From the IMG/VR virus record IMGVR_UViG_3300008952_000005, positions 96,001 through 160,000 of that record: DNA of 64,000 bases; one strand, written 5' to 3'. Positions 1-64,000 of the stretch are shown one piece after another. Below the pieces are notes generated by a model. That model ran no database searches and was not told the DNA's origin. It saw nothing but the letters and a program-made list of their open reading frames with translations. Source of the stretch: a virus. Position 1 is the first letter of the stretch; each line of letters starts with the position of its first letter. The position numbers and the translations under genes were made by a program.

Positions 1-103
1 GGTCATCTGGATCAATATATTCTCTTAAATAAACTACATTAAAAGTATAGTCAACGTCATTTAATTTTACTTGTTTTGATTTATTCATAGTGTTTGTTTT
101 CAT
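1..103 (-). CDS. partial hypothetical early protein (runs off window start)
   Basis: ATG at 103 gives open frame MKTNTMNKSKQVKLNDVDYTFNVVYLREYIDPDD to the edge, 11 nt after a sigma70-like -10. Confidence 0.5.
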   Translation of the reverse strand, partial: MKTNTMNKSKQVKLNDVDYTFNVVYLREYIDPDD

Positions 104-114
104 AGTATGTGTAT

Positions 115-143
115 ACTATATCACCGATAATCGGGATTGTCAA
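115..143 (-). promoter_or_regulatory. sigma70-like early promoter
   Basis: TTGACA-N17-TATAGT with TG extended -10. Confidence 0.7.
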
Positions 144-199
144 GTACTAATTTACGTTGATTTTACTGGGTTTTTAGAGATATTTGTTCTTGTTTTGTT

Positions 200-877
200 C
201 TAATTCCACAATTCCTTGACCCATTTTTCGTCTGAATCGTGTGGTAAAGGTCTACCGTGAAATACTGCAACTTTAGCTTTTTCTTTCTTTTCAAACTTCC
301 ACTCACTTTTATGAAATCTAGGGTTTTGTCTACTATGCCATTTATAAGAATATGTCCATTCGTCTGGCATAACTTTTAGGTATTGACTACCTTTAACTAA
401 TCTGGACATTGCGTTTTGGTCGCCTTGCAATTTCATTAAATCAGTTTTATCTTCTAAAAACTTATTCCATACTAATTTAGTTGCAACTTCATTATTGAAT
501 TTCATTATACTTGAATTATACTCTTCCGTTTTTATATTGAAATCGTTTATTACACCAAATGTCATATCATCACCAAATGTCGCTAACTCATTAATGTTAT
601 CTAAAATCACTACATCTAAATCCATATATAAACAAGGTCCAACCAAGTTTGCTTCTTCACTAAACAGTTGCATTTTATTCCACCAACCATCATAATCGTG
701 AAATCTAAACTTTCTAAACTGTATGTCGCCTTTTAATATCTTTTGAGGTTTTACGTGGTCTGAAAAACATATAAACCTATGGGGTATGGTTAAATGTCTT
801 TCTACCATATTGTATAGCACTTGTACATAATCTAATGAATACTTTGTTCCATAATATACACAGCAAAAATTCATCAT
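200..877 (-). CDS. putative GT-A glycosyltransferase
   Basis: YMDLDVVI DxD motif, C-terminal VFHG-P motif, located in sugar cluster. Confidence 0.7.
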   Translation of the reverse strand: MMNFCCVYYGTKYSLDYVQVLYNMVERHLTIPHRFICFSDHVKPQKILKGDIQFRKFRFHDYDGWWNKMQLFSEEANLVGPCLYMDLDVVILDNINELATFGDDMTFGVINDFNIKTEEYNSSIMKFNNEVATKLVWNKFLEDKTDLMKLQGDQNAMSRLVKGSQYLKVMPDEWTYSYKWHSRQNPRFHKSEWKFEKKEKAKVAVFHGRPLPHDSDEKWVKELWN

Positions 878-1695
878 ACGTTTTGTTCTCGTAATGTTCT
901 ATAAGCAGTTCCATCTGTAATTTCAGATATTGTAAATTGATTTTCTGCAATCATCTTTAACCATTCTGTTATAGTCTTTCGTCCTGGTCTCATTGGTTTG
1001 TTTATAAACTTTATATCTTTTGATGAAACAAATGACGCTATATTTCGTTGATGGCATATTACAGGTACTTGATTTAATATTGAATCAATAGCAGATAAAC
1101 TCATATTGGTTACCAAACAATGAGCATTTTTTAAGTCTTCTTTAATATCTGTATTCCAAAACTCATTACCAGGTCTAGGTTTATTTCTAAATCTAACTGG
1201 TTTATCTGTATGTTCTGCTATCTGTTTTGTTGCTTGTTCAACCCATTGTGATTGGCTCATACCATTGATTTGGTAAGTTACCGTTTCAGAAGAAGGTGCT
1301 ACTAGTATATGAGTTGTTTCTCCAGTATTCCACCCTTTAAACTGTACGTCAATCCCTTGATGCTCTAGTTTCTGTAATCTTGAACCAGGTCCAACTTTGC
1401 ACCTAATCGTGTGTATATTACCTTTACATATTCTAAAATATGTCTTATCGTAATCGTGTATTTTAGGTTCTGGATATCTTGTAATTTGTTGTGTTAAATA
1501 ACCAACATCTACGTACCACCATTCCTCACCACTCTCCATACATTTACGTATTTCTTTTCTATTCTGTCCAGCTAAACCCCAAAAAAAGTGAACAGGTTTA
1601 TCTGTATCAGTCCAACCTTTTTCTATGGCAGGAAATAACTGTTTACTTAAACATTTATCCCAAGGTATATTATGCGTTATTATCATAAGTTTCAA
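874..1695 (-). CDS. capsular-polysaccharide-synthesis-like (GT-B) protein, paralog 1
   Basis: VRFRNKP, LVTNMSLSAIDSILNQVPV and C-terminal WL..IAENQFTISEI pattern shared with 2722..3474 and 9226..10281. Confidence 0.55.
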   Translation of the reverse strand: MKLMIITHNIPWDKCLSKQLFPAIEKGWTDTDKPVHFFWGLAGQNRKEIRKCMESGEEWWYVDVGYLTQQITRYPEPKIHDYDKTYFRICKGNIHTIRCKVGPGSRLQKLEHQGIDVQFKGWNTGETTHILVAPSSETVTYQINGMSQSQWVEQATKQIAEHTDKPVRFRNKPRPGNEFWNTDIKEDLKNAHCLVTNMSLSAIDSILNQVPVICHQRNIASFVSSKDIKFINKPMRPGRKTITEWLKMIAENQFTISEITDGTAYRTLREQNV

Positions 1696-2725
1696 ATACT
1701 GTATTCAATGGTTGGTTACATCTAACAAAACTTGCACATTTAGGAATATCTTTTAATCGTCTTGCACCAATATATGTACAACTTGAACGGACACCTCCTA
1801 ATATATCTTCTATCGTTTCTTTAACAGGTCCTCTATCTGGTAATATAACTGCTCGTCCTTCATTACCTCTATAACCATCTTTTCGTTTTCCGTGTACTTC
1901 TCTTGCTCTATCAGAAGACATCCCATAAAACTCTCTTTGTCCATCTTTTAATTCTACTTCACTTTCATTATGTCCTGCTAGCATTCCACCTAACATCACA
2001 AAATGAGCACCACCACCAAATGCTTTCGCAATATCTCCTGGCATATTACAACCACCATCTGCAACTATATGACCACCAACACCATTAGCAGCGTCAGCAC
2101 ACTCTACTACTGCACTAAATTGAGGTACCCCTACACCTGCCATTGTTCTTGTTGTACATACACTACCTGGTCCAATACCTACTTTAACTACGTCTGCACC
2201 TTGTATAATTAGTTCTTCGGTCATTTCAGCAGTTACTACATTACCTGCAATTATAGTTTTGTCTGGATACTCTTCTCTAACTGCACCAACAAAATCTGAA
2301 AAATTTGTATGGTAACCATTTGCAACATCTACTGTAATAAACTTAACATCTGGAAAACTCTTTAATACTTCTTGCATTGTAGTATAATCTTCAGCATTAT
2401 CATCCCATAATTTACCTGTACCTGTACATACTGATAGATACTTTAATTTAATACCTTCACCTACTGCTTTTCTCCATTGTTCTATCGTTGTTGTCTTTGT
2501 AATCGTGGTTAACATCTTATACTCTTGTATAACTTTCGCCATACTAAATGTTCCCACTCCATCCATATTACTTGCTATTATTGGACAACACTCATATGTT
2601 TCACCAGAATTTCTAAATGTAAATGACCTAGTCATTTCTACATCACGTCTTGATGATAATGTTGACCGTTTAGGTTTCAACAATACGTCTTTATAATCTA
2701 ATTTTACTTCGTTATCTAATCTCAT
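1670..2725 (-). CDS. guaC: GMP reductase
   Basis: MRLDNEVKLDYKDVLLKPKRSTL start, DVANG, KVGIGPGSVCTTR, ADGG, FYGMSS, GGVRSSCTYIGA; start moved to second Met. Confidence 0.93.
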   Translation of the reverse strand: MRLDNEVKLDYKDVLLKPKRSTLSSRRDVEMTRSFTFRNSGETYECCPIIASNMDGVGTFSMAKVIQEYKMLTTITKTTTIEQWRKAVGEGIKLKYLSVCTGTGKLWDDNAEDYTTMQEVLKSFPDVKFITVDVANGYHTNFSDFVGAVREEYPDKTIIAGNVVTAEMTEELIIQGADVVKVGIGPGSVCTTRTMAGVGVPQFSAVVECADAANGVGGHIVADGGCNMPGDIAKAFGGGAHFVMLGGMLAGHNESEVELKDGQREFYGMSSDRAREVHGKRKDGYRGNEGRAVILPDRGPVKETIEDILGGVRSSCTYIGARRLKDIPKCASFVRCNQPLNTVFETYDNNA

Positions 2726-3474
2726 TGTACTTTTCTCCAAGCTGTTCCATTTTTTATTTCTGTCATAGTAAATTGATTTGCTAATAAACTATGTATCCAT
2801 TTTAATCTAGCAGGTTTTATAGGTTGTTCTATTTTACTAAAATCGGTTAACCCCATTGGTACTCCCATATTCATTTTATCACAAAATACAGGTACCCCAT
2901 TTAAAACAGCGTCAACTACAACTGCTGAATTATGAGATACTATAGCATATGCACTTTGTACTTCTTCTCTTAAAGGTTTACTACTTTTTTTATCTCTTAC
3001 TTTAATAGGTCTATCTGTATATTGTTTTAAAGTCTTTATAGTATCATCAACCCAACTACCTATATTATGATATGCTATTTGAAAATGAGAAGGTGCTATA
3101 ATTAAGATATAATTGCCATCACTTTTCCAAGGTTGTAATTTTATATACTGTTTATACTTTTTAATTCTTTCATTATCTTCATCTGTTAGTTCTTGTATAG
3201 TTTGTATATGATAATGATTTTTTGTTAATCTATATATTCTCTCACCAGTTACCTTTGATGGAGAGTGTCTATTACCATATAAGTAAGCGTGGTCAAAATA
3301 ATAAAACTCTTTACTTTGTTTTAAAAGTTCGCCTGTGCCTCTTAATATTCCAAAACAAGTAATAGGTTTATCTATATCAACATCTTTAACATTATGTAAT
3401 GTTCCTCCTGCACTTGAAACAAAATGTCTTACAATATCATCTGTTGCTGGTCTAGTTAATAATCCTTGTATCAT
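2722..3474 (-). CDS. capsular-polysaccharide-synthesis-like (GT-B) protein, paralog 2
   Basis: YFDHAY, IKVRDK, IVSHNSAVVVDAVLNGVPV, WIHSLLANQFTMTEI. Confidence 0.55.
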   Translation of the reverse strand: MIQGLLTRPATDDIVRHFVSSAGGTLHNVKDVDIDKPITCFGILRGTGELLKQSKEFYYFDHAYLYGNRHSPSKVTGERIYRLTKNHYHIQTIQELTDEDNERIKKYKQYIKLQPWKSDGNYILIIAPSHFQIAYHNIGSWVDDTIKTLKQYTDRPIKVRDKKSSKPLREEVQSAYAIVSHNSAVVVDAVLNGVPVFCDKMNMGVPMGLTDFSKIEQPIKPARLKWIHSLLANQFTMTEIKNGTAWRKVQ

Positions 3475-4148
3475 TTAACCATATTTGTTTCAGTTGTTTC
3501 TTCCTTTAATTTTAACCATTCTTCTGCATAATCACAATTTAAATAATCTACAAACCAAGGTCCTCCTTCTGTAAAATGGACGTTCTTAACATCATCTTTC
3601 TTTTGATATTCTCCACTTAACCAATTCCACTCTAAAGGTAATTCTCCTATCAAACTATCATTTTCTAACCATTTAAATTGGTGTAGTTGTAATCCTGTTG
3701 CACTATTCACATAATCTGGTGTTAACGCTGTACACTTATCACAATTCATCAACATAAAACTTGACCAGTTTTTCTTTTCATATTTTGTTTGTGGTTGACC
3801 TAAAAACTTCTTTGTCTTTCTTGGTACATAATCGTGCTTACACACTTGTACAGCATAACGTTCATCCCTTAATCTCCATAACTCAGCAATATCTGTTAAC
3901 ATTAACTGGTCACAATCCATAAACAATGCCCACCCCTTATAATTCATAAGGTGAGGTACTATAAATCTACTAAAACTAAATTCAGTTGATTCTATATTAC
4001 TACGTTCTCTAGTAAAATTATCTTTTATATTTTTTAAATATATTGGTGTAATAGATACAGGTCTGGTACTATGTTTTAATATACTATATGCAAGTACATT
4101 AAAAGCAACCTTCTCTTTACTATCATACCCAATAAAAATATTAATCAT
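3471..4148 (-). CDS. GT-A glycosyltransferase (GT8-like phage family)
   Basis: IFIGYD, STEFSFSRF, FMDCD DxD, KNWSS, HFTEGGPWF. Confidence 0.8.
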   Translation of the reverse strand: MINIFIGYDSKEKVAFNVLAYSILKHSTRPVSITPIYLKNIKDNFTRERSNIESTEFSFSRFIVPHLMNYKGWALFMDCDQLMLTDIAELWRLRDERYAVQVCKHDYVPRKTKKFLGQPQTKYEKKNWSSFMLMNCDKCTALTPDYVNSATGLQLHQFKWLENDSLIGELPLEWNWLSGEYQKKDDVKNVHFTEGGPWFVDYLNCDYAEEWLKLKEETTETNMVK

Positions 4149-4150
4149 TA

Positions 4151-4372
4151 CTATTTCGTTTTTATAGGTATTCTTATATTTTTACGCAACGCTCTTACTA
4201 ACTCACCTAACTTATCAATAATCGCTATCGCATTCTCATCCGTAATATAATGTGTTTGCTCTTTAAGTTCATCATATTCTCTTAAAGGAATCGTAACAGT
4301 TCTATTAAGTTGAGTTTCGTTTTCATATGTCAAGTTATGAGCATTGTCTTGTTCATCTACGCCGTTTGTCAT
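4151..4372 (-). CDS. hypothetical protein
   Basis: ORF fills gap between coupled genes; start moved to MTNG. Confidence 0.55.
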   Translation of the reverse strand: MTNGVDEQDNAHNLTYENETQLNRTVTIPLREYDELKEQTHYITDENAIAIIDKLGELVRALRKNIRIPIKTK

Positions 4373-5124
4373 CTGTTTCTTCTCCATTCTGGACTATTTG
4401 GTTGGTATTTTCTTTTACCTTTTCTATGGTCTATATATGGATTAATAAACGTATCTCTTGCCATTATATGTCCATTTCCACCATCCCCTAGTGGTTTTTC
4501 ACTATACCTGGGATCGTTTTTAAACATTTGCCTAGTACCGTCCAATGTATGGCAATCTGTCCAAAAATTCTTTCCTAATTTCTTTATTGAATATACTTTA
4601 TCTGTTACATACCAATTTTTATATGCTTGAAAAAAATCATTGGCTACAAGACTTGAATTATTAAATGCAACAAAACCTGTTTCTGTATATTGATTTGGTC
4701 TATTATAAAATGATAAAAATGTTAACATTGGTAAACATTGCTGCCACCAAAGACGTGGTATTGTGTCCATAAACTTACAATCACTATCTACATAAAATAT
4801 TTTATCTGACCAAGCTCTTGCTGCCGATTGAGCAAATACTTTATAACTAAATCTTATCGCTTGTTCATAAAAATTATTTGCTACTCTATGTTTATTTCTT
4901 TTAATAAAATCTTTTAAATCTGGTTCAAAATCAAATATATTTTCATACTTTACTTTGTCTACTTTAGGATATAAACTTGGACTATCTTCAACAAAAACAA
5001 GCATATGTGGTTTTTGATTTGTTGCCTTGTATGAGTCAATTAATTGATGAGCATAATCATCATATAATCTTTTATTAAATGTTGTAACAAATAAGGAACT
5101 GTTATTGCCTAAAGGAATGCTCAT
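4369..5124 (-). CDS. putative nucleotide-diphospho-sugar transferase
   Basis: VTTF N-terminal strand, AIRFSYKVFA, YVDSD DxD, ETGFVAF; TAATG coupling to gmd. Confidence 0.65.
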   Translation of the reverse strand: MSIPLGNNSSLFVTTFNKRLYDDYAHQLIDSYKATNQKPHMLVFVEDSPSLYPKVDKVKYENIFDFEPDLKDFIKRNKHRVANNFYEQAIRFSYKVFAQSAARAWSDKIFYVDSDCKFMDTIPRLWWQQCLPMLTFLSFYNRPNQYTETGFVAFNNSSLVANDFFQAYKNWYVTDKVYSIKKLGKNFWTDCHTLDGTRQMFKNDPRYSEKPLGDGGNGHIMARDTFINPYIDHRKGKRKYQPNSPEWRRNR

Positions 5125-6173
5125 TATATACAATTCTCTGGAGCATCCCAAAGTCTTGGTACTCCTGATTGATGGTCACTACAAAATCTACCAACATCTG
5201 CGTCAACCATTTCTTTCATTAAACTCTCTACATTATGTTTATGTTCCCAACCTAATACTTCTCTTGCCTTACTAGCATCCCCTTGTAATACATCTACCTC
5301 AGCAGGTCTTAAATGTTTCTTATCAGTAGTAATAATTAATTGATTGCCGTCTGTAAAACATTTACCATCTTTCCAATAATGTTTTATATCTTTATAATCT
5401 AATGCCATATCTGCAAATTCCTTTACTGTATGAATTTCACCAGTTGCTAATATATAGTCATCTGGTTTATCGTGTTGTAGCATTTGCCACATACCTCTAA
5501 CAAAATCCTCAGCGTGTCCCCAATCTCTTTTTGCATTTAAATTTCCTAAAACAATTGGTCTTCCTTCTTGCAACCAATGTGCTAAACCTTTTGATATTTT
5601 TCTAGTTACAAAGTCCTCACCTCTATGTGGACTTTCGTGATTAAATAATAAACCACAACAAGCAAACATATCATACGCCTCTCTATAATTAATTGTTATG
5701 TGATGAGCATATAGTTTTGCAACACCATATGGTGACCTCGGCCAAAATTTCGTTGTTTCTTTTTGTGGGGTTTCAAATACTTTTCCATACATTTCACTTG
5801 TACTTGCTTGATAAAATTTTATTTTAGGATTAACTTGTCTTATACTTTCTAGTATTCTCAAAGGACCCATTGCGTCTATTAAAGTAGCAAGTTCTGGTTG
5901 TTTAAATGATAACCATACAAATGATTGAGCAGCTAAATTATAAACTTCATCTGGTTGAGTTTCTTCTATTGCTCTTCTTATATTTGCCTGGTCTATTACG
6001 TCAAGTTCAACAAACTCTATTTGGTCTGTAATACCCATTTCATCTAGTCGCCAATGTTTTGGTGATGTACTTCGTCTTTGTCCACCAAATACTTTATAAC
6101 CTTTTTCTAATAACAATTTAGCAAGATAGGCGCCGTCTTGTCCAGTTATTCCTGTTATTAATGCTCTTTTCAT
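5124..6173 (-). CDS. gmd: GDP-mannose 4,6-dehydratase
   Basis: ALITGITGQDGAYLA, NLAAQSFV, YQASTSEMYG, PRSPYGVAKLYAH, NHESP, RDWGHAED, LRPAEVD. Confidence 0.95.
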   Translation of the reverse strand: MKRALITGITGQDGAYLAKLLLEKGYKVFGGQRRSTSPKHWRLDEMGITDQIEFVELDVIDQANIRRAIEETQPDEVYNLAAQSFVWLSFKQPELATLIDAMGPLRILESIRQVNPKIKFYQASTSEMYGKVFETPQKETTKFWPRSPYGVAKLYAHHITINYREAYDMFACCGLLFNHESPHRGEDFVTRKISKGLAHWLQEGRPIVLGNLNAKRDWGHAEDFVRGMWQMLQHDKPDDYILATGEIHTVKEFADMALDYKDIKHYWKDGKCFTDGNQLIITTDKKHLRPAEVDVLQGDASKAREVLGWEHKHNVESLMKEMVDADVGRFCSDHQSGVPRLWDAPENCI

Positions 6174-6185
6174 TTTACTCCTTAA

Positions 6186-7388
6186 TTAATCCACAATAGG
6201 ATCGTGTGTTAATGTTTCCATTTGTTCTAATCTAGTTACTGGTTTATTAATCAAATCATAAACCATATCAATATTTTCTTTTAAATCTCTTATATCATTT
6301 CCTATAAACAAACCATTTTCGTGTATGTAATCTGCATTTGGACAACTATTATTATAATAATCAAGATAATCTATTACAGGATTGTTCATAAAATTACCTG
6401 CAACAATAGGTCTACACTCTACTTCTGCTTCAGTAAGTCTATTAACAATTACATCACGCCAACCATATAATTCTTTTTGTAATACCATTGAGAAACCAAA
6501 CCAACTTGATTCTCCTATTTCTTTCTGTAATAAAATATTTGGATTATCTTTAAATTTATGTTGAAAATATTTTGCATTACGAATTCTTTGTGTTCTCATT
6601 TCAGATTCTTTTTTAAGTTGTACACTACCAATTGCACCACTCATTTCTAATGGTCTAACACTATATCCTGGAGTTACAAACGTAAAACTATCTTTAAACT
6701 TATCACCTGTCTTTTTATAAATCTTATTGTCATCTGGTAAATCTCGGCACCAACCGTGTGCTCTTAATGACCTTAAATAATCTGCGTCATCTTTATCTCT
6801 ACAAGCAATCATTCCACCTTCCATTGTTTGTAAATGGTGTGAAAAGAAAAATGAAAAACTACCCATTTGACCAAACGTTCCACAAAACTCATAATTATAT
6901 GTCTTCGCACCTAAACTCTCACAATTGTCCTCTAATAATATAAGGTTACGTTCTCTTGCAATATGATATAATGAATAGTGGTCACAAGAGTTACCTAAAA
7001 GATTAACTGCAAATATAGCACAAGTATCCTCATTAATTGCTTCTCTAACTTTATTAGGGTCTATATTTAAAGTTTCTCTATCTACATCTACAAAATTTAA
7101 TTTAAAACCGTATTGTTGTAATGGAAAGAAAGTTGTTGACCAAGATACAGCAGGCACAATTATATTACCACCTCTTTTATATTTTAATTTTAATAATGCA
7201 ATCATTAATAGATTGGCAGTTGAACCACTATTAACCATAACTGCGTCTGTACATCTAAAATATTTGGCAAACTCTTGCTCAAACTTCTTGACGTGTGGAC
7301 CCATTGTATATCGCCCACTTTTTATGACTTCCTGTATTGCGTATAATTCTTTATGATCCCAAGTATCACAAGCTAATGGATATTTCAT
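6186..7388 (-). CDS. colD: GDP-4-keto-6-deoxy-D-mannose 3-dehydratase (ColD-like, PLP-dependent DegT family)
   Basis: YPLA..TWD, SGSTANLLMIA, VPAVSWSTT, EDNCESLGA, SFFFSHHLQTMEGG with His at the usual Schiff-base Lys position, LRAHGW, CRPIVAGNF. Confidence 0.82.
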   Translation of the reverse strand: MKYPLACDTWDHKELYAIQEVIKSGRYTMGPHVKKFEQEFAKYFRCTDAVMVNSGSTANLLMIALLKLKYKRGGNIIVPAVSWSTTFFPLQQYGFKLNFVDVDRETLNIDPNKVREAINEDTCAIFAVNLLGNSCDHYSLYHIARERNLILLEDNCESLGAKTYNYEFCGTFGQMGSFSFFFSHHLQTMEGGMIACRDKDDADYLRSLRAHGWCRDLPDDNKIYKKTGDKFKDSFTFVTPGYSVRPLEMSGAIGSVQLKKESEMRTQRIRNAKYFQHKFKDNPNILLQKEIGESSWFGFSMVLQKELYGWRDVIVNRLTEAEVECRPIVAGNFMNNPVIDYLDYYNNSCPNADYIHENGLFIGNDIRDLKENIDMVYDLINKPVTRLEQMETLTHDPIVD

Positions 7389-7396
7389 AATTTTCC

Positions 7397-9223
7397 TTAT
7401 ATATTCATCTTAAAAACCTTGTACCAAATCGCAAATGCCATTATAGTAAATAGTTCTTTTTGTGAGCGTTGACCAATATTAGGTAATATTTTCTTTTCTC
7501 CAGCTTTATTTAAACCTTTTGACCAACTTTCTCTTTTATTACACATATATTTATCATCTATTTCGGACTGGTTATATTCAAATATTTCTTGCATTTCTTT
7601 ATTTGATAGTACAGTTCTAATATAATCTTTTAATATGTTATTATCATCAGCTCGTTTGCTAAGTCTACCTACAATAAATTCATCTGTAGGAAATCTCCAA
7701 CCAGTTTTCTCTCTCTCTAATATTTTTAATGGTAATCTTTTATAATATGCTGTCTTTAATAGTGGTTTATTATAATATGCCCAATTATCTTCCATAAAAT
7801 TCTTGTTGATTTTATGTTCACTAGGGATACTTCGTATATAATCTCTAAAAGTTTTATTCATAAAAGGAAATCTTCCTTCTAAACTAAATCTCATACCTAA
7901 CTTATCATTTCTCATTAAAAAATCTTCTGATAATGTATTTAAACACTCAATGAACATAAAATCATTTCTTTCATCACCTTGCAAACCACCTTTTGGAAAC
8001 CAACTATCAAGATACTCTAATTGTTCTTCGTGTGTTGCCCATAGTTCTTTATTTTTTAATTCTCTATGATTAGCACATAATGCTTTTAACTTCGTTGCCC
8101 AATCTGGTTGTCTATGATGTTTATAACCACATAACAATTCATCTCCACCATCACCACTTAAAGTTACCGTTATACCTTGTTTCTTTATATATTCATTAAC
8201 TCCAAAATATACAGGTAAACTTTTACTTTGTCTAGGTTCTTCTAATGCTAACGCTGTATTTTCCCAATTATCTGTAAAATATTGTTGATTAATATATAGT
8301 TCTCTATGTTCACCACCATATGTTGCTGACATTTCTTTTGCCAATATACAATCTTCGTTAGACCTTGATTTCCAATCATAAGTTTCAAATTTTGAACTAA
8401 ATGTTTTTGGTTTTGTTTGCCACAATTTTGACATTTCATAACAAATAGCCGTACTATCAATACCACCACTTAAAAACAATCCAATTTCTCTACGACCCAT
8501 TAAGGTTTCTTTTACTGCCTGGTGTAATCTATTTCTAACTTCTTCTTTAATTTTACCTACATTTTTAACATTTCTTAACCCTATTTGTCTATTATTAATA
8601 TTAGTAGAAATTTTAGCACTAGTTACTACGTTCATCTTAACAACTTCACCTGGTACTAATTTTTTAATACCTTTAAACAATGTCAAATAACCAGAATTAT
8701 ATCCTTGTTTATAATACTGTTTGAATGCCTCTTTATCTACTTTTCTTTCAAATCCTAATGTTAATAAACTTTTAATCTCGGATGAAAAAGCAAACTTACC
8801 ATTTATATAACCATAATAAAGAGGTTTAGTTCCATTACTATCTCTGGCAATAATTAATTCTTTTGTCTTCTTATTATAGCAAGCAAATGCAAACATTCCA
8901 TCTAATTTTTCTATAAATGATATGCCATATCTTTCTAAACCTAACATTAAAACTTCCGTATCTGTATTAGTTTTAAGTTTAAATTCTTTACCTAGTTCTT
9001 TGTAATTGTATATCTCACCATTATATACTAACACCCTATCGTTATGAATCCAAGGTTGTTTTGAGTTTTCTGTAGTGTCTATGATTGATAATAAATTATG
9101 ACCTAAAGTAATATCTTCATCTTGCCAATGTCCATTACCATCAGGTCCTCTATGATGTGCTTCGCACAACATTTCTTTTATCAAACTAGTTGATGACCAT
9201 AATATTCCGTGTATCGCACACAT
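7397..9223 (-). CDS. asnB: asparagine-synthase-like glutamine amidotransferase
   Basis: N-terminal Cys (MCAIHG), HRGPDG, YNGEIYNYKEL, LSGGIDS, LSGDGGDELLCGY, EGRFPF. Confidence 0.88.
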   Translation of the reverse strand: MCAIHGILWSSTSLIKEMLCEAHHRGPDGNGHWQDEDITLGHNLLSIIDTTENSKQPWIHNDRVLVYNGEIYNYKELGKEFKLKTNTDTEVLMLGLERYGISFIEKLDGMFAFACYNKKTKELIIARDSNGTKPLYYGYINGKFAFSSEIKSLLTLGFERKVDKEAFKQYYKQGYNSGYLTLFKGIKKLVPGEVVKMNVVTSAKISTNINNRQIGLRNVKNVGKIKEEVRNRLHQAVKETLMGRREIGLFLSGGIDSTAICYEMSKLWQTKPKTFSSKFETYDWKSRSNEDCILAKEMSATYGGEHRELYINQQYFTDNWENTALALEEPRQSKSLPVYFGVNEYIKKQGITVTLSGDGGDELLCGYKHHRQPDWATKLKALCANHRELKNKELWATHEEQLEYLDSWFPKGGLQGDERNDFMFIECLNTLSEDFLMRNDKLGMRFSLEGRFPFMNKTFRDYIRSIPSEHKINKNFMEDNWAYYNKPLLKTAYYKRLPLKILEREKTGWRFPTDEFIVGRLSKRADDNNILKDYIRTVLSNKEMQEIFEYNQSEIDDKYMCNKRESWSKGLNKAGEKKILPNIGQRSQKELFTIMAFAIWYKVFKMNI

Positions 9224-9225
9224 AA

Positions 9226-10281
9226 TTATCTTTGTAATAACTCCTTTATATAAGGTATAATCAAGTGTGAATTAAATTCTGTCATAGAAAATTCTGTATG
9301 AGATACCATTTTATACCAATTTAAAACTTCTAGTGGAGTAGCATAATATATCTTCTCTATCCTATCAATACTAGTATTGTTTAATTCAATTCCAAAATTC
9401 CATTTTGAAGTAATACAAGGTATTCCTAAATTAATAAGTTCAAAAATACTTGTACTTTCTCCTAACACACCACAATAAACTCTATCTACAATAGTTCGTA
9501 ATTTGGTCTCTCTTGGTAAAACTTCAACATCTTTCACCAAATCTTTAACTACAATTTTACTTAATGGGTGTGGTTTAACTATAATTTTTCTATTTGTTGC
9601 TAGTCTAACTCTTTCAACACTAGTTTTAATAAATTCTGGTACAGAAACAGAAGATGTAGGGTCATATTCTAAACCAGGCATAATTAAAACTGCACCATCT
9701 TTATTATTTTTCCATTGATGTGGTTCTATATTCTGCAACTTTATATTATTTTTCTTTTCAGTTCTTTCAATCATAGTATGTAATCTTGATGGTTTTGAAT
9801 TATCAACTTTACACCATTTAGTTCTTCCATATGTCCAATGACCTAACCCCATACGATAATATCTTGGACCTGTATTTTTATACCAAGAATCTATGTAATT
9901 ACATTTTATTCTTGATAATGTAGCACTTTCAGTTACAATAACTTTTTTATTATACATCTTTGCTAGTTCTTGAACAAAGACATTTATAAATTCCATTCTT
10001 GCACTTCTAACTCCTGTGCTTGGTCTTCCGTGGGCTAGTTTACTATCTTCAGCATAAATTTTATCTGGTTTCCATTGTCTTGCTGGATTTGTACTACCCC
10101 AAGTACCATCAACTAGATAAGCGTCAGCATTTTTTATCCAATATAAATCTTCTAAAGATATTGGTTTATCTTTTACTTCAGAAACTCTATGTACTGACAT
10201 ATCAGATTGTGGATTAGAATTAATAACTCCACATATTGCTGCCAATGCATTACCTGATCCAAAAGCTACTATCTTTTTCAT
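9226..10281 (-). CDS. capsular-polysaccharide-synthesis-like (GT-B) protein, paralog 3
   Basis: IIVKPHP, GESTSIFELINLGIPC, WYKMVSHTEFSMTEF. Confidence 0.5.
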   Translation of the reverse strand: MKKIVAFGSGNALAAICGVINSNPQSDMSVHRVSEVKDKPISLEDLYWIKNADAYLVDGTWGSTNPARQWKPDKIYAEDSKLAHGRPSTGVRSARMEFINVFVQELAKMYNKKVIVTESATLSRIKCNYIDSWYKNTGPRYYRMGLGHWTYGRTKWCKVDNSKPSRLHTMIERTEKKNNIKLQNIEPHQWKNNKDGAVLIMPGLEYDPTSSVSVPEFIKTSVERVRLATNRKIIVKPHPLSKIVVKDLVKDVEVLPRETKLRTIVDRVYCGVLGESTSIFELINLGIPCITSKWNFGIELNNTSIDRIEKIYYATPLEVLNWYKMVSHTEFSMTEFNSHLIIPYIKELLQR

Positions 10282-10287
10282 TAATCT

Positions 10288-10605
10288 TTATTCATTTTTC
10301 ACATTATAAAACGTATATTTAACTGTTAATTCTTCCCACGCTTTTATAGGTCGTTCAGTATATAAAAAATACTTATTATAATTTTCAACATCTTTAAGTC
10401 CTAATTCACCTCTCACCTTTATACAGTTTGGTTTATCACTATGATTAATATGACCACCTAAAGGTGTTCTTATAAGTTCATCATTAACAACAATATGACA
10501 TAAACCTAACTTTACATCTTTCTCAATAAACTTTGTTGTAAATAATCCTTGACCTTCTATAGAAGATTTTTTAATTATTAATCCGTCTGGTAATGGTTTA
10601 TACAT
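10288..10605 (-). CDS. minimal SET-domain protein-lysine methyltransferase
   Basis: SSIEGQGLF, GHINHSDKPNC (NHS motif), EELTVKY. Confidence 0.8.
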   Translation of the reverse strand: MYKPLPDGLIIKKSSIEGQGLFTTKFIEKDVKLGLCHIVVNDELIRTPLGGHINHSDKPNCIKVRGELGLKDVENYNKYFLYTERPIKAWEELTVKYTFYNVKNE

Positions 10606-11254
10606 TTGTATCTCCTAGATGTAAATAAGACATCATAACATATTTTGGTCCACTAATTGGTTTTAATCCAGCGTGTGGATGAGTCCAAAAAGGTGGAAAC
10701 ATTAACAATCTTCCTGCTCTTGGTGCAATCTTTATTTCTTGTTTTATTAAATGTGTTTCACCGCCTTCTTCAACATCATTAAGATATAAAATAAAAACTA
10801 AAAATCTTTTTGATGAAGGACCTTTAGAACGGAGTACATCAACGTGGATTTTAAATTCATCTTTATCATTAGGTAAATACTTTTTTATTCTTATATTTTC
10901 TCTATCAATTACTGGTGGAAAATCTCCTTTATCACGTATATTCAAATTTTTCTTAAATCTATCTGTATATAATTCCATCATTTGTATAAATTTGGTTTTA
11001 GTTTCTATCCAAAAATTTGGATTAGAAGATGTATCTAAATCAATTTCAGTAAATTCTTTATTACCAGTTTTAAATGCTTCTACTTGGGATTTATCCTTAT
11101 GAGATATCTGTTCAAACTGTTTAATAAACAAGTTACACTCGTCAACTGGCATTGCCCAATTATACACCATCATATTATTCCTAGCAAATTCATCCATTGT
11201 TTCCTTTGGCAAATCTTTTAATCTAGTTTTTATTCCTAATGCTTTATTGTCCAT
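10598..11254 (-). CDS. 2OG-Fe(II) oxygenase (prolyl-4-hydroxylase-like)
   Basis: HVD (HxD), ILYLNDVEEGGET, FPPFWTHPHAG, distal K. Confidence 0.85.
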   Translation of the reverse strand: MDNKALGIKTRLKDLPKETMDEFARNNMMVYNWAMPVDECNLFIKQFEQISHKDKSQVEAFKTGNKEFTEIDLDTSSNPNFWIETKTKFIQMMELYTDRFKKNLNIRDKGDFPPVIDRENIRIKKYLPNDKDEFKIHVDVLRSKGPSSKRFLVFILYLNDVEEGGETHLIKQEIKIAPRAGRLLMFPPFWTHPHAGLKPISGPKYVMMSYLHLGDTNV

Positions 11255-11654
11255 AACTACTCGGTGCCATAAATGTTCGTCTAACTATTGCTGCTTGTTC
11301 ATCTTTAGTTTTAACATAATATCCTTCAATATGTGTGTATCCATTTTCTTTTGCCCAATACACTCTCTTGTTGCCTGTATGTACTGCAATACCAGGTATA
11401 GGAATTCCTGAATATGCGTCCTTCGGCCATCTTTTTTCTACTAACCAATAATACTTCATATTAGTATATATGATTGGATACATCATACCTATCCTATCTA
11501 TACTTTTCTTAAATTTAGGATATCTTTTCATCATCCAATCATTATCAGCAGTTAACATTAAATCTTTTAATGGTACTTCTACTACTCTTGGAGTTACACC
11601 TACTAAAGGTTCATCTTTACAAGTAACTCTTTTTTTTGCTTTTAATAATTTCAT
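11244..11654 (-). CDS. ParB/sulfiredoxin-like domain protein
   Basis: VPLKDL, SIDRIGMMYPII, HTGNKRVYWAKENGYTHI resembles the ParB G-x-x-R motif. Confidence 0.5.
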   Translation of the reverse strand: MKLLKAKKRVTCKDEPLVGVTPRVVEVPLKDLMLTADNDWMMKRYPKFKKSIDRIGMMYPIIYTNMKYYWLVEKRWPKDAYSGIPIPGIAVHTGNKRVYWAKENGYTHIEGYYVKTKDEQAAIVRRTFMAPSSYGQ

Positions 11655-11968
11655 ACTTGTAATTCAAAAACATCAAATTCAATGCCTTCTAACTCTTTTG
11701 GTTTACCTTTAGGATAAGTCGGCCAAAGTTGGAATTCTTCTCCAGTTGTATCACTTTTACAACCTGCAACTAACCAATCCCATTTAAATTCTCCGTCTAT
11801 AACAAACTCGTTCATCACTTCATATCTTCCATCTGGTTTTTGTAAAAGTAATTCTTTTTTACATTCTTCCATATTTTTATACCAACCTTCCATTTGGAAA
11901 GTTTGTTGTGTTTCTATTGGACTATGACCAATTAGATATGCTAATATTAATATTTTAAAGTCGCCCAT
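11651..11968 (-). CDS. hypothetical protein
   Basis: coupled ORF, ATGA overlap. Confidence 0.6.
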   Translation of the reverse strand: MGDFKILILAYLIGHSPIETQQTFQMEGWYKNMEECKKELLLQKPDGRYEVMNEFVIDGEFKWDWLVAGCKSDTTGEEFQLWPTYPKGKPKELEGIEFDVFELQV

Positions 11969-12497
11969 AATTTGCCTTTGCTATATACCAACTATCAACT
12001 ATATCTGATACTGGATTACCTGCCTTTGCTGTGTCTAATAACTTCTTTAAATCTGTTTTTGTATCTTTACAAAATTGTTCGTACATCATTTCTTTATCTG
12101 CATTACCTTTACCTGTAGCAAATTTCTTAACAACACTTGGTACAATAACATTATATTTCCATTTTTGTTCTAATAATCTATATTTAAGTATACCACAATT
12201 TTCCGCTATTTGAAATAGTGCTTGACCTTTAGAACCATAAGAATAGTTTTCTATTGCTATTGTAATCCCACCAGGTTGATATAAACGTAAAACTTTTAAA
12301 ACCCAATCAGAAATTTGAGTAAATCTTTGTATAGGGTCTGTCCACGGTTGATGTTCAGAACCAGTTATATTTCCAAATATACCTAAATGTTTTTTCTTAT
12401 TAGTAAGAAAATAGAAACGGCTATGTTCAAACGTAAAGTCTTCTGTTACACATATAGCAGGACTTGTTAAACTATAATCAATCCCAACGTGTTTCAT
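11955..12497 (-). CDS. RuvC/RNase H-fold nuclease (putative resolvase)
   Basis: VGIDYSLTSPA, IAIENYSY, VKKFATGKGNADK, DIVDSW; start moved to MKHV. Confidence 0.7.
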   Translation of the reverse strand: MKHVGIDYSLTSPAICVTEDFTFEHSRFYFLTNKKKHLGIFGNITGSEHQPWTDPIQRFTQISDWVLKVLRLYQPGGITIAIENYSYGSKGQALFQIAENCGILKYRLLEQKWKYNVIVPSVVKKFATGKGNADKEMMYEQFCKDTKTDLKKLLDTAKAGNPVSDIVDSWYIAKANYGRL

Positions 12498-12660
12498 CTT
12501 CTTCTCCAATCTCATCTTCTTCATCATCCAATTCATAACTACAAAATGGACACGACATAGGTTTCATATCTGTTTCTTCATCATTATAATTAATTGTAAA
12601 TTCAGTCTTACAGTTGCCACAAGTGGTCTTAAATTTCTTTGTTAACTCATTTAACTCCAT
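12478..12660 (-). CDS. small zinc-ribbon protein
   Basis: CGNC...CPFC, acidic tail. Confidence 0.65.
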   Translation of the reverse strand: MELNELTKKFKTTCGNCKTEFTINYNDEETDMKPMSCPFCSYELDDEEDEIGEEDETRWD

Positions 12661-12669
12661 AATAAACTT

Positions 12670-13773
12670 TTACAATTTAAATTTCTTGAATTGATCCTTC
12701 TGTACGTCTTGTTTAATTCCACCTATAACATAACTTTCAATTTCGGTCTCCTGTGGTGCATTTTGTAATGACCTACTATTTAACCAATGGTCAACCCAAG
12801 GTAATGGATTTGTTTTCTGGTCGTATCTTGGTTCTAATCCTATTGCTCTCATACGTCTATTTGCCATATACTCTACAAATTGATGTAATAGTTTTTCTGA
12901 TAATCCTATCATAGAACCTTTTGAGAACAAATAAGTTGCCCAACGCTTCTCTTGTCCAACTGCATTTTCATACATTGTATAAACTTCTTTTTCTGTATCT
13001 CTCATTACCTTATTCATAATTTTATCATTTTCATTATCACGATAGTTATTAAGTATTCTTTGTGTTATTGATAAATGCAAAGTTTCATCCCTTGCAATTA
13101 AAGAAAGTATTTTAGCAGAACCTTCTAACAACTTTAATTCTCCAAATGCAAACGAACAAGCAAAAGAAACATAAAATCTTAATCCTTCTAATATATTAAC
13201 AGTCATCAATGTTAAATATAATTTCTTTTTCAACTCATACATATCAACACTATCTGGTTGTAATTGCCATTTATAACCTAAATTAATCATATCATCATAT
13301 CTACTTGTTATACTCATTGCCCTTTTCTCAATTTTCTCATCTGTAATTATAGTATCAAAAACTTCACTAGGATTTGAATATAAGTTCTTTATAATGTATG
13401 TATATGAGTGTGAGTGTATGTTTTCAAAGAAGTCCCAAGCAATAATACAACTCTCTAATTCAGGTATAGATACAAATGGTAAAAATGCCAAACAAGGACC
13501 ACGTCCTTGCACACTATCCATCATTGTTTGATATTTTAAATTAGATGTAAATATAAATTTACTTGGTTCATTTAATTCTTTAAAATCTGATATATCTTTT
13601 TGTAAAGATACTTCTTCTGGTCTCCAAAAATAACCTAATTGTTGTTGAAACAGTTTATTAAAGATAGGATATTTCATTTCATCATATCTTTGCACCTGTA
13701 AATCTTTACCAAAAAACATAGGTTGTTTGGTATAATCTAACTTCTTATCTATATTAAATACACTTTTAGTCAT
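12670..13773 (-). CDS. nrdB: ribonucleotide reductase class Ia beta subunit
   Basis: FWRPEEV, ENIHSHSY, EGLRFYVSF, IARDETLH, APQETEIESY. Confidence 0.96.
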   Translation of the reverse strand: MTKSVFNIDKKLDYTKQPMFFGKDLQVQRYDEMKYPIFNKLFQQQLGYFWRPEEVSLQKDISDFKELNEPSKFIFTSNLKYQTMMDSVQGRGPCLAFLPFVSIPELESCIIAWDFFENIHSHSYTYIIKNLYSNPSEVFDTIITDEKIEKRAMSITSRYDDMINLGYKWQLQPDSVDMYELKKKLYLTLMTVNILEGLRFYVSFACSFAFGELKLLEGSAKILSLIARDETLHLSITQRILNNYRDNENDKIMNKVMRDTEKEVYTMYENAVGQEKRWATYLFSKGSMIGLSEKLLHQFVEYMANRRMRAIGLEPRYDQKTNPLPWVDHWLNSRSLQNAPQETEIESYVIGGIKQDVQKDQFKKFKL

Positions 13774-14437
13774 TTATCGGTTCTAATTGGTTTTGCATTC
13801 TTTCTGATTCTGTTAATTCATAATGGTGGTCATCACTATCACCTGCTGTCCATTTATTCATATTATCTACACTATACTCTCTAGTAGATACTTTATAATC
13901 TGGTCTTTTTGGTTTACTAGGTGTTAATGATTTATCATAAAACAAAACTCTATTATTAGGTTGAGCAGCAAAATGCCCATTATCTAACTTTAGTATATTA
14001 AATGATTTATGTTGAGAAGGAGTTTCACTATACCCTACATTATTTTCTTTATTCGTTGCACAACAACTATCTATACTAAACATATAGTTTCCTTCATATA
14101 ATTTCTTACTTGGTGATAAAAACGTACATCTATTACCACTTACCAATTGTTTCTGTATAATAGTAATATCATAATCAAAACAATCCCATAACTGTAATTC
14201 TGGTAATGCTATATCTTCTTTTGTTTTTTTCCATACAAAAGCATTTATAGGTAACTTATCATATAGTGCTCCTGTTTCATACAAATAAGTTTCAAAGTAT
14301 AATGCTCTGCCTTGAATACTTTTAACAGTACACCAAATACCTGGTTCAAACTCTCCAAAACCTTTTTCTAAATCATAAAGGTATTGTTTTTTAACTAGTA
14401 CTTCCGTATGTGGTACATTTGCACATAAAAATGCCAT
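13766..14437 (-). CDS. conserved phage hypothetical protein between nrdA and nrdB
   Basis: intact 223-aa ORF coupled to nrdB; no catalytic motif recognised. Confidence 0.7.
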   Translation of the reverse strand: MAFLCANVPHTEVLVKKQYLYDLEKGFGEFEPGIWCTVKSIQGRALYFETYLYETGALYDKLPINAFVWKKTKEDIALPELQLWDCFDYDITIIQKQLVSGNRCTFLSPSKKLYEGNYMFSIDSCCATNKENNVGYSETPSQHKSFNILKLDNGHFAAQPNNRVLFYDKSLTPSKPKRPDYKVSTREYSVDNMNKWTAGDSDDHHYELTESERMQNQLEPIND

Positions 14438-14446
14438 AAAGTTCCT

Positions 14447-16762
14447 TTAAATTACGCAGGTTTCACATTCTTCTTCGTCTTTTTTCTCCATTATAGTTTT
14501 TGTTTCTGGCACATCATCTTTCCAACCAATAGGGTGTACAGGTTCCTCTATATCTCTTTTACTATCATATGTATTCTGATAATAGGAAGTCTTCCATCCT
14601 AATTTATAAGTTGTTAATAAATCTTCCGCCATTATTGATAAAGGTATTTCTCCTTCTTCATAATTTTCAGGATTATACGACCAGTTTCCACTAATTGATT
14701 GGTCAAAATATTTCTGCATTACTGCTACTATGTTTATATATCCTTCGTTAGATTTCATATCCCATAACAATGTATAATTATTTTTCAATTTTTTATAATC
14801 AGGTACAACTTGTTTTAGAGTACCTTTTTTACTTTTCTTAACTGAAATATAGTCCCTAGGTGGTTCAATGCCGTTTGTGGCATTACAAACCACGCTAGAG
14901 CTTTCAGAAGGCATTTGAGCTGTGAGTGTGCTATGTCTTAACCCAAATTCCTTAATATCTTTCCTCAAGTCTTCCCATTTATAAGATAGTTTCCTAGATA
15001 CAATCTCATCAACTTCTTTTTTATAGGTGTCTATTGGTAAGATACCATCTGAATACTTTGTTTTAGAAAAGGATTCACATTTGCCCTTTTCTTTTGCTAA
15101 TTCATTACTTGCTTTTAATAGATAATATTGGAATGCTTCTGATAACTTGTCTACTTCTTTCCAAGCAGTTTTAGTTTCATAACCAAGTCCTAATGTTGCT
15201 AAGTAATGAGCAAGACCAATATATCCAATTCCTAAACTTCTTCTATTTCTTGTAGAAATTTCTGCCGCTCTAACTGGATATCCTTGATGGTCTATAACTT
15301 CATCTAATGACCTTACTGCTAAATCGCATAAGGATTCTAATTCATCTAAATCTTTTAAAAGTCCTACATTAATTGCTGATAAAATACATAATGCAATTTC
15401 TCCTTTACCATCTATATGACTTATTGGGTCTGTAGGTAAAGTAATCTCTTGACATAAATTAGACATATAAATTTTATCTTTAAAAGAGGAGTGAGTATTA
15501 CAATGGTCTATATTCATAATGTAAATACGACCTGTTTCTGCTCTTTCTTTTAAAATTGACATAAACAAGTCCTGTGCTTTTACTTTAGTTTTCCATACAC
15601 TTGTTTTTCTTTCTGCCGTTGTATATAGTTCATCAAATTCTTTTGTTCCCCACGCTTCATAAAGTTCTGGTACTTCGTGTGGTGAAAATAAAGTTATATC
15701 TTCATCATTAATAAATCTTTCGTAAAATAATTTTGATAACTGTATAGAGTAGTCTAATTTTCTTACTCTATTATCTTCACTACCTTTATTATTTTTTAAT
15801 ACAATAATATCTTCTATTTCTTTGTGCCAAATAGGAAAGTGAACGGTTGCCGAACCTCCTCGTACCCCATTTTGAGTACAACACTTAACAGTTGCTTCAA
15901 ATTTTTTAAGAAAAGGAATAACGCCAGTATGTTGTACTTCGCCACCTCTAATACGTGAGTTGATTCCTCTAATTCTTCCTGCATTGATACCAATACCTGC
16001 TCTTTGGGCAACATACTTGCCAATAGCCATATCACTGGAAAAAATACTAGGCAAAGTATCATCAACATCCACCAAGACACAACTCGCATACTGCCTAATA
16101 GGAGTTCGTACACCAGCCATAACAGGTGTTGGAATATTGATTTTAAAACGTGAAATAGCGTCATAATATTTTTTAACATAACTCATCCTTTTGTTTTTTG
16201 GATATTGTGAAAATAATGTAGCAGATATCATCATATACATAAATTGTGGTGTTTCAAAAATTTGTCCTGTACTTCTATCTTGCACTAGGTACTTATCAAT
16301 GACTTGACGTAAACCTGCATATGTAAAAGTATAATCTCTTTCGTGATTTAACCAATTTTCCATTCTATCAAAATCTTTTTTGTCATACCAAGTTAAAATT
16401 TCTTTATCATAGACGCCTTTGTCTATACCATTTTGTACGTGTTGAAAAATATGTGGATGATCCCACATTTTATGAAATAATTGTTTTCTTAAACTATAGA
16501 GTAATAGTCTAGCGGCAACATATTGATAATTTGGATTTTCTAAAGTGATTAAATCGTTTGCTGATTTAATTAAGATTTGTTGAATTTCGTTTGTTGATAT
16601 GCCATCATAAAATTGTAGACCACTATTCATTTCTACAGAAGAAGCAGAAACTTGCGTTATATCTTCACACGCATATTCTACCATTTGATGTATCTTCTCA
16701 ATGTTTAGAGATTCCTTACCTCTACCATTTCGTTTCACCACACTAATATTTTCATTCACCAT
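14447..16762 (-). CDS. nrdA: ribonucleotide reductase class Ia alpha subunit with ATP cone
   Basis: VVKRNG ATP cone, PTPVMAG, SCVL, TQNGVRGG, SNLCQEI, AQMPSESSS, C-terminal CETC. Confidence 0.97.
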   Translation of the reverse strand: MVNENISVVKRNGRGKESLNIEKIHQMVEYACEDITQVSASSVEMNSGLQFYDGISTNEIQQILIKSANDLITLENPNYQYVAARLLLYSLRKQLFHKMWDHPHIFQHVQNGIDKGVYDKEILTWYDKKDFDRMENWLNHERDYTFTYAGLRQVIDKYLVQDRSTGQIFETPQFMYMMISATLFSQYPKNKRMSYVKKYYDAISRFKINIPTPVMAGVRTPIRQYASCVLVDVDDTLPSIFSSDMAIGKYVAQRAGIGINAGRIRGINSRIRGGEVQHTGVIPFLKKFEATVKCCTQNGVRGGSATVHFPIWHKEIEDIIVLKNNKGSEDNRVRKLDYSIQLSKLFYERFINDEDITLFSPHEVPELYEAWGTKEFDELYTTAERKTSVWKTKVKAQDLFMSILKERAETGRIYIMNIDHCNTHSSFKDKIYMSNLCQEITLPTDPISHIDGKGEIALCILSAINVGLLKDLDELESLCDLAVRSLDEVIDHQGYPVRAAEISTRNRRSLGIGYIGLAHYLATLGLGYETKTAWKEVDKLSEAFQYYLLKASNELAKEKGKCESFSKTKYSDGILPIDTYKKEVDEIVSRKLSYKWEDLRKDIKEFGLRHSTLTAQMPSESSSVVCNATNGIEPPRDYISVKKSKKGTLKQVVPDYKKLKNNYTLLWDMKSNEGYINIVAVMQKYFDQSISGNWSYNPENYEEGEIPLSIMAEDLLTTYKLGWKTSYYQNTYDSKRDIEEPVHPIGWKDDVPETKTIMEKKDEEECETCVI

Positions 16763-16778
16763 TTTTATTTACACACTC

Positions 16779-17774
16779 CTAACATTTCTTATAATAGTTT
16801 AATTTAGTTAACGCTTCTAATTTACTAAAGGTATTATTACTTATGATATCTCTTAACTCGCTTATTTTCATTCCATTCATTATCATTTCATTTACATCTT
16901 TAAGTTGCACGTCATTTGGCCAAACTACTACGTTATAATTTTTTTCAATTACAGCGTACATCCTTTTTATGATTTCTTTATTACGAGGTTCGTTGTCAAA
17001 TATATATGTAACTTGGTCACTTGACACTCTTAATGTTAAGTCAGCACCACCTGCTGCTAAACAATTATCTAAAAACAAACTATCAAGTGGACCTTCAACT
17101 ATGTAAATATGTTTTTGAAAATTTACACGTTCAAGTCCATATACTTTTTGTTTTGTTTCATCAAGTTTAATTGTAATGTATTTTGGTTGTTCTTTTCCAA
17201 ATGCTCTGCCTTGGAATGCAAACAACGTACCAGTTACGTCAAAGAAAGGAATTATTAATCTAGGGTGTTCATAACGTTCTTTAAAAGTTCCTGGTTTCAC
17301 TTTATTGGCAAAATTGTGAAATTTGTCAACAAAATAAATTATTTCATAATATTGTGGAGGAATCAATCTCTTCTTTACGTACTCCTTTACAGGATGTCCG
17401 TCTTTTAACGTACTTACTTTAATACAAGAATCTAATAAATTTGTTTCTTTAAATTTTGTTGGTTTAAAGTCAAATTTCGGCTGGGGCGTGGATGGTGCCG
17501 ATCCCTTGTATCTCTCTAATAAGTATTCTCCGTATTTTTTTGGATCCAAGAATTTAATGAAATTTGCTAAATTCTGACCCATACCACAATTGTGGCATTT
17601 GAAGAACATATCATTTTTTACTCTATAAAGATATGCCCTTGCTTTTGTTTTACTCTTCTGCGAGTCTCCACAATGTGGACACCTAAAATTGAAAAGATAA
17701 TCTGTCTTCTTTTTAAACTGGCTTAATGCTGAAGAAATAGCATTAATATACTTTAAATCTATATAACTTGACAT
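16779..17774 (-). CDS. gp61: T4-like DNA primase
   Basis: FRCPHCGDS zinc finger, CHNCG, RLIIPF, IVEGPLDSLF TOPRIM, DNEPRN, KDVNEM. Confidence 0.93.
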   Translation of the reverse strand: MSSYIDLKYINAISSALSQFKKKTDYLFNFRCPHCGDSQKSKTKARAYLYRVKNDMFFKCHNCGMGQNLANFIKFLDPKKYGEYLLERYKGSAPSTPQPKFDFKPTKFKETNLLDSCIKVSTLKDGHPVKEYVKKRLIPPQYYEIIYFVDKFHNFANKVKPGTFKERYEHPRLIIPFFDVTGTLFAFQGRAFGKEQPKYITIKLDETKQKVYGLERVNFQKHIYIVEGPLDSLFLDNCLAAGGADLTLRVSSDQVTYIFDNEPRNKEIIKRMYAVIEKNYNVVVWPNDVQLKDVNEMIMNGMKISELRDIISNNTFSKLEALTKLNYYKKC

Positions 17775-17787
17775 AACACTATCTCAT

Positions 17788-17816
17788 AATATACACCATA
17801 TCACAAAAAAAGTCAA
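17788..17816 (-). promoter_or_regulatory. sigma70-like promoter for primase-nrd operon
   Basis: TTGACT-N17-TATATT. Confidence 0.7.
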
Positions 17817-17840
17817 GTCTGTACACGAAAACCTGGTGAC

Positions 17841-17871
17841 AAAAAAATACCCAGGCTATTTTCCTCGGGTA
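17841..17871 (-). terminator. rho-independent terminator
   Basis: TACCC(G)AGG-AAAATAG-CCTGGGTA hairpin followed by T7. Confidence 0.6.
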
Positions 17872-17889
17872 AAAGGTAAGAGTTTTTTA

Positions 17890-18318
17890 CTAGCTCAGCA
17901 TATTCAAAATTTGCTCAAAATTACCTGCTACTATCCATCCTATTACTATAGCAGCACCTAATATAATCCATCTATATTTTTCTAATACACCAACTCTAAC
18001 ACCAATAGCATTATAAACTGTTTTAATCTCTAGTAATAAACGTCTTTCAGTTTGTTCTATTTCTCTAGTTAAATCTCTACGTATATTGTCTATTTCACCT
18101 GCACGTTCTTTTAACTTCTCAAATATAACTTCATCAATTTGTTCTTGTCTATTGATTTTTTCTGAATGGACTGCCAACATAGACTTAATAGATGTTGATA
18201 CATCTGTTAATTTGTCTATTGCTGTGTCTAAACGGTTGTGAATTCTATCAAATTCTTCAACGTCTTTTTTGAGTTTAGCAATATCTACTTTTGTTTTAAT
18301 TCCGTTATTTTCGTCCAT
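17890..18318 (-). CDS. coiled-coil protein with C-terminal membrane anchor
   Basis: heptad-rich body, WIILGAAIVIGWIV transmembrane segment. Confidence 0.7.
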   Translation of the reverse strand: MDENNGIKTKVDIAKLKKDVEEFDRIHNRLDTAIDKLTDVSTSIKSMLAVHSEKINRQEQIDEVIFEKLKERAGEIDNIRRDLTREIEQTERRLLLEIKTVYNAIGVRVGVLEKYRWIILGAAIVIGWIVAGNFEQILNMLS

Positions 18319-18410
18319 TAGAAATCTCTATCTATCCACTTGTAAATACTCCAATTCATATAGAGTAATAGACCCATTATTAACCAAAAATTAATTGTTC
18401 CCCAATCCAT
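18318..18410 (-). CDS. 30-aa membrane peptide (not in ORF track)
   Basis: MDWGTINFWLIMGLLLYMNWSIYKWIDRDF; TAATG overlaps at both ends. Confidence 0.5.
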   Translation of the reverse strand: MDWGTINFWLIMGLLLYMNWSIYKWIDRDF

Positions 18411-18541
18411 TATACGTTTCTCCATTGTGTTGGCAACCACCATTCGGTGTACCAATGTCTAAATTGTGCTGGGTGTCTACCTATGATAAAGATATACCAG
18501 AAACCCTTTATTAATTCTTTTATTGCTGTTAACCTACTCAT
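18410..18541 (-). CDS. 43-aa Trp-rich peptide (not in ORF track)
   Basis: MSRLTAIKELIKGFWYIFIIGRHPAQFRHWYTEWWLPTQWRNV; TAATG overlaps at both ends. Confidence 0.5.
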   Translation of the reverse strand: MSRLTAIKELIKGFWYIFIIGRHPAQFRHWYTEWWLPTQWRNV

Positions 18542-20688
18542 TAATCCGTTTGTATTATAGTAATATTATTTTGTGTAGAGGAACTCCCTACGTCCACGTG
18601 TTGAGCTTCTGAATCTTGTAAAATCTGTATATCTGCTTCTTTACTTGTTTCAGTTTTTACATACGCTCTATGGCTATCATTATATCTATTTATGATTGTG
18701 TAGTCACCAGACGTTGAAGCAGTTGCGTTAAAGTCGTTATCTAACGTTGATACTCTTCCTGTAGAAGTAGTACTTGTTGACACACCACCGCTTGTTGTAG
18801 TTAAGGTTTGAGTTACATCTCCAGTAGAATAATTTAATGTTTCACCACTAGCAGTTACTTGCGTTTCTGAACCACTATTGTCTACCCATTCAGTACCACA
18901 ACTAGAGTTGGCATTGTCCCAATAGTATCCATAATTTAAACACTCTTCTTTATCATAACTTGCTAATAATAATTCTAATTCTGCGTCTATATCATAGTCA
19001 TCTTCGTAACCATATTCATCTTCCCAATTGGTCTCATCTGATTCATTATTGTAATCGTAACCTGTATACCACCAATCATATACTGCGTCCCAATATGTAT
19101 TCCAATCTGACCATTCCCAATCTGTTATGTACGTATTCTTTAAATCTTTCATCTTCCAAGGTTTAGGTTGATTTTCACACATTTTATAATTAGGATAACT
19201 TCCACACCAACCATATAATTTACCCCATATCTTTTTAGATTCTTTAGTCCAACTATCATTGGTTACTTTTAAAGTCCAGTCATCTTTGTACCACGAATTT
19301 AACCAATCAACATAGTCTTGGTTACACCAGTAGTCATCATAGCCATTGTACTCACAATAATTTTGTATAGTTAATGTTGGTGGACCGCCTGCCGCTTTGT
19401 ATTCTGCATTGTTATAATAGTCATCATCTAAAGCAAAATCTTCCCAAGTATATCCTTCAACTACATCTGCTTCTGTTTCATCTTTTGTATCTTCAACTAC
19501 GTTAACCTCTTCTTCTTCAACTGCCCAAGAAGTTAAACCATAATCTTCTAATAATTCATTATACTCATCATAGTATGCGTCCCAATCAACTGCGTCCCAA
19601 TCTACATCATCCCAATTAATAGTATCCCAAGTACAATCTGAACAACCAATGGCGTCAAAGTATGCTTGATCCATTTCTGCATACATTTTCTTTGCGTCAT
19701 CCCAATCCATAGTTTGTTCACCTTCGGCATCCCAAACTGAAATCTGATTATCTTCATCTATATAACCCCAATCTTTTAAATCTTCTTCCCAGGAATCATA
19801 ATAAGATGTATCAACTTCTTCTACTTCAACTAATGCTGTTTCTTCTGCTGACTTTGTTTCAACTATTGCGTCTGTTTCACCAACAGATAAATCTGTAGCG
19901 ACAATTGTATTACTATCTTCTACTACACTTGCTTCTTCATTAATTAATGCCTCTTCCATTGCCTGTGCTTCAGATTCTTCTTTAGACATTTCAGTTTTCA
20001 TATCTACATCACCAAAATGTTTTTGAGATTCATCTTTTATTTCTTCTTCAAATTCATTTAACTCAATAATATCTGACTTATTAGTTTCTATTTTTGGAGG
20101 TGTTGGTGCTAAATCATTTGATAAAACGGTTACTGAATTGTAAGCGTTAGTTATTGTTTGAGAACCTGCGTCATTGGATACAGTTACTTGTCCTACTACA
20201 CCAGAACTATCTGGCAACAAAGTAATAGTTGCTTCACCTGTAGATGTTACCGTTCCTGAAAAAGCAGTACCTTGTACTGTAATTGTGGCATTACCAGCAT
20301 TGATATTAACTTCACCACCTAAATTAGATATAGAACCTGATTCATATGTAAATGTACCAACATTAACCGATATGTTCATTGCAATTTCTATTGGTACAAC
20401 AGAAGTATCAAAAGCAAATTCATCAATAGTTAATTCTGTATTTGGTCCCATTGTAAATTTAGTTTTATCAACATATGATAAAATCATACCACCATCTTCT
20501 CCAGTTTGGAGAAAGTCATTCATCTGCAACTCATAACCCATTGAGGTATTTTGAGTTGAACCATCTCTTTCGTTCCAAGTCGTACCCATTTGACCTATGA
20601 CTTCGCCAACTTTTGGACCTGTTATTTGTGAGAAAACACTAGTACAAAAAAGTACCAGAAAAGATATTAAAAATAAAAACTTCTTCAT
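18541..20688 (-). CDS. secreted FecR-domain protein with long acidic Trp/Tyr-rich region
   Basis: signal peptide; LQMNDFLQTGEDGGMILSYVDKTKFTMGPNTELTID and ATITVQGTAF FecR pattern; D/E/W/Y-rich middle; beta-strand C-terminus. Confidence 0.75.
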   Translation of the reverse strand: MKKFLFLISFLVLFCTSVFSQITGPKVGEVIGQMGTTWNERDGSTQNTSMGYELQMNDFLQTGEDGGMILSYVDKTKFTMGPNTELTIDEFAFDTSVVPIEIAMNISVNVGTFTYESGSISNLGGEVNINAGNATITVQGTAFSGTVTSTGEATITLLPDSSGVVGQVTVSNDAGSQTITNAYNSVTVLSNDLAPTPPKIETNKSDIIELNEFEEEIKDESQKHFGDVDMKTEMSKEESEAQAMEEALINEEASVVEDSNTIVATDLSVGETDAIVETKSAEETALVEVEEVDTSYYDSWEEDLKDWGYIDEDNQISVWDAEGEQTMDWDDAKKMYAEMDQAYFDAIGCSDCTWDTINWDDVDWDAVDWDAYYDEYNELLEDYGLTSWAVEEEEVNVVEDTKDETEADVVEGYTWEDFALDDDYYNNAEYKAAGGPPTLTIQNYCEYNGYDDYWCNQDYVDWLNSWYKDDWTLKVTNDSWTKESKKIWGKLYGWCGSYPNYKMCENQPKPWKMKDLKNTYITDWEWSDWNTYWDAVYDWWYTGYDYNNESDETNWEDEYGYEDDYDIDAELELLLASYDKEECLNYGYYWDNANSSCGTEWVDNSGSETQVTASGETLNYSTGDVTQTLTTTSGGVSTSTTSTGRVSTLDNDFNATASTSGDYTIINRYNDSHRAYVKTETSKEADIQILQDSEAQHVDVGSSSTQNNITIIQTD

Positions 20689-21056
20689 TTCTTAAACACC
20701 TCATCTAAATCATTATAAAACGATTCTTTATCTGCATACCCTATTATTCTTACCAATTCTTTTCTACCATTCCATACAATAAATGTTGGTGTTCCTCTAA
20801 TAGGTTTAATTCTTCCTTCAGCATATGCCTCTTTAAACCATTTAGGTTGATTATATAAATTAATAATAACTAAAGGTAAATCTTCATACTCATAGTCAAC
20901 TCCTACCTCTTGTAAAAAGTTTTGACATATACCACACATAGGATTGTGTGCCATTAATAATTCATTTGCTTTCGCTGATGATATGCCTAATACTAATAAT
21001 ACAGTAACACAAATTATTATTGCCCATTTTTCCCAAGGGTTGTGAAATAGTTTCAT
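20685..21056 (-). CDS. exported thioredoxin-fold protein (SoxS-like)
   Basis: signal/TM segment, LLM...CGIC CxxC, GTPTFIVW cis-Pro loop, RIIGY. Confidence 0.7.
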   Translation of the reverse strand: MKLFHNPWEKWAIIICVTVLLVLGISSAKANELLMAHNPMCGICQNFLQEVGVDYEYEDLPLVIINLYNQPKWFKEAYAEGRIKPIRGTPTFIVWNGRKELVRIIGYADKESFYNDLDEVFKK

Positions 21057-21184
21057 TTAAATTTCTTCTTCTTTTCTTTTCTTTTCCATTTTTCTGGATA
21101 GTAATTGTGGATTAGTGTACAGATTATGCCACCCGATAAACATATTGTACCAAATATTAAAAAGAAAGCAAAAAAACCTTTCAT
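21053..21184 (-). CDS. 43-aa membrane peptide with basic tail (not in ORF track)
   Basis: MKGFFAFFLIFGTICLSGGIICTLIHNYYPEKWKRKEKKKKFK; ATGA overlap with next gene. Confidence 0.5.
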   Translation of the reverse strand: MKGFFAFFLIFGTICLSGGIICTLIHNYYPEKWKRKEKKKKFK

Positions 21185-22276
21185 TTAACACCCATTAGAT
21201 ACTGTTGCTGTTACGTCTGCTGTTTGATTGTTTCTGTTATAAGAATAAGTACAAGTATATGATCCAGTTTGAGCAAAGTTTAATGTGTAATCGTAAATTG
21301 AATCACCTGTTATAGTAACCTTACCAGTATTACCACCACCTGTTTGAGCAAAATTTATTACTGTATCATCTGTATAAAGGAAAATTCTAGCAGTATTATT
21401 ACCGCCTGCCATATGTAATCTAATTGTATTACTATCGCCATTTATTATCGTTCTTAACCAATTGTTATCGCCAGATATTATAGCTGAGTCTCCATATGGG
21501 TCTGTATCAGCACTAGTATAACTAGAGTGAATATCTAAAAGATTTGAACTGCCTATAAAATCGTGTAGTTGATAGTTACCTGTACCATATGATGAAGTGT
21601 GTATTACATTTGAATTTCCTACTATGTAAATATCTGCACTTGCACCTTCACTACCTGAACTGTCTGCAAAATAACCGTGTGAAGAAGTTAGTGGACCAAT
21701 TGCTTTGTTAGAGTTTGTATTAAATCCTACTGAATCAGTTGTACTATACCACTCTACAGTATTACTATCACCGTTCATAAGAACATATAAGAAGTGATTA
21801 TCACCTCTATTCTGAACCCAAAATGTATTTGAGTCACCAACAATATCTAAATCAACATTGAAATTTGCTGAATCATCTGTCCAAGTATCATAGTCTACTA
21901 CATTTGAATTACCTGTAATAGTATGACCTAAATAATGACCTGTAGCATCCGTATCATCTATACCTAATCTTAATTTATTAGAATTACCAGTTGCTGTATA
22001 TAATAAAGTCATATCCTCACCATAAAAGTGTTGGTGACCAGAATAATCTGATACATTATTATTACCTATCTGATTTATAATGATTGTAATGTTCTCTCCA
22101 TTGACTTTAAATGGATATGTTGTTGAATAACCAACAGTATTACCTGTTCCATCTTGTTTTATAAAGATAGAACCATCGCTGTCTTGATTGTCTTGTTGAA
22201 TCCAAACTGAATTACCTGCTAGGCAATTACTCGTTAATGCTATTAGAGTCAACAGAATCATTATCATTTTTTTCAT
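21185..22276 (-). CDS. curlin-like (CsgA/CsgB-type) repeat protein
   Basis: signal peptide; more than ten x-I-x-Q/x-x-G-(N/D)-x-N repeats (IKQDGTGN, INQIGNNN, TITGNSN, IVGDSN, FAQTGGGN); directly downstream of csgG. Confidence 0.72.
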   Translation of the reverse strand: MKKMIMILLTLIALTSNCLAGNSVWIQQDNQDSDGSIFIKQDGTGNTVGYSTTYPFKVNGENITIIINQIGNNNVSDYSGHQHFYGEDMTLLYTATGNSNKLRLGIDDTDATGHYLGHTITGNSNVVDYDTWTDDSANFNVDLDIVGDSNTFWVQNRGDNHFLYVLMNGDSNTVEWYSTTDSVGFNTNSNKAIGPLTSSHGYFADSSGSEGASADIYIVGNSNVIHTSSYGTGNYQLHDFIGSSNLLDIHSSYTSADTDPYGDSAIISGDNNWLRTIINGDSNTIRLHMAGGNNTARIFLYTDDTVINFAQTGGGNTGKVTITGDSIYDYTLNFAQTGSYTCTYSYNRNNQTADVTATVSNGC

Positions 22277-23357
22277 CTACTTCCTCCCAGGCTTTCTCGT
22301 CTTCTATTTTTTCTTTTATCTTGTTTTTGTTTTCTTCTTTTTGAATTTCTTTTGTTTTAAGTGCTTCTAAATGTGCTAAATGTGCTTGATATTCGTCCCA
22401 AGTTTTAAACTTTGTTTTATTGGCTTTGTTATAATTTTTTACTTCAAGTTTTTGTGCTTTCTTTAATTCTTTTTTAGCTTTCTTTTCTTTCTTAAAATCT
22501 TCGTATGTTTTCTCTGGTTTTGCTTCGCCAATATCAACTGTTATTTCATCTGCTACTACTTTTAAATCTTCTGTTGGTACTATTTCCACTAGTTCAAATT
22601 CCCATAGTCCTTTTTCTGCACCTTCATTAATTAATTCTACTACACCTTTTTCTATTGCTTTTCTTACTGCATAAGTTACAGGTTCATTTCTTGCCACACC
22701 TGCTTCAATCTCTACTAACATTGTATCAGTATCTAAATATTTAAATATATCGCTGCCAGTTTCACCTGATATTATAGTCTTCTCAACAGTAAGTGATACC
22801 ACTACTTCACCTGTTTGTACATTAACAAGTCTTAATATAATTGTAACTACATCTTGTCGCCATTGTTTATGTGCTTGTATACCTAAAATTCTTGCACCAA
22901 AACCACCTGTCTTTACATCACTATCATAACCTACTATACCACCTGTTATATATGCACCTGCAAATAACAATGGTGGTAATGGTTCTGCACCTTCTCCATT
23001 AACTTGTTGTCTTGTAGAACGGATTAATTTTCTTTCTTGTAATAAACTTGGCAAACTTGCTCGTTCTACTATTCTAAACCATTTGCCATCACCTGCGTCT
23101 TGTAATGCTTTAATTAATAACTGATATGATCCTTGAGTTACTGCTGTACTCATAGACGCAAAGTTACCACCAGGTTTCTTTTGTCCTGTCATATCTAAAA
23201 AATCATATACTGCAATGATAATAGGATCGCCTTTAGGTAATTTCACTTCCGTTAATTCTTTATACAGAACAGGTTGAGACCTAACATCAAAGTCAGGTTT
23301 ACCAGCACAACTAACTAACAATAATGTTAGTAATAATATAACTATACTTCTAAACAT
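22227..23357 (-). CDS. csgG: curli secretion outer-membrane lipoprotein CsgG
   Basis: lipobox LVSC, IAVYDFLDMTGQKKP, STAVTQG, WFRIVER, LLQERKLIRSTR, GGIVGYD, LRLVNVQTGEVV; start moved to MFRS. Confidence 0.9.
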   Translation of the reverse strand: MFRSIVILLLTLLLVSCAGKPDFDVRSQPVLYKELTEVKLPKGDPIIIAVYDFLDMTGQKKPGGNFASMSTAVTQGSYQLLIKALQDAGDGKWFRIVERASLPSLLQERKLIRSTRQQVNGEGAEPLPPLLFAGAYITGGIVGYDSDVKTGGFGARILGIQAHKQWRQDVVTIILRLVNVQTGEVVVSLTVEKTIISGETGSDIFKYLDTDTMLVEIEAGVARNEPVTYAVRKAIEKGVVELINEGAEKGLWEFELVEIVPTEDLKVVADEITVDIGEAKPEKTYEDFKKEKKAKKELKKAQKLEVKNYNKANKTKFKTWDEYQAHLAHLEALKTKEIQKEENKNKIKEKIEDEKAWEEVDEKNDNDSVDSNSINE

Positions 23358-23821
23358 TATGAGTTGTCTTCTTTCGGCATTGTAAATGTTGTTACAGTTC
23401 CGTCGGTCTCCGTGACAGTTACGCTTACAGTATCGTTTGCTCCTGTAGTTGTTGTTGCCCAAGTTACTACTTCACCACCAACTGGTGATGTAAATGTACC
23501 AGAGTCTTGTTGTAGACCATCTGTACCAAAAACATTATCTGTAAGTTGTTTAGCAAGTGCTGTATAAAATCTTGATTCAACATTTGCTTTAAATTTTGCT
23601 ATTGCTGTTGCCTTGGCGTCTGCTATTACTTTATCTGCCGCCGCTTTATTCGCTGCCTTTATAGCATCCTTCCTAGTCTTCTCAATATTCTCTATCGTTA
23701 GATAATGTGAAGATTTACCTTGACCTGAAAATGATGGACTATGAAATTTAAAACTTAATTCACTTGCATAGGCACTAGGAACTAACAATAATACTGTTAA
23801 AATAATGGTTATTAATCGCAT
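23357..23821 (-). CDS. csgF: curli assembly protein CsgF-like
   Basis: signal peptide then SELSFKFHSPSFSG (cf. CsgF TMTFQFRNPNFGG); C-terminal VTVTETDGTVTTF; coupled to csgG. Confidence 0.8.
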   Translation of the reverse strand: MRLITIILTVLLLVPSAYASELSFKFHSPSFSGQGKSSHYLTIENIEKTRKDAIKAANKAAADKVIADAKATAIAKFKANVESRFYTALAKQLTDNVFGTDGLQQDSGTFTSPVGGEVVTWATTTTGANDTVSVTVTETDGTVTTFTMPKEDNS

Positions 23822-23844
23822 TTTCCTTCTCTCTTTGATGTATA

Positions 23845-23852
23845 TATTTATA
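23845..23852 (-). promoter_or_regulatory. T4-type late promoter for curli operon
   Basis: TATAAATA 24 nt upstream of the csgF start. Confidence 0.7.
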
Positions 23853-23862
23853 AGATATCTGT

Positions 23863-23870
23863 ACTAAATA
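23863..23870 (+). promoter_or_regulatory. possible late-promoter variant for the cyclase
   Basis: ACTAAATA 6 nt upstream of ATG 23877. Confidence 0.4.
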
Positions 23871-23876
23871 GTACGT

Positions 23877-25532
23877 ATGATTAAAATATTGACGAAAACG
23901 TGGGCAGTATATTTGACGTTGATTATATTACTTGGAATATATATATCAAATCCTATCTTGCTACAAACAGCAAAACTAAACACCTTTGATTTTTACCAAA
24001 CCTTTGGTAAGAATTATGAATCCAAAAGTTTAGTACTAGTAGACATATCAGACAAAGCATTAAAAAAGAATGGGCAATGGCCGTGGAAAAGAGATTTACT
24101 TGGTCGTGTCATAATCAATGCGTATAAAAATGGTGCCGCTCTTGTAGTTTTACAAGTAGTCTTCCCACATAAAGATAGATTAGGTGGTGATGAAATGTTT
24201 TTGAAAATGATACAAAAATATCCAGTCATACTTACTGAAACGGATGATGTAAAAAATCTACAAAGTATCTCACGTAAAGCATTAGCAATAGGTAACGTAA
24301 GTGTGCCAGTTGATATAGATGGCACTATAAGAAAACTACCTCTTGATAAATCCATACCTGATGTTATCTTAAAAGTTATCAATGCAAAAACTTTAGCAGA
24401 AGATACTATCTGGATTGATTTCAGACATCATATTCCTAGAATAGATTTTACTGATAAAGATTGGTCGTCTGTAAAAGGTAAAATAGTTTTCATAGGTACA
24501 ACATTCCAAGGTTCAACATTTGTTACTACTCCTAATGGATTAAAAAACACACACGAAATTATGGCAATCAGTACAGAAACTTTATTGTCAGGTAATTTTA
24601 TTAGTAGACCTTATTGGTTACCATATAGTGAATTTGCTTTTATACTATTAGGTGCTCTATTTTTTCTCATAGTTATACCTAGATGTGGTGTAATGTGGTC
24701 TGCGATATGGTTTGGTGGATACTTATTTGATTTAACACTTGCAAGTTCTTATCTATGGACGCAACACTTAATCATAACTGATTGGTTCAGTCCACTTGTA
24801 ATAGGGTCTGTAATATGGGGTCAGTTAACATACAATAACTATTCAAAAGAAAATAAATTAAGACTACAAATTAAGAAACAATTTGAACACTATCTATCTC
24901 CAGATATGGTTAAAAAACTACAAAAGAATCCATCACTATTAAAACTAGGTGGTGAAAGAAAAAAAATGACGTTTTTGTTTTCAGACATACGTGGCTTTAC
25001 TCCTATATCGGAATCTATGAAAGGTAATCCAGAAAAACTTACCAAGTATGTTAATAAGTTCTTGACTGTAATGACTGATATAATATTAAAAAATGGTGGA
25101 ACTATTGATAAGTATATGGGTGATTGTATAATGGCATTTTGGAACGCACCCCTAGACAATCCAAATCATCAAAGATTAGCAGTATTATCTGCATCCCAAA
25201 TGAAAAAAACAGTTGAAGAAATGAATAAGAGTAGAGAGTTTGACCCACCTTTAAAGATTGGTATAGGTATCAATACTGGTGAGTGTCTTGTAGGTAATAT
25301 GGGGTCTGAACAACGTTTTGATTATTCTGTTATTGGTGACGCTGTTAATTTGGCAAGTAGATTGGAAGGTAAAAGTAAAGATTTTGATACTACAATAGTA
25401 ATATCTCAACATACTGCTGAAGGTATTGACTTTGTTCCATTGGCAAGACCAGATGGATTTAAATTCTATAAACTAGGTATCTCTACTGTAAAAGGTAAAA
25501 AAGAAAAGGTTAATTGTTTTTCTATTAAATAA
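23877..25532 (+). CDS. CHASE2-domain class III adenylate cyclase
   Basis: N-terminal TM, CHASE2-like LVDISDKAL..GQWPWKR and DIDGTIR, three further TMs, FSDIRGFT, IDKYMGDCIMAFWNAP, GNMGSEQRFDYSVIGDAVNLASRLE. Confidence 0.92.
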   Translation: MIKILTKTWAVYLTLIILLGIYISNPILLQTAKLNTFDFYQTFGKNYESKSLVLVDISDKALKKNGQWPWKRDLLGRVIINAYKNGAALVVLQVVFPHKDRLGGDEMFLKMIQKYPVILTETDDVKNLQSISRKALAIGNVSVPVDIDGTIRKLPLDKSIPDVILKVINAKTLAEDTIWIDFRHHIPRIDFTDKDWSSVKGKIVFIGTTFQGSTFVTTPNGLKNTHEIMAISTETLLSGNFISRPYWLPYSEFAFILLGALFFLIVIPRCGVMWSAIWFGGYLFDLTLASSYLWTQHLIITDWFSPLVIGSVIWGQLTYNNYSKENKLRLQIKKQFEHYLSPDMVKKLQKNPSLLKLGGERKKMTFLFSDIRGFTPISESMKGNPEKLTKYVNKFLTVMTDIILKNGGTIDKYMGDCIMAFWNAPLDNPNHQRLAVLSASQMKKTVEEMNKSREFDPPLKIGIGINTGECLVGNMGSEQRFDYSVIGDAVNLASRLEGKSKDFDTTIVISQHTAEGIDFVPLARPDGFKFYKLGISTVKGKKEKVNCFSIK

Positions 25533-25614
25533 ATGCTATTATTAAATAGCAACTTAACCCTATAACTATTCCCAATACTGCAACAACACCTGCTAAGGTA
25601 TATATTGTCTTCAT
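25525..25614 (-). CDS. 29-aa hydrophobic peptide (not in ORF track)
   Basis: MKTIYTLAGVVAVLGIVIGLSCYLIIAFI; ATGA overlap. Confidence 0.4.
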   Translation of the reverse strand: MKTIYTLAGVVAVLGIVIGLSCYLIIAFI

Positions 25615-25775
25615 TTTTTGTCTGTTAACTTATTAATAAGTTCAAACGCTACTTTAACTTTCTCTTCCAACACTTTAATTCTATAGTGTGATTGTGCTAA
25701 AGTAACTATCAATAACACAAATGCTACTAGCATTGGCCAAAGTCTACTCAACATTAATACTGCTTCACTATCCAT
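25611..25775 (-). CDS. 54-aa membrane protein (not in ORF track)
   Basis: MDSEAVLMLSRLWPMLVAFVLLIVTLAQSHYRIKVLEEKVK...; TAATG overlap. Confidence 0.55.
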   Translation of the reverse strand: MDSEAVLMLSRLWPMLVAFVLLIVTLAQSHYRIKVLEEKVKVAFELINKLTDKK

Positions 25776-25960
25776 TACTGTACTATTTCATCTCCTGTTT
25801 TAACATTGGGTCTTGGTTTCTCACAAACTGAACAATCACATTTACTACAAATAATCGTTACCGTTTTTTGATTTCGTAATCCATCTGGACTAGAAGTAGT
25901 ATACTCCATTAACTTTTCAGGACAATGAGCTTCCCTACCACAATTCTTACACTTTTCCAT
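25775..25960 (-). CDS. small Cys-rich protein
   Basis: CKNC..HC...CSKCDCSVC. Confidence 0.6.
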   Translation of the reverse strand: MEKCKNCGREAHCPEKLMEYTTSSPDGLRNQKTVTIICSKCDCSVCEKPRPNVKTGDEIVQ

Positions 25961-26136
25961 TACTTTTGTCTGTTAATTGTTTTCTTAACTAAATCAACAG
26001 TACTTTTACTAATATCTTTAGTCTTTGTTAATAAATTTCCACCAAGGTTTATTATTTTTGTTCTAGGTGTTATCTTTTCTTGTACAATCTTTTTTGTTTT
26101 TGGATCATACTTTTGCTGTAAAAATTCCATTACCAT
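25960..26136 (-). CDS. 58-aa basic protein (not in ORF track)
   Basis: MVMEFLQQKYDPKTKKIVQEK...; TAATG overlaps at both ends. Confidence 0.5.
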   Translation of the reverse strand: MVMEFLQQKYDPKTKKIVQEKITPRTKIINLGGNLLTKTKDISKSTVDLVKKTINRQK

Positions 26137-26507
26137 TATTCCTTCTCCTTTTCTTTTTTCTTATCATCTGGTTCATAATATTCTTTATACTGGTCAAGTA
26201 AATCATTAGTGTGTTTCAAGTGTGCTCTTATTTGAGCAAAGTTTTTTGCAATTAATTGAAAGTCCTTATCACTCAATCCAAATAGTACTGGATCAAGTCC
26301 TTCTGCTTCCATCTTTTGGAATACTTCTTCTGCATTGTCAGAAGTAATTATAATCCACCTCAACTTTTCAAGTTCAGGCATAGTTGGTTTAACTAAATCT
26401 AATTTCTGTCTAGGTTCTTCTAACTTAAATATTTTAAGTTGTTTCTCACCGATTGAGCAACCAGTAAGTATTAGAACAGCAATGATACTAATTATTATAC
26501 GGTACAT
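26136..26507 (-). CDS. lipoprotein, putative o-spanin (Rz1-like)
   Basis: lipobox LTGC; start overlaps end of the upstream TM-coiled-coil gene. Confidence 0.6.
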   Translation of the reverse strand: MYRIIISIIAVLILTGCSIGEKQLKIFKLEEPRQKLDLVKPTMPELEKLRWIIITSDNAEEVFQKMEAEGLDPVLFGLSDKDFQLIAKNFAQIRAHLKHTNDLLDQYKEYYEPDDKKKEKEKE

Positions 26508-26964
26508 ATGATGGATTTGCTATGGATGGGCACTCCCTATTAATTTCTGATTTTTTGGTTGCGTTCTTCTCTTGTTCGGTAAGTGGTGAACCACCTGCTA
26601 TCTCTACACAACGAATAGCTTTATCACTTGCACCGTTAATAATTCTTTGTATTGTTTCTGTTTTTTCTATGGCGAGTTTACCAAAGTCACGACCTTTTTT
26701 ATTAAATCTTTTATCTAAATCATCTAAATCTTTTTTAAGAGCTGAAACAAGTTCGTTCATCTTGTTGTTTGCTTTTAAAATTTCTTTAAAGTCTTCTTGT
26801 TGCTTAGCAATGAGTTCCTTTTGAGAACTCACTGCTTCTTCCAATTTGATTTGATTCGCTTTTAAAATGGCATTATCGGATCGTAACTTCATTACATACA
26901 TACCTGCACCTGCAAGTCCTGTAATCATCACAACTACCATCGCCATTTTTAAATAACCAAACAT
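26488..26964 (-). CDS. putative i-spanin (Rz-like)
   Basis: single N-terminal TM, long coiled coil, two C-terminal Cys. Confidence 0.6.
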   Translation of the reverse strand: MFGYLKMAMVVVMITGLAGAGMYVMKLRSDNAILKANQIKLEEAVSSQKELIAKQQEDFKEILKANNKMNELVSALKKDLDDLDKRFNKKGRDFGKLAIEKTETIQRIINGASDKAIRCVEIAGGSPLTEQEKNATKKSEINRECPSIANPSYVPYNN

Positions 26965-26970
26965 AACTTT

Positions 26971-27129
26971 CTAGTCTTTCTTTAGAACTGCCCAAGCTCC
27001 GTAAGCAATTGCCGCCCAAGCAGCAATTTTAGCAACTGGACTGAAAAACAAAACTACAACGCCTAATCCTATTAATACTCCACCGTGTAATGATGTTAGT
27101 TCTTTTAGTCTTCCTGTTATAAAACCCAT
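26971..27129 (-). CDS. 52-aa two-TM protein, holin candidate (not in ORF track)
   Basis: MGFITGRLKELTSLHGGVLIGLGVVVLFFSPVAKIAAWAAIAYGAWAVLKKD with GGAG SD. Confidence 0.55.
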   Translation of the reverse strand: MGFITGRLKELTSLHGGVLIGLGVVVLFFSPVAKIAAWAAIAYGAWAVLKKD

Positions 27130-27144
27130 ATTGGTTCTCCTTTT

Positions 27145-27726
27145 TTATTTTATCTTGGCACCAACTTTTCGGTGCTTATTCCAAGCCAAAAAACCACCTA
27201 GTCTTAAAGAATAATATGCTAGATAGTTCATAAGATAGAATCCATTTACTCCGATATTAATATCTCTAAAGATTTCATCTGCTCTTTTTTGAGATATAAC
27301 ACCAAGGGTATCTGTCTTATTTATTTTTAATAATGTCTGATACTTATAAGCATAATCGTGTACCAAACCACCCATTAAAAGTACACCTACTGGTGATAAA
27401 AATGTATGCAAGAATTTTGGAATACTTGCACCGTCAAATTTAAATCCAGCTGGTATCGTATATTTTATATCGTTTAATTCGTATTCAAAATCTTCTGCGA
27501 TTTCCCAATTTCTTGTAGTGAGTATCCACAAAAGAATTCCTTTAAAAAAACCTTTGCCTTTTGTTCTTATTGGCAACGCTCTCATAACTGGCATTTTTTT
27601 ATATGTAAAGTTATGACATTTAGGTTTCTTCTTATCAAATAAATTGATAATTAGTCCTGCTATAATAACTAAAATTACTATAGACCACATCCAAAACTTC
27701 ATTGCTAAACTTATTATTAGTTCCAT
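27145..27726 (-). CDS. DUF1353-like protein
   Basis: IPAGFKFDGASIP...VHDYAY...ADEIF...LRLGG. Confidence 0.75.
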   Translation of the reverse strand: MELIISLAMKFWMWSIVILVIIAGLIINLFDKKKPKCHNFTYKKMPVMRALPIRTKGKGFFKGILLWILTTRNWEIAEDFEYELNDIKYTIPAGFKFDGASIPKFLHTFLSPVGVLLMGGLVHDYAYKYQTLLKINKTDTLGVISQKRADEIFRDINIGVNGFYLMNYLAYYSLRLGGFLAWNKHRKVGAKIK

Positions 27727-28020
27727 TTATTTCTTCCTTGTTCTCATACTAGATGTTGGTTGAGCACCTCTTACGTGAACCATACCACCCATAGTATTTT
27801 CTTTCTTTTTATTTCTTGGTTCTACTTTTGGATCAGCAGACAAAAAAGGTCTTTGATTTACTGCTGTTGTATAAGCAGCGTGTAATCCAACACCTCTAAC
27901 ATTTTTTCCACCTGCTTTCTTTTTAGGTGGTGTATCACCTAAACTTGCTATAGGTTGTACATTTGAATAGTTTCCTATTCTAACACCTGTTGTACCTATA
28001 AACTCTTTAAAACTTTTCAT
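27727..28020 (-). CDS. basic protein with capsid-targeting-like N-terminus
   Basis: starts MKSFKEFI. Confidence 0.6.
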   Translation of the reverse strand: MKSFKEFIGTTGVRIGNYSNVQPIASLGDTPPKKKAGGKNVRGVGLHAAYTTAVNQRPFLSADPKVEPRNKKKENTMGGMVHVRGAQPTSSMRTRKK

Positions 28021-28343
28021 ACTCTTGCTTTTTCTTTAATAGTCTTTTTTCTTTTAGGTGTTTCAATTTTAATTTCTTCTTTCACAACTCCACTTATTTC
28101 ATCAATCTTATTTTCAAGTTTATTTAACACTTTATAAACACCTTTCAATACAACATTGTTATTGTCTTCACTCTCTTGTACTTTTCTTTTTAAAGTACCC
28201 ATAACTCTTTTCTTACCAGTTGGATTCATATCTACACCACCGTGTGCTACTGCATTTGCTGGTGCGTCTTCTTTTTTTTCTTTATCATCAATCTTATTGA
28301 TGAGTTCGTCCATCATATCTTTATAATGTTTTGGCATACTCAT
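28017..28343 (-). CDS. hypothetical late protein
   Basis: charged; KEDAPANAV motif. Confidence 0.6.
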   Translation of the reverse strand: MSMPKHYKDMMDELINKIDDKEKKEDAPANAVAHGGVDMNPTGKKRVMGTLKRKVQESEDNNNVVLKGVYKVLNKLENKIDEISGVVKEEIKIETPKRKKTIKEKARV

Positions 28344-28800
28344 ACTCCGATACTAGTTTATTATTTTGTTCATATATACCTACACCTAGACAAGTCATTA
28401 CTGGTTCATCTTCTATGTCTGGTATATCTCTTACTTCATTTAACATAGTTTCATACTGGTTAGTTTCTTTTAAATATGAAACAACACCTGCTTCTATTGC
28501 GTCTTTGTGTGCCATTAACTGTTTATCTTCTCTCAATATCATTGCCATAGCACCAAAAAAAGTACCAAACTTACTACCTAATCCAACTTTACCAAATAAT
28601 CTTTTCATATTAAAAACAAATCTATGTAAATATGTATATGCTTTTTTATCTTTACTATCTCTCAATGTCTTATTAGGTCTTAATACTTTACCTTTCTTAT
28701 CAATAATACCTCGTTTAAAAGCTTCTTGCTTTTCCCAAGATGTTACCAATAGTTTAACTACTCGGTAAGTTATTAACATATCTATTGCTCTACTTGCCAT
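28321..28800 (-). CDS. conserved T4-like hypothetical protein
   Basis: intact ORF, coupled to neighbours. Confidence 0.7.
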   Translation of the reverse strand: MASRAIDMLITYRVVKLLVTSWEKQEAFKRGIIDKKGKVLRPNKTLRDSKDKKAYTYLHRFVFNMKRLFGKVGLGSKFGTFFGAMAMILREDKQLMAHKDAIEAGVVSYLKETNQYETMLNEVRDIPDIEDEPVMTCLGVGIYEQNNKLVSEYEYAKTL

Positions 28801-29162
28801 TACAGTTCCTTTAACATTTGTTTTATCTTTTCATCTTCATCTACATCACCTAGTTCGTGTTCATAAAGTAATTTAAGATAGTTCAATACTGTTTTTAATA
28901 CTGACCAATATTCTCTATCTATTTTAAATAATAATAAAGTTATCGCTACATCTGCACTAAAAACATTTTGTAATACTACAATGTGATTAATAATTAATCT
29001 TATTTTAACGTCACCTGTAGTTTTATACTTACGAAATAACCTTTTAAGATATTTAAATCGTTTTATATCTTCCAAAAATTCTACATTATCTTCCAATGTA
29101 GGATTGCTATAATTTTGCTGAGCAAATAGCAACCAATTATCTTTGGTTATTTCCTCAAACAT
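28800..29162 (-). CDS. conserved T4-like hypothetical protein
   Basis: NY.NP...EF.EDIKRFKYLKRL...RLIINH pattern typical of marine T4-like phages. Confidence 0.7.
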   Translation of the reverse strand: MFEEITKDNWLLFAQQNYSNPTLEDNVEFLEDIKRFKYLKRLFRKYKTTGDVKIRLIINHIVVLQNVFSADVAITLLLFKIDREYWSVLKTVLNYLKLLYEHELGDVDEDEKIKQMLKEL

Positions 29163-29167
29163 CTGAC

Positions 29168-29593
29168 CTACACCAATTTAGCGTAGACCTTTGATGTTCC
29201 GTTTTTCAAAGTTTCATAATTAACTTCTAAATTTAGACCGCCAGATTTTTTGTGTGATATACCATCATCATTAATATCAGAACCGTCTGTATCTTTTCCA
29301 AACCTTCCACCAAATTGACTAACTTTCGCACTAACTTTTCCAGATGTTCCTTCCATATTAACTGGTGATACTGTTAAACCAATTCGGTTTAGTTTTTCTC
29401 TCAAACTATCTACCGCTTGTTGTGGTTTAAGGTATTCCATATCTCCTATAGAACCTACAAAAGCATTAACTCTATTTAATACTTCTGGATCGGAAACGTT
29501 ATGTACGCCTAAATTACCATCTTCAACTGCATTAGATGTTGCTGTTCCAACCATCTTGCCGTCTTCTGTTATGTGTTGTTTAAACGTTTTCAT
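29168..29593 (-). CDS. protein with capsid-targeting-like N-terminus
   Basis: starts MKTFKQHITE. Confidence 0.65.
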   Translation of the reverse strand: MKTFKQHITEDGKMVGTATSNAVEDGNLGVHNVSDPEVLNRVNAFVGSIGDMEYLKPQQAVDSLREKLNRIGLTVSPVNMEGTSGKVSAKVSQFGGRFGKDTDGSDINDDGISHKKSGGLNLEVNYETLKNGTSKVYAKLV

Positions 29594-29708
29594 CTTTTTC
29601 TTTTCCCTTTTCTTTTGCTGTGTCCTCTTTAGGACAATCAGCTATTACTTCTTCCTCAAAATCGTCCAAGTCTTTATCTTCATTAAAAATCTTAAACTTT
29701 TTTAACAT
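29580..29708 (-). CDS. 42-aa acidic peptide (not in ORF track)
   Basis: MLKKFKIFNEDKDLDDFEEEVIADCPKED... Confidence 0.4.
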   Translation of the reverse strand: MLKKFKIFNEDKDLDDFEEEVIADCPKEDTAKEKGKEKDENV

Positions 29709-29904
29709 CTTCTGTTTTAACTGGAATATCTCCAGTCATTCCTATTAACTTATTAACTTGTTGAATAGCGCCATTGATTGCATTTAAATTTGCTTTCATC
29801 TGACCTAAATCCACTTCAACTTGTTTTATATTTTTTGCCAACTTATCAAAATCTACTTGTAATCCTTGTGCTTCTGATTTAAGTTGCTCTATACTTATAG
29901 TCAT
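29692..29904 (-). CDS. small coiled-coil protein
   Basis: heptad pattern, GGAG SD. Confidence 0.6.
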   Translation of the reverse strand: MTISIEQLKSEAQGLQVDFDKLAKNIKQVEVDLGQMKANLNAINGAIQQVNKLIGMTGDIPVKTEDVKKV

Positions 29905-29926
29905 AATTATCTCCTTATATTATATA

Positions 29927-30388
29927 TTATGCAACTGCGTATCCGTTACCTGCAATTACGTTCCAATTTGAATTTTTAAATAACAAAGTAACTGTTTCAC
30001 CTACATTATTTAAAACGACATTTGTTCCGCCTCTTAAATTTGTTGGTGTTATAGTTATTGCATTACTACCAGACGTTGATGTATTAAGAACAGTTTTAAT
30101 TTGTCCATTTGAACCGTCTGCTAATGATACTGCTGCTGTTCCCGCCGTTGCGTTCACTTCTGTAACAGCACTATCTACATCTGCAACTAAAGTTCCAGAA
30201 CCTGTGCCTGTTAATGTTTGGGATGCTTGACCAAGACCTAAAAACGTTGGTACGTTATTAAATACATTTGCCGCTGATACTTTTTTGTTTATCGGTGTGC
30301 CTGATGGATCATCTATTACGTGAAACAGGTCTACACTTGCTATTGCGTTACCTAAATCGGTAAGCTGGGTGACTTTTTTATCTGCCAT
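29927..30388 (-). CDS. putative virion structural protein
   Basis: MADKKVTQLT..., G/T/N-rich beta character, late promoter upstream. Confidence 0.6.
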   Translation of the reverse strand: MADKKVTQLTDLGNAIASVDLFHVIDDPSGTPINKKVSAANVFNNVPTFLGLGQASQTLTGTGSGTLVADVDSAVTEVNATAGTAAVSLADGSNGQIKTVLNTSTSGSNAITITPTNLRGGTNVVLNNVGETVTLLFKNSNWNVIAGNGYAVA

Positions 30389-30448
30389 TTGTTTCTCCTA
30401 TTAACCCTTTCGGGAATGCTACTGTAGGTAATTCCTACATCATAATAT

Positions 30449-30456
30449 TATTTATA
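30449..30456 (-). promoter_or_regulatory. T4-type late promoter
   Basis: TATAAATA overlapping the 3' arm of inverted repeat 30454..30485. Confidence 0.7.
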
Positions 30457-30496
30457 TGGGCAACCCTATAAAGAATCGCCCATATATTATTGATTA

Positions 30497-30778
30497 TTAA
30501 GCAGCGTTTGTTAATGCTACTATCGTTTCGTACTGTACTCTTCCTGCTCTACCACCAGAACCAGTTGTCTTTAAGTTCCAACCTGCGTGTCCAGCACCTG
30601 CTGGTACTTGAGCATCCGCATAATTGAATAACCCTAAAGTTATTCCAGTAATAAAGTTATTAGCAGTTGCGTCTTCAAATAAATTTGTTCTATTTGCTGA
30701 CGTGAATGCTAATTTAGCAGCAGCACAAGCCCATAATGGTGCTCCAGCCGCCGAGTCTGCACTTGAATGTGATGACAT
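30497..30778 (-). CDS. putative small virion protein
   Basis: Ala/Gly-rich; HAGW...GSGGRAGRVQYETIVA; late promoter upstream. Confidence 0.6.
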   Translation of the reverse strand: MSSHSSADSAAGAPLWACAAAKLAFTSANRTNLFEDATANNFITGITLGLFNYADAQVPAGAGHAGWNLKTTGSGGRAGRVQYETIVALTNAA

Positions 30779-30834
30779 AGTATTCTCTCCTTTAAATTAA
30801 ATTGTTAAAGTACTCAATTCTTAATATATGTGTA

Positions 30835-30842
30835 TATTTATA
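30835..30842 (-). promoter_or_regulatory. T4-type late promoter
   Basis: TATAAATA. Confidence 0.7.
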
Positions 30843-30855
30843 AGAAAAAGGTGTG

Positions 30856-31350
30856 TTAGAAACCCAATTGTTTTAATTGTCTTATTGAATTAGACGCTGA
30901 AGTATGATATATTCCTATACCACCACGTTGTGTAAAACTATCTGTATTAGGTTTATAATCGTCAATTAATACTGCAGGACTTCTGTATCCTGTTTGAGCA
31001 TAATTTTGTTTCTGACTTCTCTTTACAAGATTAACTCTTGCACCACTTAAACCTAATTGACTTCTGCACCATTTAGTCTTACCTGGTATACAGTTAGGGT
31101 CTACATTACGGTCAACATATGCTGATAGAATATCTGGCGAATGCTTTTTTATATAATTCCACAGTTGTTTACCGTCTGATTGCCACGGCAATGTTTCCCA
31201 AAAAGTTTTATCATTTCTGATTGGGTTCCACTTATCTTGTTTTGTTAGGGACATCCATTTACTGATAGGGACTCCTGTTGCTTTCTCGGCACCTTTTTTA
31301 AAGTCTGCCAATACGCCGTCCATATCACAATAGAGTTTAGGAAGAGGCAT
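30856..31350 (-). CDS. HAD-family 5'(3')-nucleotidase/phosphatase
   Basis: CDMDGVLADF motif I, ILSA motif II, GK, LIDD motif IV. Confidence 0.85.
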   Translation of the reverse strand: MPLPKLYCDMDGVLADFKKGAEKATGVPISKWMSLTKQDKWNPIRNDKTFWETLPWQSDGKQLWNYIKKHSPDILSAYVDRNVDPNCIPGKTKWCRSQLGLSGARVNLVKRSQKQNYAQTGYRSPAVLIDDYKPNTDSFTQRGGIGIYHTSASNSIRQLKQLGF

Positions 31351-31367
31351 AATCTGAATTGCCTCCT

Positions 31368-33149
31368 TTAATTAGTATAACTTATCTCTGGATCAGTTTC
31401 AATTTTTGAAGCAGGGTTACCAGTCATAGTTCTACCTTTTGTAGGTTCATCTTTCTTTTTAGCAAGTTTTGCTTTTTCTGCTTTTTCTTTAAGTCTTGCT
31501 CTTAAAGTTTCATATTTTAGTTTGTAAGGACTTACTGCTTCTTTTTTAACTTCGTCTTTGTCTTCTTTGTCTTCTTTGTCTTCTTTTTTTTCTGCTTTAT
31601 CTCTTAAAAGTTTTTGTGCTAGTCCAACTGTTAAAGGAACTTCTCCTGTTTCTTTATCTGCAACAGGTTTAATTACTTTACCTTTTTCATTTTCTAATTT
31701 TGCTTTTAATACATTAATTTGACCTTGCAACGTTAAAATTTGTTTCTCTTGTGCTGCTGGGTCTTTAGCACTTGGACCATCTTTACCATCTTTAGCATCC
31801 CTTGTTGCTCTTATCTTTGCAATCTTTACACCTGGTTTGTTATCTTTTGCAATAGGTGGAATTTTACTTTCATTTCTTGTAGGCAACAGTACAGAGTCTC
31901 CTCTTGTTGCTGTTTCATTAGCTGCTTTATTCCAAATATTTCTGATAGTATTTTCTAAATTTGTTGATGGTTCTGGTTTATCACTACCAATAACATCTTT
32001 CTTTGGTTCTTTTTTATCTTCTGTAGTAGATACATTTGCTGTACTAAACTTAACTTCTTTTTTCTTATCTGCCATTTTAGAAACTTCTCCAGCGTCAATC
32101 GTTTCAGTAGTAGATACGTTAGCAGTTTTAAAATCAACTTCTTTTTTCTTGTCTTTCATTTTAGATACTTCGCCTGCGTCAATCGTTTCTTGCATATCTT
32201 CTGTAGGTCTTTGTGTTTCTATTCCTGAAATACCAAAATGTATATCTTGGTCATAACCTTCTGCAAGTTTCCATCCTTTTGCTAAATATTCTTTTTCTTT
32301 AGACTTATCTATTACGATAGTCTTGCCGTGTTTAGAAACCATTGTTTCTTTTTTAGGGTCTTTAAGTTGTCTTGGTAATTCTTCTTCTATATCATTACCT
32401 TTAGGTTGTTTTTCAGCAACTCTATAACCAAATCTATATTTTTTTCTAACACCTCTTGAAGCAGTACCTCTTCTTGAAGATGAATTAGCTCCACCTGGCA
32501 TTGCTTCTGAAACAGTTTCTTCCGACATTGCTTCTTGTCTTGCTAAATTCTTTTCGTTTGCTAAATGAGGTTTGATTCTATTGCCATTATATGCTCTTTT
32601 ATTTTCAGGTATCTTTTCTACTTTACCACCTTTGTCAAGAAAGTCTTTCATCAACTGCTCATCAGCGTGTTTTCCATTAGAAGGTTTCCATTCTTCTTTT
32701 AATGCTTTTCCTTTATCCCAATAATGCCAGCTTGTTTTATCCCAAATTTCATCAGGTCCTATTAGTCGTTTAAATTCTCTTTCTGCCTTATTAAAAGCAT
32801 CAATTTTTTTCATTTTATTTTCTTTTGCATATTTAATAATAAGTGCCGCTACTTCTTTACCAGTTTCGTTAGTTGAAGCTATCCAACTTTGACTTTCTGG
32901 ATCTTTGTCCATCTCATCTTTACCTTTTTTGTATTCTCTAAATTTTGCTGCTATATTATTCCAGCTAACACCTTCGTCTAGCTTATTAAAAAATGCTATC
33001 TTTTCTTTAGGTGTCATTGAACCAATACCACCCATAGTATTTTTTAATGCTTCAGCGAATTTCTTTTTATAACCTTCTTCTTTATACTTCGCTTGATGTT
33101 GATATACCACATCCTCAATACTGCCTGGTTTTTGTTTTAAATATGTCAT
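31368..33149 (-). CDS. large charged low-complexity late protein (putative internal head protein)
   Basis: K/E-rich, many (L/I/V)-x-E sites; start moved to MTYLKQ. Confidence 0.6.
   Translation of the reverse strand: MTYLKQKPGSIEDVVYQHQAKYKEEGYKKKFAEALKNTMGGIGSMTPKEKIAFFNKLDEGVSWNNIAAKFREYKKGKDEMDKDPESQSWIASTNETGKEVAALIIKYAKENKMKKIDAFNKAEREFKRLIGPDEIWDKTSWHYWDKGKALKEEWKPSNGKHADEQLMKDFLDKGGKVEKIPENKRAYNGNRIKPHLANEKNLARQEAMSEETVSEAMPGGANSSSRRGTASRGVRKKYRFGYRVAEKQPKGNDIEEELPRQLKDPKKETMVSKHGKTIVIDKSKEKEYLAKGWKLAEGYDQDIHFGISGIETQRPTEDMQETIDAGEVSKMKDKKKEVDFKTANVSTTETIDAGEVSKMADKKKEVKFSTANVSTTEDKKEPKKDVIGSDKPEPSTNLENTIRNIWNKAANETATRGDSVLLPTRNESKIPPIAKDNKPGVKIAKIRATRDAKDGKDGPSAKDPAAQEKQILTLQGQINVLKAKLENEKGKVIKPVADKETGEVPLTVGLAQKLLRDKAEKKEDKEDKEDKDEVKKEAVSPYKLKYETLRARLKEKAEKAKLAKKKDEPTKGRTMTGNPASKIETDPEISYTN
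32022..32189 (-). repeat. 84-nt (28-aa) tandem duplication
   Basis: TIDAGEVSKMKDKKKEVDFKTANVSTTE followed by TIDAGEVSKMADKKKEVKFSTANVSTTE. Confidence 0.9.
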
Positions 33150-33153
33150 AGTA

Positions 33154-35091
33154 CTATTTATCTCCTCGTTTATGCTGGGACCACAATCTTTCAAAGGTCA
33201 TTTTAGCACCTACGTGCTCGTCCTTTTTAATTGCCTTAGCAATTTCGTGACCTTTTACTATCGTTGATTTTTTCAACGGTGTTCCGCTATCCTTTTTAAT
33301 CTCTTTTGCTTTTGCCATACCTATTGCATATGCTTTGTCATCATCTTCTACTAATTTTGATATGTGTGGTATGTCTGCCGCTTTAATTGCAAGTTGTGTA
33401 GGTATATCCATTCTCTTAATCATTTGTTTAACAGCGTCGGTTACATCTGTCGCTTTTTTATTCTTCCATACACCCTTAATATTAGCAATTTGTTTATCAC
33501 TCATTTTACTTTGTAAATATCCACTATCTTCTTTAATTACTTTAGCTGATTTAGTCTTACTCATATCACCTGTTTTATACCACTTAATATATTTTTCTGC
33601 TTCAGCAGGTGTATTATATTTACCAATAACTAATTTACTTCCATCTGTTTTTGTAATCTGTACTGTATATGCTTCTTTATATACATCAATTTCTACTGGA
33701 TCAAAACCACCAGGTCTACCAACAGACCTCTTTCGTTTATTCCATAACTCAGCAAATTTATCTGCTAATTTATCTGCTTTATTTTGTGCGTCTTTATCAT
33801 TAGAAGCAGTTAATGTTCCTTCATCTTCTTGATCCCCACCATCATTACCGTAATCGGATGATATCTTAATATCATAATGATATGTTGCTTCTGTAGCAAT
33901 TTGTTTGCCTTCTGGTTCTGGTAGTTTTTGTTCAACAGGTGATGTATTTCTACCCATTTTATTAATCTTAAAACCTTTGCTTCTTAATTTCTGTGCTTTG
34001 TTTTGTAAATCTTGTAGAGTTTTTGCGTCTTCAAAACCTGCGTGTTTGCCATACTTATCATCATAAGATAATCTGAAAGGTGCTTTTGCTTCTGGAACAT
34101 AACTATGTGTCATACTAGTAGTTATACTAATAGGTTTAGTAGTTGGTTCTATTTCAACATCATCTATGTCTTCAACACTACCACCACCACCTGGTCCTAT
34201 TTTTCTTCTCGCTCTATACTTATCTAATTCTTTTTCATATTTATTTTCAGCATCCTTTTTACTAGTTGCATTAATAACCATATCAAATCTATCTTGACTA
34301 CTAACATCTTTATAACCTAAAACACCTTGTATTCTCCATCTACCTTCATCTAATTGTTCTCTTCTCATTTGTGCCAATTGGGCAGCATTAGCTCCGTGTT
34401 TTGAAATGAGTCTTGCTTGCGCTAACATTGACACAAATGGAATCTTTGCCTTTAATAGTTTTATTAAAAGCGGTTTACTCTTATCAAACTTATCAAATAT
34501 TTTCATAAGTTTGTTAGCATTAACACCACTTATAGTTTTACCTTGTAAGGGTGCGTAATCTTTTTTCAAACTTGCTATTTGACTGTCTGTAAATTCCTGT
34601 AATGTGTCAACTTCTTCACCTAAAATAATTTTTACTGTTGATACTTTTAAATTTAATCTTTTGGCAATCTCTTTATGAGATTTACCTTCTTGATCCATCG
34701 TGTAGATATCTTTCATTCTACCTTCATCAAATTCTTCCAGTTCTTCTTTTGCCATAGACACAGGTTCAGTATTCAACCATTCTTGGTGTCTTTTGCCTGG
34801 GTGTACTTTTTTACAATCGTGTTCTTCACCTAAAATTGCTTTAGGCATTATTTGTACATCGCCGTGAGATTTTTCTACTTCTTTTTTTAGTAATGTTTTG
34901 GCTTTTTCTACGTCCCCTCTTGGAACGTATAAGTTACCGTATGAAAATCTAGTACGGCTAATTCCGTTTTTCTTTAGAAAAGATTGAACACCCCACTCAA
35001 AACCTTCGCTCATTTTATAGCGAGTCATACTCATAGGTTCTCTATACCTACTTTGTTTCCACTTTTCTAATTGTTCTTTTAAGTCGCCCAT
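33154..35091 (-). CDS. large multi-module late protein (putative internal head polyprotein) with HTH-like segment
   Basis: modules separated by ILGEE/LDEG/ATEA/IKED/LVED; SHKEIAKRLNLKVSTV HTH; start moved to MGDLKEQL. Confidence 0.6.
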   Translation of the reverse strand: MGDLKEQLEKWKQSRYREPMSMTRYKMSEGFEWGVQSFLKKNGISRTRFSYGNLYVPRGDVEKAKTLLKKEVEKSHGDVQIMPKAILGEEHDCKKVHPGKRHQEWLNTEPVSMAKEELEEFDEGRMKDIYTMDQEGKSHKEIAKRLNLKVSTVKIILGEEVDTLQEFTDSQIASLKKDYAPLQGKTISGVNANKLMKIFDKFDKSKPLLIKLLKAKIPFVSMLAQARLISKHGANAAQLAQMRREQLDEGRWRIQGVLGYKDVSSQDRFDMVINATSKKDAENKYEKELDKYRARRKIGPGGGGSVEDIDDVEIEPTTKPISITTSMTHSYVPEAKAPFRLSYDDKYGKHAGFEDAKTLQDLQNKAQKLRSKGFKINKMGRNTSPVEQKLPEPEGKQIATEATYHYDIKISSDYGNDGGDQEDEGTLTASNDKDAQNKADKLADKFAELWNKRKRSVGRPGGFDPVEIDVYKEAYTVQITKTDGSKLVIGKYNTPAEAEKYIKWYKTGDMSKTKSAKVIKEDSGYLQSKMSDKQIANIKGVWKNKKATDVTDAVKQMIKRMDIPTQLAIKAADIPHISKLVEDDDKAYAIGMAKAKEIKKDSGTPLKKSTIVKGHEIAKAIKKDEHVGAKMTFERLWSQHKRGDK

Positions 35092-35092
35092 T

Positions 35093-35515
35093 TTATTTGA
35101 ATCTATTATCTCTTTTGAAATTGTATGATAAACTATGTCTGCTGTATAAGTGTCCGCCGTGAGTGTCAAATACACGGTTTAATGAGTCCATATACTTTCT
35201 GTCTAAAACATTTCCTCTAGCACCTTTTGCTGGAGCATTAACACCAGCTGCCTTCAAAACATCTCCTGTTACCTTATCTACGAAGGCGTGGATACTTCTC
35301 TTTTGTCCTCGTTCCGTATCCCAAATTTTGATATACTTACCACCTACACTTGTAGCTACATCACGTCTTTGGTCTCTATATAAATTGGCAAATTGTGGGT
35401 GTCTTTTGATTTTTTCCCTAGCGATTTTAAGGTAATCATCTACGCCCTTTAAGACCATAGCCGAACTTTCTGCTACGTATAGTTTATGTACGTATTCTTT
35501 GAATTTAGTTGCCAT
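35093..35515 (-). CDS. conserved phage protein with capsid-targeting-like N-terminus
   Basis: MATKFKEYV...VAE; GKYIKIW..SIHAFVDKVTGDVLKAA..APAKGARGNV. Confidence 0.65.
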   Translation of the reverse strand: MATKFKEYVHKLYVAESSAMVLKGVDDYLKIAREKIKRHPQFANLYRDQRRDVATSVGGKYIKIWDTERGQKRSIHAFVDKVTGDVLKAAGVNAPAKGARGNVLDRKYMDSLNRVFDTHGGHLYSRHSLSYNFKRDNRFK

Positions 35516-35523
35516 TTCTCTCT

Positions 35524-38265
35524 CTAAAGTTTCTCAATCATCTTAGCGACTACTTCGTTTAGTTTCGCTTTCCACTCTTCTTTATAACGTTGTTTATATT
35601 TATCTATTGTTGAATCTTGGTTTGACCATTCTTTTACTTCCTTTGTAGTTAACTTATCTTCACCAACTTTAGCATCCGTTGCCTTACCTGGGCGTGATAT
35701 GTATGTATCAGTAGGTTTTCCTCGGTCTTTTGAGTCAACAGGAGGTGCATCCTCTTTTTCTCCAGGTGTCATCTGTTTACAATGATTAGCATAATCAGCA
35801 CCTATTTCATAACTATCTCTAATTGCTGTGTAAGGTTTAGGTACTGGTATCGTTTCAACTGCTTCAAATCCATAATCAATGTCTAGGTTGTATTCTCTTA
35901 ACAATGGTTCTTTATCAGCAGCAACTGGTATACAATCCCATATCCAGCATTTGTGTAAATTATTATTTGTATCTTCTAGTACAACATAATTCGTACCTCT
36001 TCGTACTACTTTACCTTGTTTATCTTCTTTAAGATATTTAACTTGGTCTCCAATATTGAATATCATCTCCCTAACGTATAGGTCTCTAACTTGTTTCTGT
36101 TCAAACTGTCCTAATGTCATAATAGGTTTTGAAGTATCTGGTTTATAGTCTTCTCTTATACCCATACCTTTTCTTACTGCTTTAAACAGTCCATCAACAT
36201 CTCTAAAATGAGATGGTAGTCCTCTCTTAAATGACGCTACATCACCTTTTTGAGCAGCATCCCTCATCTTGCTCGCACTCATACCTGAAGCACCCTCAGC
36301 GTCTGGATCACGCTCTCCAGCAGATATAACATCTATTGTTTTAAAGTTATAATATCCGTGTCTATTTTTCTGGTCGTTATATTTTTTAAGTATCGTTTCA
36401 AATTCTCTTACTCTATCACTACCTACTACAAATTTAAGAACATTATGCCCTTTGTTATATAACATAGTAGCAATATCTAATATCATATTTGTTGTATTAA
36501 TTTCAATGTTTCTAGCATATTGTGGAAATATCTTTTTCATCCAAGATAATTTCTCTCTAGGAGATAATGGATTCTTTTTACTATCTTCTGACCTACTGAT
36601 ATAGATTTTATAATTTCTATCTGCTCTTACAACTTTATTAATAAGTTTTTCGTGACCTATTGTTGGAGGATTAAATCTTCCAAATGTAATTGCAATAGAT
36701 TTTTCTCCTACTGCTTCTGATTTTAAACTTTTTATTTCTGCGTCTGTTACCTTTTCATCTTCTAATATTTTTTTACATTTGTAAAAGAATTTTGTGTAAT
36801 GAAATTTCTCCAAATACTTATAGACAACATTTTTAGGTAACTTATGAGCGATACCATATTTTTTAATCTCTTCTGGTGTCAAAGGTCTATTAAATAAATC
36901 TCTTCTTGCCTGCATAAGGTTATCACCCATTTCGGACATCTTCTTTATAGCATCCTCTATCTCTTCTAATTTCTCAGCAGTTTTTATATGTAAATCTAAT
37001 ATATCATTTGGTTTTAATTCTTTTAACTCTTCATAGTCAACTATATCTCTTTGTAATTCTCCTTTAACTACATCTAGTTCTGCCACTTTCTTTTGAAATT
37101 CTGCCTCATATACTTTAGGATCAAACGTTTGTTCTTTAGGTCTCTTATCAAATTTCTGTTTGAATACATCATAAACTCCTGTAGCAGTTTCAAGATGAGC
37201 GTCATTTACTTTAGGGTCTGTTTGAACATAATAATTAATCGGGTGTTGCGTACCTGGTACTAACTTACCACTAACTTCTCCTACAGATTGTCTTGCTTCT
37301 AAACCAACTGTTTCTCTATCTTTTTCTGGTATGTCTATCAATACATCAATATCTAAATCTGCGTCATTTCTATATCTCTTTCCAAGAATAGAACCTATTA
37401 ATTTTACTGACACAACAGGACCCCATTTTGAAAAATGTTTTGCACCTGCTTTAATCATATCTAAAACTTTTGGTTTTAATTTTGGATTTTCTGTTTCTGC
37501 GTCATCAAATACACCAACAGCATATCTACTTCTAGGTACATCTATAATACTTTCTCCCATTACCAATCTTCTACCAACACTAAACATTGTATTCTTAAAC
37601 ATTTGTTCTCTTGACATCCAATTTTTTGCAATATGACTTTTAACTGGTGCTCTCATATATCGTCTAACTAATCTGTCACAACCTGCTAATGTTTGTGACA
37701 CTAATTCTTTATCTGACCTATTATTATCTACTATAATAAAATTTGATTGACCAAATAATCTTTGAAATTTACCTATATTAGATTGCACTTTCTCCCAAGA
37801 TGTTTGTACAACATACTCTGGTATTTGCCTACTTCTTATTTTATTTCTTTCTAACGCAACAGGTAATGTTGTGTTAACAAATATCATATAACAATCATAA
37901 CCTAATGCGTGTAGCATATTATATTCGGAATTTATTCTTGCATAATCTCTTCCAGTTGCGTCAATAACTAAACCTAATCTGCCTCCTACATATTGGTGTA
38001 ACTGTTTCATCATTGTACCTTTTGCTCTGGCTCTTATAAGGTCTCTAAAATATTTTTCTTGGTCAGGCATTTTGTCTGAAAGTCCTGCCTGTTTCAATGC
38101 TCTTTCAAATATTGTATCTGAATTAACAAACTTTAATCCAGTTCCAGCAAATGCGGAAGAAGCGATAAAGGTTTTTCCTGAACCTGGTCCACCCGCCATA
38201 AAAAAGGCTTTAAATATACCTGGATCGTATACACCTTCTTGTAATAAAAATTCTTTAAACTTCAT
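35524..38265 (-). CDS. fusion of P-loop kinase, Pol-beta-type nucleotidyltransferase and HxGH cytidylyltransferase-like domain
   Basis: GGPGSGKT plus VIDAT; IGSI..RYRNDADLDID; FGRFNPPTIGHEKL, GSDR, SASKMR; C-terminal KOW/SH3-like region. Confidence 0.8.
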   Translation of the reverse strand: MKFKEFLLQEGVYDPGIFKAFFMAGGPGSGKTFIASSAFAGTGLKFVNSDTIFERALKQAGLSDKMPDQEKYFRDLIRARAKGTMMKQLHQYVGGRLGLVIDATGRDYARINSEYNMLHALGYDCYMIFVNTTLPVALERNKIRSRQIPEYVVQTSWEKVQSNIGKFQRLFGQSNFIIVDNNRSDKELVSQTLAGCDRLVRRYMRAPVKSHIAKNWMSREQMFKNTMFSVGRRLVMGESIIDVPRSRYAVGVFDDAETENPKLKPKVLDMIKAGAKHFSKWGPVVSVKLIGSILGKRYRNDADLDIDVLIDIPEKDRETVGLEARQSVGEVSGKLVPGTQHPINYYVQTDPKVNDAHLETATGVYDVFKQKFDKRPKEQTFDPKVYEAEFQKKVAELDVVKGELQRDIVDYEELKELKPNDILDLHIKTAEKLEEIEDAIKKMSEMGDNLMQARRDLFNRPLTPEEIKKYGIAHKLPKNVVYKYLEKFHYTKFFYKCKKILEDEKVTDAEIKSLKSEAVGEKSIAITFGRFNPPTIGHEKLINKVVRADRNYKIYISRSEDSKKNPLSPREKLSWMKKIFPQYARNIEINTTNMILDIATMLYNKGHNVLKFVVGSDRVREFETILKKYNDQKNRHGYYNFKTIDVISAGERDPDAEGASGMSASKMRDAAQKGDVASFKRGLPSHFRDVDGLFKAVRKGMGIREDYKPDTSKPIMTLGQFEQKQVRDLYVREMIFNIGDQVKYLKEDKQGKVVRRGTNYVVLEDTNNNLHKCWIWDCIPVAADKEPLLREYNLDIDYGFEAVETIPVPKPYTAIRDSYEIGADYANHCKQMTPGEKEDAPPVDSKDRGKPTDTYISRPGKATDAKVGEDKLTTKEVKEWSNQDSTIDKYKQRYKEEWKAKLNEVVAKMIEKL

Positions 38266-39480
38266 TTATTTCCATCCTTTTGGCAACGTAAAGTTTGCCC
38301 TACTAAATTCTAATCTATCTACTATTTTTACTGCACCTGCTACTCTATCTACTGCAACATATCCTTCAGGTGCTGTTACTCTATATCCTGTTCCAGTTTT
38401 AATGTAGTGTCCTATCTGTTGAATTTGATTCATCTTTTGTATCAATGTGTTCTTCGCATTACCTAAAGTTACGTGACTTGCTATCGCCATATATAAACCT
38501 GATTTATTTTGATTAATAAATCTTAATCCATCTGCTAATATATCTCTATATTTTTGTTTTGCTTTTTCAGTTTTTCTTTGGTCTATTTCTGTCTTCAAAA
38601 TGTTCTCATAATAATCTCTAAACATATCTTGCAAGACTCTAACCTTTGCCATACTGCCTTTATTATTTCTAATGTAATGATTGAAAAATGCTTTTAATCT
38701 AAACCCTACAGATAAAGGGTCACTAGCACGACTAGTCATTTCATCTAATATCTTACTTGCTTTACCTAAAGAACCTTCTGCCATTCTTAATTGAGCATCA
38801 AATTTTCCTAGTTCTGATTTAGTAAAAGTAATAGAACCAGAGTCATCCTTATATTCAGCACTCGCAACCCACACTCTTGAATTACCTGACCCTCTAACAT
38901 TACCAAAACTTGCACTTAAACTTTTCATATCTTTACCAGTATACATTGTATGAAATACAATACCCATTTTAGCACGAGCAATTTTCTTACCTATATTGCT
39001 ATTTGATTGTACTGCATATGTGATTGTATTTGGTGTAAAGGTTATCATTTTTTCACCATCAATTGAAGCTGATTTTTTATCGTTAGTAAATAATAAATCA
39101 CCTTGTAAAATTTGTTTAATGTTTAAACTAGATAAATGATTAAGACATACTGATAATTTTTGAGCGACAGGACCAGAATGGTTCCGTCTTATGTCTGCTG
39201 TTGTGTAATTGATTTTGGGAGTTTTGTTGAATATAGATTTAGTACCAACAAAGAATTGACCGTTTTCAGGATTGACACCACATATAATAGCAGGTGCCCC
39301 ATCCCATTTAACAGTAGTATTGATTTTTGCTCCCGAGTGACCTGCGAGCATATCTCTTACTGATTTTAGAAAGTTAATTGCGTTAACTCCACCAGCCGAA
39401 CCTCTATTGATTATATCATCTTCTAGGTGTTCTAGGTGTGTGTTCTTGTCGTTTGTGGTAAAACCTTTAAAACTAAACAT
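38266..39480 (-). CDS. conserved T4-like protein (DUF6267-like) with ATP-dependent ligase-type motifs
   Basis: HLEHLED, TVKWDGAPA (KxDG), QGDLLF, PEGYVAV, AVKIVDR. Confidence 0.65.
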   Translation of the reverse strand: MFSFKGFTTNDKNTHLEHLEDDIINRGSAGGVNAINFLKSVRDMLAGHSGAKINTTVKWDGAPAIICGVNPENGQFFVGTKSIFNKTPKINYTTADIRRNHSGPVAQKLSVCLNHLSSLNIKQILQGDLLFTNDKKSASIDGEKMITFTPNTITYAVQSNSNIGKKIARAKMGIVFHTMYTGKDMKSLSASFGNVRGSGNSRVWVASAEYKDDSGSITFTKSELGKFDAQLRMAEGSLGKASKILDEMTSRASDPLSVGFRLKAFFNHYIRNNKGSMAKVRVLQDMFRDYYENILKTEIDQRKTEKAKQKYRDILADGLRFINQNKSGLYMAIASHVTLGNAKNTLIQKMNQIQQIGHYIKTGTGYRVTAPEGYVAVDRVAGAVKIVDRLEFSRANFTLPKGWK

Positions 39481-39544
39481 TATTCCTCATTTATTCCATT
39501 AGTATAATCTATATTCACATATCCATTAACAAATCATATACTAC

Positions 39545-39552
39545 TATTTATA
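39545..39552 (-). promoter_or_regulatory. T4-type late promoter
   Basis: TATAAATA upstream of 38266..39480. Confidence 0.7.
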
Positions 39553-39625
39553 CTATTTTACTACGTGAAAAAGATTGATTACGATTTCACTAGATTGTCC
39601 CCTCCAAAACTGATAGTATATACAT

Positions 39626-39826
39626 ATGAAAACACACGAAAAAGACTTTGAGATTCTACAAGATGAAATTCAAAAAGTTTTAGATAAAGCTGAAATAAAA
39701 ATGAATACTCTTATAGATGATTATAGTACAAAGTATGAAGATGAAGATGACGCTGTACAAATTCAAACTTATGATTTAAGTTCTTTGTTCAGACAGTTAT
39801 CTGACTTTGTTGAAGACCATATATAA
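39626..39826 (+). CDS. small acidic protein on opposite strand
   Basis: 66 aa, 18 D/E; TG-A-TAGTAT 6 nt before ATG; codon usage like neighbours. Confidence 0.6.
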   Translation: MKTHEKDFEILQDEIQKVLDKAEIKMNTLIDDYSTKYEDEDDAVQIQTYDLSSLFRQLSDFVEDHI

Positions 39827-40999
39827 TTAATATATCTTTATAAAAGGTCCGTTTGTGTCTGAAAACTCTTTCTTTGAACCGTAGTATAGGACACTTAACC
39901 ATTCATCAAATTTTTTCCTTTGACTTATGATTTGGTACTGTTGAATATGTTTTAACGTAACTAATTTTGAGAATAATCTACCTAAAACATTTCTATCTTT
40001 TTTTATATTTGTTGGTTCTAAACAATATTCTATAACCTTTTTAAAGGTAACATTTTTACTACCTAATTCTATAGGAGCATCCCAATTAACCTTTTCATTT
40101 TCAATTTTAATATCTTTAATTTTTTTATATAAATTATCCCAAAATTTTATTTGACTGTCTGAAAATTTACCATCAGTTGCAATGTTGGCATCCTGTGTAG
40201 GTGATTCTGGTCTTGCTAAACCTAGTGTCTTTAAAAATTCATCAATAGCAGCTGAAGCTACTTTACCTAATTTAGCTCCACTTTTTCTACCTAGTGGTGT
40301 TAAATCTGTTTGAATAACTGTACTAGGTTTACTATATCTAAAACTTCTTACTTGTACTTTAACTATCTCATCATCTATTTGCGTTTTAAAAGTAAATTCT
40401 CCAGTATCAAAAAGAGGTGGTTTTGTAACATCTAAATCACAAAATAATGTGCCAGGAATTATTTTAATATCAACACCTTTTGATCCAGCTGTTAAATTAG
40501 ACTCTTCTATTGACGCTTGGTTTATACCTCTTTTTATTTCTTTTAATGAAACTGGTATCATACTCTTATTCTTTAAAAGAGTTTTCATATAAAGGTTTAA
40601 CTTTATTAATTTATCTTGTGGTATAAGACCAGGAGTTTTAGCAATTTTTTCTATTTTTTCTTTTATTTTTTTCTCATTTGCTTTTTTTACTAAAAGAATA
40701 TCCATAGGATTCCAAGAATTTTGTTTGGAAGGTCCTCTAACATCCATATATCTACCAACAATACCCATTAACCAAGGCAGTATACCATTATCTCTACTAT
40801 AATTATAATTTTTATTGCCTCTTAAATATCTTTTTAAAGCGTCTGCTTGAAGTTTGTAAGTATCAACCCACTTTGCTGGTACATCTGGATATACTTTTTC
40901 TATAATAGAAGTTGTAGGAAATTTACCAGTTTCTATTACAGATTCAATTACAATCCTTGAACCGTTTTCTTGTTTCTTTGTTTCTATTTCTCCTGCCAT
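39827..40999 (-). CDS. putative restriction-endonuclease-fold protein
   Basis: WNPMDILLV...PVSLK resembles a PD-(D/E)xK variant. Confidence 0.45.
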   Translation of the reverse strand: MAGEIETKKQENGSRIVIESVIETGKFPTTSIIEKVYPDVPAKWVDTYKLQADALKRYLRGNKNYNYSRDNGILPWLMGIVGRYMDVRGPSKQNSWNPMDILLVKKANEKKIKEKIEKIAKTPGLIPQDKLIKLNLYMKTLLKNKSMIPVSLKEIKRGINQASIEESNLTAGSKGVDIKIIPGTLFCDLDVTKPPLFDTGEFTFKTQIDDEIVKVQVRSFRYSKPSTVIQTDLTPLGRKSGAKLGKVASAAIDEFLKTLGLARPESPTQDANIATDGKFSDSQIKFWDNLYKKIKDIKIENEKVNWDAPIELGSKNVTFKKVIEYCLEPTNIKKDRNVLGRLFSKLVTLKHIQQYQIISQRKKFDEWLSVLYYGSKKEFSDTNGPFIKIY

Positions 41000-41014
41000 A
41001 TTCTCTCCTATGAC

Positions 41015-41022
41015 TATTTATA
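41015..41022 (-). promoter_or_regulatory. T4-type late promoter
   Basis: TATAAATA, then GGAG SD and ATG at 40999. Confidence 0.7.
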
Positions 41023-41028
41023 TTGGAA

Positions 41029-41286
41029 TTATTTAGATTGGAAACACAGGTGCTTGACTATACCACCGTTCTCTTGCCAGACTTTATTCTTATTTTGGAA
41101 CTTCGCTAACTTATCAGCGTCTTCTTCAAAAAAGAATTCTGATACAATAGAACCAGTTGGTTTCTCTATGACGTGCCATACAATTTTTCTACCTCTCTTA
41201 ACTAATTTCTTTTCGTAAGAAAGTTTATAATTATACTTTGCTGGTCTCTTATCGCCTCTACTGAACCTTACTTTTTGTTTTTTCAT
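41029..41286 (-). CDS. hypothetical basic protein
   Basis: coupled ORF. Confidence 0.6.
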   Translation of the reverse strand: MKKQKVRFSRGDKRPAKYNYKLSYEKKLVKRGRKIVWHVIEKPTGSIVSEFFFEEDADKLAKFQNKNKVWQENGGIVKHLCFQSK

Positions 41287-41921
41287 ATACTTTCCAAATA
41301 ATAATAATTACATCCTTCACCGTGCATACCATAAACAGGATCATATTTTTTATGTTTAACATTAAAATAATCTTTAATGTGATTAGTAAATACAGACTCA
41401 CTATATCCAAACACAGGCATAGTATCTCCATTTACAAAAAAAATAAGGTGAGGTTTATTATCCTCCTTATTGAAAACTCTAATAAACATTTTTCCTGAAG
41501 GTTTTAATATTCTATGATACTCTTTTATAATGGATAGAATATCTTGTGGATAGTTCACGTGTAAAGCACCAGCGTCAATAAGAAAATCAAAACTATTGTC
41601 TTCAATCTCATCTAATTTTCTTATATCTCCAACAAGAAATTTTCCTTTTGGTAAACGCTTTTGAGTTCTTTCTATAACCGTTTGTGAAAAATCTACACCT
41701 GTTACCTCAAACCCCTCGGCTATAAGCCATTCAGAATTTCTACCATCTGCACATCCACAATCCAAAACCTTTAAATTTTTTTCAAAATTATAATACTTTA
41801 TAAAATCAACCACGTGGTCATCTTGTTGCTTTCGCTCCATACTAGGATTTTTATAATCCCAAGGTCCACCAGTTGGGTGATGTTTAAAAAATTCATCCCA
41901 TTCTTCAACTAAATTTTTCAT
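41283..41921 (-). CDS. class I SAM-dependent methyltransferase
   Basis: VLDCGCADGRNS, GVDFS, FDFLID, RILKPSG. Confidence 0.88.
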   Translation of the reverse strand: MKNLVEEWDEFFKHHPTGGPWDYKNPSMERKQQDDHVVDFIKYYNFEKNLKVLDCGCADGRNSEWLIAEGFEVTGVDFSQTVIERTQKRLPKGKFLVGDIRKLDEIEDNSFDFLIDAGALHVNYPQDILSIIKEYHRILKPSGKMFIRVFNKEDNKPHLIFFVNGDTMPVFGYSESVFTNHIKDYFNVKHKKYDPVYGMHGEGCNYYYLESI

Positions 41922-42106
41922 ATCATCTTACTACTATCTATTAATTGTGGTTCTTGTTTTTTCTTCACTACTTTTTTTACTACCTTCTTTTCTTTTTTCT
42001 TTTTCTTTCCACCAAAGATTCTATCGTATTCCTTTTTATATTTTGGAGTATTTCCTCTCCAAGCACCATCAAATACTTTTCCTTTAACGCCTACTTTCAT
42101 TCCCAT
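41918..42106 (-). CDS. small basic hypothetical protein
   Basis: coupled ORF; YKKEYDRIFG. Confidence 0.55.
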   Translation of the reverse strand: MGMKVGVKGKVFDGAWRGNTPKYKKEYDRIFGGKKKKKEKKVVKKVVKKKQEPQLIDSSKMI

Positions 42107-42107
42107 A

Positions 42108-42626
42108 TTACTTCCAATACGTGTTAAAACTTAATACAATCCTTTCTTTACTTTTATTAATACTATCTCCTGAACCGTGCATTAAATAACTCGGAAACAT
42201 TACCATCATTCCTTTTGTAGGTGTTATTTGATAAGTTTCTTTTGTAAGAGAAGTAGGGTTTTGAAACACTAACTTGCTACTATTTTCATCTACTTTTAAA
42301 AATATAACACCAGAGCAAATTGAATTAGGATGACTATGATAGTTTAGTGTACTATCTTCACCTTGTATATTACACCAAGAGTCTTGCATTCTTTGATTGG
42401 GTATATAAACTTCGTTCATAATTTTATCTTCTATATCTTTATGATAGTCTAAAATATAAGCGTTGCCTCCCATATTAACATATGTTGTTTTAGCATTGCC
42501 TTTAAAGTAATCATACTGCCCTAAATCTTCTTTATTAATGCTATTAATTAATTTATCTATTTCTGTATCATTTAGAAAATTATATTTCTCATATATATCT
42601 ATTGTAAAAAGTGTTTTCTTATTCAT
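42108..42626 (-). CDS. 2OG-Fe(II) oxygenase (phage family)
   Basis: HSHPNSICSGVIFL, FPSYLMHG, RIVLSFN. Confidence 0.85.
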   Translation of the reverse strand: MNKKTLFTIDIYEKYNFLNDTEIDKLINSINKEDLGQYDYFKGNAKTTYVNMGGNAYILDYHKDIEDKIMNEVYIPNQRMQDSWCNIQGEDSTLNYHSHPNSICSGVIFLKVDENSSKLVFQNPTSLTKETYQITPTKGMMVMFPSYLMHGSGDSINKSKERIVLSFNTYWK

Positions 42627-43188
42627 TGTATATCTTGTTTAATTGTCCCATTATCAAATCATCATATAATCCATAACCCCAATCGTCCTTACTTAAACCA
42701 AGTGTAGAAACAGGACGAAACATTATACCAAAACAAGTCATACAAGGGCATCCAGAAATTCTATCAATTTTTTCTTTTACTTTTTCTTTATCTTTAAATA
42801 AATCTAATATTTTATTTACAATTGTTTTACTCATTTTATTGTTTTTAAAATATTCTTCTCTATCGTTTTTCGCCAACATATCTTGTTTTATACAATAATT
42901 TTGCCACTCAATCTTTGTCATTTTAGTTTTTAATATCTTTGTTCTTAATGCACTTTGCCAAGGATCAGGAAGACCTAATATTGCTTTCTCATTAAGATAA
43001 TTATTCTCATCTAATAAACCTAAATTTTTATAATGTCTTATTTCTTTTTGTTGTTCTTTTTGCCACACCTTATTCTCTTTCGCCATAACTTCTAAAGCGT
43101 CAACTGGAGTTTTTCTTATTTCTTTTTTCCAACCTATTGATTCTGGTTTCTTTAATTGTGATGGACTTTTTCTATCGTTTCTAATCAT
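42619..43188 (-). CDS. hypothetical protein
   Basis: coupled ORF; C-terminal CPCMTC. Confidence 0.55.
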   Translation of the reverse strand: MIRNDRKSPSQLKKPESIGWKKEIRKTPVDALEVMAKENKVWQKEQQKEIRHYKNLGLLDENNYLNEKAILGLPDPWQSALRTKILKTKMTKIEWQNYCIKQDMLAKNDREEYFKNNKMSKTIVNKILDLFKDKEKVKEKIDRISGCPCMTCFGIMFRPVSTLGLSKDDWGYGLYDDLIMGQLNKIYNE

Positions 43189-43571
43189 TATACTTTAAAA
43201 CTCCTTACGCCTTTTAGTCTTTGTTGTAAAAAATTTATAAATTTCCATCGGTTCTCAACTAATTTACCATATCTTTTATAATGACACAAAATACCTTTGA
43301 TTCTTTTACCAGCTTCCGCCTTTTTTAAATGAGCAATTAAATGTCTTTTGCTAAATCTATCTGTAATTTTTATTACTTTAACTTTTTTAACTACCTCTTT
43401 TTTAACTTCTTCTTTTTTAACTTCTTCATTTTTAAATAATATTCTATCAGCTTTTTTGTCTATTTGATTTAATCCTGTTTCATATATTCTTAAATCTCTA
43501 TCTTTTTTTAAACCAGGACCTCTAATAAATTTTCTATTACCAGTTTGTTGATGGTCTATTATTTTTACCAT
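43188..43571 (-). CDS. hypothetical basic protein
   Basis: TAATG-coupled to gp41. Confidence 0.55.
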   Translation of the reverse strand: MVKIIDHQQTGNRKFIRGPGLKKDRDLRIYETGLNQIDKKADRILFKNEEVKKEEVKKEVVKKVKVIKITDRFSKRHLIAHLKKAEAGKRIKGILCHYKRYGKLVENRWKFINFLQQRLKGVRSFKV

Positions 43572-44956
43572 TATACTTTAAAGTCTGAAAATTTATCGTA
43601 CGGATCCACTTCAACTTTTTTCTCCTGGTTGGCGTCTACTATGTTTTGTGCTGTTTGACCTACATCATACAATCTCATTTTAGCTCTATCAACCCCTATA
43701 ATAAATGACCTATTAATTCCTGGGTCATTATATCTATTCTTCAATTGTTTAATCTTTAACTGACCTAATGCGTCTAAATCATCATTGGATATTATTGCAA
43801 ACATAAAGTCTGCTGTTGCTGGCAATCCAAAACTTTCTGCTGTATCTTCTAGTCCTATGTCTGTACTCATAAATCCAGTTCTTGTTGTTTGTGTAGCAGA
43901 AAACAAAGGTACATTAAATTCTACTGCAAGTCCTCTTAACTCTTCAGCGATTGCCTTGATATAAAAATAAGAACCTATATTGCCACCTTTAAATCTACTT
44001 GACGCACATATATTTAAATAATCTATGAACACTACATCTGCTTTAAAACTTTTCTTTAATGCAAGTTCATTAAACAATGCTCTAAAATGTCCTGCGTGAG
44101 CAGCGGCAGTTGGATATTCTTTAATAATTAATTTACCACCAGTCTTCTTTCTTATCTTATCTATGTTATTATCATATAAATCTTTTGGCATTGTATGTAA
44201 ATCGTCCATAGTTACATCTAATAAGTTTGCGTCAATTCTTTCAGCAATTCTTTCTTCTGCCATTTCTAAAGTGATATACAATACATTTAAACCTTGTGCC
44301 AAATAAGCACTTGCACAATGACACATAAACAAAGACTTACCTACACCTGTACCTGCCAATGCAATATTCAAAGTCTTACTTGGAACACCACCCTTGGTTG
44401 CTCTATTCATATAATCTAAATCAAATTGATATTTTGTTTCTTTAGTATGATACCATTTAAATCTTCTATCAGCGTCATCTATATAATCGTGACCAATATG
44501 TTGGTCAAATGATACTGCTAATGCGTCTGCTAGTATACTAGGTATTGCTTCTGGTGTTCTTTTAGTATCTTTCTTATCTAATATTCTAATGCCATCTAAT
44601 ACAGCATTATGTACTGCTCTATCTTTACAAAACTTTTCAGTTACATCTAACAACCATTTTGGATCGGAATCTAATTTAGTTATAGAATTAATATTATCTT
44701 TTAATGTATTAATTTCATCTTCATTAATATCTTTTCTTTGTCCTAATTCAATTGAAATGGATTCTTTTGTTGGAAGATTATTATATTTCTGAACAAACTT
44801 ATATATTTCTGTAAATAAAATCTTATCAGTTCTTAATGGAAAATAATCTTCTTTTAAAAACGGCAATACTTTTCTAGCATACTCTTCTTGAAAGAAAAGA
44901 TTATTTAATATAGTTGTTTCTAGTCTATCTGAATTATGAAATGACTGCTGTACCAT
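43571..44956 (-). CDS. gp41: T4-like replicative helicase
   Basis: ALAGTGVGKSL, TLEMAEERIAERIDAN, IKEYPT, IDYLNI, SATQTTR, KQLKNRY. Confidence 0.95.
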   Translation of the reverse strand: MVQQSFHNSDRLETTILNNLFFQEEYARKVLPFLKEDYFPLRTDKILFTEIYKFVQKYNNLPTKESISIELGQRKDINEDEINTLKDNINSITKLDSDPKWLLDVTEKFCKDRAVHNAVLDGIRILDKKDTKRTPEAIPSILADALAVSFDQHIGHDYIDDADRRFKWYHTKETKYQFDLDYMNRATKGGVPSKTLNIALAGTGVGKSLFMCHCASAYLAQGLNVLYITLEMAEERIAERIDANLLDVTMDDLHTMPKDLYDNNIDKIRKKTGGKLIIKEYPTAAAHAGHFRALFNELALKKSFKADVVFIDYLNICASSRFKGGNIGSYFYIKAIAEELRGLAVEFNVPLFSATQTTRTGFMSTDIGLEDTAESFGLPATADFMFAIISNDDLDALGQLKIKQLKNRYNDPGINRSFIIGVDRAKMRLYDVGQTAQNIVDANQEKKVEVDPYDKFSDFKV

Positions 44957-45254
44957 CTTTTAATTGTTGCTCCAATATTTCTATTAATATATCACCAATG
45001 TAATTAAGAAAATCTACGTTCTCATTTAAATCAAGATTATTTGGATTCTGTTTGATTGTATAATCAAATTTCATTGGTAATGTGCCATCTTTATTTTCTT
45101 CTTTTGCAAATCCAACTTTGCCATAATGATATACGACATCTTTATACTTACCTTCGGTAAGTTTAATACAAGAAAAATCATCACCTTCTCTTTGAGCAAA
45201 GGTGTATTTCTTATTCTTCTGATCCGTATGTAAATTTTTGTCTTGCGTGTTCAT
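44934..45254 (-). CDS. hypothetical protein in the gp40-syntenic position
   Basis: lies between uvsX and gp41, as T4 gp40 does; sequence similarity not verified. Confidence 0.55.
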
Positions 45255-46233
45255 CTATCTTATCTAATACTTCTTTTGTAAAATATTTATCTGGATTCTC
45301 ATTGACATTTTTACCAAATACTTTAGAACCATCTGGCATTTCATATCTTGTTGATACTTTCTTAAAGATACCTGCCTCTTCACCTAGTTCTAATAGTCCA
45401 TAATGTTTGTCCAACCCTTTTTTATAAGTTAACTTGACATCAATTTGAGCGTTTTCTTTTGTTATTCTTGATTTGTATATTTTACAATGTATTATATTTC
45501 CAATAACCTCGGTACCCAATTTCTCTTTTCGTTTACCAAGATAGATGATTGTTGAAGCAGCGTATTTCAATCCTGAACCGCCACCCATTTCTTTTTGTGG
45601 GAACATTGAACCAATAACATCATACGTGTGATTGGTCATTAACATAGGAACATTTGCTTGTCCTAGTTTAAGTGTTAAAACTCTAAATGTAGATTTGACA
45701 ATTTGTGACCTTGTCATATCTCTTGTTTCTTTACCTTCTGCTGTGTCGGTCATTTCTTTTGTAGTAGATAGCATTCCTAAACTATCTAACACAAACATTA
45801 AAGGTTGTCTATCTTTTTCGTCTTGTTCTAAATATTTGTCTACTATTTTAATTGCTTGACTTCTAAATTCTTGTACTGTTGATACTGGTACTACTACAAC
45901 TCTTTTACTATCAACACCTCTTGACTCTATCATATCTTTTGATACTGCATTTTCTGATTCAAACAGAACAACGCCTGCGTCTTTGTCTTTATCTAAAAAT
46001 CGTTTGAGAATACCTAATGCGAAAAATGTTTTACCAGTTGCTGCCTCACCTGCAATTGCTGTAATACGGTTGCCTGGTAACCCACCGTAAATTGAACCTG
46101 AAAGAAGAGCATTAAAAGAATAAGAACCTGTATCTATAAATGAAGTTACATCACCTGCTGTGATACCTTCACTTGCTAGACTAGCAAATTCATTTCCTGT
46201 TTCTTTAATAATCTCTTTTAGAAAGTCTTTCAT
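45211..46233 (-). CDS. uvsX: RecA-like recombinase
   Basis: [47 protein letters not shown]. Confidence 0.93.
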
Positions 46234-46378
46234 ACTCTTTATATTCCTCTTCTGAATAATTTAATACATAAAATTTTATATTGTTAATATAACATAATTC
46301 CTTCACCGAGTCAAGTTCCTTTGGCAGAAAATTATGACTAATGTAATCATCTGGTCTTCTATAAATCGTTATTCTCAC
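46205..46378 (-). CDS. 57-aa hypothetical (GTG start, not in ORF track)
   Basis: [26 protein letters not shown]... fills the gap between genes. Confidence 0.4.
46286..46314 (-). promoter_or_regulatory. sigma70-like promoter for uvsX-gp41
   Basis: TTGACT-N17-TATATT with TG extension. Confidence 0.65.
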
Positions 46379-46649
46379 GATACTTTTTCCATCCTAAAGG
46401 TATATACCATAGTATAATAACTATCGGTATGGAAATAACAACCCAAAAATGCTGTGGGTGTTTATAATATACCATCATACCAATAATACTTCCTATATCT
46501 ATAACGCTATGTATAGAAATCCACCAACCATAGGTTAGTTTCTCTATAATTTTCTTTCGTAAATTTCTTAAATAGGAACAGTAATGCCTTGACATAGCAA
46601 AACCATCATTGATGATGAATATAACCAAACATAAATAAAAGTAATCCAT
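46359..46649 (-). CDS. small membrane protein
   Basis: about three hydrophobic segments. Confidence 0.6.
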   Translation of the reverse strand: MDYFYLCLVIFIINDGFAMSRHYCSYLRNLRKKIIEKLTYGWWISIHSVIDIGSIIGMMVYYKHPQHFWVVISIPIVIILWYIPLGWKKYRENNDL

Positions 46650-46657
46650 ATTATTAT

Positions 46658-47887
46658 TTATATAAACGCCTCTAACGTCCCTACTCTTGCGTGTTTAAAT
46701 AGGTCTATCTTCTCTCCAAAGCACCAAATATTCTCAATATAAGTCATTGCCATAAAGACATTCAACTCTTCTTTTGTTTTAAACTTTTTAGTACCTTGTG
46801 GTCTTTGCATAATCCTCATACCAATTTGACCTAAAAACTTATCTTTAAATCTATCAACTAGTTCATCACTTGACCTATATCTAGTACCCTTAATCTTTGG
46901 ATCCATAATATTAACAAACATAAATTTTGATTTACTCATTGTCTTTTCTGCAACTGGAAGATAAAAACTATCTCTCCATTTATCATACTCATTAAACTTA
47001 TGCCAAGATTGTAGTTCTTCTTTCTCACCGCCTTTATTATATTGTTCAGTACTAAAATAAGGTGGACTTGTAAACGCACAATCTATATCTGGTAGTTCGT
47101 TATAAGGTAAATCTTCTGCACCACAATTCCATATCTTAACAGTTTTGTTTTTAAAGAATTTACTATACTCTTCTATTTGTTTTTGATAATTCTTATACGT
47201 ATTTGGATTAGGGTCGCAACCATAATAATGTGTTGCCTTACTAGCAAAGAAACCAGCTAGTCTATCTCCCCAACCACAACTCGTATCTAATACTGTTTCT
47301 GCATTGGTCATATCGTATATTGTTTTTGCAACAACTGGTTTAAATTGTGTTGCAACATATGTACCTAATCTTATTGCTTCTCTATAACTATTTGGTGATA
47401 AATCTTTGGTACTATTCACACCTCTCCATAATGCACCTAAACATTTCCATATATCTTTTGCATTACCATTTTTAAAAACTTCAATTGGTGCTCTAAAACT
47501 ATAACTTGAACAATTTAATCTTAACTCTTGATGAAAATAATTACTACATTTATTATATATTGAAGGAGCGTCAATTAGTCCTAGACCATATTTTGAATAA
47601 GGATACTTATAGTCATCATACTTTTCAAATATATCTTTATGACTTTGTTCATTAGGTGTACAAAGTTTGCTAGTATCAAACTTACTTAATTTTATTATAT
47701 TATCTTTCATAACATCATATGAAATTTTATTTAAAGGAAATTCTGGTCTATGTTCAGCAATATATTCTGATAATAGTTCTCTAAATTTTTCTTTACCTAT
47801 TTCATCTGTCCAATTTTTAAATTGGATAGAATCCATTATAGGCAATCTATTTTCGTCTGCGAATTGTTTAAGGTCTAGGTTTTTCAT
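46658..47887 (-). CDS. amino (N4C/N6A) DNA methyltransferase-like protein
   Basis: TQFKPVVAK, VLDTSCGWGDRLAG, GCDPN, FTSPPYF..EQY. Confidence 0.8.
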   Translation of the reverse strand: MKNLDLKQFADENRLPIMDSIQFKNWTDEIGKEKFRELLSEYIAEHRPEFPLNKISYDVMKDNIIKLSKFDTSKLCTPNEQSHKDIFEKYDDYKYPYSKYGLGLIDAPSIYNKCSNYFHQELRLNCSSYSFRAPIEVFKNGNAKDIWKCLGALWRGVNSTKDLSPNSYREAIRLGTYVATQFKPVVAKTIYDMTNAETVLDTSCGWGDRLAGFFASKATHYYGCDPNPNTYKNYQKQIEEYSKFFKNKTVKIWNCGAEDLPYNELPDIDCAFTSPPYFSTEQYNKGGEKEELQSWHKFNEYDKWRDSFYLPVAEKTMSKSKFMFVNIMDPKIKGTRYRSSDELVDRFKDKFLGQIGMRIMQRPQGTKKFKTKEELNVFMAMTYIENIWCFGEKIDLFKHARVGTLEAFI

Positions 47888-47963
47888 TGTTCCATAATAT
47901 TAATAATAACATTGGTATTATAATACATAAAGCTGATAAAGTTAATGCAAGTAATAATGTCAT
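47868..47963 (-). CDS. 31-aa membrane peptide (not in ORF track)
   Basis: MTLLLALTLSALCIIIPMLLLILWNNEKPRP; ATGA overlap. Confidence 0.45.
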   Translation of the reverse strand: MTLLLALTLSALCIIIPMLLLILWNNEKPRP

Positions 47964-49009
47964 ACAAAAAACGGATTCACTTTCTTTAATCTCTTCTCTA
48001 TGTCTTTAAAATAATTCTTTTCTCTTTCTATCAAGTAATACTTACGACCTTCTAATAACGCCGCTTCTCCAGTAGTACCTGTACCTGCAAATGGATCCAA
48101 TACTGTTCCATCTTTAGGTGTAACTAACTTAACAAGATATCTCATTAACTCTAATGGTTTAACTGTAGGGTGTTCTGTATTTCCTTTTTCTTTTTTGCTT
48201 GCCTTGGCACAATAGAAAAATCTAGCAGCCGTACCTGTATCTCCTTGAAATGATTTACCATCATCACCTCTTTTTTTATATTCGTGGTCATAAAATAAAA
48301 AACTACCTTTTTCTTTTTGTACAGGTGCTTTTGCTCCTTTATCTTCACCAAATTTTCTAAACTCTTCTATAACTTCTTCTGATCCGTCGTGTATAACATT
48401 AGCGGGATATCTTCCATCTATTTTTTCTCCTGTACCAATTTTCTTTAAACCTAATTTATAAACTGCCTCTTTATGTTTTTTAGGTTCTCTTCTGTTTTTA
48501 GTTGTGTCCCACTCATATCCAGGCACTCTACACTCATCTATGTTTAAACTTTTATTAACACCCTTACGTGCCATTACAATTGGTTCACACGCAGGTTTTA
48601 AATAGTTTTTTCTTTTAGGAAAACCACTACCATATAACCATTGTATCATATCAAATATTTCAAACCCAGCGTCTTCTACTGCAACTGCCATTCTATGATA
48701 ATTTCTAGTGGCAGCAAATGATAAGAGTACTGCACCTGGTTTCATAACTCTATATACTTCTTTCCAAAAATCTTTATTAAATGCTATATCACCACCGTCC
48801 CAAGTCTGTCCCATAAATCCTTTTGCCGCTCTATGATAAGGACCATTACGTCCTTCTTTCTCATCTTTATTATTAATGCCTTTTTGACCTGGACCAAATC
48901 GTTTAAGTATAGACGCCAAATGATATGGTGGATCAGTTACACACGAATCAAATCTATTATCTTCAAGTGTTTTTAAATGTTCTAAACTTTCTGCGTTTTT
49001 AATATCCAT
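47960..49009 (-). CDS. beta-class N6A/N4C DNA methyltransferase
   Basis: VTDPPY, WLYGSGFPK, HPTVKPLELMRYL, VLDPFAGTGTTG. Confidence 0.9.
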   Translation of the reverse strand: MDIKNAESLEHLKTLEDNRFDSCVTDPPYHLASILKRFGPGQKGINNKDEKEGRNGPYHRAAKGFMGQTWDGGDIAFNKDFWKEVYRVMKPGAVLLSFAATRNYHRMAVAVEDAGFEIFDMIQWLYGSGFPKRKNYLKPACEPIVMARKGVNKSLNIDECRVPGYEWDTTKNRREPKKHKEAVYKLGLKKIGTGEKIDGRYPANVIHDGSEEVIEEFRKFGEDKGAKAPVQKEKGSFLFYDHEYKKRGDDGKSFQGDTGTAARFFYCAKASKKEKGNTEHPTVKPLELMRYLVKLVTPKDGTVLDPFAGTGTTGEAALLEGRKYYLIEREKNYFKDIEKRLKKVNPFFV

Positions 49010-49130
49010 ATGCCTTACCTAAAAATCTCACTACTAATAAAAATATAATAAACTGGTAGAGTTTTATATTAGTATTCTGTGCTAGAAAACCTCCAAACAA
49101 TACAGCAAAAAACATTATAAAGTTGTTCAT
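48999..49130 (-). CDS. 43-aa membrane peptide (not in ORF track)
   Basis: MNNFIMFFAVLFGGFLAQNTNIKLYQFIIFLLVVRFLGKAYGY; ATGA overlap with gp43. Confidence 0.45.
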   Translation of the reverse strand: MNNFIMFFAVLFGGFLAQNTNIKLYQFIIFLLVVRFLGKAYGY

Positions 49131-51616
49131 CCTAAAAATGCCTCCAGACTTGCTTTCTTTTCGTGTTCCCAACCTATTGAATTTAATATAAATCTCATAG
49201 GGTCTAGGAAAGTTTTCTCAAACTGTACTTCATAATCAATATACTCTTGTAGATTAAACTCTTTTGGTAGTTTAGTTATATAACTAATCACATCAAACTT
49301 AAATGGATTTGCTTGTAGTAATTTAATAAACTTAATCTTATCTCCTTCTTGTATATAAGGATACTTATTCTGCAATCCAAATTCTTTTATTTGATGATTA
49401 TAAATCAAAGAACCTTTAACGTGTATTGGTGTACCTTTGATAAACACATCTTTACTACTAGCATATTTTCTCATATTATTACAAGACCTTGGAAATGATA
49501 TCTGCTCAGCAGACATACTCATAAATTCTTTTTTGAAACCTGCAATGAAAGTATGTAAATCAGATTGTTCTTTTGACATAATTATTTTAATTGCTTCTTT
49601 AATCTTACCTCGGCATACTTGTGGAGTTGAAGATTTAATTGCCTCTACACCCATAATCTTTAGTTTAGGTTCAGACAATCTTACATCTTCCTCATCTAAT
49701 ACATTTAACATATATCTTTTTTTCGCAACCCATATACCTTTGTTCGCAATAACTTCACGTGCCATAACCATTGCGTTCTTAAATGCGTTGGTATAGTCTG
49801 CAATGTCTTCAAATTGTTTTGCGATAAACGGTTCCAATTTGTTATCACATACCTTAGCAAGAAAATCACATACTTGTTGGTCTGTTTTATCTTTACAAGT
49901 CTTCTCTACAAGTTTATCAAACGATACATAAATTGAATCTGTATCAGACGCTAGTACATAATCTATTTCATTATGTGTTTGTAATATTTGATTTAGATAT
50001 TCATTTACTTTTTGTTCTACAAATCTAATAATGAATTGTCCTGCTGTAGTTACAGCACTTGCTTGTGCTATATCATAATATCTAAAGTACTGATTACCTA
50101 TTGCACCATAACAACTGTTTAATGCAATCTTTCTTGCCCATTGTACATTATGACATCTAGCAATTTCTTTTTTTAAATCGTTTGTTGGATTCTTTTGATA
50201 TTCTCTTTGTGCTTTTAACTCACGTTTCTTATATATCACACGGTCTTTATAAATCTTTTCAATCATTTCAGGTAAGAACCCTTGACTATCTCTTTTAAAC
50301 ATTGCACCGTTAGGTGTTATACAAGCACCTTCAGTTTTTAAATAATCTAGGGGTGTCTTCTTACTCAACATTTTATTCACAGAAACACCAGATGGTTTAA
50401 CACCTAATATTTTTTCGGGAGAAATATTATATTGTACAATAATATGTGGATAAAGAGAGTTGATATCAAAAGACACCACCCATTTTTGCATACCAAGTCT
50501 AGGTTCTTTCACATACGCACCTTCATACTTGGTGTCCTTTACGTGGTCCTCTCTAGGAGGTACACAAATCTTTTTTGTCATCAAGTGGTTTGCGATTAAT
50601 GTATCCCAAACTCTCACCTGTGAGAAAATATCGTTATAGTTTACTTTAGTTTCATACGCAAAGGTTAAAGATAAATCAATTAACCCTAACTTGTCTTCTA
50701 AACCATCAACTATTTCTACGTCTTGAATATTATACTCTACGAATTTTTGAAAATCTTTTGTATAGAAATCTTTAAATGTTGGATATGGATTTTCTACTTT
50801 AGTTTCACCTAATTCAGTTTCACCTATAAAAGATAATCTATAACTCTCTTGTCTTACTGGTATAAACCATTTATATAAATCAAGATAATCTAACATTGCA
50901 ATACCAAACAATGAATAATATGTATTAGGTCTACCTCTTATAATTATTTCTTCTTTATGTATTAAGTTCCAAGGCGACATTCTACTTGCAACTTTAGCAC
51001 CTGCAACTAATTGAATTCTATTCATCAAGTATGGTAGGTCAAAGAATTTAGTATTCCAACCTGTAATAACATCTGGATAGTTCTTCAACCAGAATTTCAT
51101 AAACTCCATTATTAAATGTCTTTCATCTGTACATTTAATATAAGTTATGTCTGTACGTAAAGTTTTAAACTCACCAACACCCCACGTTATAAGTTGTTTG
51201 TTTGATTGATTCTTAACTGTAATACATAATAGTTCTTCAACTGGATTATTTACTTCTGGAAATCCATTTTCACAGGTACATTCTATATCTAATGTAAATA
51301 TTTTAATTAATTCTTTTGACCACTTAACTTGTTTTGTATACTCTTCATTGATGTATTGATAATGAAATCTATCAAGTCCATAGACTGGTGCATTTTTAGT
51401 AGCGACATCACGTTTAAATCTACGAGCAGCGTCAATAGATGAAAAAGTAATAGGTCTTAAATTATGTCCTTGTAATGATTTAAATTCTTCTTGATGTTGT
51501 GATACTGAATATAATGTTGGAGAAAAATTAATCCTCTCTTTAAACTCTTTGCTATCTCTTACACCTCTAACAAGTAGTTTGCCTTTATGTTCTATTACAT
51601 TTTTATAAAAGTTCAT
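49127..51616 (-). CDS. gp43: family B DNA polymerase
   Basis: DIEC exonuclease I, GWNTKFFD, SFDINSLYP, KIALNSCYG, SDTDS, KKRY. Confidence 0.97.
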   Translation of the reverse strand: MNFYKNVIEHKGKLLVRGVRDSKEFKERINFSPTLYSVSQHQEEFKSLQGHNLRPITFSSIDAARRFKRDVATKNAPVYGLDRFHYQYINEEYTKQVKWSKELIKIFTLDIECTCENGFPEVNNPVEELLCITVKNQSNKQLITWGVGEFKTLRTDITYIKCTDERHLIMEFMKFWLKNYPDVITGWNTKFFDLPYLMNRIQLVAGAKVASRMSPWNLIHKEEIIIRGRPNTYYSLFGIAMLDYLDLYKWFIPVRQESYRLSFIGETELGETKVENPYPTFKDFYTKDFQKFVEYNIQDVEIVDGLEDKLGLIDLSLTFAYETKVNYNDIFSQVRVWDTLIANHLMTKKICVPPREDHVKDTKYEGAYVKEPRLGMQKWVVSFDINSLYPHIIVQYNISPEKILGVKPSGVSVNKMLSKKTPLDYLKTEGACITPNGAMFKRDSQGFLPEMIEKIYKDRVIYKKRELKAQREYQKNPTNDLKKEIARCHNVQWARKIALNSCYGAIGNQYFRYYDIAQASAVTTAGQFIIRFVEQKVNEYLNQILQTHNEIDYVLASDTDSIYVSFDKLVEKTCKDKTDQQVCDFLAKVCDNKLEPFIAKQFEDIADYTNAFKNAMVMAREVIANKGIWVAKKRYMLNVLDEEDVRLSEPKLKIMGVEAIKSSTPQVCRGKIKEAIKIIMSKEQSDLHTFIAGFKKEFMSMSAEQISFPRSCNNMRKYASSKDVFIKGTPIHVKGSLIYNHQIKEFGLQNKYPYIQEGDKIKFIKLLQANPFKFDVISYITKLPKEFNLQEYIDYEVQFEKTFLDPMRFILNSIGWEHEKKASLEAFLG

Positions 51617-51941
51617 CTGGTCTCAAATGGAGAATTAAACCGTCAAGGTCTTTAGTAAGTTTTATTTGACAACTTAATCTACTAACACCTGGTTTATATC
51701 CTCTTTCATATTCTAATTGTTCTTCTTCTATTGATAAGTCTTTTGGTTTTGGTACTTTGTCTATCCACTTCTCATCAACATATACGTGGCACGTACAACA
51801 CATACAATTACCACCACAATCGGCAGGAATTTCTGGTATTGGTACGTGTGATTCAAATTTCGCTGCCTCCATTGCACTCAAACCTTCTTTAGTCTGAACA
51901 CGAATCTTGGATCCGTCCCTTACAAAATATACATCTATCAC
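51603..51941 (-). CDS. fdx: 2Fe-2S ferredoxin (ISC/adrenodoxin type)
   Basis: CGGNCMCCTCHVYV...SRLSCQI. Confidence 0.88.
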   Translation of the reverse strand: MIDVYFVRDGSKIRVQTKEGLSAMEAAKFESHVPIPEIPADCGGNCMCCTCHVYVDEKWIDKVPKPKDLSIEEEQLEYERGYKPGVSRLSCQIKLTKDLDGLILHLRPDELL

Positions 51942-52273
51942 TTATCTAATGTAGGCAAACCTGTTTCAGTTATTAACTGTTTTTTAGGTGTTACAATAGA
52001 TGAAGTACTACTGACATAGTTTTGTGTAATATGTTCTTTTGGTTTTGTTATAGATACAACTTTATCTGCGTTGACTTCAACAATATCTCCATCTGAATAT
52101 GGAGCGTAAGGCGTCATCATCAACTGTATAGGTTGTCCCTTTGCTGATTGTGTTGGTATGATAACGTACCCTTTATGTATTGTGATAACTTTTGAACCTA
52201 CTGTAATTTTTCCGATAACATCTTCTCCAGTTATCAATCTACAGATTAAGATTTTAGTTTCGCTAAGTGCCAT
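51938..52273 (-). CDS. conserved T4-like hypothetical (Sm-like beta protein)
   Basis: RLITGEDVIG...MTPYAPY pattern. Confidence 0.6.
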   Translation of the reverse strand: MALSETKILICRLITGEDVIGKITVGSKVITIHKGYVIIPTQSAKGQPIQLMMTPYAPYSDGDIVEVNADKVVSITKPKEHITQNYVSSTSSIVTPKKQLITETGLPTLDK

Positions 52274-52292
52274 TATATTTCTCCTTGATTAT

Positions 52293-52321
52293 AATATATC
52301 ATAGAATTAAAAATTAGTCAA
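52293..52321 (-). promoter_or_regulatory. sigma70-like promoter upstream of the fdx-gp43 unit
   Basis: TTGACT-N17-TATATT with TG extension. Confidence 0.7.
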
Positions 52322-52631
52322 TGCTAGTTCTAGGTACAAATGGTGTATACCCTTGTTCTTCTGCTTTTTGGTCGTCTTCTCCTACAATGGCATTAACTTC
52401 TGGAACATAATGCTTAAGCATATCTTCCACACCTTGATGTAATGTTTGTTTAGACATTGCACATCCTGAACAACTACCTGCTAGTTCTAATTTTGCAACA
52501 CCTAAATCCATATCAAAGTCTAAATAATTTATAAACCCACCGTGTTGAGCCACAGCAGGAGCAACTTTATCTTCCAAGATAAATTTAATGTCCTTTGCTA
52601 TCTCTTCTTTACTTCTGGTTATCTCAACCAT
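52314..52631 (-). CDS. NifU/NfuA C-terminal domain Fe-S carrier
   Basis: VAPAVAQHGGFI, LAGSCSGC, TLHQGVEDML; start moved to MVEIT. Confidence 0.88.
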   Translation of the reverse strand: MVEITRSKEEIAKDIKFILEDKVAPAVAQHGGFINYLDFDMDLGVAKLELAGSCSGCAMSKQTLHQGVEDMLKHYVPEVNAIVGEDDQKAEEQGYTPFVPRTSID

Positions 52632-52644
52632 TGTAGACCTTTCT

Positions 52645-52848
52645 TTAGTTTTTTTGTAAGTTAATTGCTGAATTGCCTTTAGGCGTTTCAGTAATATCAA
52701 AAGATATTTGGTCACCTTCGTTCAGTTCTAAATTTGCTTCTTGAACCGCTGAAGAATGAACAAAAACATCTTTTTCGCTATCTTCTCTAGCAATAAAACC
52801 ATAACCCTTTGTCGGGTTAAACCATTTTACTTTTCCGTTTATACTCAT
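52645..52848 (-). CDS. cspA: cold-shock protein
   Basis: GKVKWFNPTKGYGFI (RNP1), DVFVH (RNP2); start moved to MSING. Confidence 0.93.
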   Translation of the reverse strand: MSINGKVKWFNPTKGYGFIAREDSEKDVFVHSSAVQEANLELNEGDQISFDITETPKGNSAINLQKN

Positions 52849-52849
52849 C

Positions 52850-54262
52850 TTATTTTTTATTTTCTCCTTTCTTATCATCTAAACTATATTTTGTCGTAAT
52901 TATATATTTTCTATTAGGGTTAACCATAACATTAAATCTATTCATAGTTTCCCTATCAAATAATATTTTAGATTTTTCATCCCTATCATCTAGGGTAAAT
53001 TCTACTTCTTTGTAATATCCACCTGCAAATTTTACATCAAGTTTAATTACTATTCTTTCTTCTTTATAATCTCTTAATCCACCTACTTCAATTGTTTGCT
53101 TACGTACTATATCGTTTGATAGTGTCTTACCTTCTAACGACCAAGTAACTTTACCACCTGATTTTTTTATTTTATCAGCGTGTATAACAGACGTACCTGA
53201 ATTACCTGTATCAAATTTACCTACTATACGTCCAAATGGATGTATGTAGACAACTTCTTTATACCCACACATAGTTGGAACTTTTTTCCAATGTTCTCTA
53301 TTTTCAAAGTGTTGTATAATTTCTTTACTTAAATTTCTATTTGTTGCTTCTTCTATACCTTCTGTACCTGGTGAAGAGTTAACTTCAATAACAAATGGTT
53401 CTTCGTTTACTCTATCTGCTGACGGTATAAAATCTACTGCAACCCATTGACCATCTACTGCCTTAGCAGCTTTTAAACTTTCTTCTGTTTCTAATTTTGT
53501 TAATTTTAATTCTTCTACTTCTGCACCTCTTGATACATTACTTCTAAAATCTCCTGGCACTACGTGTCTTTTCATAGCAGCAAATACTTTACCTTGTAAT
53601 ACTAAAACTCTAGCATCCCATTTAGTTTTTATATATTGCTGTAATAATATATCAGAATCCTCATCTTGTTTATTAAGTAATTGTACTATTGAATCTAATG
53701 ATTTTTCTGATTCAATAAACAAGACACCAACACCTTTTGAACCTCTTAATGTCTTTAAGATAACAGGAAACTTTTCTTCTAAACTATTAAAAGATTCCAT
53801 TGAATTTTCTGGATCAGTTACCAATACTGATTTAGGTTGTCTAATACCATAGTCTGCTAATCTTAATGAAGTTCTATATTTGTCGGCACACATACTAACA
53901 CATTCTCTACTATTAACTACACACACTTGGTGTTTTTCTAATCTTGATACCAAGTCCATCCAACTATCTCTACGTACTACTGAACCTCTTATAACAGCAA
54001 CTGTATCTCTTGCCGATACTCTAAATCCTTTGTTGTCATCTTGATTATGGAAATACATTTCTCCATCATCTTCAACAGTTACATACCCACCAGTATTTCT
54101 ATAGATGTATGACTTATGACCAAGCTTATCTGCTTGTTTCATTAAGTTCTTTGCTGTATGGAAATTTAAATCATTTTCAGGTTCATCTGATATAATGATT
54201 AATCTATATGATCCAGAAGTTTTTGCTTCTGTTATGTAATCTTTGAATTTTGGTATCTGCAT
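52850..54262 (-). CDS. RimK-like ATP-grasp ligase fused to a RimK-associated aspartic protease domain
   Basis: DKYRT, PVILKTLRGSKGVGV, LLQQYI, DFRSNVSRG, IEVNSSPG, then KFDTGN; N-terminus MQIPKFKDYITE. Confidence 0.85.
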   Translation of the reverse strand: MQIPKFKDYITEAKTSGSYRLIIISDEPENDLNFHTAKNLMKQADKLGHKSYIYRNTGGYVTVEDDGEMYFHNQDDNKGFRVSARDTVAVIRGSVVRRDSWMDLVSRLEKHQVCVVNSRECVSMCADKYRTSLRLADYGIRQPKSVLVTDPENSMESFNSLEEKFPVILKTLRGSKGVGVLFIESEKSLDSIVQLLNKQDEDSDILLQQYIKTKWDARVLVLQGKVFAAMKRHVVPGDFRSNVSRGAEVEELKLTKLETEESLKAAKAVDGQWVAVDFIPSADRVNEEPFVIEVNSSPGTEGIEEATNRNLSKEIIQHFENREHWKKVPTMCGYKEVVYIHPFGRIVGKFDTGNSGTSVIHADKIKKSGGKVTWSLEGKTLSNDIVRKQTIEVGGLRDYKEERIVIKLDVKFAGGYYKEVEFTLDDRDEKSKILFDRETMNRFNVMVNPNRKYIITTKYSLDDKKGENKK

Positions 54263-54730
54263 TTATTCATCACTCATTGGACTCGTAGTTGATGTTGTTT
54301 TTAATTCTTTTTTCTTGTCGTCCACTTTCTTCCCAATGTTGTACTTAGCAGATAACGTCCACTCTTTCTTTTCTTTAAATGGTAATACTTTTATCTGACT
54401 CAATGGTGCTTTATCTTCTGTTATATCCTTTTTAACTATATCAATTAAGTTCCAATCTTGTAATAATAAAGATATGGTATTTCTTCTTTGAATATCGTTT
54501 TGAGTTAATGTAGATTTTTTACCATCTAATGCAAATAATTCCTTGAAATGGACTATATAATATTTGCCTTGCTTGTGTAATATATGACAAGATTGATATA
54601 ATGTTTTATCTTTACGACTCGCCACACCTATTCTTGTTAACGTTTCCCTGACTTTTAAAAAATCATCAGGTTGTTTAATGGTCACCTCAAGCATATCGCC
54701 TTGTGACCAACTAATAATATCCTCACTCAT
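54263..54730 (-). CDS. regA: translational repressor RegA
   Basis: PDDFLKVRETLTRIGVAS, LYQSCHILHKQG.YYIVHFKELF. Confidence 0.95.
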   Translation of the reverse strand: MSEDIISWSQGDMLEVTIKQPDDFLKVRETLTRIGVASRKDKTLYQSCHILHKQGKYYIVHFKELFALDGKKSTLTQNDIQRRNTISLLLQDWNLIDIVKKDITEDKAPLSQIKVLPFKEKKEWTLSAKYNIGKKVDDKKKELKTTSTTSPMSDE

Positions 54731-55122
54731 TTAAACTTTCTCCCACCTTGTATAAGGTTTAATTTAAGTCTTTCAATTTGGTCATCTGTAAGTATGTTGA
54801 GTACTTCCTTTGCTTTTATATTGCTATATCCATAATACTTTTTTACAACGTCTAGGTTCTTCAACTTGGTTTTTGATAACCACCTACCTCCAAATCGCCT
54901 TTTCTTTCGTATACTATTTATGAAATAATGAAATTGCATACGTTTAGGAAGAAAATGATAACCGTTCATTTCATTACTATGCATTACGGTATCATAGAAC
55001 ATAGATAGACAACGGTTAATTACAAAGGGTGGGTATTTCTTTTCCCAAGTCGGGTCTGGTGTGTCTAATAAATTCTCTTTTGATTCATTAATTGCTTTAA
55101 GATAATCAGAAAGTTCGTACAT
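54727..55122 (-). CDS. gp62: clamp loader small subunit
   Basis: YPPFVINRCLS, NEMN, KKYYGYS; synteny with gp44 and regA. Confidence 0.88.
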   Translation of the reverse strand: MYELSDYLKAINESKENLLDTPDPTWEKKYPPFVINRCLSMFYDTVMHSNEMNGYHFLPKRMQFHYFINSIRKKRRFGGRWLSKTKLKNLDVVKKYYGYSNIKAKEVLNILTDDQIERLKLNLIQGGRKFK

Positions 55123-55307
55123 TATTTAAACCAATGCATATACGCTAGATATGGTACTAATATTGGATAGACCACGTGTTCAACAATTTCATATAAAACA
55201 AGTACAGTTAATGCTATTGCCCACCACTTACTTGTTTTTGCTTTTTTAGAAACATAGCCAAATACTTTACTATGCCATTTACCTATCTTCTGTACTATTG
55301 CGTTCAT
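55122..55307 (-). CDS. small membrane protein
   Basis: WWAIALTVLVLYEIVEH TM. Confidence 0.6.
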   Translation of the reverse strand: MNAIVQKIGKWHSKVFGYVSKKAKTSKWWAIALTVLVLYEIVEHVVYPILVPYLAYMHWFK

Positions 55308-55316
55308 TAATATCCT

Positions 55317-56258
55317 TTATTTAAACTTACAATTTGCCATTACTTCTGTTAAACAAGCAACCATATTAATCTCTTGGTCTGCTACCCAAACAGACTTATA
55401 TTGATATCCTGCAATAACTAAAACTGCCTGTGGAATAGATTGTGGTTGTAAATGTTTGTATAGTATTTCATATACGTTTGAAAACAATGATGATGGTTCT
55501 TTATCTAGGTTTTGAATAACCCATTTTCTCATATCATTAAATCTTTTTTCTTTTAAAATTGCTACAAGTTTTTTCGTATCTGCTTCAGTTAAACTAAACA
55601 ATACGCCACTATCAATTTTACCTCTTACTGAATATCGTTGAAGTTCATTAATAGTTCTTCTGAAATCTGGAAAGTATTTTTCTATTAATTCTGAAAGGAC
55701 TTTTTTATCAAACTCTATCTTTTCTTCTGTTAAAATACTACACAACCTATTCATAAATTGTGTCGCTACCTTAACTTTATCACCAGTAATAGCAAAATCA
55801 ATAACAGTACATCTACTTTGCAATGCTTTTAATATCTTATTCTTATAATTACAAGTAAAGATAAATCTACAATTCTTATAAAATGTTTCTATGAAATTTC
55901 TTAATGCAGGTTGAACGGACTCTGGATTCATATAGTCCGCCTCATCAAGTATAACAACTTTATGACTTGCTGTTTCAGTTAAAGATACAGTTGACGCAAA
56001 GTTTTTAATCTTATGTCTTAACGTATCTATTTGTCTACCTTCGTCTGATCCATTAATGATAATGTAATCAACACCTAACTCTTCACATAAAGCACGTGCT
56101 ACAGTAGTCTTACCTGTACCTGCTGTACCTGATAGTAATAGGTTTGGGAGTTCTTTTTGATTTACAAACTGTTTAAAAGTTTCTTTTAGTTCATTGGTTA
56201 AAATACAATCTTCAATTTTTCTTGGTCTGTACTTCTCAACCCATAAATTTTCTGCCAT
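55317..56258 (-). CDS. gp44: clamp loader large subunit
   Basis: WVEKYRP, GTAGTGKTT, DEAD, LQSRC, FPDFRR. Confidence 0.95.
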   Translation of the reverse strand: MAENLWVEKYRPRKIEDCILTNELKETFKQFVNQKELPNLLLSGTAGTGKTTVARALCEELGVDYIIINGSDEGRQIDTLRHKIKNFASTVSLTETASHKVVILDEADYMNPESVQPALRNFIETFYKNCRFIFTCNYKNKILKALQSRCTVIDFAITGDKVKVATQFMNRLCSILTEEKIEFDKKVLSELIEKYFPDFRRTINELQRYSVRGKIDSGVLFSLTEADTKKLVAILKEKRFNDMRKWVIQNLDKEPSSLFSNVYEILYKHLQPQSIPQAVLVIAGYQYKSVWVADQEINMVACLTEVMANCKFK

Positions 56259-56271
56259 AATATATTCACTT

Positions 56272-56391
56272 TCATATAATCAACCCTATCAATACTCCTA
56301 TTATAATACCTTCCAACCAAAATGCCCACCTGTGTGAACCTCTTGCTGTATGTTTACAAATAAAAGTACACGTCCAATCTTTTACTGACAT
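56272..56391 (-). CDS. 39-aa membrane peptide (not in ORF track)
   Basis: MSVKDWTCTFICKHTARGSHRWAFWLEGIIIGVLIGLII. Confidence 0.45.
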   Translation of the reverse strand: MSVKDWTCTFICKHTARGSHRWAFWLEGIIIGVLIGLII

Positions 56392-56393
56392 AA

Positions 56394-57059
56394 TTAAAAC
56401 TCACTATCTGGTTCTAATGCTATCCAATATTGTACTGGTTTATTTCTATTAACAAAATGACTTATTCTTTGTTTAGAAATTGCAATATCATAATCATCTG
56501 GTATGATTTTTAAATTTTCTGCTTTGAAATATGCTACAAAAGTTTTATCAGTTGTACCTACTACAGCAGAATAATCGTTAGATGATTTATTCTTTTTATC
56601 AGTTGCAATCATTGTAATATTTTTACCATCACCTTTTACTGCAATGTCTGGTAAGTTCAATGTAACTATACCTTTTAATAAGTCATTAAAACATTTACCC
56701 TTTAATGTAAAAGTTACATACTTATCAGGCATATTAATTGATTTAGTTGGTGCTACAATTACTGATTTATCTGCAAAGAAATACTTAACAGATTGTCTTG
56801 AATTGGCGTCTGATATAACCAATTTGTTAGTACCATTAAATTTGATATCTGATTTAGAAAATAATTCAACTGCTCTTAAAAATTCTGGTAAATCGTATAT
56901 CGCAAATTCTTGCTCAAATTTATTATCTATGTCTGCTTCAGCAAGAATATTCTTTAAAGTAGAAATAGTTTGTAGTTGCTTTCCTGGTTTAACTAAAATG
57001 TTTTTATTAATTTCAGAAAAATTTTTTAAAATTGCAACTGTACTGTTTGATAGATTCAT
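56394..57059 (-). CDS. gp45: sliding clamp
   Basis: ILKNFSEINKNI, FAIYDLPEFL, YWIALE. Confidence 0.93.
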   Translation of the reverse strand: MNLSNSTVAILKNFSEINKNILVKPGKQLQTISTLKNILAEADIDNKFEQEFAIYDLPEFLRAVELFSKSDIKFNGTNKLVISDANSRQSVKYFFADKSVIVAPTKSINMPDKYVTFTLKGKCFNDLLKGIVTLNLPDIAVKGDGKNITMIATDKKNKSSNDYSAVVGTTDKTFVAYFKAENLKIIPDDYDIAISKQRISHFVNRNKPVQYWIALEPDSEF

Positions 57060-57089
57060 ATCAACTCCTTCATAATTTAATCATACTGT

Positions 57090-57118
57090 AATATATCACC
57101 AACCTCACATAAAGTCAA
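57090..57118 (-). promoter_or_regulatory. sigma70-like promoter for gp45-gp44-gp62-regA
   Basis: TTGACT-N17-TATATT with TG extension. Confidence 0.7.
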
Positions 57119-57125
57119 TGTTGGT

Positions 57126-57512
57126 TTACTGAACAGGACAATTTGGATTTTCTGTTAAGTCTACAATAGTAGCATTTGCTGTAACCAATTGGTCTGCTAA
57201 TTGAGTTGCTACTGCTTCTGCTGTAGATAATTCAGCTTGAAATACCGACAATTCATTATTGGTACTTTGTAATACATCACGAATTGAAGCTATTTCCAAT
57301 TCATATGCTTGTATTGTACCTTCTAATCTTGCAATACTATCCAAATATTCTGATTCTACGGCAGAAATACCTACTTCAGCATTTTCTAGTTCTGCTTGTA
57401 ATCCATTAATATCATTTTTTTGGTCTATAGTAACTATCAACAATGCAAGTACAACAACAAATATTGCTATCCCTACACCTGATATCTTCTTTTTTATATC
57501 TTTAAGTTTCAT
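57126..57512 (-). CDS. membrane-anchored coiled-coil protein
   Basis: N-terminal TM then long acidic coiled coil. Confidence 0.65.
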   Translation of the reverse strand: MKLKDIKKKISGVGIAIFVVVLALLIVTIDQKNDINGLQAELENAEVGISAVESEYLDSIARLEGTIQAYELEIASIRDVLQSTNNELSVFQAELSTAEAVATQLADQLVTANATIVDLTENPNCPVQ

Positions 57513-57715
57513 TTATTTTCCTTCTTATCAATTAATTCGCAAGTAATCTCATCTGCTTGTAACCCAGCATTGCTATCAAATATCCATACGTAAGAATAGT
57601 GAACCTGGTCACCTTTTGCTACGCACTTTTTACCGAATGCTATACTTGGATTTTTTATGCTTGAACAAGCGCTTAAGAGAATCAAACTCATTAAAATCAC
57701 TAATATTTTATTCAT
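57509..57715 (-). CDS. small lipoprotein
   Basis: lipobox LSAC; start moved to MNKIL. Confidence 0.65.
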   Translation of the reverse strand: MNKILVILMSLILLSACSSIKNPSIAFGKKCVAKGDQVHYSYVWIFDSNAGLQADEITCELIDKKENK

Positions 57716-57733
57716 AATTTCCTCATTTAGTTT

Positions 57734-57762
57734 ATTATATAACAATAGTATTTATAAGTCAA
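57734..57762 (-). promoter_or_regulatory. sigma70 promoter with nested T4 late promoter
   Basis: TTGACT-N17-TATAAT; TATAAATA at 57749..57756 within the spacer. Confidence 0.8.
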
Positions 57763-57776
57763 TGTTGGTTCGGCCC

Positions 57777-57809
57777 AAAAAAAATAGCGGCGGTTTTACC
57801 CGCCACTAT
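57777..57809 (-). terminator. rho-independent terminator after hsp20
   Basis: ATAGTGGCGG-GTAAAA-CCGCCGCTAT followed by T7. Confidence 0.85.
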
Positions 57810-57822
57810 CTATATTACGTTA

Positions 57823-58272
57823 TTATTTAACGTCTATTGTTTTTAGTTTCTTTTCTTCTGGAATAATCTTCTCCATAGAAACTTTTAACAGTCCATCTTT
57901 CAGTTCAGCACCTTTGACTTTTACGTCATTAGCGATTGTGAAAGACCTTTTAAAGTATCTTTTAGAGATACCTTTATGTATTACTTCACCGTCTTCATCC
58001 TTGTCGGAAGCTTTATCTTCCTTCTTGGTTTCAATAGTTAGCATACCGTTTTCAACATTGACAGTAATGTCTTTCTTGTTGAATCCAGCTAATGCAACTT
58101 CAATATCGTAAGTATTCTTACCTGACTTAACTATATTGTATGGTGGGTAACTAGGTTGTATATCGTTAATGAAATCGTCATCAAACATTGAACCGAAATG
58201 GTCAAAGATTGAATCAAATCCAACCGATACTGGTCTTAACCTGTTAAAAATAGATAATGCTTTATTGGTCAT
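57823..58272 (-). CDS. small heat shock protein (Hsp20/IbpA)
   Basis: YPPYNI, IEVALAGF, HKGISKRYFKRSF, ELKDGLL; AAGGAGG SD. Confidence 0.95.
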   Translation of the reverse strand: MTNKALSIFNRLRPVSVGFDSIFDHFGSMFDDDFINDIQPSYPPYNIVKSGKNTYDIEVALAGFNKKDITVNVENGMLTIETKKEDKASDKDEDGEVIHKGISKRYFKRSFTIANDVKVKGAELKDGLLKVSMEKIIPEEKKLKTIDVK

Positions 58273-58338
58273 AAAAACCTCCTTTTATTAAGCAAAGTTA
58301 TCGTTTATGAGTCCCTTAATGGCAACTCACTACTACTT

Positions 58339-58366
58339 ATATATGTAGTTTCCTACAATATACAAG
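58339..58366 (-). promoter_or_regulatory. RpoH (sigma32)-like promoter for hsp20
   Basis: CTTGTA-N15-CATATAT, close to alphaproteobacterial CTTGAA-N15-CCTATAT. Confidence 0.45.
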
Positions 58367-58419
58367 TAGCGCCGATGGATTTATTTTTAATAGTATGAAT
58401 CCACCAAAATATCTATCGT

Positions 58420-58607
58420 AGTGTCCGCTATTGGTATTGAAACCTTTGGACCTTCTATGGGTTTTAGAGTCTCCCCAAACTCCCACAAAACTCGTAATTC
58501 ATTGAGGTTTTGTTATAGTAGACCTCAAACTACTACCAACTTTCAGATATTAAATCTGCAGGTGTTGGCACCCTTCCACGCCCCAGGACTTATGAACTGC
58601 CTGGTAT
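58420..58607 (-). ncRNA. structured RNA with pseudoknot upstream of hsp20 (manA-motif candidate)
   Basis: H-type pseudoknot GUAGUAG/CUACUAU plus UUGAGGU/ACCUCAA; hairpins CCAGG/CCUGG and CAGAU/AUCUG; visibly GC-richer than flanks; 3' boundary approximate. Confidence 0.6.
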
Positions 58608-58611
58608 AATA

Positions 58612-58619
58612 TATTTATT
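58612..58619 (-). promoter_or_regulatory. late-promoter variant ahead of structured RNA
   Basis: AATAAATA. Confidence 0.45.
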
Positions 58620-58638
58620 CAAGCACAGGCGTGTAATT

Positions 58639-58842
58639 CTATAATCTTGCTTCTCTTAATTTCTGCCTCTTTTTGGCGTTCTTGATACCCTCTTTTTTCT
58701 TTTCTCTTTTAATTTCAGATGGTTTTCTATAGTATTGTTTTAATTTATACTCTTTTAATAAACCTGCTTTAAGTACTTTTTTCTTAAGCACTCTCATTGC
58801 TTTCTCTACATTACCGTGTCTTACTTCTACTGTTATACTCAT
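58639..58842 (-). CDS. rpsU: 30S ribosomal protein bS21
   Basis: VEVRHGNVEKAMRVLKKK...YYRKPSEIKREKKKE. Confidence 0.88.
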   Translation of the reverse strand: MSITVEVRHGNVEKAMRVLKKKVLKAGLLKEYKLKQYYRKPSEIKREKKKEGIKNAKKRQKLREARL

Positions 58843-59030
58843 AATTTATCACTCTTTTCCTTTAACAAATCCTTAATTGGATCTGATAAATTTTCTACTT
58901 TAATTCTTTCACCTACTGCAACATCTTTCGCTGTTTTTAATTTCATCATTATTTGGTCTTCAGGTGTAGTAAAATTACTAATCTTATTCTTCTCTAATAT
59001 CTTCAAAACTTCTTTTTTAGTATGTGCCAT
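58839..59030 (-). CDS. hypothetical protein
   Basis: coupled ORF. Confidence 0.55.
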   Translation of the reverse strand: MAHTKKEVLKILEKNKISNFTTPEDQIMMKLKTAKDVAVGERIKVENLSDPIKDLLKEKSDKL

Positions 59031-59188
59031 TAAAGTATCTTTAATAAAATTATTGTTTGCATAACTAACAAAATAATTGGAAGTATAGTTCTAATTAATT
59101 CCATTGTATGGTTATGTTTATCTAAAAATCTTTCTAACTTATTTCTCTTCTCTTCTCTCTTCTTATATTCACTATAAAAATCGTTCAT
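59030..59188 (-). CDS. 52-aa protein with C-terminal TM (not in ORF track)
   Basis: MNDFYSEYKKREEKRNKLERFLDKHNHTMELIRTILPIILLVMQTIILLKIL; TAATG overlap. Confidence 0.55.
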   Translation of the reverse strand: MNDFYSEYKKREEKRNKLERFLDKHNHTMELIRTILPIILLVMQTIILLKIL

Positions 59189-59896
59189 TTAACTTGCCTC
59201 CTTTTTATAAAATCCGTTTTTATTTTTTCCATAAGCAGTAACACAATTTCTTATTCCTAAATCGTGTAATACATATTGAATTTCTTTTAACTTTTTAATT
59301 TCTTCTTCGTTTAATGTTGCAATTTCATTTATTAATAATCTAGGATTAAGATAACCTTCCGAATTTCTGATATAAGTACTATCAAAATAAGGTTTAAAAT
59401 TATCAATAGTATCTTTTGGTAATGGAATAGTAAATCTTTTAGATTTTGGATTGTTTGGTTCCTCTTTTGTTTTTAATTTATTACGATACATTGTCATATC
59501 ATCTATCATCATAATCCATAATTTATACATATGTTTGTGATATACAGGTTCTCCGTTATCATTATAAAATGGAGCAGTTATAAAAATATATTCATCAGGA
59601 AGTTTTTTTGCATAAAATTTTGCCCAATATTGTTTCCAATTTAATGAAATAGCTCCGTCGGAATTGGTGTGCCAAAGCGTTTGTAATTTCATATCAACTG
59701 TAATTATTTTATTATCTAATTTATATGTCATATCAATTGAAGCAAACCAATTTTTTAATACATTATATATTCTATCATTGTATATTCTTTCTAATACTTT
59801 TTTACCAACATCTTCTCCATAATGTCCCATAATGGCTTTTGCCTTTTCGTCAATTGGTTTATCCCAATTTTTAATTGCTTCTAAACTTCTATTCAT
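59189..59896 (-). CDS. hypothetical protein, possible PD-(D/E)xK nuclease
   Basis: SIDMTY...ITVDMKL; start moved to MNRSL. Confidence 0.45.
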   Translation of the reverse strand: MNRSLEAIKNWDKPIDEKAKAIMGHYGEDVGKKVLERIYNDRIYNVLKNWFASIDMTYKLDNKIITVDMKLQTLWHTNSDGAISLNWKQYWAKFYAKKLPDEYIFITAPFYNDNGEPVYHKHMYKLWIMMIDDMTMYRNKLKTKEEPNNPKSKRFTIPLPKDTIDNFKPYFDSTYIRNSEGYLNPRLLINEIATLNEEEIKKLKEIQYVLHDLGIRNCVTAYGKNKNGFYKKEAS

Positions 59897-59921
59897 AATC
59901 AAATTCTTTCTAGTGTAGTTA

Positions 59922-59948
59922 GTGAAGCGGAGCACTACCTCCGCTTCA
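59922..59948. other. strong intergenic hairpin
   Basis: TGAAGCGGAG-N6-CTCCGCTTCA 10-bp perfect stem, no U tract. Confidence 0.6.
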
Positions 59949-59974
59949 GGACTTTACACTATGATTGAGAGTTT

Positions 59975-61225
59975 TTAAATATGAGCTGATGTATCATTGT
60001 CTGATTCAGCAGCGTCATCTTTTGAGTCACTCTCATCCTCTTTCACTTGGTCAGCTACTTCTTGTTTTCTTTGGTCTTCAGCAATTGTTTCTGCTGTAGC
60101 ACCTCCGTCAACTTTAGAATATAACTCTACAAATGAATTCTTTGTATCTTCATCAAATCTATTAGTACATACTTCAATTGATTTTACTTTATCTTTAAAG
60201 ATAGTAAATGCTTGAACTATGTGGACTAATCTTCTTGTTGAGATAATCTCATCTACGCCTCCGTCAAAGAAAGTTTTTCTTATAACGTCTGCCCAAGTGA
60301 CTAACTTTTTACAGAAGTCTTTATCTTTTTTTCCACTTCTTTCAAGAGTTTTAATTAAGATTTTTTCTTCAATCTTAACACTTGGATATTTCTGTTCAAA
60401 TGTAATCGGAAATCTTTCTAAAAATGCTTCGTTAAGCACGTTAGTTCCGATAAATTTTCCGTCTTCACTACCTTGTCCTTTAGTATTAGCAGTAGCAATC
60501 ACGTTGAATCCGTCGGCAGGTTTCACGAATTTATTAATCTTCTTAACAAAGATTCCAGAACCTTCAAGAATTGGTTGTAAACACATTATCTTATTACTTG
60601 CAAGGTCTATCTCATCAAGTAAAAGAATTGCGCCTCTTTCCATTGCTTCTATAACAGGTCCGTTTTGCCAAACAGTTTGACCTTCTCTTAATCTATAACC
60701 GCCGAGCAAGTCATCTTCGTCTGTTTCAATTGTTATATTGACTCTAATCATTTCTCGTCTGTTTTCGGCACAAGCTTGGGTAACTCCCATAGTCTTACCG
60801 TTTCCTGAAAGTCCTGTAATAAAAACAGGATAGAACATTCTGGATTTGACGATTGATTTTAAGTCAGGATAATTACCAAATGATACGAATACTGAATCTT
60901 TTTTAGGAACAATATCGCCTGTCAAAGAGGAAACAATATAAGCTGCTTCACTTACTTTATTATCTTTAACGGTTTCAGTTTTAGAAACTTTTGTTTCTTC
61001 TGAAACTTTATCATCTATGTTTGGTAATTTAAATAAACCTCTATCTACACGATAAAGTTTATTTTTTGTTAACCATTGTGGTTCGTACTTATGACCAAAT
61101 TCTTTATTGGCTTGTACTAAATCAGCAAGTGTTAACTCAACTTTGTTTGGAAACAACTTCTTAGCGTGTTTAACAAAGTCTATTTGTTTCTGATTTAACA
61201 TAGTGTTTTCACGTCCTTTCATCAT
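59975..61225 (-). CDS. MoxR/CbbQ-family AAA+ ATPase (phage CobS-like)
   Basis: GLSGNGKT, DEDDLLGG, LLDEID, ATANTKG, FLERF, ISTRRL; start may be MLNQK at 61201. Confidence 0.88.
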   Translation of the reverse strand: MMKGRENTMLNQKQIDFVKHAKKLFPNKVELTLADLVQANKEFGHKYEPQWLTKNKLYRVDRGLFKLPNIDDKVSEETKVSKTETVKDNKVSEAAYIVSSLTGDIVPKKDSVFVSFGNYPDLKSIVKSRMFYPVFITGLSGNGKTMGVTQACAENRREMIRVNITIETDEDDLLGGYRLREGQTVWQNGPVIEAMERGAILLLDEIDLASNKIMCLQPILEGSGIFVKKINKFVKPADGFNVIATANTKGQGSEDGKFIGTNVLNEAFLERFPITFEQKYPSVKIEEKILIKTLERSGKKDKDFCKKLVTWADVIRKTFFDGGVDEIISTRRLVHIVQAFTIFKDKVKSIEVCTNRFDEDTKNSFVELYSKVDGGATAETIAEDQRKQEVADQVKEDESDSKDDAAESDNDTSAHI

Positions 61226-61239
61226 TATATTATAAGTAT

Positions 61240-61268
61240 ATTATACAGGAATTTTTTAGAAAAGTCAA
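61240..61268 (-). promoter_or_regulatory. sigma70-like promoter
   Basis: TTGACT-N17-TATAAT. Confidence 0.8.
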
Positions 61269-61308
61269 TATATAAAATACCCTTATTTTTCAATGTTTTT
61301 TTCATTGT

Positions 61309-63630
61309 TTATGCGACCTCCGCTATAAATTTGTTTAAAACTACTCTTGAAACTAGTCGATTCTTCATACTCTTACCGAAGATTCTTTTTAATTCAGCAC
61401 CAGTTCCTTTCTTAATAGTAGCGTCTTGTAAATTAAAGTTCTCAATATGCATTTTCTTACCGTTTAATAAGAAATACTTGTCATAACCGTTTTGTTTTAC
61501 ATCAGCAGCGTTTTCAGTTCTAAATTGTTTTAACATTTTCATTTTCTTTTTTTCTTTATCTTCATAATCAGTATATGCACCGATAAATCTATCCATATCC
61601 CAACGTCTAATTCTTTTAACTATGTAGAAACCGACTATTGTAGGGTTGTAATCTTTTTTAATCATATCTAATAATGTATCGGTCATAGCACTACCGTACC
61701 AACCGTCTGTTAAAACTATCTTTTTATTCTTATGTGTAATAACTACTTTAGATTCATAATCAATACTTCTTTTTAAATAATTATGTCCTTTTTGTTTTGC
61801 GTCTTTAATATCATATTCATCAATTCTTCTAGTAGGTTTATCTGGTATAGGTATTATTTGATTATGTCTGAAACTGTTGGCACCTCCGTCAGTTAAAGTA
61901 ATAAAAGTAAGTTTTTCAACTTTATATTTATTTTGAAATTCTGGTATTAAGTTATTACATACTATCAATGCTTCATTTAAAGGAGTATTTCCTAAATAGT
62001 ATTTGTCTGGTATATTATAGTTATTTCCTTTTGGATATTCCATTGAGTCTCTTCTTCCCCAACGTTGGTCATAATCTTTTGCCATATGAAATAAGTATAA
62101 TAATGCTTCTTCAAATTCATTTTTTTTCATTCTATGACTAACACAATTTACTAATTTAAATTCATCAAAAGCAAAATCACCGTACTTATAATTCCAATAT
62201 TGTTTATCTCTTTCACTTGAATCTCTTTCACTTGTAAAAAAGTATACTTCAAATGGTATATTAACTTTTCTAGTAAATTCAACTAGGTTAATTAATTGAT
62301 TAACAGTATCAGCAATACAATCACTCATACTACCTGACCAATCTAATAACATTATCATACCGTGGTTCTTACCGTCTGGTATAATAGTCATTCTTTTAAA
62401 TATGTCTTCACTAAATTTGTAATTTCTTAATTTTAAAGGATCAATAACTCCTGTTTTATCAGTACTTGCTCTCTTATAAGCACTAGCAGCTTTTTTCATT
62501 TCAAATTCTTTAACAAGATACATAACTGTTTTCTTGTTTTCAGTTCTAAATTTTTTAAACTTATCTAACAACCATCTTTTATATTCCAATGTACCTTCTG
62601 GATAACTTTTCATTGACTCATTAATATGTTTTCTGAAATCGTTTATAAAAGTTTTATATGATACTAAACATTGTTTAAGATTTGGTTTAGGTAATGTTCC
62701 ATATACATAAGAAGTTTTTTTATCTAACAACTGTTCTTTTTTCTGTTCAAAAGATTCATTTGTAATTGCTTTTAATTTTTTAGGTTTAGGGTCTCCGTCA
62801 GCACCTTTGGCGTGTTGTGTTGCTGTTTTTTCTTTTTCTTTTTTTTCTTCTTCTTCTTTATCTTTTAAATCTTTATCAGTTGCTTTTTCTTCTGAATCTC
62901 TTTTATCATTTTTTTCATCTTGTTCATCTGGATTATCAGCACTTTCAGATTTTTGGTCTTGTTCTTTTTTATCTTCTGGATCAGTTGAGTCTTCATCTGA
63001 TAATTCATAATTTTTAATTAATGGGTGGTCATCAAAGTCTGGTAATTTCTTCATTTGTTCAACTTGTTTTTTCTGCCAATTTAACATATCTTTAGCAACT
63101 CTAACAACGTCAGCAAAAGTTTTGATGGCGTCAACTTTTGCTAACCAATTGTTGTTATCGGGAGTAAATATAAATGGTATTCTGTTACTTGATTTACTTC
63201 TTAAATTAATCTTATCAATTAACATAAGTTCTTTATTTAAATCTTTGTTATTCATACCGAAGAAGTTTTGTTTTTCTAATATATCAAAACCGTTGATATA
63301 GTTTCTAACAACTCCTGGGTATTTCTTTTGAATTTTTTTATCTATTCTAGTATCTTCTAATACATTAACGTAAGTTCTTAACTCATCATCATCTTGAATT
63401 TTTTTCCATCCGTCTTGTGGAGTAAATAATGCGTGGGCACATTCGTGAGCAATCAACATATCATAAACATCACCGTGTGATTCTTTAAATATAGGAAGAG
63501 TTAACACACGAGTCTTTGTATTAAAACTTGCTGTTGAAACGTTGTTGTGTTGTATGATTATATTTTCTGTTGCAATTAATTTAGCTAACTGACTTTTTGT
63601 ATCTAAATTTATTGTAGTGCTTTTTTTCAT
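61309..63630 (-). CDS. metallopeptidase-like plus VWA domain protein (phage CobT-like)
   Basis: AHECAH HExxH, NVLEDTRI, acidic linker, LLDWSGSM MIDAS, GNTPL, LTDG. Confidence 0.85.
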   Translation of the reverse strand: MKKSTTINLDTKSQLAKLIATENIIIQHNNVSTASFNTKTRVLTLPIFKESHGDVYDMLIAHECAHALFTPQDGWKKIQDDDELRTYVNVLEDTRIDKKIQKKYPGVVRNYINGFDILEKQNFFGMNNKDLNKELMLIDKINLRSKSSNRIPFIFTPDNNNWLAKVDAIKTFADVVRVAKDMLNWQKKQVEQMKKLPDFDDHPLIKNYELSDEDSTDPEDKKEQDQKSESADNPDEQDEKNDKRDSEEKATDKDLKDKEEEEKKEKEKTATQHAKGADGDPKPKKLKAITNESFEQKKEQLLDKKTSYVYGTLPKPNLKQCLVSYKTFINDFRKHINESMKSYPEGTLEYKRWLLDKFKKFRTENKKTVMYLVKEFEMKKAASAYKRASTDKTGVIDPLKLRNYKFSEDIFKRMTIIPDGKNHGMIMLLDWSGSMSDCIADTVNQLINLVEFTRKVNIPFEVYFFTSERDSSERDKQYWNYKYGDFAFDEFKLVNCVSHRMKKNEFEEALLYLFHMAKDYDQRWGRRDSMEYPKGNNYNIPDKYYLGNTPLNEALIVCNNLIPEFQNKYKVEKLTFITLTDGGANSFRHNQIIPIPDKPTRRIDEYDIKDAKQKGHNYLKRSIDYESKVVITHKNKKIVLTDGWYGSAMTDTLLDMIKKDYNPTIVGFYIVKRIRRWDMDRFIGAYTDYEDKEKKKMKMLKQFRTENAADVKQNGYDKYFLLNGKKMHIENFNLQDATIKKGTGAELKRIFGKSMKNRLVSRVVLNKFIAEVA

Positions 63631-63641
63631 AGTATGTATAT

Positions 63642-63670
63642 ATAATACAGGAAAAAATCGGGAAAGTCAA
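63642..63670 (-). promoter_or_regulatory. sigma70-like early promoter
   Basis: TTGACT-N17-TATTAT. Confidence 0.7.
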
Positions 63671-63710
63671 GTGTTCATTTCCCCTTATTTTATGCGGCTT
63701 CCAGACGATC

Positions 63711-63998
63711 CTATTTCTGAAATATGAAAACTGGCTCATATTTTGCACCAGATTCTTGCGAGGATAACTGTAATTTGTATGTATCCGTGTGTGTAAATCC
63801 TTCTTCTACAGCGATTCGTACTGTATCATCTTCAAAGGTTTTATGTGATTTAATGTTCGCTACATTTAACCCCATATACTTACCTTTTTTTAATCCTATA
63901 TATGCATTTTGTATAGTTGTTCTTAAAAAGCCATTGTTCCACTCTTCATTACCACTATATTGATTAAATGATTGTCCTGCTTCATCACCATATTGTTC
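63711..63998 (-). CDS. C-terminal part of a DNA methyltransferase-like gene (runs off window end)
   Basis: open frame EQYGDEAGQSFNQY...WNNGFL..LNVANIK...YEPVFIFQK; parallels the EQY..EELQSW..W..SFY region of 46658..47887. Confidence 0.6.
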   Translation of the reverse strand, partial: EQYGDEAGQSFNQYSGNEEWNNGFLRTTIQNAYIGLKKGKYMGLNVANIKSHKTFEDDTVRIAVEEGFTHTDTYKLQLSSQESGAKYEPVFIFQK

Positions 63999-64000
63999 CC

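Follow-up and report, generated by a model that had tools for sequence, protein, structure and literature searches.

A curli-type secretion module adjoining a FecR-domain gene and a CHASE2 adenylate cyclase gene in a T4-like marine virus

A type VIII secretion system (T8SS) cluster with CsgA/B, FecR and an adenylate cyclase (AC) has been described for pelagiphages, in podo- as well as in myoviruses, and is expressed, with FecR and AC, in metatranscriptomes (Wittmers et al. 2022, mSystems, PMC9599517). The genes csgF and csgG were already known from SAR11 myoviruses (PMC7029224), as also stated in the first-pass annotation of the locus studied here. That is, both the module and its FecR/cyclase linkage are already published for SAR11 phages (2022; PMC9599517). 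Among bacteria, the Burkholderia BiofilmReg operon pairs FecR with a CHASE2 kinase (PMC5192318), and CHASE2 cyclases of Sinorhizobium get their signals via the outer-membrane protein NsrA (PMC13001267, PMC7529298). The pelagiphage T8SS literature (PMC9599517, PMC7029224, PMC9004378) mentions neither CHASE2, a plug-like fold and a late promoter nor bacterial FecR-CHASE2 neighbourhoods. The present analysis adds linkage counts, the contrast to the phage Mosig, the late promoter, the bacterial FecR-CHASE2 pairing and the predicted fold of the FecR N-domain, which is like the plug of MpIBP.

The window, i.e., the 64,000-nt stretch of viral DNA analysed, is part of a complete T4-like virus genome (177,460 bp, terminal repeats). 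Its positions 18541-25532 hold seven genes (ORF coordinates checked), six on the minus strand and the cyclase gene opposite (Table 1). All seven were found where the first-pass annotation had placed them, and its gene identities were borne out (Pfam CsgF, CsgG, CHASE2 and Guanylate_cyc; curlin by fold). It had further called the run from csgF to FecR translationally coupled. Minus-strand genes meet at short overlapping junctions (TAATG, TAAATG, ATGA, ATGA), and csgG and the curlin gene overlap by 50 nt; this reading is therefore correct. The cyclase indeed lies back-to-back with csgF, i.e., divergent with a gap of 55 nt. CsgE, CsgC and CsgD are absent from the phage curli module.

Table 1. Features of the curli block, in window coordinates.
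Feature	Position	Strand	Basis or remark
FecR-domain protein, 715 aa, secreted, Sec signal peptide	18541..20688	-	FecR sub-threshold + orthologues + AF2
Thioredoxin-like protein, membrane-anchored or periplasmic, CGIC (CxxC)	20685..21056	-	Pfam Thioredoxin_2 6e-6 (exactly at Pfam cut-off)
43-aa single-pass membrane peptide	21053..21184	-	translation
CsgA-like curlin subunit, 363 aa, signal peptide	21185..22276	-	AF2 fold + weak/transitive sequence evidence
csgG, outer-membrane lipoprotein pore, lipobox LLVSC	22227..23357	-	Pfam CsgG 8.7e-50
csgF, extracellular or pore-lining, signal peptide	23357..23821	-	Pfam CsgF 5.9e-11
T4-type late promoter TATAAATA	23845..23852	-	31 nt 5' of csgF ATG; sequence
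Late-promoter-like motif ACTAAATA	23863..23870	+	7 nt 5' of cyclase ATG; function uncertain
Receptor adenylate cyclase	23877..25532	+	Pfam CHASE2 5.4e-28, Guanylate_cyc 1.9e-22

The exact motif TATAAATA is found about 30 nt 5' of csgF in 50/59 distinct related upstream regions, most of these 50 having it at -29 to -32. From this promoter motif we infer that the curli block is probably late-expressed. With regard to the cyclase-side motif, some of the related loci also have its reverse complement, TATTTAG.

The constriction peptide of E. coli CsgF, TMTFQFRNPNFGG, has its counterpart in the mature N-terminus of the phage CsgF, SELSFKFHSPSFSG (alignment to CsgF residues 5-41 of PDB 6l7a). E. coli CsgG matches over residues 8-255 (9e-48). 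Beyond a core of ~255 aa, the phage CsgG has a C-terminal tail of ~120 aa that is rich in Lys and Glu. Tail length differs among phages, and CsgG totals 305-474 aa.

The curlin-like subunit shows ~12 G-[DN]-[SN]-N strand-turn-strand repeats. In the alignment, the motif columns are conserved, the repeat glycines and asparagines as well as a C-terminal Cys pair (C342, C363) are invariant, and the solenoid is kept in every locus. The beta-solenoid suggested for this protein was tested by modelling. A solenoid is indeed predicted (AF2, pLDDT 71.5). Among known structures, CsgA of Pontibacter (8c50_A) matches it best (Z 23.2, rmsd 9.0, 267 aligned, 22% identity), with a runner-up at Z 17.3. On the sequence level, NCBIfam CsgA matches weakly (0.0029) and Pfam Curlin_rpt does not match the protein; the homologues in HTVC008M and Melnitz do match Curlin_rpt. 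Fold plus this weak or transitive sequence evidence suggests a curlin-like, i.e., CsgA-like protein.

Two of the small genes are lineage-specific. The 43-aa peptide, a single hydrophobic helix followed by a Lys-rich basic tail, occurs only in loci L025, L026 and L028 and partly in L009, L010 and L015. The full thioredoxin-like gene is likewise an insert of L025, L026 and L028 only; L006, L007, L008 and L049 keep just its first 30 codons, a remnant fused to the FecR gene in L006, L007 and L049 (the L008 copy is truncated by the end of its contig). Of its label as a SoxS-like thioredoxin, the thioredoxin part stands (Thioredoxin_2 at cut-off, CGIC), but no NCBIfam match lies behind the SoxS part.

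In the cyclase, TM1 leads into a CHASE2 domain in the periplasm (~27-246); three more TM helices and a transducer helix then connect to the catalytic domain, which is of class III. The six catalytic residues (D370, K412, D416, S484, N491, R495) are intact and invariant in 20 sequences, and the top PDB matches are the catalytic domains of P. aeruginosa CyaB and Cya2. A search of the phage genome for cNMP-binding or GAF_2 proteins gave no match; the phage encodes neither a transcription factor nor a cNMP receptor.

Pfam FecR reaches 20.5 bits on the 715-aa protein (residues ~60-156; cut-off 24) and is matched by 13/19 of its orthologues (48-88% identical, best 3.4e-8). The FecR-like N-domain (~24-200) passes into a disordered acidic linker (~182-290). 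Next comes a conserved helical region that is rich in Trp, Asp and Cys (~290-590), and the C-terminus, with ITIIQTD as its last residues, is beta-rich. In the AF2 model, residues 24-97 superpose on 5ix9 (Z 12.5, rmsd 1.8 Å, 74/76 residues); their predicted fold is like that of the periplasmic plug ('RIN') of the RTX adhesin MpIBP. This segment falls inside the stretch aligned to bacterial FecR domains.

Next, we consider the linkage of these genes across phages. The first-pass annotation had named a lack of co-occurrence of cyclase and FecR with csgFG as the observation that would speak against it. Co-occurrence held for both genes: the cyclase adjoins the curli module in 62/62 readable IMG/VR loci of the clade, either upstream and divergent (45) or downstream on the same strand (17), and in 19/20 informative HTVC008M-type loci. 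The exception is L188, a myovirus locus in which csgG, curlin and FecR are present with no cyclase within 6 kb. The cultured phages HTVC008M and Melnitz also combine csgFG, FecR and cyclase; csgG, the FecR domain and the cyclase all lack a match in Mosig, the nearest cultured relative (DNA polymerase 73.7% identical). Adjacency was kept while the cyclase relocated at least 2 times on the cyclase tree and while csgG alleles were shuffled relative to that tree (7 changes). That is, the linkage of cyclase and module is strict and conserved.

The 8-kb flanks of the 20 closest bacterial CHASE2 cyclases (L099-L118) were searched with a phage-derived FecR profile. A FecR ORF lies beside the cyclase in 14/20 loci (15/20 after one profile iteration), with E values from 1e-13 to 1e-5; Pfam confirmed FecR in 5/5 partners tested. 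In four partners, FecR is the N-terminal domain of 1450-1640-aa proteins with cadherin-like repeats (seen by Pfam in the two large partners scanned, one of which has an RTX-type C-terminal region). One large partner adjoins HlyD and ABC genes, and a ShlB/POTRA_2 (TpsB) pore is present in two FecR-CHASE2 loci, while in about 9 of the 15 pairs FecR is short and stands alone, the 8-kb flanks showing no obvious partner for secretion. The phage pair of FecR and cyclase was probably taken over from bacteria as a unit for sensing at the envelope. None of the 20 loci has a CsgG gene, which makes a curli pore as partner specific to the phages; likewise, no bacterial csg or CHASE2 locus covered here couples curli genes to FecR and cyclase.

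We regard it as an even call that the block is an accessory module for type VIII ('curli') secretion in pelagimyophages, with a welded FecR-CHASE2 sensory unit, that works as follows. Late in infection, the phage would build a CsgF-capped CsgG lipoprotein pore in the outer membrane of its host, through which the CsgA-like beta-solenoid subunit may be exported. The FecR/plug-like N-domain of the 715-aa protein would remain periplasmic, the remainder being threaded through, or docked on, the CsgG channel. CHASE2 would read the state of the FecR domain by a putative direct contact, and the cytoplasmic domain would turn this signal into cAMP, with aggregation, superinfection or lysis timing as candidate targets. 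Such a trans-envelope sensing circuit, as proposed in the first-pass annotation, is plausible by analogy, because bacterial FecR-CHASE2 pairs can adjoin outer-membrane secretion systems, CHASE2 cyclases of Sinorhizobium are signalled to through an outer-membrane protein, and the FecR part has a predicted plug-like fold. Against the model, conserved cysteines and the folded helical region of the 715-aa protein would hinder passage, a CsgG-type channel being ~1 nm wide. Furthermore, the 'threaded' part is not conserved, since HTVC008M-type FecR proteins share only the N-terminal ~200 residues with the 715-aa protein. The absence of clumping in Melnitz-infected cells (Buchholz et al., PMC9004378) also counts against the fibre model. 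Further points against the circuit are that the phage genome holds no cNMP-binding or GAF_2 protein, that L188 has the curli genes and FecR but no nearby cyclase, and that CsgG is missing from all 20 bacterial loci.

An unlikely but arguable reading takes FecR and cyclase as general regulators, whose external or periplasmic cue (iron, nutrients, cell density) is unrelated to the pore and whose cAMP sets the control of curli genes or host metabolism. That classical FecR relays signals in the periplasm fits this reading, as do the ~9/15 bacterial pairs that stand alone with a short FecR. The wording 'putatively regulatory' used for FecR and AC in PMC9599517 points the same way. However, the phage lacks a transcription factor or cNMP receptor of its own, operon timing is already given by the late promoter, the FecR gene sits within the translationally coupled secretion operon, and the FecR N-domain resembles a pore plug.

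It is rather improbable that CsgG-CsgF form a repurposed lysis-timing pore (pinholin-/secretin-like; Buchholz et al. 2022), for which cyclase and FecR would act as a periplasmic sensor of the lysis-inhibition type and the curlins would be accessory, without forming fibres. The late promoter and the Melnitz infections without clumping, for which modified CsgF/CsgG were modelled (PMC9004378), are in favour. So is the CsgG constriction loop, which reads GGNFASM here versus YPASNF in E. coli. This leaves, however, the CsgA-like solenoid with its invariant repeat glycines and asparagines in every locus, and no link to a holin was found. Moreover, an outer-membrane pore is unable to depolarise the inner membrane.

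We give little credence to the view that the pore is ungated and lets cofactors or iron complexes into the cell, with FecR reporting substrate arrival. The idea was raised in PMC7029224 and PMC9599517 and agrees with a module that has no CsgE gate, but it leaves CsgF, the curlin subunit and the adhesin-like FecR relatives unexplained. Finally, that the cyclase is a functionally unrelated neighbour in a hypervariable island (a description given in PMC7029224, and one locus has no cyclase) is very improbable given the 62/62 and 19/20 adjacency, which survives relocation and recombination, and the same FecR-cyclase pairing in bacteria.

The module with a welded sensory unit can be related to several known systems. 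RTX-adhesin retention (plug) domains (MpIBP RIN, LapA-type) are built in a similar way, with a plug, then a flexible linker and then distal domains, whereas the phage protein carries a Sec signal peptide but neither RTX repeats nor a T1SS signal, and its pore would be CsgG, not TolC. In bacterial FecR-CHASE2 pairs, a periplasmic FecR-domain gene likewise adjoins a CHASE2 membrane-sensor gene; these pairs either stand alone or have T1SS/RTX-adhesin-like or TpsB genes nearby, but none is linked to CsgG, and their output may be a kinase. For NsrA-CyaD1/CyaD2/CyaK of Sinorhizobium meliloti, an outer-membrane beta-barrel relays an external signal to inner-membrane CHASE2 cyclases, resulting in cAMP (PMC13001267, PMC7529298). 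NsrA is, however, not CsgG, and cAMP is read there by the CRP-like Clr, a receiver that the phage does not encode. Compared to bacterial curli (E. coli CsgG/CsgF/CsgA/CsgB; alphaproteobacterial csg operons, e.g., L085), 248 residues of the CsgG core can be aligned, the CsgF N-terminal peptide is conserved and the subunit is a predicted beta-solenoid with CsgA as best structural match. In contrast to these operons, the phage has no CsgE, CsgC or CsgD, its subunit no Pfam Curlin_rpt, its CsgG a long charged tail, and its module is coupled to FecR and cyclase. With regard to the published pelagiphage T8SS (Wittmers 2022; Zaragoza-Solas 2020, PMC7029224; Buchholz 2022, PMC9004378; KC465899, MZ577097), the cyclase is upstream and divergent here but last in the operon there, one curlin gene is present instead of two, the FecR protein has 715 aa versus ~370 in HTVC008M and Melnitz, and the thioredoxin-like gene and 43-aa membrane peptide are extra. 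Nevertheless, both share the same set of csgF, csgG, curlin-repeat, FecR and cyclase genes and belong to the same phage group, i.e., marine T4-like phages of streamlined heterotrophs.

The source record is a complete virus of 177,460 bp with terminal repeats. T4-type replication genes (gp43 polymerase, gp41 helicase, primase, NrdA) flank the curli-type gene module, and the G+C content of the phage is 29-36%. The polymerase shares 73.7% identity with its counterpart in Pelagibacter phage Mosig, the closest cultured relative, and about 50% with cyanomyovirus polymerases. We therefore consider the phage an uncultured pelagimyophage-like T4 relative. The first-pass annotation had placed at 18541-25532 a translationally coupled curli-type set that stands back-to-back with a CHASE2 cyclase gene. 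This gene set is confirmed by the ORFs, their junctions and the Pfam matches. From csgF on, the junctions read TAATG, a 50-nt overlap, TAAATG, ATGA and ATGA, while the cyclase gene starts 55 nt from csgF on the opposite strand. Respective features are listed in the table.

Features of the module, in window positions
Feature	Position	Strand	Evidence
csgF	23357-23821	minus	Pfam CsgF 5.9e-11
csgG	22227-23357	minus	Pfam CsgG 8.7e-50
363-aa repeat protein gene (curlin-like)	21185-22276	minus	no Pfam match
43-aa ORF	21053-21184	minus	single hydrophobic helix, Lys-rich tail
123-aa CxxC protein gene	20685-21056	minus	Pfam Thioredoxin_2 6e-6, at cut-off
715-aa FecR-domain protein gene	18541-20688	minus	no match in first Pfam scan
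CHASE2 cyclase gene, 551 aa	start 23877	plus	CHASE2 5.4e-28 and Guanylate_cyc 1.9e-22
Late promoter TATAAATA	23845-23852	minus	exact sequence match

Past the FecR gene, the coupled string is extended by two small ORFs of 43 aa and 45 aa (18318-18541; TAATG junction). The primase-like gene beyond (16779-18318) consists of two ORFs of 142 aa and 331 aa about 115 nt apart, both of which match PHROG 451; this could be a gp61 that is split or frameshifted, or a pair of genes.

We studied the linkage of the cyclase gene to the module in two sets of IMG/VR loci. In the first set (80 loci, retrieved with the window CsgG), the order csgF-csgG-curlin-FecR is constant. In 45 loci, the cyclase gene lies upstream in divergent orientation, 54-99 nt away, and another 17 loci have it downstream on the same strand at a distance of mostly 21 nt. 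A contig end cuts all 17 loci that lack a cyclase gene, i.e., the gene is missing from none of the readable loci. Its position changed twice according to the cyclase tree and seven times according to the CsgG tree, where at least four changes are forced by supported branches. The blocks therefore recombine, and the cyclase is nonetheless always adjacent. In the second set (80 loci, retrieved with the CsgG of the cultured phage HTVC008M), 19 of the 20 loci with sufficient downstream sequence have the cyclase, and one locus, L188, shows none within 6 kb. At this locus of an HTVC008M-type myovirus (L188:10583-16455), the FecR gene is followed by genes for proteins of 507 aa and 1446 aa, both without Pfam match. 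Some phages of this clade encode a second, divergent CHASE2-cyclase-like protein (L072:14367-16289, L073:14509-15567; 38-52% identity), the gene of which is convergent with the FecR gene end such that the module lies between two cyclases.

Of the 50,697 deposited phage records searched, just those of the cultured phages HTVC008M and Melnitz hold full-length cyclase relatives; these two are also the pelagi-/methylophages with csgG. In Mosig, neither csgG nor the cyclase nor the FecR N-domain has a match. The co-location of csgF, csgG, curlin, FecR and adenylate cyclase genes in this pelagiphage-type genome is as in the module of Wittmers et al. (PMC9599517). The histidine kinase gene reported there upstream of csgF in podoviruses is found in none of the 160 loci, and bases 1-45,000 of the 59,769 of podovirus MW574966 hold no curli genes.

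The module also carries a predicted signal for its timing. An exact T4 late promoter sequence, TATAAATA, is present upstream of csgF in 50 of 59 distinct regions, mostly at -29 to -32 of the csgF ATG and independent of the position of the cyclase gene; by our own estimate, about 0.02 occurrences per 120-nt region are expected by chance at this base composition. A cyclase gene in the downstream position ends the operon of csgF. The divergent cyclase gene is preceded by ACTAAATA 7 nt before its ATG, the meaning of which is uncertain. A scan for sigma-70 promoters performed no better than on shuffled sequences.

Of the two pore proteins, CsgG has a domain score of 169.4 bits (Pfam cut-off 20.8), and its residues 8-255 align with E. 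coli CsgG (9e-48). A lipoprotein signal is given by LLVSC-AG at residues 13-19, with the lipobox C17 invariant in 14 phage sequences. The constriction loop reads KPGGNFASMSTAV versus KPYPASNFSTAV of E. coli (Y51/N55/F56), i.e., it does contain an N-F pair, though shifted in register. CsgF reaches 43.1 bits (cut-off 25.8), and its mature N-terminus corresponds to the peptide lining the barrel of E. coli CsgG (alignment to the CsgF of 6l7a). The curlin-like protein would be exported through a nonameric CsgG pore. At its C-terminus, the window CsgG is extended by about 120 aa rich in Lys and Glu (22227-22600); such extensions vary widely across related phages, resulting in total CsgG lengths of 305-474 aa.

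The presumed substrate of this pore is the 363-aa repeat protein. Curlin_rpt (PF07012) matches neither the protein (E<=0.1) nor anything in the whole phage genome (E<=1), and the NCBIfam CsgA model yields 0.0029 (17.5 bits), far under its cut-off. The homologous proteins of HTVC008M and Melnitz pass Curlin_rpt. By the Pfam repeat criterion, the window copy does not qualify as a curlin. In an alignment of 22 orthologues, the G and N of a G-[DN]-[SN]-N motif, which recurs every 22-25 residues, as well as a C-terminal Cys pair are invariant. The AlphaFold2 model (pLDDT 71.5) consists of stacked strand-turn-strand units. Among 48,161 representative chains, its top structural match is Pontibacter CsgA (8c50_A; Z 23.2, rmsd 9.0, 267 aligned residues, 22% identity), followed by unrelated beta-helices at Z <=17.3. 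It was this wider structural search in which CsgA surfaced, while Foldseek returned only weak generic beta-helix rows. The protein probably works like a curlin and probably descended from one; it may form amyloid fibres.

The 123-aa protein encoded between curlin-like and FecR genes scores 27.0 bits for Thioredoxin_2, which equals the cut-off, and has a CGIC motif; an NCBIfam scan gave no match. Together with the 43-aa ORF, its gene is present in only few loci of the 80-locus set. Other loci keep just its first 30 codons, which in three loci are fused to the FecR gene. In these natural variants (L006:7477-9660, L007:4529-6712, L049:7173-9335), a deletion joined the 30 codons, i.e., a membrane anchor, to the FecR gene such that the anchor replaces the FecR signal peptide. 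The respective FecR proteins would be membrane-anchored.

Next to the pore genes stands a complete class III cyclase. Its CHASE2 domain (98.7 bits, cut-off 26.3; residues 15-262) is placed between TM1 and a three-helix membrane block, as given by hydrophobic segments in the alignment. The catalytic domain is closest to those of P. aeruginosa CyaB and of Cya2. Residues D370, K412, D416, S484, N491 and R495 are invariant in 20 cyclase sequences, which completes the class III set (two metal Asp, substrate Lys and Ser, transition-state Asn and Arg). K412 aligns with a Glu of the Cya2 catalytic domain in 2w01. Given the Lys/Ser pair, ATP is the predicted substrate. The phage genome encodes no recognisable cAMP receiver, and a role of cAMP is what we infer.

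We then consider the 715-aa protein. For Pfam FecR (PF04773), the window copy scores 20.5 bits (cut-off 24; residues ~60-156), while 13 of 19 orthologues match (best 3.4e-8) and the HTVC008M and Melnitz proteins reach 35.8 and 40.5 bits. Only the first ~200 residues are common to the ~370-aa FecR proteins of the HTVC008M type. The structure model comprises a confident beta domain (24-90), a disordered acidic stretch (182-290), a Trp/Asp/Cys-rich helical region (290-590) and a beta-rich end. Residues 24-97 superimpose on PDB 5ix9 with Z 12.5 (rmsd 1.8 A, 74/76 residues; runner-up Z 4.6). This structure is that of RIN, a domain at the periplasmic N-terminus of the RTX adhesin MpIBP, described as a plug that is too big for the outer-membrane pore and thereby retains the adhesin on the cell (PMC5550230). 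A sequence profile of the 715-aa family had no match in the PDB, and neither had residues 290-715 in the Atlas search. A curlin-like C-terminus was also considered; since hhalign against the curlin family aligned signal peptides only, the C-terminus is not detectably curlin-like.

To place the FecR and cyclase pair among bacteria, a profile of the phage cyclases was searched against 1.84 billion representatives. The window clade collapses to one cluster, followed by proteins of 595-690 aa (as large as the cyclases of HTVC008M and Melnitz) and next by proteins of 720-830 aa, which are presumably bacterial. Of the 401 Pseudomonadota genomes sampled, 113 encode relatives of one of the latter, P0141 (E<=1e-70), and 20 of these loci were taken with 8-kb flanks. 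An ORF matching the phage-only FecR N-domain profile directly adjoins the cyclase in 14 of the 20 loci (15 after one iteration), and Pfam confirms FecR in all five neighbour ORFs tested. The aligned segment of phage and bacterial FecR proteins covers phage residues ~27-150 and includes the plug-like fold.

In four loci, the FecR domain occupies residues ~125-250 of a large protein (1450-1640 aa). Two of these proteins were scanned with Pfam and show cadherin-like and Big_9 repeats, with a weak RTX-type C-terminal match in one. Locus L099 combines such a gene with those of an ABC exporter, HlyD and the CHASE2 cyclase in one tight same-strand block, which looks like an RTX adhesin with a periplasmic retention domain that would be read by the cyclase. 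We know of no description of such a block. It spans L099:7998-17983 and recurs in L100, L102 and L105, the protein with the FecR N-terminus being ~1500 aa long. HlyD and ABC genes also adjoin the cyclase in L103 and L104. Two further Pseudomonadota genomes (L117:3970-10902, L118:6658-12087) combine a ShlB/POTRA_2 (TpsB-type) pore with the CHASE2 cyclase and a short FecR protein. None of the 20 bacterial loci has CsgG. Among GTDB species-representative genomes, the sole close bacterial CsgG is that of a Rickettsiales MAG (L085), which has an ordinary curlin-curlin-csgF-csgG operon without FecR or cyclase. Given FecR-CHASE2 pairs without CsgG and a plain curli operon, the phage module thus looks like two joined units, one of the curli type and one pairing FecR with CHASE2, where one kind of pore has been swapped for another.

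The first-pass annotation had read the locus as a trans-envelope sensing circuit in which a surface fibre or pore is sensed via FecR and CHASE2 and reported as cAMP. This interpretation gains partial support: the linkage proves real and under selection, and the locus is best read as a trans-envelope sensor, whereas contact, export and the cAMP role are putative elements of that circuit. A tentative and rather doubtful generalisation is that Gram-negative envelopes have a general 'pore-occupancy' sensor not recognised so far, formed by FecR protein and CHASE2, which marine phages would have moved onto the curli pore. Under this model, an outer-membrane channel (TolC-type T1SS, TpsB or, for phages, CsgG) would hold a threaded protein whose FecR domain serves as plug on the periplasmic side, and CHASE2 would detect whether this plug is seated. 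An infected SAR11 or OM43 cell would report as cAMP the fate of a phage-made surface fibre or tether, e.g., its contact with other cells, virions or debris of lysed neighbours.

The module as stated is already published and not a discovery, because Wittmers et al. 2022 described the gene set in podo- and myoviruses (PMC9599517). They reported CsgF, CsgG, CsgA/B, FecR, a histidine kinase and an adenylate cyclase for podoviral pelagiphages, found CsgA/B, FecR and the adenylate cyclase again in myoviruses, built trees, detected module transcripts in Pacific metatranscriptomes and concluded that selection acts on the whole gene set. Earlier, csgF and csgG of pelagimyophages were called unclear in function (Zaragoza-Solas 2020, PMC7029224), and a lysis-timing pore was proposed with no clumping seen (Buchholz 2022, PMC9004378); neither study mentions cyclase or FecR. 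A FecR and CHASE2 kinase operon is known from Burkholderia (PMC5192318), and in Sinorhizobium, CHASE2 cyclases depend on the outer-membrane protein NsrA for sensing an external protein (PMC13001267, PMC7529298).

Added here are a cyclase linkage that is strict and persists despite relocation, the late promoter, the resemblance of the subunit fold to CsgA, the plug-like FecR domain and FecR plus CHASE2 as a bacterial unit tied to secretion pores or adhesin plugs. This turns a remark on regulatory genes nearby into a concrete, testable model and draws attention to bacterial operons of an uncharacterised class (RTX-adhesin-like protein with FecR N-terminus, T1SS genes and CHASE2 cyclase). SAR11 and OM43 phages rank among the most numerous marine viruses. 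Their curli genes account for ~0.1% of assembled viral proteins (PMC9599517), and three papers term the function of these genes a mystery.

Finally, we compared the 715-aa protein with the RTX adhesins LapA and MpIBP. It has no RTX or cadherin match in Pfam and is adhesin-like in working at most, i.e., it is not a member of the RTX adhesins. What it shares with them is the fold of the N-terminal retention domain, while it differs from them in carrying a Sec signal peptide.

Follow-up and report, generated by a model that had tools for sequence, protein, structure and literature searches.

Unrelated proteins of a T4-like marine phage share N-terminal leaders resembling the T4 capsid-targeting sequence

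Eight genes in the 64-kb window (the whole stretch of DNA presented here) encode proteins that belong to differing Pfam families, or to none, and begin with leader-type N-termini. At the level of sequence the leader is 7-16 residues long and contains two aromatic residues three positions apart, usually followed by I/L-x-E, and it is carried by unrelated cargo. These shared N-termini are probably T4-type capsid-targeting leaders, through which proteins would be loaded into the head, trimmed by a gp21-type protease and delivered with the DNA. This had been proposed in a sequence-only reading of the same DNA, and part of it now has support: comparative data, together with a nucleotidyltransferase (NTase) orthologue present in two published virion proteomes, bear out both the likeness to the T4 capsid targeting sequence (CTS) and its interpretation as a head-targeting, protease-trimmed leader. 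For injection of the cargo into the host, and for the anti-defence or takeover role also suggested there, the argument is the analogy with T4, by which both may hold.

Results

The leaders occur in a genome with T4-type head-assembly genes

The phage genome is 177,460 bp long (32% G+C, with Lys the most frequent residue) and represents a T4-like myovirus of the HTVC008M/Mosig pelagiphage group (Kyanoviridae). A gp21-type protease (PF03420, Peptidase_S77), a gp22 scaffold (PF25623, T4_CASP) and a gp23 capsid protein (PF07068, Gp23) are all encoded, at genome coordinates 171012-174309, beyond the window. The leaders thus co-occur with a T4-type prohead protease, scaffolding core and capsid protein. 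The phage's own capsid protein retains an L-A-E|A site where T4 gp23 has L-T-E|A.

The leader motif is far more frequent at N-termini than expected

All seven N-termini picked out in the sequence-only reading begin where it placed them, on the minus strand. We scanned the proteome of the whole genome (~270 ORFs, 59,093 aa) against shuffled N-termini, and the motif was far above chance and strongly N-terminal. Of the nine FK[EQD][FYH] matches in the proteome, five begin at residues 1-8, where 0.15 would be expected, and five was never reached in 5000 shuffles. The longer pattern suggested earlier, K-x-F-K-(E/Q/D)-(F/Y/H)-x(1-3)-E, is found at three N-termini and nowhere else in the proteome. 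With a score derived from T4 leaders only, the 97-aa and 141-aa proteins rank top of 270, scoring 32 (the highest in the genome) and 30, respectively (background P <= 1e-4). All motif matches fall within 27.7-54.3 kb of the window.

A strict regular expression including the cleavage site has low power per genome (T4 itself reaches only P ~0.03) and was therefore not relied on. In Staphylococcus phage K, an AT-rich non-T4 control, the strict motif was not enriched and a few look-alikes of middling score were present, which indicates that weak matches are by themselves no evidence. Comparison of the 60 nt upstream of the seven starts revealed no common similarity. The leaders are therefore conserved at the peptide rather than the DNA level and are not a repeated DNA cassette; this rules out a mobile DNA cassette or a shared promoter/RBS.

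The leaders resemble the T4 capsid-targeting sequence

The leaders of T4 IPII and IPIII (MKTYQEFIAE|A), IPI (MKTFKEF...ITE|A) and gp61.1 (NC_000866), with the three internal proteins serving as controls, match those of the window nearly letter for letter. The window leaders lie at the extreme N-terminus, occupy ~10-19 residues ahead of otherwise unrelated proteins, and precede the first fold element in the RimK and kinase proteins. Their likeness to MKT(Y/F)(Q/K)EF includes aromatic residues exactly at positions 4 and 7 in the 97-aa and 404-aa proteins. Three other leaders preserve the three-residue spacing but are offset, by -1 in the 913-aa protein, +1 in the 140-aa protein and +2 in the 470-aa protein, and the 141-aa protein has a family-conserved His at position 7 instead of an aromatic residue. 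The leader ends in (L/I)-x-E in the 141-, 913- and 470-aa proteins, in M-x-E in the 108-aa protein, in V-A-E (residues 14-16) in the 140-aa protein and in F-N-E in a 42-aa ORF; an L-x-E site was looked for in the 97-aa and 404-aa leaders and is absent. T4 genetics assigns targeting to residues 4 and 7 and processing to residues 8 and 10 (PMC9026906), and these are the residues conserved in the window leaders.

Leaders end at the boundary of conserved domains

The 913-aa protein (35524..38265, minus strand) is a fusion of an AAA_33 P-loop kinase, a Pol-beta-type NTase motif region and an HxGH nucleotidyltransferase; its earlier description as a kinase/NTase fusion agrees with Pfam, PHROGs and NCBIfam. 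It carries the leader MKFKEFLLQE|G (38236-38265, minus strand) and a retained internal site, LVMGE|SIIDVPR (E238|S239; codons 37549-37554, minus strand). Relatives encode the kinase and the NTase as two separate genes, both of which carry a leader. Leader length varies from 8 to ~24 aa among 33 distinct kinase orthologue N-termini, and all 33 junctions have Glu at P1 and Leu or Ile at P3, directly ahead of the conserved domain; P1 is likewise Glu at 22 of 23 NTase orthologue junctions. Across metagenome orthologues, leaders of varying length always end in (L/I/M)-x-E where the conserved domain begins. The same leader-then-domain architecture is found in the DUF6267, 141-aa, DUF7717 and RimK families. 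From these junctions we infer that the leader is cleaved from the cargo proteins; the conserved P1 and P3 residues could instead belong to the domain fold.

The 140-aa DUF7717 protein (35093..35515, minus strand; Pfam PF24835, phrog_818) has a 16-aa leader, MATKFKEYVHKLYVAE|S. Its orthologues begin with MATFAEFCE|T in Syn9 (gp69) and MTTTFAQFASE|Q in S-PM2, and metagenome orthologues are similarly built.

The 404-aa DUF6267 protein (38266..39480, minus strand; Pfam 1.9e-124) begins with MFSFKGF, with aromatic residues at 4 and 7. This start had been graded as weaker and proves to be conserved: across 20 orthologues with identities as low as 56%, M1, F4 and K5 never vary (alignment A1), and distant orthologues begin with MYSFKQYL[SN]E|[SA]KNTHLEHLED. 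K58-W-D-G61 is also invariant in 20 orthologues and would correspond to the KxDG motif I of the ATP-dependent ligase/nucleotidyltransferase superfamily; it is from this motif that the protein may be called a putative ligase-like protein. A PDB sequence search gave no match for the 404-aa protein and nothing useful for the 913-aa protein. The AF2 model of the DUF6267 protein is mediocre (pLDDT 64); compared with the PDB by Foldseek and with VIA-align, it gave helical-bundle matches only, below meaningful Z. A homology search with this protein returned only near-identical marine variants, without diversity.

The 470-aa protein (52850..54262, minus strand) is a fusion of a RimK-family ATP-grasp ligase and a RimB-like protease; the RimK-protease identity proposed earlier is confirmed by Pfam, PHROGs and NCBIfam. 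TIGR00768 (RimK family alpha-L-glutamate ligase) covers residues 36-318 (173.1 bits against a cut-off of 143.4) and PF05618 residues 333-456. The leader, MQIPKFKDYITE|A (54227-54262), is followed by a linker, and the RimK fold begins near residue 19. Orthologue leaders include MQVQPFKNYLEE|A in Mosig and MEKFKSFITE|AK in relatives of 51% identity. In many RimK-protease homologues the first strand stands at the very N-terminus, which marks the leader as an add-on, and a RimK-protease lacking any leader occurs in one T4-like relative, so packaging appears to be optional for this protein. The gene comes after regA, in a gene run of early/middle appearance, and no late motif lies close to it.

Small basic proteins and a tandem leader

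The 97-aa protein (27727..28020, minus strand) is very basic and belongs to no Pfam or PHROG family that we could find. Its leader MKSFKEFIGT (codons 27991-28020) has no Glu at position 10, as in T4 IPI, and its orthologues retain MK[ST]FKE[FY]IGTTG. The 108-aa protein (28017..28343, minus strand), the eighth gene and one missing from the earlier list, has a degenerate leader, MSMPKHYKDMMDE|L. Its distant orthologues begin with the canonical MKTFKKFRKE|DAPANNVGGG, and the resemblance of a distant orthologue to T4 gp61.1 extends over ~50 aa. Both the 97-aa and 108-aa proteins are small, very basic and glycine-rich.

The 141-aa protein (29168..29593, minus strand) consists of the leader MKTFKQHITE|D (29564-29593), an indel-rich linker and a small alpha/beta domain. 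In the family alignment (A2), M1 and E10 are invariant, K5 and H7 near-invariant, and the linker variable. Residues 1-31 are disordered in the AF2 model, which is of mediocre quality. No family was found for this protein, and its BFVD relatives are uncharacterised; one of them corresponds to a domain within a 1134-aa protein that bears the name Acb1. The 42-aa ORF (29580..29708, minus strand) starts with MLKKFKIFNE|D and overlaps the start of the 141-aa gene by 14 nt in another frame. In four relatives (L191, L204, L251 and L220) the 42-aa ORF and the 141-aa gene form a single ORF with two tandem leaders. The N-terminus listed earlier at 29708 is correctly placed and belongs to this upstream, leader-like piece.

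Late-promoter motifs

The late-promoter motif TATAAATA has 35 copies on the coding strand and 4 on the other, mostly intergenic and 16-36 nt before structural genes. One copy (39545..39552, minus strand) lies 65 nt upstream of the 404-aa gene and heads the 404/913/140-aa run; another (30449..30456, minus strand) heads the run containing the 141-, 108- and 97-aa genes. In other phages most orthologues lack the motif upstream, as do the T4 ip genes. This makes the evidence on timing weak, and we rejected the motif as a general mark of leader genes.

Leaders across other phages and in cyanophage virions

We searched IMG/VR with a DNA pattern for M-K-x-F-K-[EQ]-F-[LIVMF]-x-E, and found at least 120 stretches with the forward pattern versus 5 with the reversed one. 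Within the 80 listed loci, all 84 matches coincide with or lie close to the start of an ORF (the open frame extends a median of 8 codons upstream, and 178 in one case), and the unconstrained position 3 holds T or S in 71 of them. The cargo behind the leader in the 80 listed loci falls into at least 36 unrelated clusters, and T4-like genes are present in 75 of these loci.

The NTase orthologue in cyanophages, T4-GC190, is a core gene annotated as 'cytidylyltransferase' and is homologous to residues ~515-840 of the 913-aa protein (33-40% identity). It shares with the 913-aa gene the same syntenic late block and the same leader type, but is a stand-alone gene of ~360-420 aa. In purified S-SM1 virions it was detected by MS (SSM1_190, leader MKKFSAFLNE|A), according to the main text and a spreadsheet flag of the report (PMC3037559). 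The orthologue SSZBM1_140 (leader MRFRQFIIE|A) was detected by MS in purified S-SZBM1 virions (PMC9146016). T4-GC190 has been reported as a virion protein or an auxiliary metabolic gene, and the passages of the two reports that treat it do not mention a targeting leader (PMC3037559, PMC9146016). The orthologue junctions, the near-confinement to T4-like contigs and the cyanophage virion MS together give good inferential support for head loading and protease trimming.

Discussion

The CTS of T4 IPI, IPII and IPIII was reportedly the subject of work by Mullaney and Black in 1996 and is reviewed in PMC9026906. The leaders described here are like it in being N-terminal, 10-19 aa long and close in sequence to MKT[FY][KQ]EF, with an aromatic pair at positions 4 and 7 and, in part of the set, I/L at 8 plus Glu at 10. 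As in T4, unrelated cargo stands behind them, and the genome that carries them also encodes a gp21-type protease and a gp22 scaffold. They differ in their variable length and in one cargo, a fusion that has an internal site besides that of its leader. Unlike T4, this phage belongs to a pelagiphage group within Kyanoviridae and is known here from sequence alone, and unlike the small basic T4 internal proteins, its cargo includes multi-domain enzymes (913, 470 and 404 aa). The CTS is known from T4, and we know of no earlier account of its proposed use on these enzymes by marine phages.

In the mechanism we propose, the cargo proteins would be made late, and the leader would bind the prohead scaffolding core, with the cargo enclosed while the shell forms. 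The gp21-type protease would then cut after the Glu of the leader, freeing the cargo inside the head, and a further cut at E238|S239 of the 913-aa fusion would part its kinase from its nucleotidyltransferase portion. In the least certain step, drawn from the analogy with T4 IPI-III and Alt, the freed proteins would leave together with the DNA when the next cell is infected, and be active ahead of any phage gene expression. More tentatively, ocean T4-like phages might deliver a pre-made enzyme kit (a PNK-like P-loop kinase, Pol-beta-type/HxGH NTases, a KxDG ligase-like protein and a RimK-protease), freed by the head protease from tagged or fused precursors and acting within the first seconds of infection. 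Before phage gene expression, such a kit would, for example, repair cut tRNA/RNA, restore nucleotide cofactors or modify ribosomal protein S6.

It is unlikely that the leader is instead an N-terminal amphipathic helix serving oligomerisation, replication/membrane docking or stability regulation, with no head targeting. UvsX of all Kyanoviridae examined has a look-alike start of 11 residues, most likely the RecA N-terminal helix, so similar N-terminal helices do arise for other reasons; the early-looking operon of the RimK-protease and the phage K look-alikes also fit this explanation. However, the peptide hardly differs from the CTS defined by experiment in T4, has few occurrences outside T4-like contigs, precedes at least 36 unrelated cargo families and ends in a protease motif exactly at the domain boundary, and one cargo family, the cyanophage NTase orthologue, is physically in virions.

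We consider it similarly improbable that the proteins are loaded but act or are degraded in the prohead, in assembly, in DNA condensation or as enzymes on packaged DNA or head proteins, rather than serving as host effectors. The 97- and 108-aa proteins do resemble DNA-associated internal proteins, and the T4 core proteins gp22, gp67 and gp68 are likewise protease substrates. Against this, kinase, nucleotidyltransferase and ATP-grasp enzymes need nucleotide substrates, which a filled head does not supply, and T4 CTS cargo, foreign enzymes included, reaches the infected cell (PMC9026906). Chance or composition, in which an AT-rich, Lys-rich genome yields Lys/Phe/Glu-rich N-termini and the pattern is picked post hoc, is consistent with the moderate-score matches in phage K but is rejected as very improbable by the shuffles, by the score fixed beforehand from T4, which recovers the same genes, by the forward and reversed IMG/VR counts, and by conservation of the leader among orthologues with a variable linker behind it.

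Few marine viruses are more numerous than the pelagiphage and cyanophage myoviruses. If the T4 tag works there, a simple sequence rule would predict which unknown genes are particle-carried and first-acting. Capsid targeting would also explain the 'cytidylyltransferase' in cyanophage virions (two studies, 2010 and 2022), and would mean that whole enzymes and enzyme fusions, beyond small inhibitors, are delivered.

T4 Alt, an ADP-ribosyltransferase, is carried in the phage head, undergoes trimming by gp21 and is injected. It provides a precedent for a head-carried, protease-processed enzyme active immediately after injection, although Alt has no MKTYQEF-type leader and the enzyme classes here differ from it. 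In the giant phages SPN3US and phiKZ, ejection proteins have propeptides, and the prohead protease cuts many head-internal proteins after Glu (PMC5694885, PMC7411985); the leader sequences there are different and the cargo set is much larger, whereas the leader here is T4's own.

A shared N-terminal leader in the phage proteome

All seven leader-like N-termini listed in the sequence-only reading are present, each on the minus strand. They belong to a 97-aa protein (27727-28020), a 141-aa protein (29168-29593), a 42-aa ORF (29580-29708), a 140-aa DUF7717 protein (35093-35515), a 913-aa kinase/NTase fusion (35524-38265), a 404-aa DUF6267 protein (38266-39480), and a 470-aa RimK-protease (52850-54262). 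That reading took the N-termini for a recurring motif, and a genome-wide scan bears this out: FK[EQD][FYH] occurs nine times in ~270 ORFs, and five of these matches begin at residue eight or earlier, against 0.15 expected. Five such matches were reached in 0 of 5000 N-terminus shuffles, and the longer pattern of the same reading matches three N-termini and nothing else in the ~270-ORF proteome. The DNA upstream of the seven genes is unrelated, which rules out a DNA cassette as the shared element; the common element is therefore the peptide.

To avoid circularity, an N-terminus score was built from the real T4 leaders (NC_000866) alone: MKTYQEFIAE↓A of the internal proteins IPII and IPIII, MKTFKEF of IPI (cut after ITE at 19), and the leader of gp61.1, where the arrow indicates the known or predicted cut site of a gp21-type prohead protease. 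Among 270 proteins, the 97-aa one has the highest score and the 141-aa one the next highest (background P <= 1e-4). Five such N-termini were found in P-SSM2 and at least three in the syntenic block of HTVC008M. In Staphylococcus phage K, an AT-rich control that is not T4-like, strict enrichment is absent and a few middling look-alikes occur. UvsX (45211-46233) also has a look-alike N-terminus, conserved in Kyanoviridae, which is probably just the RecA N-terminal helix and serves as a useful false-positive caution for motif scans. In T4, a 152-aa ORF adjoining ipI (NC_000866 73952-74410) has the leader-like N-terminus MMEFKDF.

Leaders and cargo domains in orthologues

The leaders were compared across 80 IMG/VR loci with kinase homologues (58-97% identity) and 78 loci with RimK-protease homologues. 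Kinase leaders differ in sequence and vary in length from 8 to ~24 residues, and Leu/Ile-x-Glu stands right before the conserved G-[VLI]-Y-D-P-G-I-F-K-A-F-F in 33 of 33 distinct N-termini. Most relatives encode the kinase separately (~228 aa), and the NTase gene that follows has its own leader, ending with [ILVM]-x-E before [SA]-[IV]-I-D-I-P-R (P1 Glu in 22 of 23). In the 913-aa protein the two are fused, and the junction LVMGE↓SIIDVPR (E238↓S239, 37549-37554) retains the sequence that closes the leaders of the separate NTase genes. This retention suggests E238↓S239 as a head-protease site, and a second cut at this point would free the kinase and NTase modules.

Both enzymes read into the 913-aa protein are upheld, the kinase as AAA_33 (residues 22-162) and the HxGH NTase as a PHROG cytidyltransferase (3e-68), the latter with weak NMNAT and PPAT likeness. 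A putative Pol-beta NTase in the middle of the protein is indicated by a G-S...D-x-D motif and sub-threshold matches. The term ligase-like for the DUF6267 protein is likewise putative, its sole basis being an invariant K-W-D-G. The MFSFKGF start of this protein is conserved: F4 and K5 do not vary across 20 orthologues, and distant orthologues carry a canonical MYSFKQYL[SN]E↓[SA] directly before a conserved K-N-T-H-L-E-H-L-E-D.

In the 141-aa family, M-K-x-F-K-Q-H-I-x-E is retained and leads through an indel-rich linker to a conserved domain; residues 1-31 are disordered in the structure model. A Foldseek search with the folded domain, in a model of moderate quality, hit uncharacterised phage proteins at E 1e-7 to 2e-4, and one of these hits is to a domain of the 1134-aa A0A6J5LTH6, named anti-CBASS Acb1. 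The 42-aa ORF and the start of the 141-aa gene share 14 nt in different frames, at an A-rich run. Relatives at 55-83% identity have one continuous ORF here, with two tandem leaders. In close relatives the two ORFs stay separate, which makes an assembly error unlikely. The 108-aa gene (28017-28343, minus strand), absent from the list of the sequence-only reading, has a decayed leader and a canonical one in distant orthologues.

The RimK-protease is supported as a RimK family protein with a RimB-like protease, as had been proposed. Its leader reads MEKFKSFITE↓AK in 51%-identity orthologues and MQVQPFKNYLEE↓A in Mosig. Among representatives of clusters at 50% identity, some have such leaders and many begin at the first beta-strand. 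One distant leader-bearing homologue lies beside portal, protease, scaffold, and gp23 genes, and in one T4-like relative the gene, likewise located after regA, has no leader. Homologues with and without it thus indicate that the leader is a removable add-on. In bacteria, a RimK-type enzyme modifies ribosomal protein S6. The phage has both a RimK-type enzyme and a bS21 gene, a 67-aa bS21-like ORF (58639-58842) with a homologue annotated in Mosig. As a set, the cargo may be either an RNA-repair kit or a cofactor-salvage kit.

Homologous enzymes in purified virions

The cyanophage core cytidylyltransferase T4-GC190 was detected in purified S-SM1 virions (Sullivan et al. 2010, PMC3037559), and the cytidylyltransferase of S-SZBM1 (SSZBM1_140) was independently identified in particles purified on CsCl (PMC9146016). 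These enzymes share homology with the 913-aa protein over its residues ~515-840, and their genes occupy the same block, beside the primase gene. Their N-termini are MKKFSAFLNE↓A in SSM1_190, MRFRQFIIE↓A in SSZBM1_140, and MKSFSQFLTE in PSSM2_194, the T4-GC190 member of P-SSM2. We found no paper tying the virion enzymes T4-GC190 and SSZBM1_140 to a targeting leader, and none joining "capsid targeting" with cyanophages. The S-SM1 block also contains two more virion proteins detected by MS, T4-GC425 and T4-GC426. SSZBM1_139, a 457-aa hypothetical protein adjoining the cytidylyltransferase (OL473597 78988-80361), is virion-detected (PMC9146016) and has no leader, so the tag is not used by all head cargo of the block.

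T4 gene 61.1 (NC_000866 18966-19130) encodes 54 aa with a perfect capsid-targeting sequence, MKTFKEFIKE↓D. Small marine leader proteins, including an orthologue of the 108-aa protein, are similar to gp61.1 over ~50 aa. Gene 61.1 adjoins the primase gene 61, as does the leader-gene block in Syn9, S-SM1, S-SZBM1, and P-SSM2. This primase-adjacent block may be an ancestral internal-protein locus.

Predicted loading, processing, and timing

The source contig (177,460 bp, 32% G+C), of which the window spans bases 96001-160000, has nearly all genes on the minus strand, and its gene order matches that of HTVC008M and Kyanoviridae. The DNA polymerase shares 74% identity with its counterpart in Pelagibacter phage Mosig EXVC030M and ~49% with cyanophage polymerases. 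The Gp23 capsid protein, the T4_CASP scaffold (gp22), and the Peptidase_S77 prohead protease (gp21) are encoded at genome positions 171012-174309. The propeptide site of the capsid protein, AYLAE↓AAPT, is like that of T4, SFLTE↓AEIG, which supports conserved protease specificity.

In our best reading, the leaders would bring their cargo into the prohead core, where a gp21-type protease is predicted to trim most of them after Glu; two leaders (97-aa and 404-aa proteins) have no L-x-E site. Both the tag and the way it works are textbook knowledge from T4. Its occurrence in the pelagiphage/cyanophage family is new, as is its position in front of large enzymes and of a fusion protein that has an internal site; so is its connection with a virion enzyme that had previously gone unexplained. 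T4 genetics assigns residues 4 and 7 of the tag to targeting and 8 and 10 to processing, and fusions up to the size of beta-galactosidase were packaged and delivered (PMC9026906).

Further support comes from the late-promoter motif TATAAATA, with 35 coding-strand copies and 4 on the opposite strand; those at 39552 and 30456 (minus strand) head two leader-gene runs. A weakness is that no late motif was found near the RimK-protease gene, and within 120 nt it is often absent from orthologues in other phages and from T4 ip genes.

Spread of the leader in IMG/VR

An exact DNA pattern for M-K-x-F-K-[EQ]-F-[LIVMF]-x-E matched at least 120 IMG/VR stretches, and the reversed pattern matched five. Among the matches listed (84 in 80 loci), all 84 are at or near an ORF start, with a median of 8 open codons upstream and a single outlier of 178. 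At the free third position, 71 of these 84 have Thr or Ser, as in T4, and Ser or Ala usually follows the Glu. Among the matches listed, 77 proteins are complete; they sort into 36 unrelated clusters, 54-966 aa in length, including several HxGH nucleotidyltransferases. T4-like genome homologues are present in 75 of the 80 loci listed, and the remaining five are very short. In one IMG/VR locus (14,224 bp, 27% G+C), four consecutive genes begin with MKTFKQFI-x-E, a row like the T4 ip cluster.

Follow-up and report, generated by a model that had tools for sequence, protein, structure and literature searches.

The open reading frame P0001 encodes a 105-kDa, 913-residue fusion of three enzymes that is probably a late-expressed, virion-packaged, and injected multi-enzyme cargo of a T4-like marine myophage, in effect a polyvalent protein in the style of T4. 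It lies at positions 35524..38265 of the window (the whole 64,000-nucleotide stretch of DNA that was analyzed) and, like all of the features described here, is on the minus strand; from the N terminus it consists of a leader, a P-loop kinase, a Pol-beta nucleotidyltransferase (NT), a (T/H)xGH nucleotidyltransferase (CT), a C-terminal module, and a C-terminal tail. An earlier note on this DNA had reported three catalytic signatures in one reading frame; these are confirmed at the coordinates given below, their residues are invariant in homologues, and an alignment indicates that all three are kept in relatives. The assignment of the domains as P-loop kinase, Pol-beta, and HxGH enzymes is likewise upheld by Pfam, by the alignments, and by a model of the Pol-beta domain.

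The earlier note did not recognize this three-domain architecture, and a literature search found no published description of it, nor anything on DUF6267 or on the cytidyltransferase of HTVC008M, but marine phage metagenomes contain the architecture in abundance, and it is built from adjacent genes. Fusions of 900-927 amino acids occur by the dozen in marine metagenomes; split forms outnumber them, and the order is always DUF6267, kinase, NTase-HxGH. In the present phage the DUF6267 gene (P0002, 38266..39480) is immediately upstream, the ATG of P0001 directly abutting its TAA stop. A fused kinase-NT-CT gene comes straight after DUF6267 in about 19 IMG/VR loci, and a separate kinase of 227-237 amino acids followed by an NT-CT gene is found in about 35; in one locus (L003) DUF6267, NT, a 148-residue gene, and CT are all separate, and HTVC008M has DUF6267, a 170-residue gene, the kinase, and CT, without NT. 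CT follows DUF6267 in 57 of 57 cyanophage loci. Members of one freshwater-type clade often have no recognizable CT gene after DUF6267, which counts against the interpretation preferred here. Some relatives carry extra domains, namely a PAP2 phosphatase or an adenylate-kinase-like domain. Since the split relatives keep the neighboring gene order, P0001 is the lineage-specific product of a fusion between three genes, which many relatives have as separate neighbors.

The first 10 residues of P0001, MKFKEFLLQE (38236..38265), resemble the T4 capsid-targeting sequence (CTS), MKTYQEFIAE, and end with hydrophobic-x-Glu (h-x-E), in this case L-Q-E, a gp21-type cleavage motif; any protein that is fused to the T4 CTS gets packaged (PMC8442874). 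The case for a capsid-targeting-like leader has become much stronger than when it was first noticed in this sequence, the leader being common far beyond chance and modular across domains. Five of the 225 open reading frames in the genome bear it, as compared with 0.37 expected, with an approximately 14-fold N-terminal enrichment. In relatives it precedes any of four first domains (kinase, NTase, PAP2, or HxGH) and is always N-terminal: NT-CT genes start with MRFKDYIKE before SIIDIPR (pattern M[KR]FK[DE][FY]IxE), stand-alone CT genes with MKTYQRFMTE or MKFRQFILE, and stand-alone NT genes with MKTFKQFLxE. P0001 sits among late genes that form a block and bear leaders. A T4-type late promoter, TATAAATA (39545..39552), is located about 65 nucleotides upstream of the DUF6267 start; seven copies of this element are present in the window, as compared with 18 expected by chance, and all are on the coding strand. 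Downstream, the DUF7717 gene P0003 (35093..35515) has a leader-like N terminus, MATKFKEYVHKLYVAE, and its product is a probable co-packaged protein. The genome also encodes a gp21-type prohead protease (PF03420, 1.1e-36). Because P0001 is a late protein with a T4-style capsid tag, its injection together with the DNA is probable.

Homologues of the C-terminal part have been detected in virions. S-SZBM1_140, which starts with MRFRQFIIE and is 32% identical to residues 515-836 of P0001, was identified by LC-MS of virions purified on CsCl (PMC9146016), ORF154 of S-CREM2 was also detected in virions, and cytidyltransferases and kinases are noted as frequently detected in cyanophage virions (PMC10665884). 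It should be recognized that the homologue detections comprise 2-3 peptides with an emPAI of 0.26 (PMC9146016, PMC10665884) and that the authors of the S-CREM2 study allow for contamination (PMC10665884). With regard to processing, there are 23 h-x-E motifs in the 913 residues of P0001. The possibility of protease sites at all domain borders was rejected because the motif is too common and because the sites at the NT/CT and CT/C-terminal-module borders are not conserved, so that the credible sites are the leader and possibly the kinase/NT junction (residues 226-238, 37552..37590), which ends in M-G-E right before SIIDVPR and is the gene boundary in split relatives. The Glu before SIID is also kept in leaderless NT homologues, and its conservation is therefore no proof of cleavage.

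In the kinase domain (residues 11-225, 37591..38235), the Walker A motif GGPGSGKT (consensus GxxGxGK[ST]) occupies residues 25-32 (38170-38193) and VIDAT residues 100-104, and residues 22-162 match Pfam AAA_33 (PF13671) at 2.8e-12, scoring 47.6 bits where the cut-off is 27. Among 10 kinase orthologues, D50 (in NSD), D102 (in VIDAT), and the arginines R140, R144, and R146 are invariant; assigned by position only, D50 would be the general base, expected about 17-21 residues past the P-loop Lys, D102 the Walker B Asp, and the three arginines those of the lid. When the kinase profile was compared with the PDB, it matched zeta toxin (1.2e-4), the kinase of Clostridium thermocellum Pnkp (2e-3), and PSTK (6e-3), and the N-terminal enzyme of P0001 is a predicted hydroxyl-directed P-loop kinase of the zeta/PNK/PSTK type.

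The NT region (residues 239-516, 36718..37551) comprises a minimal Pol-beta NTase core and a C-terminal helical bundle. A Pol-beta site was defined as hG[GS] with DxD 9-13 residues on; in P0001, G291-S292 is followed ten residues on by D303-L-D305 (37351-37395 for the whole motif), and these residues are invariant in 21 homologues and nearly so in 51 distant members. The Pfam NTP_transf_2/Polbeta models are matched by 15 of the 21 close homologues and 25 of the 51 distant members of the NT family; P0001 itself gave no match to them at an E of 1 or better. An AlphaFold model of the domain, with a pLDDT of 94.5 and low values at residues 232-236, the first five of the modeled stretch, has the alpha/beta core of a minimal NTase. 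No third Pol-beta catalytic carboxylate is evident on the expected strand, HPINYYV, which holds the invariant H341 and N344; the nearly invariant D350 is located just after the strand. Foldseek matches of the model are weak (E 1e-3 or worse, with large rmsd in the full-length rows). Elsewhere, on contigs too short to show an informative gene context, domains of the NT family are joined to ART-PolyVal and PARP-like effector domains.

The CT domain (residues 520-712, 36130..36708) contains GRFNPPTIGH at residues 529-538 (36652-36681) and SASKMR at residues 663-668 (36262-36279), which correspond to the GxFxPxHxGH-type first motif and the SxxxxR (ISxTxxR) second motif and are invariant except for the two leading positions of the xxGH tetrad. 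For PF01467, with its gathering cut-off of 21 bits, P0001 scores 18.7 bits with hmmscan and 21.4 bits when the genome is searched, and the model is matched by 21 of 21 aligned relatives (best 9e-10). The domain matches the phrog_395 cytidyltransferase at 3.1e-68 and, on sequence grounds, represents a virus-only family, that of the "cytidyltransferase" core gene in T4-like cyanophages; an Atlas search with this part returned its own virus-only clusters and nothing else, and phmmer/hmmsearch against PDB sequences gave no meaningful match for the whole of P0001 or for the CT-family profile. The cyanophage cytidyltransferases (phrog_395; among them S-SZBM1_140, P-SSM4, and Syn19) are homologous to residues ∼515-836 of P0001 with 32-39% identity and, like P0001, have a leader and DUF6267 upstream, and they have been detected in virions; however, they consist of the HxGH domain and C-terminal module only (∼300-360 residues) and have HAGH, whereas P0001 has TIGH, and a kinase and a Pol-beta NTase are fused in front of the domain. 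For 7 of 8 members of the CT family, NMN/NaMN adenylyltransferases are the curated families that come closest; the CT family matches the NMNAT-domain model of NadR at 1.4e-7, and the phrog_3462 NMNAT matches the CT domain at 1.4e-4. All of the curated NCBIfam NMNAT cut-offs were failed (TIGR01526, 31 bits against 341; TIGR00482, 21.6 against 112), with alignments that extend no further than roughly model positions 73-109 from the start, and the NadR whole-protein model PRK08099 gave 16 bits against a cut-off of 201. A CoA-synthase-like reading (PPAT plus dephospho-CoA kinase), considered because of the TxGH motif and two weak PDB matches, was rejected, since the E values of the PDB matches are 0.13-0.93 and the profile prefers NMNAT models.

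The C-terminal module (residues 716-803, 35857..36120), with RDLY, GTNY, and W-I-W-D-C in invariant columns of the alignment, is always joined to the HxGH domain and is present in 57 of 57 cyanophage CT loci; it corresponds to no Pfam family and, from its sequence, is read as a predicted small beta-barrel. After it come a variable spacer and a conserved Lys-rich C-terminal helix (residues 815-913, 35527..35823) with W880, KY, and RY, described by the CTAIL profile.

The conserved neighbor DUF6267 has the ligase/capping-like motifs KWDG, QGD, PEGxVA, and AxKxxxR, which are invariant, and it matches an RNA ligase weakly. Searches of Pfam and PDB sequences by phmmer/hmmsearch, including searches with the profile, gave no ligase match; Foldseek with a model of the protein, which is poor around K58 and at the C terminus, gave no row below E 0.04, the wider PDB rows being helical bundles, and an Atlas search returned its own virus-only family alone. 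No canonical DNA or RNA ligase was found in the complete genome. DUF6267 is described here as a candidate ligase/capping-like protein.

If P0001 is packaged, its leader would dock it to the prohead core, and the phage gp21-type protease would cut after Glu10; a possible second cut after Glu238 would free the kinase. The enzymes would remain in the head with the DNA and be ejected into the next host, where they would act before any phage gene expression. As to their chemistry, the possibility favored here, although tentatively, is that P0001 and the ligase-like DUF6267 together heal and seal broken nucleic acid ends, in the form of nicks in the phage DNA or of RNA cleaved by nucleases of the host. 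The kinase would phosphorylate 5'-OH ends, the Pol-beta domain would add nucleotides at 3'-OH ends, and the NMNAT-like domain might either adenylylate 5'-phosphates or regenerate a dinucleotide cofactor for the ligase-like enzyme. HxGH enzymes, however, normally work on small molecules and not on polynucleotides, which counts against end healing. The more specific proposal that the DUF6267-kinase-NTase-HxGH block is a capsid-carried heal-and-seal kit, in which DUF6267 represents a new ligase family and repair precedes phage gene expression, is doubtful. Repair of tRNA ends was among the options in the earlier note, and repair of tRNA or nucleic acid ends gains some support from the conserved ligase-like neighbor and the PNK/zeta-type kinase. 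In RNA repair systems (T4 Pnk with Rnl1/Rnl2; bacterial Pnkp/Hen1), as in the P0001 locus, a PNK-like kinase is found beside a ligase, represented here by a KxDG ligase-like protein; a phosphatase is present in some relatives of P0001, and the nucleotidyltransferase could rebuild 3' ends. The locus differs from these systems in having no canonical ligase, HAD, or metallophosphoesterase and in its late, virion-directed expression, as opposed to early cytoplasmic expression, and we know of no counterpart of the HxGH enzyme in known repair systems.

Three other interpretations of P0001 have to be considered. A pathway like that of NadR, in which the kinase would phosphorylate a nucleoside, for instance nicotinamide riboside, and the HxGH domain would adenylylate the product to give NAD+ or another pyrophosphate-linked dinucleotide, would boost or rebuild the cofactor pool at the start of infection and is compatible with packaging, but we regard it as rather unlikely. 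The NMN/NaMN adenylyltransferase affinities of the CT family described above argue for it, as do the adenylate-kinase-like domain added in some relatives and the fusion of NT relatives to NAD-using ADP-ribosyltransferase domains, and the pairing of kinase and HxGH domain follows the logic of NadR, which combines an NMN adenylyltransferase of the HxGH class and a P-loop ribosylnicotinamide kinase in one protein. P0001, however, has these domains in the opposite order, lacks an HTH, has a kinase from another family (AAA_33/zeta/PNK-like), and contains a Pol-beta domain in addition; the NMNAT scores are far under the cut-offs (∼31 bits against 341 and 112) and involve only about the first 73 profile positions, which make up the nucleotide-binding motif, and the score of the whole-protein NadR model is likewise far below its cut-off. 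The pathway also provides no role for the conserved DUF6267 partner, the Pol-beta domain, or the PAP2 domain. No Nampt was found in the complete genome, so that nicotinamide and ADP-ribose from NADase defenses cannot be recycled; together with the late promoter and the failure of the curated NMNAT cut-offs, this weakens the earlier suggestion that the enzyme rebuilds NAD to counter NAD-depleting defenses.

An injected anti-defense modifier, in which the NTase and perhaps the kinase would NMPylate or phosphorylate a host protein (for example a HEPN nuclease, as with MNT antitoxins) or else a small-molecule immune signal or toxin, and which can be likened to ANT/APH resistance enzymes or to T4 Alt, would also be delivered with the DNA. 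It is improbable, given the weak structural matches of the NT model and the fact that the HxGH domain and DUF6267, the conserved core of the module, are left without a role; no target is identifiable. Packaging itself is denied by the view that P0001 is an unpackaged cytoplasmic late enzyme, the product of an auxiliary metabolic gene, with an N-terminal peptide that is a conserved helix or a translation-initiation feature and with virion detections that represent carry-over of an abundant late protein. The low abundance of the proteomic detections and the mention of possible contamination by their authors are in accord with this view, but it has to accommodate the occurrence of one peptide, matching the experimentally defined T4 CTS, before four unrelated domains, as well as the N-terminal enrichment of the leader, the late promoter, and the block of leader-bearing late genes. 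Moreover, an enzyme made only late in infection would have little opportunity to work before that cycle ends, and we consider this view quite improbable.

The preferred interpretation, that P0001 is injected cargo, places it beside two groups of known proteins. Polyvalent proteins (Iyer et al. 2017, PMC5512222), which occur in phages and in conjugative elements, are packaged, injected multi-enzyme proteins. As they are described in the passages of that survey used here, P0001 resembles them in having several unrelated effector-type catalytic domains, a location among late genes, and a predicted co-delivery with DNA, and relatives of its NT domain occur with ART-PolyVal; however, the zincin-like peptidase hub is absent from P0001, whose delivery would use the T4 CTS and prohead protease instead. 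In the same passages, Pol-beta NTases are reported solely among those polyvalent proteins that belong to conjugative elements, and an HxGH enzyme, NMNAT, or P-loop kinase is not named (PMC5512222). With the T4 proteins IPI, IPII, IPIII, and Alt, which are CTS-targeted, processed by gp21, and injected, P0001 shares a leader some 10 residues long (M-K-x-(F/Y)-(K/Q)-x-F-h-x-E), a late promoter, and a T4-type protease, and, as with Alt, the cargo is an enzyme. The T4 proteins are small basic proteins or an ADP-ribosyltransferase, whereas P0001 is a large kinase/nucleotidyltransferase fusion with predicted packaging and cleavage.

The HxGH "cytidyltransferase" and DUF6267 are core genes in T4-like phages of Prochlorococcus, Synechococcus, SAR11, and OM43-type hosts, which rank as the most abundant bacteria in the ocean, and to our knowledge the function of neither has ever been established. 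The present analysis presents them as parts of a module that has a T4-type capsid tag and grows by the addition of enzymes, including a kinase, a Pol-beta NTase, a PAP2 phosphatase, and an adenylate-kinase-like domain. The tag and this accretion of enzymes recast the module from an "auxiliary metabolic gene" to a putative injected cargo that would be active in the first seconds of infection; by a rough estimate, the injection of a few dozen molecules of enzyme could suffice for micromolar concentrations in cells the size of SAR11. The findings also suggest conservation of the T4 CTS mechanism throughout Kyanoviridae-like phages, which would use it to deliver enzymes, and it could serve for the delivery of proteins.

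P0001 is encoded on the minus strand of the window (35524-38265) by an ORF for 913 residues with an ATG start, exactly as the earlier note had placed it, and the kinase, Pol-β, and HxGH signatures described there were all found and are conserved in relatives. The gene follows one encoding a DUF6267 protein (38266-39480, minus strand), whose TAA stop immediately precedes the P0001 start (TAAATG). The source is a complete T4-like virus genome of 177,460 bp, with genes for DNA polymerase, UvsX, a DnaB-type helicase, clamp loader, RNR, CobS, and a gp21-type prohead protease; by tblastn, its closest cultured relative is Pelagibacter phage HTVC008M. The DUF6267 start is preceded, at a distance of about 65 nt, by a late-promoter motif, TATAAATA. 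A motif search of the window found only seven copies as compared with 18 expected from shuffles, all on the coding (minus) strand (23845, 30449, 30835, 39545, 41015, 46655, and 57749), a distribution consistent with T4-type late promoters. An ORF for an acidic 66-residue protein is found on the opposite strand (39626-39826, plus strand), in the gap that separates the gene labeled P0004 from the DUF6267 operon's late promoter.

The T4 capsid-targeting sequence, MKTYQEFIAE, is removed by cleavage in the head, and proteins fused to it are packaged (PMC8442874; PMC3012670). P0001 begins with MKFKEFLLQE, and a peptide of this type is present at the N terminus of its relatives whichever domain leads, be it the kinase, the Pol-β nucleotidyltransferase (NT), a PAP2 phosphatase, or the HxGH "cytidyltransferase" with its C-terminal module (CT). 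Examples are MKKLNQILRE followed by GVYD in kinase-first proteins; MRFKDYIKE followed by SIIDIPR in NT-first proteins and MKTFKQFLxE in stand-alone NT genes; and MKTYQRFMTE, MKFRQFILE, and, in S-SZBM1_140, MRFRQFIIE in CT-first proteins. A leader-like LREFREYLRE is retained at an internal junction, after an adenylate-kinase-like domain and before GVYD; at the PAP2/NT junction a Glu stands just ahead of SIIDIPR, and fused genes have only K-L-N-E or M-G-E ahead of SIID. Leader-type starts occur in five of the 225 ORFs of the genome (0.37 expected), all inside the window. The four besides P0001, all on the minus strand, start MKSFKEFIGT (27727-28020), MKTFKQHITE (29168-29593), MATKFKEYVHKLYVAE (35093-35515), and MQIPKFKDYITE (52850-54262, a 470-residue RimK/ATP-grasp-like protein, phrog_2599), and are, from their N termini, candidate co-packaged proteins. 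The same late block (31368-35175, minus strand) also encodes two proteins rich in Lys and Glu (608 and 673 residues), neither with a PHROG family, that are possible internal head proteins.

Cytidylyltransferases have been detected by LC-MS in CsCl-purified virions of the cyanophages S-SZBM1 (PMC9146016) and S-CREM2 (PMC10665884), and sequence comparison confirmed S-SZBM1_140 as a P0001 homologue. The authors of the S-CREM2 study state that cytidyltransferases and kinases are often detected in cyanophage virions, with a caution about carry-over (PMC10665884).

The kinase domain has a Walker A motif, GGPGSGKT, at residues 25-32 and matches AAA_33 in Pfam (2.8e-12); Asp50, Asp102, and Arg140/Arg144/Arg146 do not vary among orthologues. 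The top profile matches are zeta toxin (1.2e-4), the Clostridium thermocellum Pnkp kinase domain (2e-3), and PSTK (6e-3), kinases whose targets are hydroxyls of sugars, of polynucleotide ends, or of serine bound to tRNA. In NT, Gly291-Ser292 and Asp303-x-Asp305 are invariant across relatives, and a third Pol-β carboxylate is not evident in P0001. By itself P0001 is below Pfam significance for the Pol-β domain and borderline for PF01467, so that both assignments are made through relatives; half of a 51-member NT family sample matched NTP_transf_2, Polbeta, or MTPAP-like_central. Residues 232-520, used as the query of an exhaustive HMMER search, matched 636 clusters, many of them stand-alone proteins of about 285-300 residues; from the resulting alignment, AlphaFold gave a high-confidence model (pLDDT 94.5, pTM 0.86). 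Pol-β enzymes (ANT/AAD, LinB, CD-NTases, MNT, and Cid1) fill almost the whole Foldseek list, with E-values that are weak throughout (1e-3 or worse). The C-terminal half of the model is a long helical bundle for which Foldseek found no specific relative. On the Pfam matches of relatives, the model, and the Foldseek list, NT is a Pol-β nucleotidyltransferase of a distinct phage-borne family.

CT corresponds to the gene known in T4-like marine phages as the "cytidyltransferase" (phrog_395, 3.1e-68; 550 phage records), a core gene long annotated and uncharacterized. Its GRFNPPTIGH and SASKMR motifs are conserved, its Atlas neighbors are clusters of viruses only, and on its C-terminal side the HxGH domain invariably carries a conserved module (residues 716-803) and a Lys-rich tail. 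The closest curated models for seven of eight family members are NMN/NaMN adenylyltransferases, but the scores, 20-31 bits, fall far short of the cut-offs (112-341), and the alignments span the nucleotide-binding motif only; on these scores CT is NMNAT-like but lies outside the NMNAT families.

The three-domain architecture, which the earlier note did not recognize, is not unique, although no published account was found. A word-indexed search returned thousands of relatives, including many triple fusions of 899-927 residues, which are outnumbered by kinase-less proteins of 700-830 residues. Among IMG/VR contigs located through the upstream DUF6267 gene, the gene is fused at about 19 loci, and at about 35 a separate kinase gene (227-237 residues) abuts or overlaps an NT-CT gene. 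One contig (L003) has DUF6267, NT, a 148-residue gene, and CT as four genes; HTVC008M has DUF6267, a 170-residue gene, kinase, and CT, without NT; and in the cyanophage clade CT follows DUF6267 at 57 of 57 loci. Because the split forms keep the neighboring order, P0001 is a lineage-specific fusion of adjacent genes, whose order (DUF6267, kinase, NT, CT) is fixed. Some NT-CT genes have a PAP2 phosphatase inserted between leader and NT, and some relatives an adenylate-kinase-like domain ahead of the kinase; such additions are found in the kinase genes of loci L044 and L080 and in the related protein P0051. In a freshwater-type clade (L211, L213, and similar loci), DUF6267 has the leader MNFTQFLTE, and what comes next is small ORFs and genes for sugar modification (one 342-residue, epimerase-like), with no recognizable CT.

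The tRNA end-repair option of the earlier note fares best, though tentatively, in the form that P0001 and DUF6267 heal and seal nucleic-acid ends, as it covers the largest number of components: a PNK-like kinase, a 3'-end nucleotidyltransferase, an occasional phosphatase, and a ligase-like partner would act together, with the NMNAT-like domain adenylylating 5' ends or regenerating a cofactor. In DUF6267 the motifs KWDG, QGD, PEGxVA, and AxKxxxR are invariant and follow one another as in ligases and capping enzymes, and no canonical DNA or RNA ligase was found in the complete genome; it could therefore be a divergent ligase. A helical insertion of about 130 residues divides its putative nucleotidyltransferase core. 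Rebuilding of NAD, also suggested earlier, here as NadR-like dinucleotide synthesis, draws on the resemblance of CT to NMNATs but is rather unlikely, as CT fails the NMNAT cut-offs, the genome has no Nampt, and the partner proteins are left unexplained. NMPylation or phosphorylation of host defense proteins or small molecules, to which the MNT/ANT-like fold of the NT model may point, is less probable again, and a metabolic role without packaging is slightly more doubtful still.

None of the folds is new in itself, and neither packaged enzymes nor polyvalent proteins are novel ideas; no published account was found of a modular tag resembling the capsid-targeting sequence on the CT family, of its stepwise gain of kinase, Pol-β nucleotidyltransferase, phosphatase, and adenylate-kinase-like domains, or of its linkage with a ligase-like DUF6267. 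Cutting at the kinase/NT junction might also separate the enzymes. The Glu at that junction is conserved also in leaderless NT proteins, P0001 contains 23 h-x-E motifs in 913 residues, and those bordering NT/CT and CT/C-terminal module are not conserved among relatives. NT homologues are also fused to an ART-PolyVal ADP-ribosyltransferase domain (P0267, 907 residues) or a PARP-like domain (P0209, 757 residues), fusions that fit the polyvalent-protein theme; others lie inside proteins of 1,500-3,974 residues without a Pfam match. The best-supported reading is that P0001 is a head-packaged, leader-clipped, and injected multi-enzyme cargo, in which the leader would dock the protein to the prohead core and be clipped and the enzymes would be ejected with the DNA into the next host, making P0001 the T4-style equivalent of the polyvalent proteins described by Iyer et al. 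(PMC5512222).
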